IMG/VR virus record: IMGVR_UViG_2540341129_000004
Origin: an uncultured virus (IMG/VR IMGVR_UViG_2540341129_000004)
Taxonomy: Duplodnaviria; Heunggongvirae; Uroviricota; Caudoviricetes
Direction: 5' to 3' (one strand)
Length of the DNA stretch: 20,000 nucleotides
This document shows, one piece after another, positions 1 to 20,000 of the stretch. The translations under genes were made by a program, and so were the position numbers. The notes beneath the pieces are model-generated. The model was given only the letters and a program-made list of their open reading frames with translations, did no database searches and was not told where the DNA came from. Each line of letters starts with the position of its first letter. Position 1 is the first letter of the stretch.

Positions 1-1530
1 CTTTCTAAGCTAGGTGGAGGAGTAGCATTGAATCTAAACAAACTAAGAGCCAAGGGTGAAGCAATTAAAGACGTAGAGAATGCAACTAAAGGTGTCGTAG
101 GTGTTATGAAGCTATTGGATAATGCTTTTAGATATGCCGATCAAATGGGACAAAGGCAAGGGTCTGGAGCAGCTTATCTAAGTGTATTCCATCCAGATAT
201 TACAGATTTCCTGGATACCAAAAAAATCTCAGCAGATGAAGATGTCCGAGTTAAAACACTGTCTATTGGTGTAGTGCTTCCTGATAAATTCATTGAATTG
301 GCAAGAGAAGATAAGGATTTTTACATGTTCTATCCTCATTCAGTTTACAAAGAATATGGACAGTATCTTGATGAGATGGATATCAACAAAATGTATGATG
401 AGCTTGTTGAAAACCCTAGGGTTAGAAAAGCAAAAGGGAATGCTCGAAAGCTGTTAGAGCAATTGGCCATTCTAAGAAGTGAATCTGGCTATCCTTATAT
501 CATGTTTTCTGACAATGTAAATAAGGTACATCCAAATGAACACATTTCAAAAGTGAAGTTTTCTAATTTGTGCTCTGAAGTCCTCCAAGCATCACAAGTG
601 TCAGTCTATACAGATTACGATCAGGAAGACGAAATTGGTTTAGATATCTCATGTAATCTTGGATCCATGAACATTGTAAACGTAATGAGCAATCAATCAA
701 TTGCCTCAACGGTCAGAATAGCAATTGACTCGCTGACAACTGTTACAAGGAAAACAAACATTGTAAATGCCCCAGCTGTTGCGAGAGCAAATACACTAAT
801 GAGATCAATTGGCTTAGGGCAGATGAATCTCCATGGTTTTTTGGCTCAAAATAAAATCGCTTATGAAAGTGAAGAAGCTAAGGACTTTGCAAATACATAC
901 TTTATGATGGTTAACTTCTACTCCCTGCAACGTTCAATGGAAATTGCAAAAGAAACAGGGGAGACTTACTACAAGTTTGATGGATCAACCTACAAATCAG
1001 GCGAGTATTTTGAGAAGTACGTGACAAATGATTATAGCCCTAAATATGAAAAGGTTAAAATCCTGTTTGGAGATCAACATATTCCTAACATTGAAGATTG
1101 GATGAAGCTTAAAGAGGATGTTATGAAATATGGCTTGTATCATTCATATAGACAGGCTGTGGCACCTACCGGTAGCATCTCATATGTTCAATCATCTACT
1201 GCCGGTGTAATGCCTATTATGGAGAGAATCGAGGAACGTACATACGGAAACAGTAAGACATATTATCCGATGCCAGGTTTATCGGCTCAGAACTGGTTCT
1301 TTTTTAAGGAAGCATACGACATGGATATGTTTAAGGTAGTTGATCTCATTGCGACTATTCAGCAGCACGTCGATCAGGGGATTTCATTTACCTTGTTCTT
1401 AAAGGATACGATGACGACAAGAGACCTAAATAGAATAGATCTCTACGCTCATCATAAAGGAATTAAAACACTGTATTATGCAAGAACAAAGGATACGACT
1501 CAAGAAGGGTGTCTTAGTTGCGTTGTTTAA
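1..1530 (+). CDS. nrdE: Class Ib ribonucleotide reductase alpha subunit, 5'-partial (frame open from base 1: LSKLGGGVAL...)
   Basis: Motifs GQRQGSGA, SNLCSE (catalytic Cys/Glu), APTGSIS, KTLYY and C-terminal CxxC (CLSCVV); no intein or intron in the visible part. Confidence 0.97.
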   Translation, partial: LSKLGGGVALNLNKLRAKGEAIKDVENATKGVVGVMKLLDNAFRYADQMGQRQGSGAAYLSVFHPDITDFLDTKKISADEDVRVKTLSIGVVLPDKFIELAREDKDFYMFYPHSVYKEYGQYLDEMDINKMYDELVENPRVRKAKGNARKLLEQLAILRSESGYPYIMFSDNVNKVHPNEHISKVKFSNLCSEVLQASQVSVYTDYDQEDEIGLDISCNLGSMNIVNVMSNQSIASTVRIAIDSLTTVTRKTNIVNAPAVARANTLMRSIGLGQMNLHGFLAQNKIAYESEEAKDFANTYFMMVNFYSLQRSMEIAKETGETYYKFDGSTYKSGEYFEKYVTNDYSPKYEKVKILFGDQHIPNIEDWMKLKEDVMKYGLYHSYRQAVAPTGSISYVQSSTAGVMPIMERIEERTYGNSKTYYPMPGLSAQNWFFFKEAYDMDMFKVVDLIATIQQHVDQGISFTLFLKDTMTTRDLNRIDLYAHHKGIKTLYYARTKDTTQEGCLSCVV

Positions 1531-1852
1531 AGAATGAGTCTCGCTCTTCATCTGAAGGAGCTACTTTATAGGTGAATGTTCCATTATCATCGTTTATCTC
1601 AAATTCTGGCCAAGGTAACTTAGCGTATTCGTTTGCAATAGTGTTAGGATCTCCTTTTTTTATATATTCAAGACCAACGCGAGAACCGTTTCTAGGTTTT
1701 GGCTTAACAAGATACGACTTGGCAGACTCAAAGCAATGAATCATAAAAATAATAGATTTTTTCTCTTGGATGTTCATAGAGTCAATTTTAATTGGATAAA
1801 TAACAGTATTACCGCAAGGAGTTTCAGAAGGTAGAGCTCCAGAAATAAACAA
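1514..1852 (-). CDS. Hypothetical 112-aa protein inserted antisense between nrdE and nrdF
   Basis: TTG start preceded by SD AAGAGGT on the minus strand; fills the whole nrdE-nrdF gap; overlaps the nrdE end by 17 nt. Confidence 0.7.
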   Translation of the reverse strand: MFISGALPSETPCGNTVIYPIKIDSMNIQEKKSIIFMIHCFESAKSYLVKPKPRNGSRVGLEYIKKGDPNTIANEYAKLPWPEFEINDDNGTFTYKVAPSDEERDSFFKQRN

Positions 1853-1884
1853 TACAAAAACCTCTTTTCATTTTATTTATGATA

Positions 1885-1893
1885 ATTATAGCA
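1885..1893 (-). promoter_or_regulatory. Extended -10 promoter element (TGcTATAAT) for the antisense gene 1514-1852
   Basis: Minus strand reads ttTGcTATAAT about 33 nt upstream of the TTG; no good -35. Confidence 0.5.
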
Positions 1894-1915
1894 AATAACA
1901 GGGGAGGAAAATCTC

Positions 1916-2911
1916 ATTAATAAAAAAATTCAGTATACAGCAGCAAACTGGTCAAAGCATGAAGATGATTTCACCCAAATGTTTTACAACCAAAACGTAA
2001 AGCAGTTTTGGCTTCCGGAAGAGATCGCATTAAACGGCGATCTTCTCACTTGGAAGTATCTTGGAACAAAGGAACAAGATACTTATATGAAAGTTTTAGC
2101 TGGGCTTACCTTATTAGACACAGAGCAGGGGAACACGGGCATGCCGATTGTGGCCGAGCACGTTGAGGGACATCAAAGAAAAGCAGTATTAAACTTTATG
2201 GCCATGATGGAAAACGCTGTCCATGCGAAGTCTTACAGCAACATCTTTCTAACTTTGGCTCCAACCGAGCAGATCAATGAAGTCTTTGAATGGGTTAAAA
2301 ACAATAAATTTCTTCAAAAGAAAGCAAGAACAATTGTTTCAATTTATGAAGAAGTTGAGAAAAACGATGAAATTTCACTGTTCAAAGCGATGGTTGCATC
2401 TGTGTTTCTGGAGAGTTTCCTTTTCTATTCAGGGTTTTATTATCCACTTTACTTTTATGGACAAGGGAAACTAATGCAGAGCGGGGAAATTGTGAATTTA
2501 ATTATCCGTGACGAGGCGCTACACGTCGTATACATCGGTTTATTAGCTCAAGAGATATATAAGAAACAAACGCCTCAGAAGCAAAAAGAACTGTATGAAT
2601 GGGCTTTATGCTTGCTACAAGAGCTTTATGAAAATGAACTGGAGTATACAGAAGATGTTTATGATCAGGTTGGTTTAGCTCCAGATGTAAAGAAATTCAT
2701 CAGATACAATGCGAATAAAGCTTTAAACAACCTGGGATTTGATCATCTGTTCGAGGAAGAAGACGTTAACCCAATTGTTATTAATGGATTGAGCACAAAG
2801 ACTAAATCCCATGACTTCTTTTCAATGAAGGGCGTTGGCTATAAAAAAGCAACGGTTGAACCATTAAAGGATTCTGATTTCATTTTCGATAGCAAAGGAG
2901 TTATTTCATGA
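1916..2911 (+). CDS. nrdF: Class Ib ribonucleotide reductase beta subunit; probable ATT start at 1916
   Basis: Conserved N-terminus [18 protein letters not shown] lies upstream of ATG 1979; SD GGAGG 1903-1907, ATT 8 nt later, in-frame TAG at 1889; motifs [30 protein letters not shown]; intron-less. Confidence 0.96.
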
Positions 2912-3150
2912 GACTGATTAAATTAGAACAACCGAATTGCAATCCTTGCAAAATGGTATCCAATTATTTAAACGAAGCAGGAGTCGAATATGAGACATTT
3001 GATGTAACACAGAAGCCAGAAGTGGCAGCGCAATATGAGGTAATGGGTGTACCGGTGACTATACTGCTTAATGAGCAAGGAGAGGAAGTAAAGCGGAGCA
3101 TTGGCTTTAAGCCTGATGAGCTTGATAAGTTAGTGAGGGAGGTTGTTTAA
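2908..3150 (+). CDS. Thioredoxin/NrdH-like redoxin (YosR-like)
   Basis: CNPC active site, GVP motif, 80 aa, ATGA overlap with the nrdF stop. Confidence 0.9.
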
Positions 3151-3391
3151 AATCACAGAAGAGCAAAAGTCTTTAATTAAGATTGGTGACACACTTAAGT
3201 GCCTAAAAGGGGATTGGCATTTTGAAAACAATTGTAATTACACAGTTTATGGAGATAATGCAGACAACACCGGTACACCAGTCATCTGGTGTGATGAAGT
3301 ATCTCCTCATACAGTAAAGAGTTTGAATTTGGAACAGTGGGAAATCGTTCAGAAAGGATCAATAAATGAGGTTAAATATGAGAGATTATAG
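3143..3391 (+). CDS. Hypothetical phage protein (start possibly ATC 3152)
   Basis: Overlaps both neighbours; GGAGG at 3138-3142 directly abuts the TTG, and in-frame ATC lies 9 nt downstream. Confidence 0.7.
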   Translation: MFKITEEQKSLIKIGDTLKCLKGDWHFENNCNYTVYGDNADNTGTPVIWCDEVSPHTVKSLNLEQWEIVQKGSINEVKYERL

Positions 3392-3734
3392 AATGTATAT
3401 TTTAGTTAACGAGGATATCAAAATCAGCAAAGGGAAGTTAGCTGGACAGGTTGGGCATGCAGTAATGAGCTATGTATATCACAAAGCAGTCAAGCCATTA
3501 AGTGAAGGAAGAGAAATTAAAAGCCTAGATGAATATATGAAAGAACAAAAGAAAATCATCTTAAAATGCCCCCAATACAAACTTGAAGAGTTAGAACATG
3601 CAGGAGGATATACTGTTATTAGAGATAAAGGTTATACACAACTTGAGCCTAATACTCTGACTTGTATTAACTACGGCATTAAGACACCTGAACAGCTTCC
3701 TGAATGGGTGATAAATCTTAAACTCTACAATTAA
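3378..3734 (+). CDS. Peptidyl-tRNA hydrolase, PTH2 family
   Basis: YILVNEDIKISKGKLAGQVGHA, KKIILK and IRDKGYTQLEPNTLTC match the PTH2 pattern GKxxxQxxHA / KivLK / DaGxTQ..pgtxT. Confidence 0.88.
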   Translation: MRDYRMYILVNEDIKISKGKLAGQVGHAVMSYVYHKAVKPLSEGREIKSLDEYMKEQKKIILKCPQYKLEELEHAGGYTVIRDKGYTQLEPNTLTCINYGIKTPEQLPEWVINLKLYN

Positions 3735-3786
3735 AATATTGTTGGACAAAATAAATTAAAAAAACTAAAGGAGTTAATAAAACATA

Positions 3787-4215
3787 ATGCAAATTAAAAT
3801 CAAATATTTAGATGATACACAAACAAGGATCAGCAAAATTGAGAAAGGGGATTGGATTGATCTCCGGGCGGCTGAAGATGTAGTAATCAAAAAGGACGAA
3901 TTTAAACTTATTCCGTTAGGAGTGGCAATGGAGCTGCCAGAAGGATATGAGGCCCATGTCGTCCCTCGTTCAAGCACATTTAAAAACTTCGGCATTATTC
4001 AAACAAACTCAATGGGTGTTATCGATGAGTCCTACAAGGGAGACAATGATTTCTGGTTCTTTCCGGCTTATGCATTACGGGATACAGAAATTAAAAAAGG
4101 GGAGCGTATCTGTCAGTTCAGAATCATGGAGAAGATGCCTGCAGTTGAATTGATTGAGGTAGATCATTTAGGCAACGATGATCGAGGCGGTCACGGATCG
4201 ACTGGAACTAAGTAA
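3787..4215 (+). CDS. dut: Trimeric dUTPase (YosS-like)
   Basis: [26 protein letters not shown] and RGGHGSTG motifs; SD AAGGAG upstream. Confidence 0.96.
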
Positions 4216-4410
4216 TACAAGCCCTGGCTTTGATCATGATGTTTGTCCAGTGGAGGGTCTCAGCCAGGGTACAACTTAAAATACTCAAAAAGCTCGACAA
4301 TTATGCCCAACAAAGCGGTTGTTTCATGAAAAGGTTTTAAAAACAGGGGTGTTGATGGAATGCACATCTCTATAAAAGAAGACTTTTATAGAAAAGTGAG
4401 GTGAGATTCA

Positions 4411-4710
4411 GTGAACAATTATGTAGATAAAATTAAAGAACATCTTCATAAAATTGCTGAGCTTGAAAAAGGATTGTCATTATTCAGTGAAGATGAAGAA
4501 GAATACATAAGCTTATTAGCTAAGATTCAACATCAGTTTGATTTAATTTCAGATGAATCAATGGAAGGGTTTAAAGAATTAACTTTACATATAAGAAATA
4601 CAGGTCAGAAAAGAATACAACGAGGAATTGACCAGCTACCTCAGACAATCAAAGAAAGTGTAAGTGAAGAAATCAAAGACATGAAGAGAGCCGGCGAGCT
4701 TTTTGATTGA
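4411..4710 (+). CDS. Hypothetical helical protein (YosV-like position)
   Basis: GTG start after SD GAGGTGA; 99 aa. Confidence 0.75.
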   Translation: MNNYVDKIKEHLHKIAELEKGLSLFSEDEEEYISLLAKIQHQFDLISDESMEGFKELTLHIRNTGQKRIQRGIDQLPQTIKESVSEEIKDMKRAGELFD

Positions 4711-4812
4711 TGTTTGAATTTTAAACATGCCTATATAAACAGTGACAAGTATCGATTGGGTGTGAGCTTAAATACAATACATTGAATACTTTGAACAACT
4801 GGAGGTCTTAAT

Positions 4813-4995
4813 GTGTTTAGACAATATCCAATATGGTACACACCGTCGCTGTATACTTTGAATTACTTGCCACAATTTTCACCATACATTGCTTACTTGA
4901 ATAGTGCTGAACGTTGTTTTCAACAATGTATGTACCAAACTCATGGTAATGCTGAATGGTGTCATAGAAACTGCTACGGCCCAATCTATCGATAA
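4813..4995 (+). CDS. Small Tyr/Pro/Cys-rich protein, possibly spore-associated
   Basis: SD GGAGG 4801-4805; Y/P-rich N-terminus and a C-x3-C...C-x3-C C-terminus. Confidence 0.65.
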   Translation: MFRQYPIWYTPSLYTLNYLPQFSPYIAYLNSAERCFQQCMYQTHGNAEWCHRNCYGPIYR

Positions 4996-5003
4996 ACTTA
5001 AAC

Positions 5004-5038
5004 AGAGCAGTTGGATTTAATTCCTCTGCTCTAAAAAA
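5004..5038. terminator. Stem-loop after the ORF 4813-4995
   Basis: AGAGCAG(ttGGA)...(TCCt)CTGCTCT inverted repeat followed by an A-run (U-tract for the minus strand). Confidence 0.5.
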
Positions 5039-5054
5039 TAAAATAAGGAGATGT

Positions 5055-5465
5055 ATTGTAATTACATACTTTACGTTAATACTTGCAGCATACTTATTTG
5101 CACTAAACATTAATGAAATTAGATTAATTACACGAGGAGAACAGAATGTATACGCTAAAATTACGCATATGCTTTCTAATTCACCGTATAAAGAACTGAA
5201 GAAAAATAAGAACTTAGTGTATGTCATTACATTGTTCAAGGGGATTTCGTTCATTATTCCCTTGGCTACTATTGGACTGATTACGCATGGTAATTTGCTA
5301 ATGTTAGCTTGGACAGCCTTTGCTTTAATCTATACCGGTTTAACAATGTTTAAAATTCTTGATGTTTTGGACGGTGACTCAAACAATAAACAAAACAAGT
5401 TCGTGTACATTTTGTTTGTTTGCGGTAATATAGTTTTTTCTCTAATTTTTATTTTTCCTTTTTAG
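5055..5465 (+). CDS. Multi-pass membrane protein; frame extends upstream of ATG 5169 to ATT 5055/5061
   Basis: Open hydrophobic extension IVITYFTLILAAYLFALNINE follows SD AAGGAG 5045-5050; about 4 hydrophobic segments. Confidence 0.7.
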   Translation: MVITYFTLILAAYLFALNINEIRLITRGEQNVYAKITHMLSNSPYKELKKNKNLVYVITLFKGISFIIPLATIGLITHGNLLMLAWTAFALIYTGLTMFKILDVLDGDSNNKQNKFVYILFVCGNIVFSLIFIFPF

Positions 5466-5481
5466 GTCTCTTAAGTGTTAA

Positions 5482-6129
5482 TCACCATCTAAAGCCGAAT
5501 TTTTTTGGCACTTCATAGCATTTTAGACACTGAGGTTTTACATTGTAAGCATAGTGTCTAGGATTTTTCTTATTGGTCAGAAGGGATGAGTATGGTTTAT
5601 CCTCACTGGTATGCATGCATGTCGCATAGACGTTTGCTTGATTTGTGGAATTAAATACATCATGTACAGCTTGTCTCTGAATATTGTAGTTCATTTGCTG
5701 GTGCTTTAACATTGAAGGTCTACCTCCCCAAGCACATACTACACGTTCAGAAATATCTAAGTGTTTTTCAATAAGTTTATTATTTAGATATAGAATTTTA
5801 TAATACTTTTTCCCGTAAGTGGCTTTACATTTTTCTAATAGTTCTCCCAATTTGTTGGCGTCTGAAGCATAAAAAGGGAATAAGTTAAGTACTCTGATTT
5901 CACCAGCATATTTTTTTGAAAAGAAAAATGAAATAATATTATCAATAGTTGGATCAGATTTTGTTGCTGTTGCTCTAGAAGGATTCATAAGAATAATAGT
6001 TATAATGTTTCTTAAATTGTTATTTAATTTTATTTTCAATAAAAATCTAAACGAAATATTAGCACCTAAATGAAAAACTTTGCAATGAACATTTTTAACA
6101 AAATCATTATTGGCAAAGGGTATAGCCAA
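5482..6129 (-). CDS. DUF1643-family protein
   Basis: IILMNPSxA...DPTI, VLNLFP, VVCAWG and PRH motifs typical of DUF1643; SD AAAGGTG upstream of the TTG. Confidence 0.8.
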   Translation of the reverse strand: MAIPFANNDFVKNVHCKVFHLGANISFRFLLKIKLNNNLRNIITIILMNPSRATATKSDPTIDNIISFFFSKKYAGEIRVLNLFPFYASDANKLGELLEKCKATYGKKYYKILYLNNKLIEKHLDISERVVCAWGGRPSMLKHQQMNYNIQRQAVHDVFNSTNQANVYATCMHTSEDKPYSSLLTNKKNPRHYAYNVKPQCLKCYEVPKKFGFRW

Positions 6130-6179
6130 ATTAAATCACACCTTTTTTAGAAGTGAAAAAATTATACACTAACTGGAGG

Positions 6180-7031
6180 ATGAAAGCCATAAGCAATTTC
6201 ACAGATATTATTGTAAAAGAAAATTTAAAGCGGGTTTTAACTGAAGGGAAAACTGAAGCGGGTAGTTCAGTAAGACCTAAATGGAAAGATGGACTTCCAG
6301 CTTATTCATTAAAAACCTTCGGAGTTGTTAATCAATACGATCTTCAGAAAAGTTTCCCAATTTCAACACTAAGACCCACTGCTTGGAAAAGTGGATTAAA
6401 AGAGATAATGTGGATTTATAATGACGCATCAAATGATGTTGATTTACTGGAAAGAAAATATGGAGTTAAATATTGGAGGAGTTGGGCCAATAGTGAAGGG
6501 AATTTAGGATTAGCTTATGGAAGACAAATGCAATATGAGCACAGGTATAAGGAAGGCTATTTTAAACAAATTGAAAGACTGATTTGGGATCTTAAAAAGA
6601 ATCCGTATAGCAGGAGAATGATAACAAACTTGTACAATCATCAAGACTTATTTGAAATGACTCTCTATCCATGCGCATTTTTAACAATGTGGGACTATGA
6701 CGGAGAGTATCTGAATATGACATTAGTCCAACGATCTTCAGATTATCTAGTAGCTGGTAACATAAATGTCACCCAGTATGCTTTATTGCAACACATGATT
6801 GCACAATCAGTAGGCTACAAAGTGGGAAAATTTCATCACTATATTAATAACCTTCATATTTATGATCGACATGTTAACGTTGCAAAGGAAATTGTTTCAC
6901 GGGAATCTAAAGATACTCCTAGGCTTATTATTGACGATTCAATAAGGAACTTTTACGATTTTAAACCAGAGCATTTTTCTTTGGAAGGGTATAATCCTCA
7001 TGAACAAATTACGCTTGAGGTAGCAGTATAA
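6180..7031 (+). CDS. thyA: Thymidylate synthase (start ATG 6180 or, by SD spacing, ATA 6189)
   Basis: AYGRQ, NPYSRR, LYPCAF (catalytic Cys), QRSSD, N..QY and NLHIYDRH motifs. Confidence 0.96.
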   Translation: MKAISNFTDIIVKENLKRVLTEGKTEAGSSVRPKWKDGLPAYSLKTFGVVNQYDLQKSFPISTLRPTAWKSGLKEIMWIYNDASNDVDLLERKYGVKYWRSWANSEGNLGLAYGRQMQYEHRYKEGYFKQIERLIWDLKKNPYSRRMITNLYNHQDLFEMTLYPCAFLTMWDYDGEYLNMTLVQRSSDYLVAGNINVTQYALLQHMIAQSVGYKVGKFHHYINNLHIYDRHVNVAKEIVSRESKDTPRLIIDDSIRNFYDFKPEHFSLEGYNPHEQITLEVAV

Positions 7032-7537
7032 TGCTGTCTCTTATTGCTTGCTGCGACAAATCAATGGCCATCGGGTATGAGAATAATTTGCTGTACCATA
7101 TTCCTGAAGACATGAAACGTTTTAAAGAACTCACTACAGGAAAGCTGTGTATACAGGGAAGGCTTACATACGAATCAATCGTAAACATTACAGGAAAACC
7201 ACTTCAGAATCGAAGGAATATCATATTAACCAAAAACAAGGATTTCAAGCCTGATCACTCTTCTTTTGTTTATCATTCGGTTGCCGATGTATTAAAGCTT
7301 ATACGTGGTCAATTGGATACAAATGAAGAAGTAATGGTCATTGGAGGAGGCGCTATATACGAGGCATTCTTACCACATGCTGATAAGGTTTATTTAACGA
7401 TTGTTGATTCAGTCGCTGCGAATGCAGATACATGTTTTCCAAGGTTAGCTGATGACTGGAGAGTAATTGAAAAGGATCACAGAAAAGCAGAAAACAATAC
7501 CACATTTAATTATTCATTTGTGACTTACTCAAAATAA
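7031..7537 (+). CDS. dfrA: Dihydrofolate reductase
   Basis: AIGYENNL, EDMKRFKELT, GRLTYES, PLQNRRNIILT, VIGGGAIY and ADTCFP motifs; TAATG coupling with thyA. Confidence 0.95.
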   Translation: MLSLIACCDKSMAIGYENNLLYHIPEDMKRFKELTTGKLCIQGRLTYESIVNITGKPLQNRRNIILTKNKDFKPDHSSFVYHSVADVLKLIRGQLDTNEEVMVIGGGAIYEAFLPHADKVYLTIVDSVAANADTCFPRLADDWRVIEKDHRKAENNTTFNYSFVTYSK

Positions 7538-7561
7538 TTAAGAATAAAAATAAAATAGTTA

Positions 7562-7590
7562 TAGACTTTTGGAAAGTTGAATGATAAGAT
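7562..7590 (+). promoter_or_regulatory. SigA-type promoter TAGACT-N17-(TGn)TAAGAT
   Basis: -35 at 7562-7567, 17-bp spacer, TG at 7582-7583, -10 at 7585-7590; A-rich UP-like region upstream. Confidence 0.6.
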
Positions 7591-7619
7591 AAAGACAAGT
7601 TAAAAGCTTGTCTTTTTTT
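7591..7619 (+). terminator. Intrinsic terminator downstream of thyA-dfrA
   Basis: AAAGACAAG-ttaaaag-CTTGTCTTT followed by a T-run. Confidence 0.7.
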
Positions 7620-7664
7620 ACATACTTTTAGAATAAAAATAAAATAATATATAGGAGTGACGAT

Positions 7665-8030
7665 ATGAAAACTGCAAAAGATTATCTTGTTTCCATTTCC
7701 AAACCTCTTGTTGCAATTGAGGAGACTAAACAACGACTTCAAAATGAAATTGATAACCTTTATAAAGAGCTAGGGAAAGTTGATAAAGAGCTCAATGAAT
7801 TTTATCACAAGCTAGAAGAGGCAAAATTTAATGCTTCAGAGGGATATCATCTTTCGTTAAAAGGTCAAAGGATATTGAGAAAGAGAAGAAACTTAAAACA
7901 AGAGCTCCAATTAATGAACACACTTTTCGGGAGTTTGAACAATAACGGTTGGACTCTTGAATCACTAAAAATTGCAGAGTATAAAATTAGCAAAAAGAAA
8001 AACAAGCATTTACAGTATGAATCAGTTTAA
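7665..8030 (+). CDS. Hypothetical coiled-coil phage protein
   Basis: SD AGGAGTG; 121 aa with a helical heptad pattern. Confidence 0.8.
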   Translation: MKTAKDYLVSISKPLVAIEETKQRLQNEIDNLYKELGKVDKELNEFYHKLEEAKFNASEGYHLSLKGQRILRKRRNLKQELQLMNTLFGSLNNNGWTLESLKIAEYKISKKKNKHLQYESV

Positions 8031-8088
8031 AGACATAATCCACATTCACATTGTGAAAACATATTTAATCTTATAGGGAGGTGATAAA

Positions 8089-8457
8089 TTGCAACAAAAA
8101 GAGCAAGAATTGCTGTCAAAGGAAGAACAGCTTGAAATTGATGTTTTAGAAAAGGAAGCAGCTTTACTCCGGCTAGAAGTGGAACAAGAAGATTTCAATC
8201 TCCACAAAATTGGGGAGATCGGAGTACTTAAAGATTTTCTCTTATACATAAAGAAATACAGAGCAATGTTTACTGTGCAGCAAGCAGAAGAATTTAGAGA
8301 TATGGATGACCGAATGAAAGAAATTATTAAAGTGCATGATGGACAAGTAATGGTTGATGAAGAAGCTTTAGAGGGGTTCATTTGTGAAATTGAAGATCAA
8401 ATTAATTTAATTGGAAGTGATGGAGATAAGAATAGTGGTGTAGATGATACACGGTAA
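8089..8457 (+). CDS. Hypothetical acidic protein (YosX-like)
   Basis: SD GGGAGGTGA, TTG start; position and size resemble SPbeta yosX. Confidence 0.8.
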   Translation: MQQKEQELLSKEEQLEIDVLEKEAALLRLEVEQEDFNLHKIGEIGVLKDFLLYIKKYRAMFTVQQAEEFRDMDDRMKEIIKVHDGQVMVDEEALEGFICEIEDQINLIGSDGDKNSGVDDTR

Positions 8458-8484
8458 TGCGCCCGGGTTTTTGGACGCAGAGAA

Positions 8485-8580
8485 TTAGCGTCCAAGAAGG
8501 GCGAAAATAGGTTTTCTGAATGCGAAAACAAATGCCGCTGTAAGTGCGATAACTACTTTATCTTCGGTTGATACTTTCAT
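8485..8580 (-). CDS. 31-aa hydrophobic peptide MKVSTEDKVVIALTAAFVFAFRKPIFALLGR (not in the ORF track)
   Basis: SD AAAGGAGG (8596-8589) 8 nt before the ATG; hairpin TTGGACGC/GCGTCCAA spans the stop. Confidence 0.75.
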   Translation of the reverse strand: MKVSTEDKVVIALTAAFVFAFRKPIFALLGR

Positions 8581-8674
8581 GAATCGAACCTCCTTTCGGT
8601 AACTTAGGTATATTGTATCACATAAGTGCGAATGTGTGTTCGGTTTTTGTGAAAATTTCGGGAGGGATTACGTA

Positions 8675-9052
8675 ATGGTATGTCGTTTATGCAAGGAACG
8701 CGGAAAAACGTGGGAAGGCTCCGATCCGGTATGCGCTTTTGAAAACGGTGTGTTTTCGCCGGACAATTGGGCGTGCGCAACGATGGGGAAACTGCGCAGA
8801 TTATCGGAGGAACTCGGACATTCCGATCGAGACGATGATTCTTGCGGATCAATAGGATACGTACCTTTAAGCGATAATTATGCGTCGGAAACTTACAACG
8901 ATTACGGAGGCTATATCATAATGATGTGGTACAAAGAGCGCGGAAAGGTTGGTAACGCACTATTTATGACCGACGAAAGCACGGTAACTTTGACGATTGA
9001 ACATGCAGAGATTGCGATTAAAACGGCTGAGAGGTGGTTGCGTAATGACTGA
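8675..9052 (+). CDS. Hypothetical Cys-containing phage protein
   Basis: SD GGGAGGG before ATG 8675; N-terminal CxxC. Confidence 0.8.
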   Translation: MVCRLCKERGKTWEGSDPVCAFENGVFSPDNWACATMGKLRRLSEELGHSDRDDDSCGSIGYVPLSDNYASETYNDYGGYIIMMWYKERGKVGNALFMTDESTVTLTIEHAEIAIKTAERWLRND

Positions 9053-10037
9053 AACGAAAAAGTATGTACGGATTAAGAAGGCGTCTGTAGAGGGAGCCTG
9101 GTATGCGGATAAGATCGGACAGATATTCGAAGTTGTACACGAAAACTCCATTACACTGCTTACAAAGAGCGGCGGTCATCATTCCGTACTCAAAGAAGAC
9201 GCCGAAATCATCGTCACAGAAAAGCGACCAGCCAAAGTTGGCGAGCGCGTGTTACTGACTGCGCCGACTAATACAAAAGGAAAACACCGAATAGGCGATG
9301 TATTCACCGTAAGAGAATTCGGAGAAACCGGCGTGCATGTAACTGAAGACGAATTTATGACGCTATGGCACAAAGAATACGAAGTCATCGTCAATAGTGA
9401 AGTGAAAAACGAGGATGGAACTAAGCACGAAGCCTCTGCTGAGGATTTGTGTACGGAACCAATGACTGAGGAAGTCAAACAACTACGTTGTACAGTGGCG
9501 AATTTGATTGGCGAGAATGAACGCTTGAAGGCGTCTTTTCAGGAAATCACGGAGCTCGCTGATAACTTTTACGTTGAGGATAATTCGGTTGCTAACGGTA
9601 TTTATATTATAAAACCAGATATCATGCAGTATTCAAATACGGTATATCTTATTCAAGCAATCGCAAAGGGCGTTAAAATGAAGCCGACAATCACGAAGGA
9701 ACAGGCAGAGGCTATAGAAGAACTCCGATTAAGATTGAGCGATGAAGGAATATTACTATCATATACAAATGATAGCTTAACAGTTGGCGATAATAAAAGT
9801 GGTTGTTTATATAATCTTGATTTATTAACATTAGCTACTGCATTAATTAACGGTTATGAATCTGAACCGACACCTGAGGAAAAACTGCGGGACTATTATG
9901 AACATATAAATAGATCGCGGGATGAGAGGTATGTAGCAGGGGATATTGAAGCTAAACGCCATAATGCTGGAGTATTAACCGGAATACGCAATACACTTGA
10001 CCTTCTCGGAATCGAAATCGAAGGGGTGAATGCTTGA
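9045..10037 (+). CDS. Hypothetical phage protein, apparently a mosaic of several small modules
   Basis: SD GAGGTGG before ATG 9045; internal Met-initiated modules (MTEEVKQL..., MKPTITKEQAEAIE...). Confidence 0.75.
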   Translation: MTETKKYVRIKKASVEGAWYADKIGQIFEVVHENSITLLTKSGGHHSVLKEDAEIIVTEKRPAKVGERVLLTAPTNTKGKHRIGDVFTVREFGETGVHVTEDEFMTLWHKEYEVIVNSEVKNEDGTKHEASAEDLCTEPMTEEVKQLRCTVANLIGENERLKASFQEITELADNFYVEDNSVANGIYIIKPDIMQYSNTVYLIQAIAKGVKMKPTITKEQAEAIEELRLRLSDEGILLSYTNDSLTVGDNKSGCLYNLDLLTLATALINGYESEPTPEEKLRDYYEHINRSRDERYVAGDIEAKRHNAGVLTGIRNTLDLLGIEIEGVNA

Positions 10038-10171
10038 TGAAGCGACCAGCACCGTATGAATTAAACGATTCAATAGCAGCGCTGAAGCTCGGCGTACCTG
10101 AACACCTTTATCATCACGTTTGGTGCCTTATTTACGAAATCGAAGCATTACAAGAGGAGGCCACAAGATGA
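10037..10171 (+). CDS. 44-aa hypothetical protein (MKRPAPYELND...), not in the ORF track
   Basis: SD AAGGGGTG; TGATG and ATGA overlaps with both neighbours. Confidence 0.7.
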   Translation: MKRPAPYELNDSIAALKLGVPEHLYHHVWCLIYEIEALQEEATR

Positions 10172-10509
10172 TCGATAAATTGACGAAAGATCAACTCGAA
10201 GTAATCCGAAAGCGTTCGGAGAAGGCTACGGAAGGCCCGTGGCGAATCGGGAAGCAATCACCAAACGGATTAAATAATATCGGAACAATTGGCGGATTAC
10301 TGACTGCACAAACAACGGATGAAGAGGACGCAAATTTCATCGCAAACGCCCGCCAAGATATTCCGTCGCTACTCGATCACATTACTTTTCTAAACGAAGT
10401 AATATCGAGCTGCCGATGCGCTGAGTGTGGCGATGAATTGGGGGAAGATTGGGCAACTAACAACGGAGTAGCGTTTTGCAATTACTGTGCTGGACTTAAT
10501 TCTTTATGA
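10168..10509 (+). CDS. Ead/Ea22-like phage protein with a C-terminal zinc-ribbon
   Basis: KATEGPW...DANFIANARQDIPSLL motif; two CxxC pairs; SD AGGAGG before ATG 10168. Confidence 0.75.
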   Translation: MIDKLTKDQLEVIRKRSEKATEGPWRIGKQSPNGLNNIGTIGGLLTAQTTDEEDANFIANARQDIPSLLDHITFLNEVISSCRCAECGDELGEDWATNNGVAFCNYCAGLNSL

Positions 10510-10538
10510 AATCTGTATTTTAAAGAGAAGGTGATACA

Positions 10539-10661
10539 GTGAAAGAGTCGTTGAAGAATGATTTTCAAGAGTTTATGAGTATTACAAAAAGCTTTCTTGC
10601 TGTTTCAGGAGCAGTCTTTTGGCTATTGATAATTTCACTTGTTTTTGCTGGAGGATATTAA
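10539..10661 (+). CDS. 40-aa single-TM membrane peptide
   Basis: SD AAGGTGA, GTG start; FLAVSGAVFWLLIISLVFAGG hydrophobic stretch. Confidence 0.65.
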   Translation: MKESLKNDFQEFMSITKSFLAVSGAVFWLLIISLVFAGGY

Positions 10662-10662
10662 A

Positions 10663-10695
10663 ATGAGTCACTCATATGTTCACCAAAGGAGGTGA
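10663..10695 (+). CDS. 10-aa micro-ORF MSHSYVHQRR
   Basis: GGAGG 10650-10654, ATG 8 nt later; its stop lies inside the next SD. Confidence 0.35.
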   Translation: MSHSYVHQRR

Positions 10696-10700
10696 ATAAA

Positions 10701-10739
10701 ATGCCAGTAGTACTTTATGGATTTGGAAGAGGAGCATAA
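10701..10739 (+). CDS. 12-aa micro-ORF MPVVLYGFGRGA
   Basis: Perfect SD AAAGGAGGTGA 10685-10695; a hairpin follows directly. Confidence 0.55.
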   Translation: MPVVLYGFGRGA

Positions 10740-10763
10740 AAAGAGAGGGGACAGACCCCTCTT
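10737..10763 (-). terminator. Terminator of sspC (possibly bidirectional)
   Basis: AGAGGGG-acaga-CCCCTCT stem with an A-run on the left (U-tract on the minus strand). Confidence 0.75.
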
Positions 10764-10765
10764 GA

Positions 10766-10823
10766 TTAATGAAATTGGCCATTCATACTTTGTTGGGCTA
10801 GGCGAACTAAACGCTTTGTAATC
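10766..10823 (-). pseudogene. sspC: 3' stub of an alpha/beta-type small acid-soluble spore protein gene
   Basis: Minus strand translates ITKRLVRLAQQSMNGQFH*, matching the SspC C-terminus; the upstream ANGSVGGE part is absent. Confidence 0.85.
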
Positions 10824-10842
10824 ATGAACAATAAACAAAGGA

Positions 10843-11787
10843 GTGAAATGTATAGGCATTATTAAAGAACAAAAGGTTGAGGTCAGCTGGAATCCTATGA
10901 CATCGAGACACTATCAAACACTAGGATATGAATTTACCTTTTGGAGGGATAAATTTCATGTGCCATATTATCATTTACCACTTACTTCTGAAAAAATGGT
11001 TTTAGTTTCTTGTGACAAAGAGAAATGCACAAATGTTAAGTCAGTTAAATATAATGAATTTAACCGGTTGTACAAAAATAAAAAATATGAATGTAAAAAA
11101 CATAGCCATTCTTATTATGAGGATAAAGCGAGGGAAAGAGGGTTTATTTTAACATCAGAATACAAAGGTGTAAAAGGTAAAGTTGATTTGATCTGTTTAA
11201 AGAATGGTCATAAATCAACAAAATTGTGGTCTCAAATTAATAATGGATCTAAATGTTTAAAATGTCATCAGGAAAGCCTGAAATTGAGCATTGATTATAT
11301 TAAAGAAGAATTCTTAAAGAAAAACTTATTGCTTTTATCAAATGAATACGCCAACGAAAAGAGCAAGTTAGCTTTTAAATGTAAGAATGGACACTATGGA
11401 GAAATTGCGTGGAACTATTTTCAACAAGGAGGGGGATGCCAGCAGTGCTATAGGAAGAGTCGTTTTAGAGAAGGTAATCCGAGGTGGAATAAGAATAAAA
11501 CTGATACTCAGAGGATAAATGACAGAAAGTATCGTGAATATTTACAGTGGAGAAAGAAAGTTCTACAGAGGGATGATTACACATGTCAAAAATGCTGGCT
11601 TAAAAAGAAAAAATATTTAACTGCTCACCATATCTATAATTATATGGAGCATAAAGATATTCGACTAGAAGTTGATAACGGGTTGACCTTGTGTGATTCT
11701 TGCCATGAACATTTTCATAATACATATGGATACACTAACAACAATTATATACAACTGTTTATGTACTTAAACAAAGAAGGGGGATAA
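10843..11787 (+). CDS. Free-standing HNH endonuclease with zinc-binding repeats (start possibly ATA 10852)
   Basis: C-terminal RDDYTCQKC...AHHI...[15 protein letters not shown]; repeated Y......K..F/L.C..GH...W......G..CxxC units. Confidence 0.9.
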
Positions 11788-11788
11788 T

Positions 11789-12616
11789 ATGAAAATCGAT
11801 TATGTTTCAGATCTTCATATTAATCACTGGATACCTTGGAACAATAACCAAATCAAATGGGAAAAGCGAACAAGGGAGATTATTAGAAGGTTAATATCGA
11901 ATGGAAATGGTGAGGTATTAATAATTGCCGGTGATTTTACTGAGTGGAATCAACAGACACTGTGGGTACTTGATGAAGTAGCAAAGCAGTATGAAAAGGT
12001 TTACTTTACATATGGTAATCATGATCTTTATTTACTCAGTAAAAATCAGCAACGAAAATATTCCGATTCATTGGGAAGGGTGAATGATTTAATTCAGAAG
12101 GCTGCAGACATCAAGAATGTCACTCCATTGATAAAGTCAACAGATACATACAAAGGGAAAGTCTTTGCCGGGGATGTCATGTGGTATCTTCCAAAAGGAA
12201 ATGAAGGATGGGATTTCTTCAAAGGTGTCTCTAATGATTCGAACTATATCAGCCTTAATGGATACAGCAAAGAAGATGGGGTACGAGCAATGTGGAAAGA
12301 ATCAATGGACTGGTATGACACTCTTGAAAACTCTGATATTGATGTATTTGTATCTCATGTCCCACCTGTTCACAATCCCTATTCTCCGTTCGAGCCTAAT
12401 ACGTGCTATATGGTTGATGTCCCGTTCATTAACGCAAAACATTGGGTTTGTGGTCATGATCATTTACAAGCTGAGTTTGACAAAGATGGAACGAGATTTC
12501 ACATGAATTGTATCGGATATCCGTATGACTATGATAATTACCCTAGTGTCAATGTGATACCAGATAAGCAAGTTGATACATATAAAACGTTTGAGTTGAA
12601 GACATTTGAAATATGA
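11789..12616 (+). CDS. yotB: Calcineurin-like metallophosphoesterase (YotB-like)
   Basis: SDLH, AGD, GNHD, SHVPP and GHDH motifs; 275 aa; position after sspC. Confidence 0.88.
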
Positions 12617-12625
12617 GGTGAATTC

Positions 12626-12847
12626 GTGAAGAAAAAATTAGATGATGTGTGGACAGTTGTATATAAAGATCATGATGAAGAACCTATGGCCTTTTCATAC
12701 TATTCCAAAACAGATGCGGAGATTGCAAAACAGACAATTGAAAAATCAAACGGTACTCAGCTAGTTAATGAAAAGGAAGAAGTCGTAGGGCATATTCATT
12801 TAGACTGGGTCTATTTAATCCAAGGGAGGTTAATTAAAACCGACTAG
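12626..12847 (+). CDS. Hypothetical protein (YotC-like position)
   Basis: SD GAGGTGA, GTG start. Confidence 0.75.
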   Translation: MKKKLDDVWTVVYKDHDEEPMAFSYYSKTDAEIAKQTIEKSNGTQLVNEKEEVVGHIHLDWVYLIQGRLIKTD

Positions 12848-12893
12848 GAGAGAGAAAATAAAATTCTAATTTTATTGAAAAGGGGAGATTAAA

Positions 12894-13253
12894 TTGAATA
12901 AGAGAGTAAAGAAGAAGATTCGAAATAGAGTTGAATCATGGATTATTTATAAGAATCCTAATGGGTCATATAATTCATTGGGTGTAAACAAATTTGGAGA
13001 AGTACCCTCCCATGCACGCCCTTTGCATCCTGAATATGAAACATTAGGAGAGGTCTTAAATTCATTCCCTAAAGGATTTAACTTTCCTTTGGTTGAGTTG
13101 ACAAAAGAAGAAGAAAACATGTTGTTCTTTGATCATCATCCTACAGAGTGCGGCTGCTGGCACACAGGAGATAGAGATACGTGGGGTATTTGGGGACAGA
13201 GGTATTTATTGAAAAAAGTATCGGATGGGTGTTGCGAATACGTCTCAAAATAA
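12894..13253 (+). CDS. Hypothetical protein
   Basis: SD AAGGGGAG, TTG start. Confidence 0.75.
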   Translation: MNKRVKKKIRNRVESWIIYKNPNGSYNSLGVNKFGEVPSHARPLHPEYETLGEVLNSFPKGFNFPLVELTKEEENMLFFDHHPTECGCWHTGDRDTWGIWGQRYLLKKVSDGCCEYVSK

Positions 13254-13294
13254 AATATTTATTTTCTGATTTTATCCAGAGAGGGGAAATGATA

Positions 13295-13534
13295 ATGGAT
13301 TACACAAAACTGTTAGAGGAAAAGTACCCAATTAGCATTATTCAGTATGTAAGACAGAGAGAAGGTTTAGATAAGAAAGATGTCTCCAAGGATAAAGAAA
13401 TCTTAGAAATGACGAACTCAGAAGTATTTAGAGAGGTTCTAGCATGGAATGGTTTTATTGGAGGATGGGATCACATAATTAAAGACTGGATTAAGAGCAT
13501 TTATGGAATCGATCTTGATGACTTTGAAAAGTGA
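13295..13534 (+). CDS. Hypothetical protein (MDYTKLLEEKY...; alternative start 13289)
   Basis: SD GAGGGG upstream; the longer ORF-track start overlaps the previous gene. Confidence 0.75.
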   Translation: MDYTKLLEEKYPISIIQYVRQREGLDKKDVSKDKEILEMTNSEVFREVLAWNGFIGGWDHIIKDWIKSIYGIDLDDFEK

Positions 13535-13696
13535 AACCATGTCATATGGACAAAGTAATAAAGTTGACTATGCTTCGACTGGTGATGAAACTGATTTTGA
13601 TTGTCCTAAATACGAAGGGAATCATCTTGAAGAAATAGACAACAGCATTTAAAAGAGCAGTAAAAGGCCTCAAATTTTCACAGGGGGATTGCTATT

Positions 13697-13873
13697 ATGA
13701 TTGGAAAAGCATTATACAATAATTCATGGTTTGAAGTAGCAAATATCAACTTTGACACAGGGCATATCATAATTAAAAACGACAGTGAAAACTCGTTGGG
13801 TTTGAGAATAGGTAAAACACTAACACTTGATCTTGATTACGTCGATGATGTAAAAATTGGACTTCTGCTGTAA
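13697..13873 (+). CDS. 58-aa hypothetical protein (MIGKALYNNSWFEVANINFDTG...)
   Basis: SD AGGGGG, ATG; below the ORF-track cutoff. Confidence 0.7.
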   Translation: MIGKALYNNSWFEVANINFDTGHIIIKNDSENSLGLRIGKTLTLDLDYVDDVKIGLLL

Positions 13874-13916
13874 ATGAATAAAATGTTGATTTTATCGGAA
13901 GGGAGAGAATTTAATA

Positions 13917-14078
13917 ATGAGTACCCAAAGAGGGGCAAATACACCGGAGGAATTGGCTAAATCAATTCAGAAATTAGGAAGGGAAATGCAAGAATTTAGT
14001 GAATGCAGTAATGGTATTCGTGAAATTGTTATTACTCTAGATGAAGATGATGGTTCATTTACGATTACAACAGATTAA
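13917..14078 (+). CDS. 53-aa hypothetical protein (MSTQRGANTPEELAK...)
   Basis: SD AAGGGAG, ATG; bounded by two junction palindromes. Confidence 0.7.
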   Translation: MSTQRGANTPEELAKSIQKLGREMQEFSECSNGIREIVITLDEDDGSFTITTD

Positions 14079-14110
14079 AATTTGATTTCATTTAGAAAGG
14101 GGATAGGAAA

Positions 14111-14350
14111 ACGGACGTTTTAGAAAGAGCGATTAAACGTGAGAGACAAACCAAGTGTAAACTCCTAAGAAAGTTTAGAAAAGCTAGAGATATGGCTAGC
14201 AAACATAGTAAAAGAGGGTACACATGCAATTTCCTTAGGAGGCAAATTAGATATCATGATCAGTACAGTTGGATTCAGAAATACTCAAAAAACGAACTTG
14301 CAATAAGAATATTTCAATGGTCAGAACGAGAGAGAAACATGTTCAGATAA
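14111..14350 (+). CDS. 79-aa basic hypothetical protein with an ACG start (xDVLERAIKRERQTK...)
   Basis: SD AAAGGGG 14096-14102, ACG 8 nt later, open frame to TAA 14348-14350 fills the gap. Confidence 0.55.
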   Translation, partial: TDVLERAIKRERQTKCKLLRKFRKARDMASKHSKRGYTCNFLRRQIRYHDQYSWIQKYSKNELAIRIFQWSERERNMFR

Positions 14351-14370
14351 AATTAAGAAGGGAGAGTCTT

Positions 14371-14811
14371 ATGGAGAACGCAATGTCCTGGTTTGATATA
14401 GACTTTGAGTTTAAACCAGACAATAAAATTGATGAAGCTCTATTGCGATTATTTGATCTCATGAAGAAGAGTCTCCACATTTATTTCAATATTGAAAACT
14501 CTTCTGATATTCATGAGTTTTTAAAAATCGTAGCTGCAAAAAACAATGTTGATTATTCCTTCATTGAATGGATTAGGGGAAAGGGCATCCCAAGATTAAA
14601 GAAAATTGATTTCGAAAATTTACCAAGCAATGATCAATTTCTTGCAATGATTGAGATCGATGAATACTGTCTTAAATGTGAAATGGATTTTAAAGAGCCA
14701 GAAGAGGTAAGGGGTTGCATCATCACGATCATTAATAGCATTCAGGAATATACTAATATTTGCAAACAGTTAATCAAAGGAGAGAGTTTTAATGACGAAA
14801 ACAGAATTTAA
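14371..14811 (+). CDS. Hypothetical protein (MENAMSWFDIDFEFK...)
   Basis: SD AAGGGAG before ATG 14371. Confidence 0.8.
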   Translation: MENAMSWFDIDFEFKPDNKIDEALLRLFDLMKKSLHIYFNIENSSDIHEFLKIVAAKNNVDYSFIEWIRGKGIPRLKKIDFENLPSNDQFLAMIEIDEYCLKCEMDFKEPEEVRGCIITIINSIQEYTNICKQLIKGESFNDENRI

Positions 14812-15340
14812 TGTTAATGATATATTAGAAAATTATAAACGAAGAGATGAGGAACGTAGGGAGTTCATCATTCATGAAGGCTACAGAGCTATCGAAGAGA
14901 TCATTAAAGAAGTGAATCAAAGGGGGTCGCTAAATGAGGCTGATATTTATTACGGAACACCTAGGCCACAGCTAAGTTTCTCGGACGTTGAATTAGGCTA
15001 CATGCTTACTTCAATGATGGAATATGCGACAAATCATGTAGGAAATCCAGCAGATGAGAAATGTGAACTTGAAAATAAGCTGGCTTACTTTAAGTATAAG
15101 GACGAAATTGTTCAAATTTTTGAAGTTTATGGACAAGGTACTGACAGCTGGTTTTTGAAACCAAGTGACGATACCGTTTATAAATTGAATAACACAGCTT
15201 ACGGAGTGTATTTAAACCAGTTCGATGATTTCATTAATTACACTAAAAATAAAGACAATGAGAGTAAAAAGGTTTCTTATAGTACCACGATCTTAAATGA
15301 CATTACCGGTGGATATACAGTGGGAAGAGGTTCTAAGTAG
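14792..15340 (+). CDS. Hypothetical protein
   Basis: SD AAAGGAG; 182 aa. Confidence 0.8.
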   Translation: MTKTEFNVNDILENYKRRDEERREFIIHEGYRAIEEIIKEVNQRGSLNEADIYYGTPRPQLSFSDVELGYMLTSMMEYATNHVGNPADEKCELENKLAYFKYKDEIVQIFEVYGQGTDSWFLKPSDDTVYKLNNTAYGVYLNQFDDFINYTKNKDNESKKVSYSTTILNDITGGYTVGRGSK

Positions 15341-15514
15341 ATGATTGTGACAGCTTGGATCTTGTTAATTGTATTTGGTTTATTTGCTTTATCAGATTTT
15401 GATGTAACTGAGGACGAAACAAAGCATATAAAATTCTTCGTATTTATGAAATTTGTTTCAGTATTCATTGTTGCTATTGCAGCAGGAGTGATTTGGGGAG
15501 GGTTATTTCAATGA
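15341..15514 (+). CDS. 57-aa two-TM membrane protein (YotH-like)
   Basis: [18 protein letters not shown]...; SD AAGAGGT; ATGA overlap with the next gene. Confidence 0.75.
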
Positions 15515-15942
15515 AGACGATTAAATTATATGAACTTGTATCACAAGGTAAAAAACCGATTATTAAATTTAATGACAATGTGTATGAATGGATTGAAGAA
15601 TCAGTCGATCCCATGATGATGGGGAAAATAATTGGGGTTTCAATTGAGTATGATGAGATTAAATTTTTATTAGATTTGAATCCTTTTGAAGCATACAATC
15701 GAAGCGTTGCGCGGCATGATTGGAGAGATGATGAAGGGAATAATGTTTTATCATGGTTTGAGACTTCTTTCTATCCGAAAAACGGAATTGTAGCTATTTA
15801 CTTGCCTATTGATGAAAAAACAGAAATCGCATTTGATTTTATAGAAGAGGATTCTTTATTAAATGAATATGCAAAAAACACTCAAGACATGTCGTATGTT
15901 GAATGGCTGGAAAATGAAGTTAAGCAATTAAGGATTAAATAA
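15511..15942 (+). CDS. Hypothetical protein (YotI-like)
   Basis: SD GGGAGGG before ATG 15511. Confidence 0.8.
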
Positions 15943-15997
15943 AATCGGTCATTTATTTAGAGTGAAAATAAAATAAGTGTATTGGAGGTGGAGGGTA

Positions 15998-16183
15998 ATA
16001 ACTGAGCACTTTAAGAACATTCAAATACTGTTCAACAAAATGGAAAGGCAAATGGGTACGGTGAAAGAAGCTCTCGAGAACAAAGAATACGAAAGAGCCC
16101 ATCGTAACCTAATCAACCTTTCAGATAACAATGAAGAATTGATGCAGGAAATCAGATGGGCTCGGAAAGGGATTAAGATTTAA
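15998..16183 (+). CDS. 61-aa hypothetical protein (YotK-like), probable ATA start
   Basis: SD GGAGGTGG at 15984-15991 precedes ATA 15998; the ORF-track GTG 15977 has no SD. Confidence 0.65.
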   Translation: MTEHFKNIQILFNKMERQMGTVKEALENKEYERAHRNLINLSDNNEELMQEIRWARKGIKI

Positions 16184-16412
16184 CTTTTCTTCTTTCTTCG
16201 TGGTTCCATTCGTACAACTCTTCAATTGAGCAACCAATGGCATCAGCAAAAGTCATGCCCGTAGCCAAGTTCATGTTTGCTTTAGCTCCACTTATATAAT
16301 CGTGGATACGTTGTCTGGGGTATCCTGTGCGTTTGAAAAGGTCATCAACTGTGAGGTCATATTCAAACATTAATTCATTTAAACGAGGGCGCAGGGGTGT
16401 CCATTGCTTCAT
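16173..16412 (-). CDS. XRE/Cro-like HTH transcriptional regulator (YotL-like)
   Basis: LNELM...LTVDDLFKRTGYPRQRIHDYISG...LATGMTFADAIGCSIEELY HTH pattern. Confidence 0.85.
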   Translation of the reverse strand: MKQWTPLRPRLNELMFEYDLTVDDLFKRTGYPRQRIHDYISGAKANMNLATGMTFADAIGCSIEELYEWNHEERRKVKS

Positions 16413-16509
16413 TTCGAACACTTCTTTCAATATTAATTAACATAAAACAGTGTAGCAAAGGTTTATTCTAATTTCAATTTTAGTTTCAATATTTTAGGAG
16501 AGTGATTGA

Positions 16510-17046
16510 TTGGGAGGTACAAACCAAGGCAAGGTTTTTGAAGCAAATATAGAAAAATCAGCTGCAGATCAAAAGCTGTTCTTCTATAGAATTAAAGATG
16601 TTAACCCAATGTTTTTGAAAAGGGGAGCAGCTGTATCAAAAAACAAATACGATTGTTTCCTGCACTTTAAAGGTTATCTTTTTCCTTTTGAACTTAAATC
16701 AACAAAGAACAAGTCTGTATCTTTCAGTGAAAAGATCATCAAGCCACAACAGATTAAACACTTAAAAGAGGCAGCGCAATATCCAAACATAATTCCTGGT
16801 TTTCTATTTCAGTTTAGAGAGCCGGAAAACAAAGTTTATTTCGTACATATTAATGATTTCCTTACATATAAGAACATAGCTGAAAATCAGTTGTCACATA
16901 CATATAAGAATAAAGTAAACAAATCCAGTATTCCAATTGCAATTTGCGAAGAGATCGGCACAGAAGTCCGTTCGATGAAGAAAAAAGTTAACTATACATA
17001 TTATCTGAACAAGCTTTGCAATGATTTGATTAAGAAGGTGAAATAA
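16510..17046 (+). CDS. RecU-like Holliday junction resolvase (YotM-like)
   Basis: NQGKVFE, YDC, FELKST and QIKHL motifs of the RecU family. Confidence 0.85.
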   Translation: MGGTNQGKVFEANIEKSAADQKLFFYRIKDVNPMFLKRGAAVSKNKYDCFLHFKGYLFPFELKSTKNKSVSFSEKIIKPQQIKHLKEAAQYPNIIPGFLFQFREPENKVYFVHINDFLTYKNIAENQLSHTYKNKVNKSSIPIAICEEIGTEVRSMKKKVNYTYYLNKLCNDLIKKVK

Positions 17047-17060
17047 GTGAGGAGGGCTAT

Positions 17061-17330
17061 ATGCTAGAAGTTAAGGTGAATGAATCGGAGATTAAAAAAT
17101 TATACCTTGAAGAATTGGAGAAGCATTTAAATAAGCTGGATAATGAATTGCTTTTCTGGGATACTGATGATTTAATTAAAAATACAAAAATGTGCTGGAA
17201 TACAATACAGGAGAAATTCTTCTTTGACCCAAGATTTCCAAAAAGAAAAGTGGGAAGAAAGTGGATGTTTCCTGCGAAACAAACAAAAGAATTTCTTCTT
17301 GAATGGTTATTGGAACAGCCGACTGAATAG
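17061..17330 (+). CDS. Excisionase-like winged-helix protein (putative recombination directionality factor)
   Basis: DLIKNTKMCWNTIQEKFF...FPKRKVGRKWMFP HTH plus wing; last gene before the att junction; SD GGAGGG. Confidence 0.7.
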   Translation: MLEVKVNESEIKKLYLEELEKHLNKLDNELLFWDTDDLIKNTKMCWNTIQEKFFFDPRFPKRKVGRKWMFPAKQTKEFLLEWLLEQPTE

Positions 17331-17344
17331 GATCGAATTTTGTT

Positions 17345-17375
17345 AAATCCCTCTTGAAAAATAGAGGGATTTTTT
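17345..17375 (+). terminator. Intrinsic terminator
   Basis: AAATCCCTCT-tgaaaaat-AGAGGGATTT followed by a T-run. Confidence 0.85.
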
Positions 17376-17386
17376 GCTTTCCGGCT

Positions 17387-17427
17387 TGACCACCAATGAC
17401 CACCATCATTGACCACCGTTTGACCAC
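17387..17427 (+). repeat. Four direct TGACCAC repeats; putative integrase arm-type sites
   Basis: Copies at 17387, 17397, 17410 and 17421, about 100 bp from the att core. Confidence 0.75.
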
Positions 17428-17526
17428 TGGAATATTATAATTAATGAAATTTGATGAAAATAGGGCCTCTAAATAACCTTTGAAACCTTGTTAAATCAAC
17501 ATTTTTGAACCTTGATAATATAAAAA

Positions 17527-17586
17527 GATATGTTCCGCACACAGGTTCATCCGTGGGAGCGCGAACAATACATGTCTCAGTATTAA
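17527..17586 (+). other. glnA: att junction (attR): displaced 3' end of the host glutamine synthetase gene
   Basis: Translates DMFRTQVHPWEREQYMSQY*, the Bacillus GlnA C-terminus; no glnA sequence upstream. Confidence 0.92.
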
Positions 17587-17592
17587 TCTCTC

Positions 17593-17627
17593 AATCCCTT
17601 GGCACTATTGGTGTCAGGGGATTTTTT
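17593..17627 (+). terminator. Terminator downstream of the glnA fragment
   Basis: AATCCCTTGGCAC-tattg-GTGTCAGGGGATT plus T-run. Confidence 0.85.
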
Positions 17628-17668
17628 GGTTTCTTAACAAGTTTAATATCTTAATATAAATCAAGTAT

Positions 17669-17690
17669 CACCCACAAAACACCCACAAAA
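17669..17690 (+). repeat. Tandem 11-bp CACCCACAAAA x2; arm-type sites of the older element
   Basis: Exact tandem repeat next to the stop codon of the integrase remnant. Confidence 0.6.
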
Positions 17691-17703
17691 AAACAATAAA
17701 AAC

Positions 17704-17829
17704 TTACTCCATAATTGTGGAGGTATAATCCTTGTACTTATTCATTGAATCTCTGTCAATTTTTGTGCTGATGTGTGGGTAAATATCTGATGTAACTTGA
17801 ATACTTTTATGGCCCAGTCGTTCTTGTAT
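17704..17829 (-). pseudogene. C-terminal remnant of a tyrosine integrase
   Basis: IQERLGHKSIQVTSDIYPHIS...ME* contains the LGH...T..Y catalytic motif; the rest of the gene is absent. Confidence 0.88.
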
Positions 17830-17839
17830 TATTCGATAT

Positions 17840-18127
17840 TTGAAAGGTGAATACTCGGATCATGAACATAGTGTGAAACAGACCATAGATAAAATTATTA
17901 ATTATTACATGGGCATTGATCAAGATATTAATAGAAAAATAGACGACTGGTTCAATCATGATTTTGAATCAGTTATGAAAGTGATGAAATTACTCGTTCT
18001 CTTTTGGGAGAACGGCTGGAGGGAGCTAAAAGAATCCGTTTCAAACTTTGAGAGCGAGGAAAAGGACCAGCTTTCCATAGAAATTTATGATGGGGACATG
18101 TCGTATTTTAAGGGGAAGAAAGCATGA
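17840..18127 (+). pseudogene. Probable 3' fragment of a phage gene
   Basis: No SD; starts at the junction with the integrase stub; ATGA overlap with the ERCC4 gene. Confidence 0.5.
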
Positions 18128-18594
18128 CAATTATTCACTGTAACTAATCGGAAACGGAGTTAAAAGAAATTCTGGGCAGCATGGTCATAATTGTGGATAC
18201 GAGGGAGCAAAAAAATCAGCATGTTCTTGATTATCTCCGTAAAAAGAAAGCGGCAATCAATTTCAAAGGAAATTTGAATGCAGCAATTGCGGAAAAACGG
18301 AGTGGACGAGCTGGTGCAGTCGATAAAAGACCGCTCCCGTTCTGAAAATGAATTGATTCGGGCATCCAGGCATCCTTTCACTCTTCTGGTGGAAGACCTG
18401 GAAGGATACTAAAAGATTCTCATCGGGAAATATCGTTCAAAGTATGAACCGAAAGCGTTGCTGGGTAGCTTGAAAACATTTGAAGTTCGTTACAATTTTT
18501 CAACGGTATTTATCAGACCTACGCTACCGGAAATTACATTTACCACCCCTTTCGTTATATGGCCCGGGAACTGTTGAAAGGCGGGCTTGTGTGA
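18124..18594 (+). pseudogene. ERCC4-domain nuclease pseudogene
   Basis: IIVDTREQKNQH, ELxQSIKDRSR.ENELIRA and LLVED motifs, interrupted by stops and frameshifts. Confidence 0.8.
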
Positions 18595-18882
18595 ATTAAA
18601 TCTTAAGAAGATCAAAAGGAGGAAATAGTAATGGGATTAGTCAGGAACATTGTATTTGGAGATTTTGCATGCATTGGAACCGGCCGTGAGTTTGTTTTAG
18701 TTATTAAAAATAAAATATACGGCCCCTTTAAGAATTGAAGAAATGCTTAGGAAAATAATGTTGTAATTGAAAAAGATTAAGAAGCATGAAACTAATAAAA
18801 AGATAAAGGGGCTATAATATTACAGCAGAGCATGTGCAAACTCTGTTTAAATGTCAAATAAATTTATCCTAGAAAGAAGAAA

Positions 18883-19206
18883 CTACTCCATTGCACTATA
18901 GGATGCTACTCCATCAAACTTTCGTTGGCTGATTTGTACACCGTTTATTCTGCATTGCCCTGAAGGGTTTTGTATTGGATAGACTACATACAAATGTTCT
19001 CTACCACGCGAGTCAAAGAATACTCTGTGAATAAATACACGTGTACCAACTTTCCAAAATTCAGTGTCTGCAGGGGCTCTAACAATTTGGCCTACGCGAC
19101 CTTCATACTTTCTTTGATCGAATTCATCATGAATTCGATATGAATCAAATTCTTGGTTAACTGAATATGGAACAAAATAAGGGTAATACACTGGATACAT
19201 TCTCAA
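18883..19206 (-). CDS. Hypothetical protein with a Y/P-rich N-terminus
   Basis: SD AAAGGAG; intact 107-aa frame. Confidence 0.75.
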   Translation of the reverse strand: MRMYPVYYPYFVPYSVNQEFDSYRIHDEFDQRKYEGRVGQIVRAPADTEFWKVGTRVFIHRVFFDSRGREHLYVVYPIQNPSGQCRINGVQISQRKFDGVASYSAME

Positions 19207-19371
19207 ACAGCTCCTTTGGAAAATTATTTACAGTGGCATCTTATTTCCAAATTATGTATTACGTGTTAGGTAAATTTTATCGTTCTTGTTTTAGGTATTT
19301 AATCACGCGCTTGGGTTTTTATAAACTTGATATTGAATAAAACATTGCCTAATTATGAAAGGAGGACGGGT

Positions 19372-19680
19372 GTGACAGAACAACTTTCATTCCTTCATCC
19401 AGTAGATTTGAAGGCAGTCCGTAAAATCGTGATCAAAGAACTCAAAGATTATCGAGCATTAAAAGTACAGCTTGAGAATAAAAAGGAATCGGTTGACGCT
19501 GGCATCAGCCCGTTTCCTTCAATCAGAGATTCTTTCATATATTAAATGAACTGAAGGTTAAGCAGATGGAAAGGGCGTTAGAAAACAGCCTGGATGATGA
19601 AGAACGCATGATCATTGAGAAAAAATCCTTAGCAGCCAGCCAAACGAAAGACATCCATATTTATATGGAACCTGGGATTT
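19372..19680 (+). pseudogene. ArpU-family phage late regulator pseudogene
   Basis: SD AAAGGAGG and GTG; TEQLSFL...ELKDYRAL, frameshift near 19540, then MERALENSLDDEERMIIEKK...DIHIYME; truncated and fused to an unrelated tail. Confidence 0.75.
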
Positions 19681-19841
19681 CAGTATATGCTGGAGCAATT
19701 GCAGGGGCAATGTTTGCTGGTAAGTATGCCATAAAAAAAGTATCCGATTATGGAAAGTACGGAATTTCTTATAATTGGATAATTGGTACCCCTGTTGTTG
19801 TACCTTGGGGAAATGGTTAATTATTAAGGTGGTAATGTCAA

Positions 19842-20000
19842 ATGAATCGTATATTAGTCTCAATAGCTATTATTATATTCTTAATTGAATATATTGTGGC
19901 TCCACTCACAGATATAGATACCGGAAAATACGGCACGTTTATAGGCTTAATATTATTGAGTATTACGGTTCTAAGGCTATCTGATAATGACAAATCATAA
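19842..20000 (+). CDS. 52-aa two-TM membrane protein
   Basis: SD AAGGTGG; MNRILVSIAIIIFLIEYIVAPL...FIGLILLSITVL; stop at 19998-20000. Confidence 0.65.
   Translation: MNRILVSIAIIIFLIEYIVAPLTDIDTGKYGTFIGLILLSITVLRLSDNDKS

Follow-up and report, generated by a model that had tools for sequence, protein, structure and literature searches.

Initiation at near-cognate codons is discriminated against by IF3, and the AUU start of infC limits expression of this gene, by which IF3 feeds back on itself. Autoregulation of E. coli infC through AUU and the AUU start of pcnB are cited within PMC13009471, of which the sections drawn on here describe retapamulin Ribo-seq (Ribo-Ret) in S. aureus. AUA/AUU starts were mapped there for infC, ccpN, cvfC1 and citZ, with those of the first three, not that of citZ, lying behind extended SDs. 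The same sections count four mapped non-canonical sites in the whole S. aureus genome, give the reporter output of non-canonical starts as ~10% of the AUG level, for which attenuation is proposed, and describe an efficiency of the ccpN AUA start that shifts with growth medium. For phage SPP1, the part of PMC6316719 used here lists non-canonical starts at 0/80.

In SPbeta-like phages the trait is not new as annotation. The RefSeq record of SPBc2 (NC_001884, 185 CDS) already carries six ATT starts (youA, yoqL, yorM, yorY, bnrdI and yotK) and three CTG starts (yomF, yoqK and yotH). An in-frame GTG in SPBc2, or TTG in the genome studied here, lies two codons upstream of the annotated ATT of bnrdI, which is probably wrong; since this ATT looks misplaced, annotated ATT starts are not uniformly reliable.

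In this study, we explored a window of 20,000 nucleotides from an SPbeta-like Bacillus provirus, together with its entire 131.6 kb record. The phage belongs to the same group as SPBc2 and shares with it an orthologous yotK, starting with ATT in SPBc2 and with ATA here, whereas the SPBc2 ATT/CTG list contains no equivalent of thyA, the nrdF variant, the HNH gene, ORF 3152 or the ACG ORF. Only ATT and CTG occur in that list, while ATA and ATC are common here, and the CTG of SPBc2 yotH aligns with an ATG in the window. The initial annotation had proposed weak in-frame start codons, other than ATG, GTG or TTG, behind strong SDs at seven sites; reading the sequence directly, we found all seven in place and every coordinate correct. 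Their SD duplex energies range from -8.8 to -14.0 kcal/mol at an aligned spacing of about 6–9. Four further candidates outside the window (yorY-like, yorM-like and XkdX-like genes and one small ORF) bring the total to 11, and non-canonical starts amount to ~6% of this genome's genes. We consider it likely that AUU, AUA and AUC behind strong, often extended SDs are genuine near-cognate initiation codons in this phage and that they attenuate output, while ACG as a start codon is doubtful. Unless stated otherwise, features below lie on the + strand.

For nrdF, encoding a class Ib RNR beta subunit (1916..2911 from ATT), the SD GGGGAGG at 1901..1907 (-11.7 kcal/mol) precedes ATT 1916 at an aligned spacing of 6–8. 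Pfam and PHROG domains start at residues 7–10 counted from this ATT, the small-chain RNR Pfam domain at residue 10. It had been argued that the start is forced by the conserved N-terminus and an in-frame TAG (1889–1891), and this holds: between the TAG and the conserved N-terminus there is no in-frame ATG, GTG or TTG, and the first ATG, at 1979, lies downstream of the conserved stretch and has no SD (-3.5 kcal/mol). From the sequence, the ATT 1916 start thus appears forced.

A comparable case is found in the gene for a yosW-like membrane protein (5055..5465), with the SD AAGGAG at 5045..5050 (-8.8 kcal/mol; spacing 7–10 to ATT 5061). ATT 5061, at spacing 10, is the preferred candidate, otherwise ATT 5055 at spacing 4; both share the reading frame of the ORF. 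ATG 5051 at the SD is in another frame, meets a stop after ~20 codons and has an SD energy of its own of only -4.2, and the first downstream ATG has no SD (+0.8 kcal/mol). As in the window, the ATG abutting the SD is out of frame in 16/16 clade-A relatives, and L172 lacks it; across the family, 17/29 sequences, the window included, have no in-frame canonical codon upstream. In most of 28 relatives, an ATH codon at spacing 9–10 stands immediately ahead of ACA-TAY. In the 11 loci of clade B an in-frame canonical ATG lies exactly 9 nt upstream of the ATH, the clades differing by 1 nt in spacer length, and the spacer appears to act as non-coding. Since the abutting ATG is out of frame across 17/17 clade members, an ATT start seems forced here as well. 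Existing annotations place the start elsewhere, at the abutting ATG for the SPbetaL8 homologue and at a downstream TTG, not at the ATH, in SPBc2.

The 61-aa yotK homologue (15998..16183 from ATA) is preceded by the double SD GGAGGTGGAGGG at 15984..15995 (GGAGG 15984–15988 and GGAGGG 15990–15995), with -14.0 kcal/mol and a spacing of 9 to ATA 15998. It matches positions 2–60 of phrog_34948 (61 positions; E 1e-29) and shows 71% identity over 58 aa with SPBc2 YotK by tblastn; an HTH gene downstream on the opposite strand (16173–16430) corresponds in position to the yotL-like HTH gene, so that full-length homology and synteny together place the window gene in the SPBc2 yotK family. Among 30 relatives, 22 carry ATH (14 ATA, 8 ATT), and the other eight, distant loci at 47–60% identity, have an ATG/TTG start one codon away behind an SD. 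No in-frame canonical codon lies upstream in 10/23 ATH sequences; in the window an in-frame GTG 21 nt upstream has no SD (-4.6), and neither does the first downstream ATG (-1.5 kcal/mol). The spacers are highly variable in sequence among relatives, as would fit a non-coding stretch, and the ATA start is strongly supported by this comparison.

At other sites, an in-frame canonical codon lies inside or directly against the SD, which the initial annotation had pointed out for thyA, HNH and ORF 3152 (there named ORF 3143) and which we see as ATG 6180, GTG 10843 and TTG 3143. For thymidylate synthase (thyA, 6189..7031 from ATA), ATG 6180 abuts the SD GGAGG at 6175..6179 (-11.4 kcal/mol; spacing 8–9 to ATA 6189). 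Relatives carry ATH at 10/18 loci (ATT in L011, ATC at 3 loci, ATA at 6) and ATG at 6 loci. In 11/11 thyA ATH sequences an in-frame canonical codon lies exactly 9 nt upstream, which is why a canonical start could still serve this gene; nevertheless, the ATA start is well supported by the comparison.

ORF 3152, a 79-aa ORF from ATC (3152..3391), has its SD GAGGGAGG (3135..3142; -13.6 kcal/mol; spacing 8–9 to ATC 3152) inside the 3' end of yosR. The alternative start TTG 3143 abuts GGAGG 3138–3142, in frame with the ATC and 5 nt ahead of the yosR stop. This overlap with the stop region makes coupling possible, and termination–reinitiation from yosR could serve the ORF via either codon. The five relatives carry ATC (1/5) or ATT (4/5), with TTG at -9 in 5/5, so an in-frame canonical codon lies exactly 9 nt upstream in 6/6 sequences; because it sits in the SD, the ATC start is plausible but ambiguous. 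The same grading applies, for the same reason, to ATA 10852 of the HNH homing-endonuclease gene (10852..11787; phrog_12131 positions 5–80 align with residues 7–84). Its SD AAGGAGTG (10838..10845; -10.9 kcal/mol; spacing 8) contains GTG 10843, which overlaps GGAG 10840–10843, lies in frame exactly 9 nt ahead of the ATA and has an SD energy of its own of -3.3. ATA is kept in 6/6 relatives, all near-identical; the gene is part of a mobile cassette that has replaced most of sspC.

Of the seven sites, ACG 14111 is the weakest, and a start there is only weakly indicated. The SD AGAAAGGGG (14094..14102; -12.4 kcal/mol; spacing 7) overlaps an in-frame TAG at 14093, and a basic 79-aa product (14111..14350) possibly begins at the ACG, the alternative being a 52-aa product from ATG 14192, the first ATG of the ORF, which has no SD (-3.0 kcal/mol). 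The single relative, L120 (97% identity), keeps the ACG (1/1); its spacer differs by a 1-nt indel.

These sites raise the question whether initiation occurs at the canonical codons within or against the SD (ATG 6180, GTG 10843, TTG 3143 and the yosW clade-B ATG) or at a downstream ATG, with ATH merely a conserved Ile codon a few residues in. The codon at -9 throughout thyA, ORF 3152, HNH and the 11 clade-B loci, the possible coupling to yosR and the choices of gene callers, such as the abutting ATG in SPbetaL8, all fit this explanation. Moreover, ATT, ATA and ATC are all Ile codons, so that swapping among them is equally expected at a conserved internal Ile. However, a codon only 0–1 nt from GGAGG is too close to occupy the P site as long as the SD helix is in place, and the codons in question are not preceded by a separate SD (ATG 6180, -5.2; GTG 10843, -3.3; ATG 5051, -4.2). 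The -9 position, in turn, follows automatically from an extended SD of the GGAGGTG type at optimal spacing: the canonical codons would be by-products of this consensus, and with the true start 9 nt past the first base of the GTG, ATG or TTG triplet, the triplet is automatically in frame. The explanation is inapplicable to nrdF, the 17 sequences of yosW clade A, 10/23 yotK sequences and the XkdX-like gene, where the first canonical codon is codon 33, within the Pfam domain (residues 21–60), and downstream ATGs, lacking SDs, would truncate conserved domains. We therefore regard canonical initiation as unlikely for the set.

Initiation at near-cognate codons is also consistent with SD statistics over the genome. 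SD strength rises as the start codon weakens, with mean duplex energies of -10.8 for ATG, -12.3 for GTG, -12.8 for TTG and -12.9 for the 11 near-cognate candidates, whose SDs are stronger than those of 152 canonical starts (mean -11.45; one-sided Mann–Whitney p = 0.02). An SD-first screen of the entire 131.6 kb record, in which codon identity was disregarded, returned eight genes whose strong SD (at least as strong as -10.9) is followed by no canonical start at spacing 3–14. For five of these eight orphan SDs the sole in-frame codon at spacing 7–9 is ATT or ATA, against a background ATH codon frequency of 7.4% (binomial p = 1e-4). The orthologues of yorY and yorM in this genome carry ATT/ATC behind strong SDs, and yorY has ATT/ATC in 27/30 loci down to ~37% identity, the other 3 being canonical.

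Sequencing error can be rejected as a source of the ATH codons, as they are retained among orthologues with ATT, ATA and ATC interchanging, an outcome named beforehand as supportive. A further explanation is decay, in which AT-biased mutation or recombination at module junctions deprived weakly selected accessory genes of their ATG or TTG, leaving them with little or no expression. For nrdF, the expectation that canonical codons in orthologues would speak against a genuine near-cognate start is realized in part: TTG, ATG or GTG is found in 74/80 viral orthologues, and ATT, at 1/80 viral loci plus SPbetaL8, occurs in the window, SPbetaL8 and L052 only, at a mosaic junction adjoining an inserted reverse ORF. 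The mobile nature of the HNH cassette points in the same direction, as does the concentration of candidates in the mosaic right arm (7 candidates vs 20 canonical, elsewhere 4 vs 132; Fisher p = 3e-4, with a less thorough screen outside the window). Yet ATH and intact ORFs are retained over deep divergence in yorY, yotK, yosW and thyA, with strong SDs at the correct spacing. Counted by eye, at least ~8 substitutions between T, A and C have occurred at the third start base across families, and none to G in the ATH clades, which is weakly unexpected under neutrality (~0.04 if all changes are equally likely). The nrdF gene body is under selection, with dN/dS = 0.059 at dS 0.78 between the window and SPbetaL8, both ATT, though this value may reflect divergence that arose before the 5' module was transferred by recombination. 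We regard decay as very improbable.

The initial annotation had further suggested that AUH starts may serve as a translational regulon, kept low in the lysogen or released once initiation fidelity shifts. Translation of such a co-regulated set would rise as fidelity falls in lytic growth, e.g. through a lower IF3-to-30S ratio, possibly with phage factors such as Pth2. The share of ~6% here and 9/185 non-canonical starts in SPBc2, compared with four S. aureus sites and 0/80 in SPP1 in the material drawn on above, would suit this idea, as would the medium-dependent ccpN AUA start described in those sections of PMC13009471. A gene of the PTH2 family at 3366–3734 (PF01981, E 1e-17) confirms the homologue that had been taken as a hint at interference with translation, but nothing ties Pth2 to start-codon choice, and in the SPBc2 annotation yosR and yosS are direct neighbours, with no gene where Pth2 lies here, yet SPBc2 has ATT starts. 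Searches of the record for IF3_N/IF3_C homologues and for tRNA genes found none, and the AUH genes share neither a common function nor a single location: the XkdX-like gene belongs to the late structural region, the others to the early right arm. The regulon finds no support in these data, and we consider it quite unlikely; gene-by-gene attenuation accounts for the same data more simply.

For gene-by-gene attenuation, we propose a model in which a strong extended SD (GGAGG followed by T/A-TG) would hold the 30S subunit with its P site 7–10 nt downstream, on the AUH codon. Since the initiator tRNA would pair imperfectly there, the protein would start with fMet, its synthesis reaching only a fraction of that from AUG. 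The sequences show how the sites are laid out, that they are conserved and that several families lack a usable canonical codon; from this we infer initiation at AUH codons with low output. The phage genes are, by analogy, best read as further members of the infC/ccpN/cvfC1 type of near-cognate start. With the S. aureus genes, as described in the sections used, they share a Firmicute translation apparatus, AUU/AUA properly spaced behind a strong extended SD and conservation of the codon among relatives; those sites were mapped and reporter-tested, whereas ours are read from sequence, and they concern a handful of host genes against ~6% of a phage genome. With E. coli infC and pcnB they share a near-cognate AUU start that would limit expression and be discriminated by IF3, while the infC loop feeds back on IF3 itself and the phage gene content suggests neither feedback nor an IF3 link.

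In the long polycistronic units of SPbeta-like phages, the start codon could thus act as an attenuator gene by gene, the attenuated products being accessory, enzymatic or potentially harmful: RNR beta, thymidylate synthase, a homing endonuclease, a membrane protein and small proteins. More speculatively, and with only a slim chance of being correct, SPbeta-like phages may hold a dispersed set of AUH starts selected against conversion to AUG (third base U, A or C, never G, in five families) which senses the initiation state of the host, relative translation rising when IF3 discrimination weakens upon induction or in certain growth states. If true, this would be a timing or dosage programme written in start codons instead of promoters.

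Reading the sequence directly, we found all seven near-cognate start sites as the initial annotation had described them, in a stretch that covers positions 111601–131600 of the 131.6 kb IMG/VR provirus record, and the observation as such is confirmed. The sites are the ATT of nrdF (1916), the ATC of an ORF at 3152, ATT 5055/5061 of a yosW-like membrane gene, the ATA of thyA (6189), the ATA of an HNH endonuclease gene (10852), ACG 14111 of a further ORF and the ATA of yotK (15998). Scored as duplex energies of B. subtilis-type anti-SD pairing, their Shine-Dalgarno (SD) sequences range from -8.8 to -14.0 kcal/mol, at an aligned spacing of 6–9 to the proposed codons. The competing canonical codons ATG 6180, GTG 10843 and TTG 3143 indeed lie inside or directly against the SD, and ATG 5051 likewise abuts its SD. 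Those that were scored nearly lack an SD of their own (ATG 6180 -5.2, GTG 10843 -3.3, ATG 5051 -4.2 kcal/mol), and the first downstream ATGs of nrdF, yotK, the membrane ORF and the ACG ORF have none.

To this reading we added a screen of the whole record that was run from the SD side, blind to codon identity. SD-like sites of -9 kcal/mol or below numbered 800, with 169 accounted for by a canonical start opening an ORF. Sixteen entries remained after restriction to open frames that begin at most 60 nt upstream, span at least 45 codons, belong to the non-overlapping ORF set and have no good canonical start upstream, among them eight distinct genes with an SD of -10.9 kcal/mol or stronger. ATT or ATA is the single in-frame codon at spacing 7–9 in five of these eight (nrdF, thyA, HNH, yotK and a small ORF at genome position 79209), against a background of 7.4% ATH (ATT, ATA or ATC) among 24,253 codons sampled from the 3' 70% of those selected ORFs that have 100 codons or more (binomial p = 1e-4). 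Owing to the length-based ORF selection and the SD threshold, four ORFs escaped the screen, namely ORF 3152, the membrane ORF, the ACG ORF and a yorY-like one. Mean SD energies were -10.8 kcal/mol for ATG, -12.3 for GTG, -12.8 for TTG and -12.9 for near-cognate starts, the latter being stronger than all canonical starts taken together (one-sided p = 0.02). Genome-wide, 11 near-cognate candidates stand beside 152 confident canonical starts, with 7 versus 20 in the window and 4 versus 132 elsewhere (Fisher p = 3e-4), a contrast inflated to an unknown degree by the purely automatic screening outside the window. This density is unusual compared with phage SPP1, which has no non-canonical start among 80 ORFs (PMC6316719), and with S. 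aureus, which has four mapped sites in the whole genome (PMC13009471).

Megablast matched the window to 49 Bacillus phage records at 86–89% identity in patches, led by SPbetaL8, SPbetaL5 and SPBc2, which identifies it as SPbeta-like. The gene content assumed initially was borne out by Pfam, with the 3' end of nrdE, nrdF, thioredoxin-like yosR, a PTH2-family peptidyl-tRNA hydrolase homologue (3366–3734; PF01981, E 1e-17), dUTPase, thymidylate synthase, DHFR, the HNH endonuclease and a yotB-like phosphoesterase. The PTH2-family gene is flanked by ORF 3152 and the dUTPase gene, a position at which SPbetaL8 and Goe12 have an annotated hypothetical gene of similar size and SPBc2 has none. The region 8000–11000 has a G+C content of 0.40–0.42 versus 0.32–0.37 in its flanks, contains three or four ORFs with ATG behind an SD (8675, 9045, 10168) and looks like a mosaic insertion, since the portion that starts at about 10200 is ~91–92% identical to phi105/rho14. 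Positions 17800–19700, 3' of the yotM-like resolvase gene (16510–17046), are ~92% identical to phages of the phi105 type and to other small Bacillus phages, and the provirus record may contain, towards its end, a second phage-derived segment.

The most instructive case is the yosW-like membrane gene, present in 28 of the 46 related records searched. Throughout clade A (16 loci and the window, 88–98% identity), the ATG abutting AAGGAG is out of frame and the conserved N-terminal helix (I-x-I-T-Y-F-T-L...) offers no in-frame canonical codon, while the first downstream canonical codon ranges over codons 13 to 54. In clade B (11 loci at 54–61% identity, including the SPBc2 type) the abutting ATG is in frame; one related record, L172, has no ATG at all. 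Both clades carry an ATH codon immediately 5' of ACA-TAY, 9–10 nt after GGAG, which is ATT in A and ATA in B, and the spacer differs between them by one base, a behaviour compatible with non-coding sequence. From this position and the spacer difference we prefer ATT 5061 over ATT 5055, and the start would be an ATT in either case. The SPBc2 annotation places the yosW start at a downstream TTG, whereby the first membrane helix is lost.

For yotK, an ATT start is already given in the SPBc2 RefSeq record. Homologues occur in 35 of 46 related records, and in the 30 loci read the start codon is ATA in 14 and ATT in 8, with no ATG at that codon. The eight most distant homologues (47–60% identity) begin one codon further downstream with ATG or TTG, spaced 7 nt from AAGGAGG, so that the N-terminus of the family is fixed at the same place. 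Spacers within the ATH group are highly diverse, and 10 of 23 ATH sequences lack any in-frame canonical codon upstream.

For nrdF, the ATT start is, as proposed, forced within this sequence, since the conserved N-terminus lies ahead of ATG 1979. Counted from the ATT, the domain begins at residue 10 (Pfam RNR small-chain) or residue 7 (PHROG profile), and a start at ATG 1979 would drop 21 residues; in SPbetaL8, where the gene is called from the internal ATG, 21 conserved residues are lost. Among orthologues this ATT variant is rare: the SD-ATT module is common to the window, SPbetaL8 and one viral contig (L052), whereas in 74 of 80 viral loci the SD is followed by ATG, GTG or, in most cases, TTG, and five loci were not called. 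The module lies at a mosaic junction, adjoining a 112-aa ORF without a Pfam family on the minus strand between nrdE and nrdF (1514–1852), also found in SPbetaL8. Goe12 has another reverse ORF at this junction and SPBc2 ~330 bp without an annotated gene, and the site resembles a hot spot for insertions, at whose edge the ATT module begins. Between the window and SPbetaL8, the 5' module is more alike (92%) than the gene body (87%) and may therefore have moved by recombination. For this reason the low dN/dS of 0.059 (dS 0.78) was rejected as decisive proof that the ATT-start gene is expressed. A group I intron or upstream exon, considered on reading the sequence because SPBc2 bnrdF has an intron, was set aside as unlikely: the gene is full length and uninterrupted, and its 5' difference from relatives begins at the first codons.

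The remaining genes of the window are less clear-cut. Among 18 viral thyA loci, the closest, L011, has ATT in place of the ATA in an otherwise identical context; ATC is found in three loci and ATA in six, behind GAGGTGA, while six have ATG behind an SD with an N-terminus one residue shorter and two were not called. In each of the 11 ATH sequences of thyA, the triplet exactly 9 nt 5' of the ATH is an in-frame ATG or GTG, and the same regularity holds for ORF 3152, the HNH gene and yosW clade B. This codon arises from an extended GGAGGTG-type SD at optimal spacing and is thus not independent evidence for a canonical start; it does leave these four starts formally ambiguous at the sequence level. 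GenBank phages contain no annotated close relative of the window thyA, the best match falling below 46% identity, with no annotated start comparable. Relatives of ORF 3152 have ATT in four of five and ATC in one, with a TTG against the SD in all; the SD lies inside the end of yosR, and coupling to yosR termination is possible. The HNH gene retains ATA in six of six relatives (95–100% identity). Positions 5–80 of phrog_12131 align to its residues 7–84, so that a start at GTG 10960, the next SD-preceded canonical codon, would cut into a conserved domain at the N-terminus; the SD-embedded GTG 10843 is a possible alternative start. Only phrog_12131 covers this N-terminus, matches in GenBank phages beginning at about residue 80. 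A 13-codon ORF in another frame (ATG 10824 to TAA 10863; window 10824–10865) overlaps the SD and the ATA. Upstream, all that is left of sspC is its final 18 codons (10769–10822, minus strand; 89% identical to SPBc2 SspC residues 55–72) and its terminator hairpin. The HNH cassette extends from the sspC break to 11787 and abuts the yotB start at 11789, having thereby replaced most of sspC and the sspC–yotB intergenic region, and six other viral records show the same arrangement. For the ACG ORF, which has no Pfam or PHROG family, a scan of viral contigs gave one relative, and none of 189 pattern matches in genome contigs was confirmed. This relative (97% identity) differs by six substitutions within the ORF, four of them synonymous, and by a 1-nt spacer indel that creates an in-frame GTG too near the SD. 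ACG is a possible, weakly supported start; alternatively, translation from ATG 14192, which lacks an SD, would give a protein of 52 aa.

Outside the window, the 185 annotated CDS of SPBc2 start with ATG (120), TTG (44), GTG (12), ATT (6) and CTG (3). In the present genome, the yorY orthologue keeps its ATT (genome 104104) and the yorM orthologue has ATT/ATC (100866/100869), while yotH has ATG versus CTG in SPBc2, a direct start-codon swap. With codons read by eye, 27 of 30 yorY loci, at identities as low as ~37%, place ATT or ATC after an SD, and three have GTG/ATG. The annotated ATT of bnrdI is doubtful: an in-frame GTG (SPBc2) or TTG (this genome, 110673–110681) lies two codons 5' of it, would give the N-terminus M-I-I-T-Y-E-S and is the likelier start. 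On the minus strand at genome 24814, the ATA of an XkdX-like gene lies 9 nt from GGGAGG, and the first canonical codon of this gene, number 33, already falls inside the Pfam domain; its relatives have ATA in four cases and ATG in seven. The small ORF picked up by the screen (58 aa, genome 79173–79385) belongs to no Pfam or PHROG family; its ATA stands 7 nt from GAAAGGAGG (-15.6 kcal/mol), it lacks a canonical start with an SD, and it likewise counts as a near-cognate candidate.

Orthologue comparison upheld the expectation that ATT, ATA and ATC replace one another, with such swaps kept in yotK, thyA, ORF 3152 and yosW. Across five families the third base varies among T, A and C and is never G within ATH clades, which, over at least ~8 changes counted by eye and thus at low power, hints at selection against a strong start. 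The mechanism is of a known kind. According to a retapamulin Ribo-seq study (PMC13009471), S. aureus uses AUA/AUU starts at infC, ccpN, cvfC1 and citZ, with an extended SD predicted to direct initiation at the first three; reporter output was ~10% of that from AUG, with ccpN attaining as much as 30% in rich medium, and B. subtilis has retained the arrangement seen at ccpN. The phage sites share the anatomy of the infC, ccpN and cvfC1 starts, and by this analogy they would act as attenuated starts that keep the output of single genes on long transcripts low. The coordinated, IF3-sensitive AUH regulon suggested initially is unsupported. The AUH genes are mixed in function and location, and SPBc2 has no annotated gene at the Pth2 position (yosR–yosS), yet possesses ATT starts. 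Neither an IF3 homologue nor, by aragorn, any tRNA was found in the 131.6 kb record, and a phage IF3 and a phage-encoded initiator-like tRNA were accordingly rejected as causes.

A search of the literature available to us returned no paper discussing near-cognate starts in SPbeta-like phages. The principle is already established in a few host genes and such starts are already annotated in the type phage SPBc2; the new members are thyA, the nrdF variant, HNH, ORF 3152 and the corrected yosW start. Standard gene callers disallow ATT, ATA and ATC, so that such genes are mis-annotated, and the XkdX-like, yorY-like and ACG ORFs, skipped by our length-based ORF selection, may also be missed by callers restricted to canonical starts. 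Since ~5–6% of their genes are affected and several families are deeply conserved, these phages supply a natural collection dense in near-cognate starts, in a host that is easy to manipulate genetically. It could serve to quantify how extended SDs let Firmicute ribosomes initiate at AUH codons, and to find out whether such starts are regulated.
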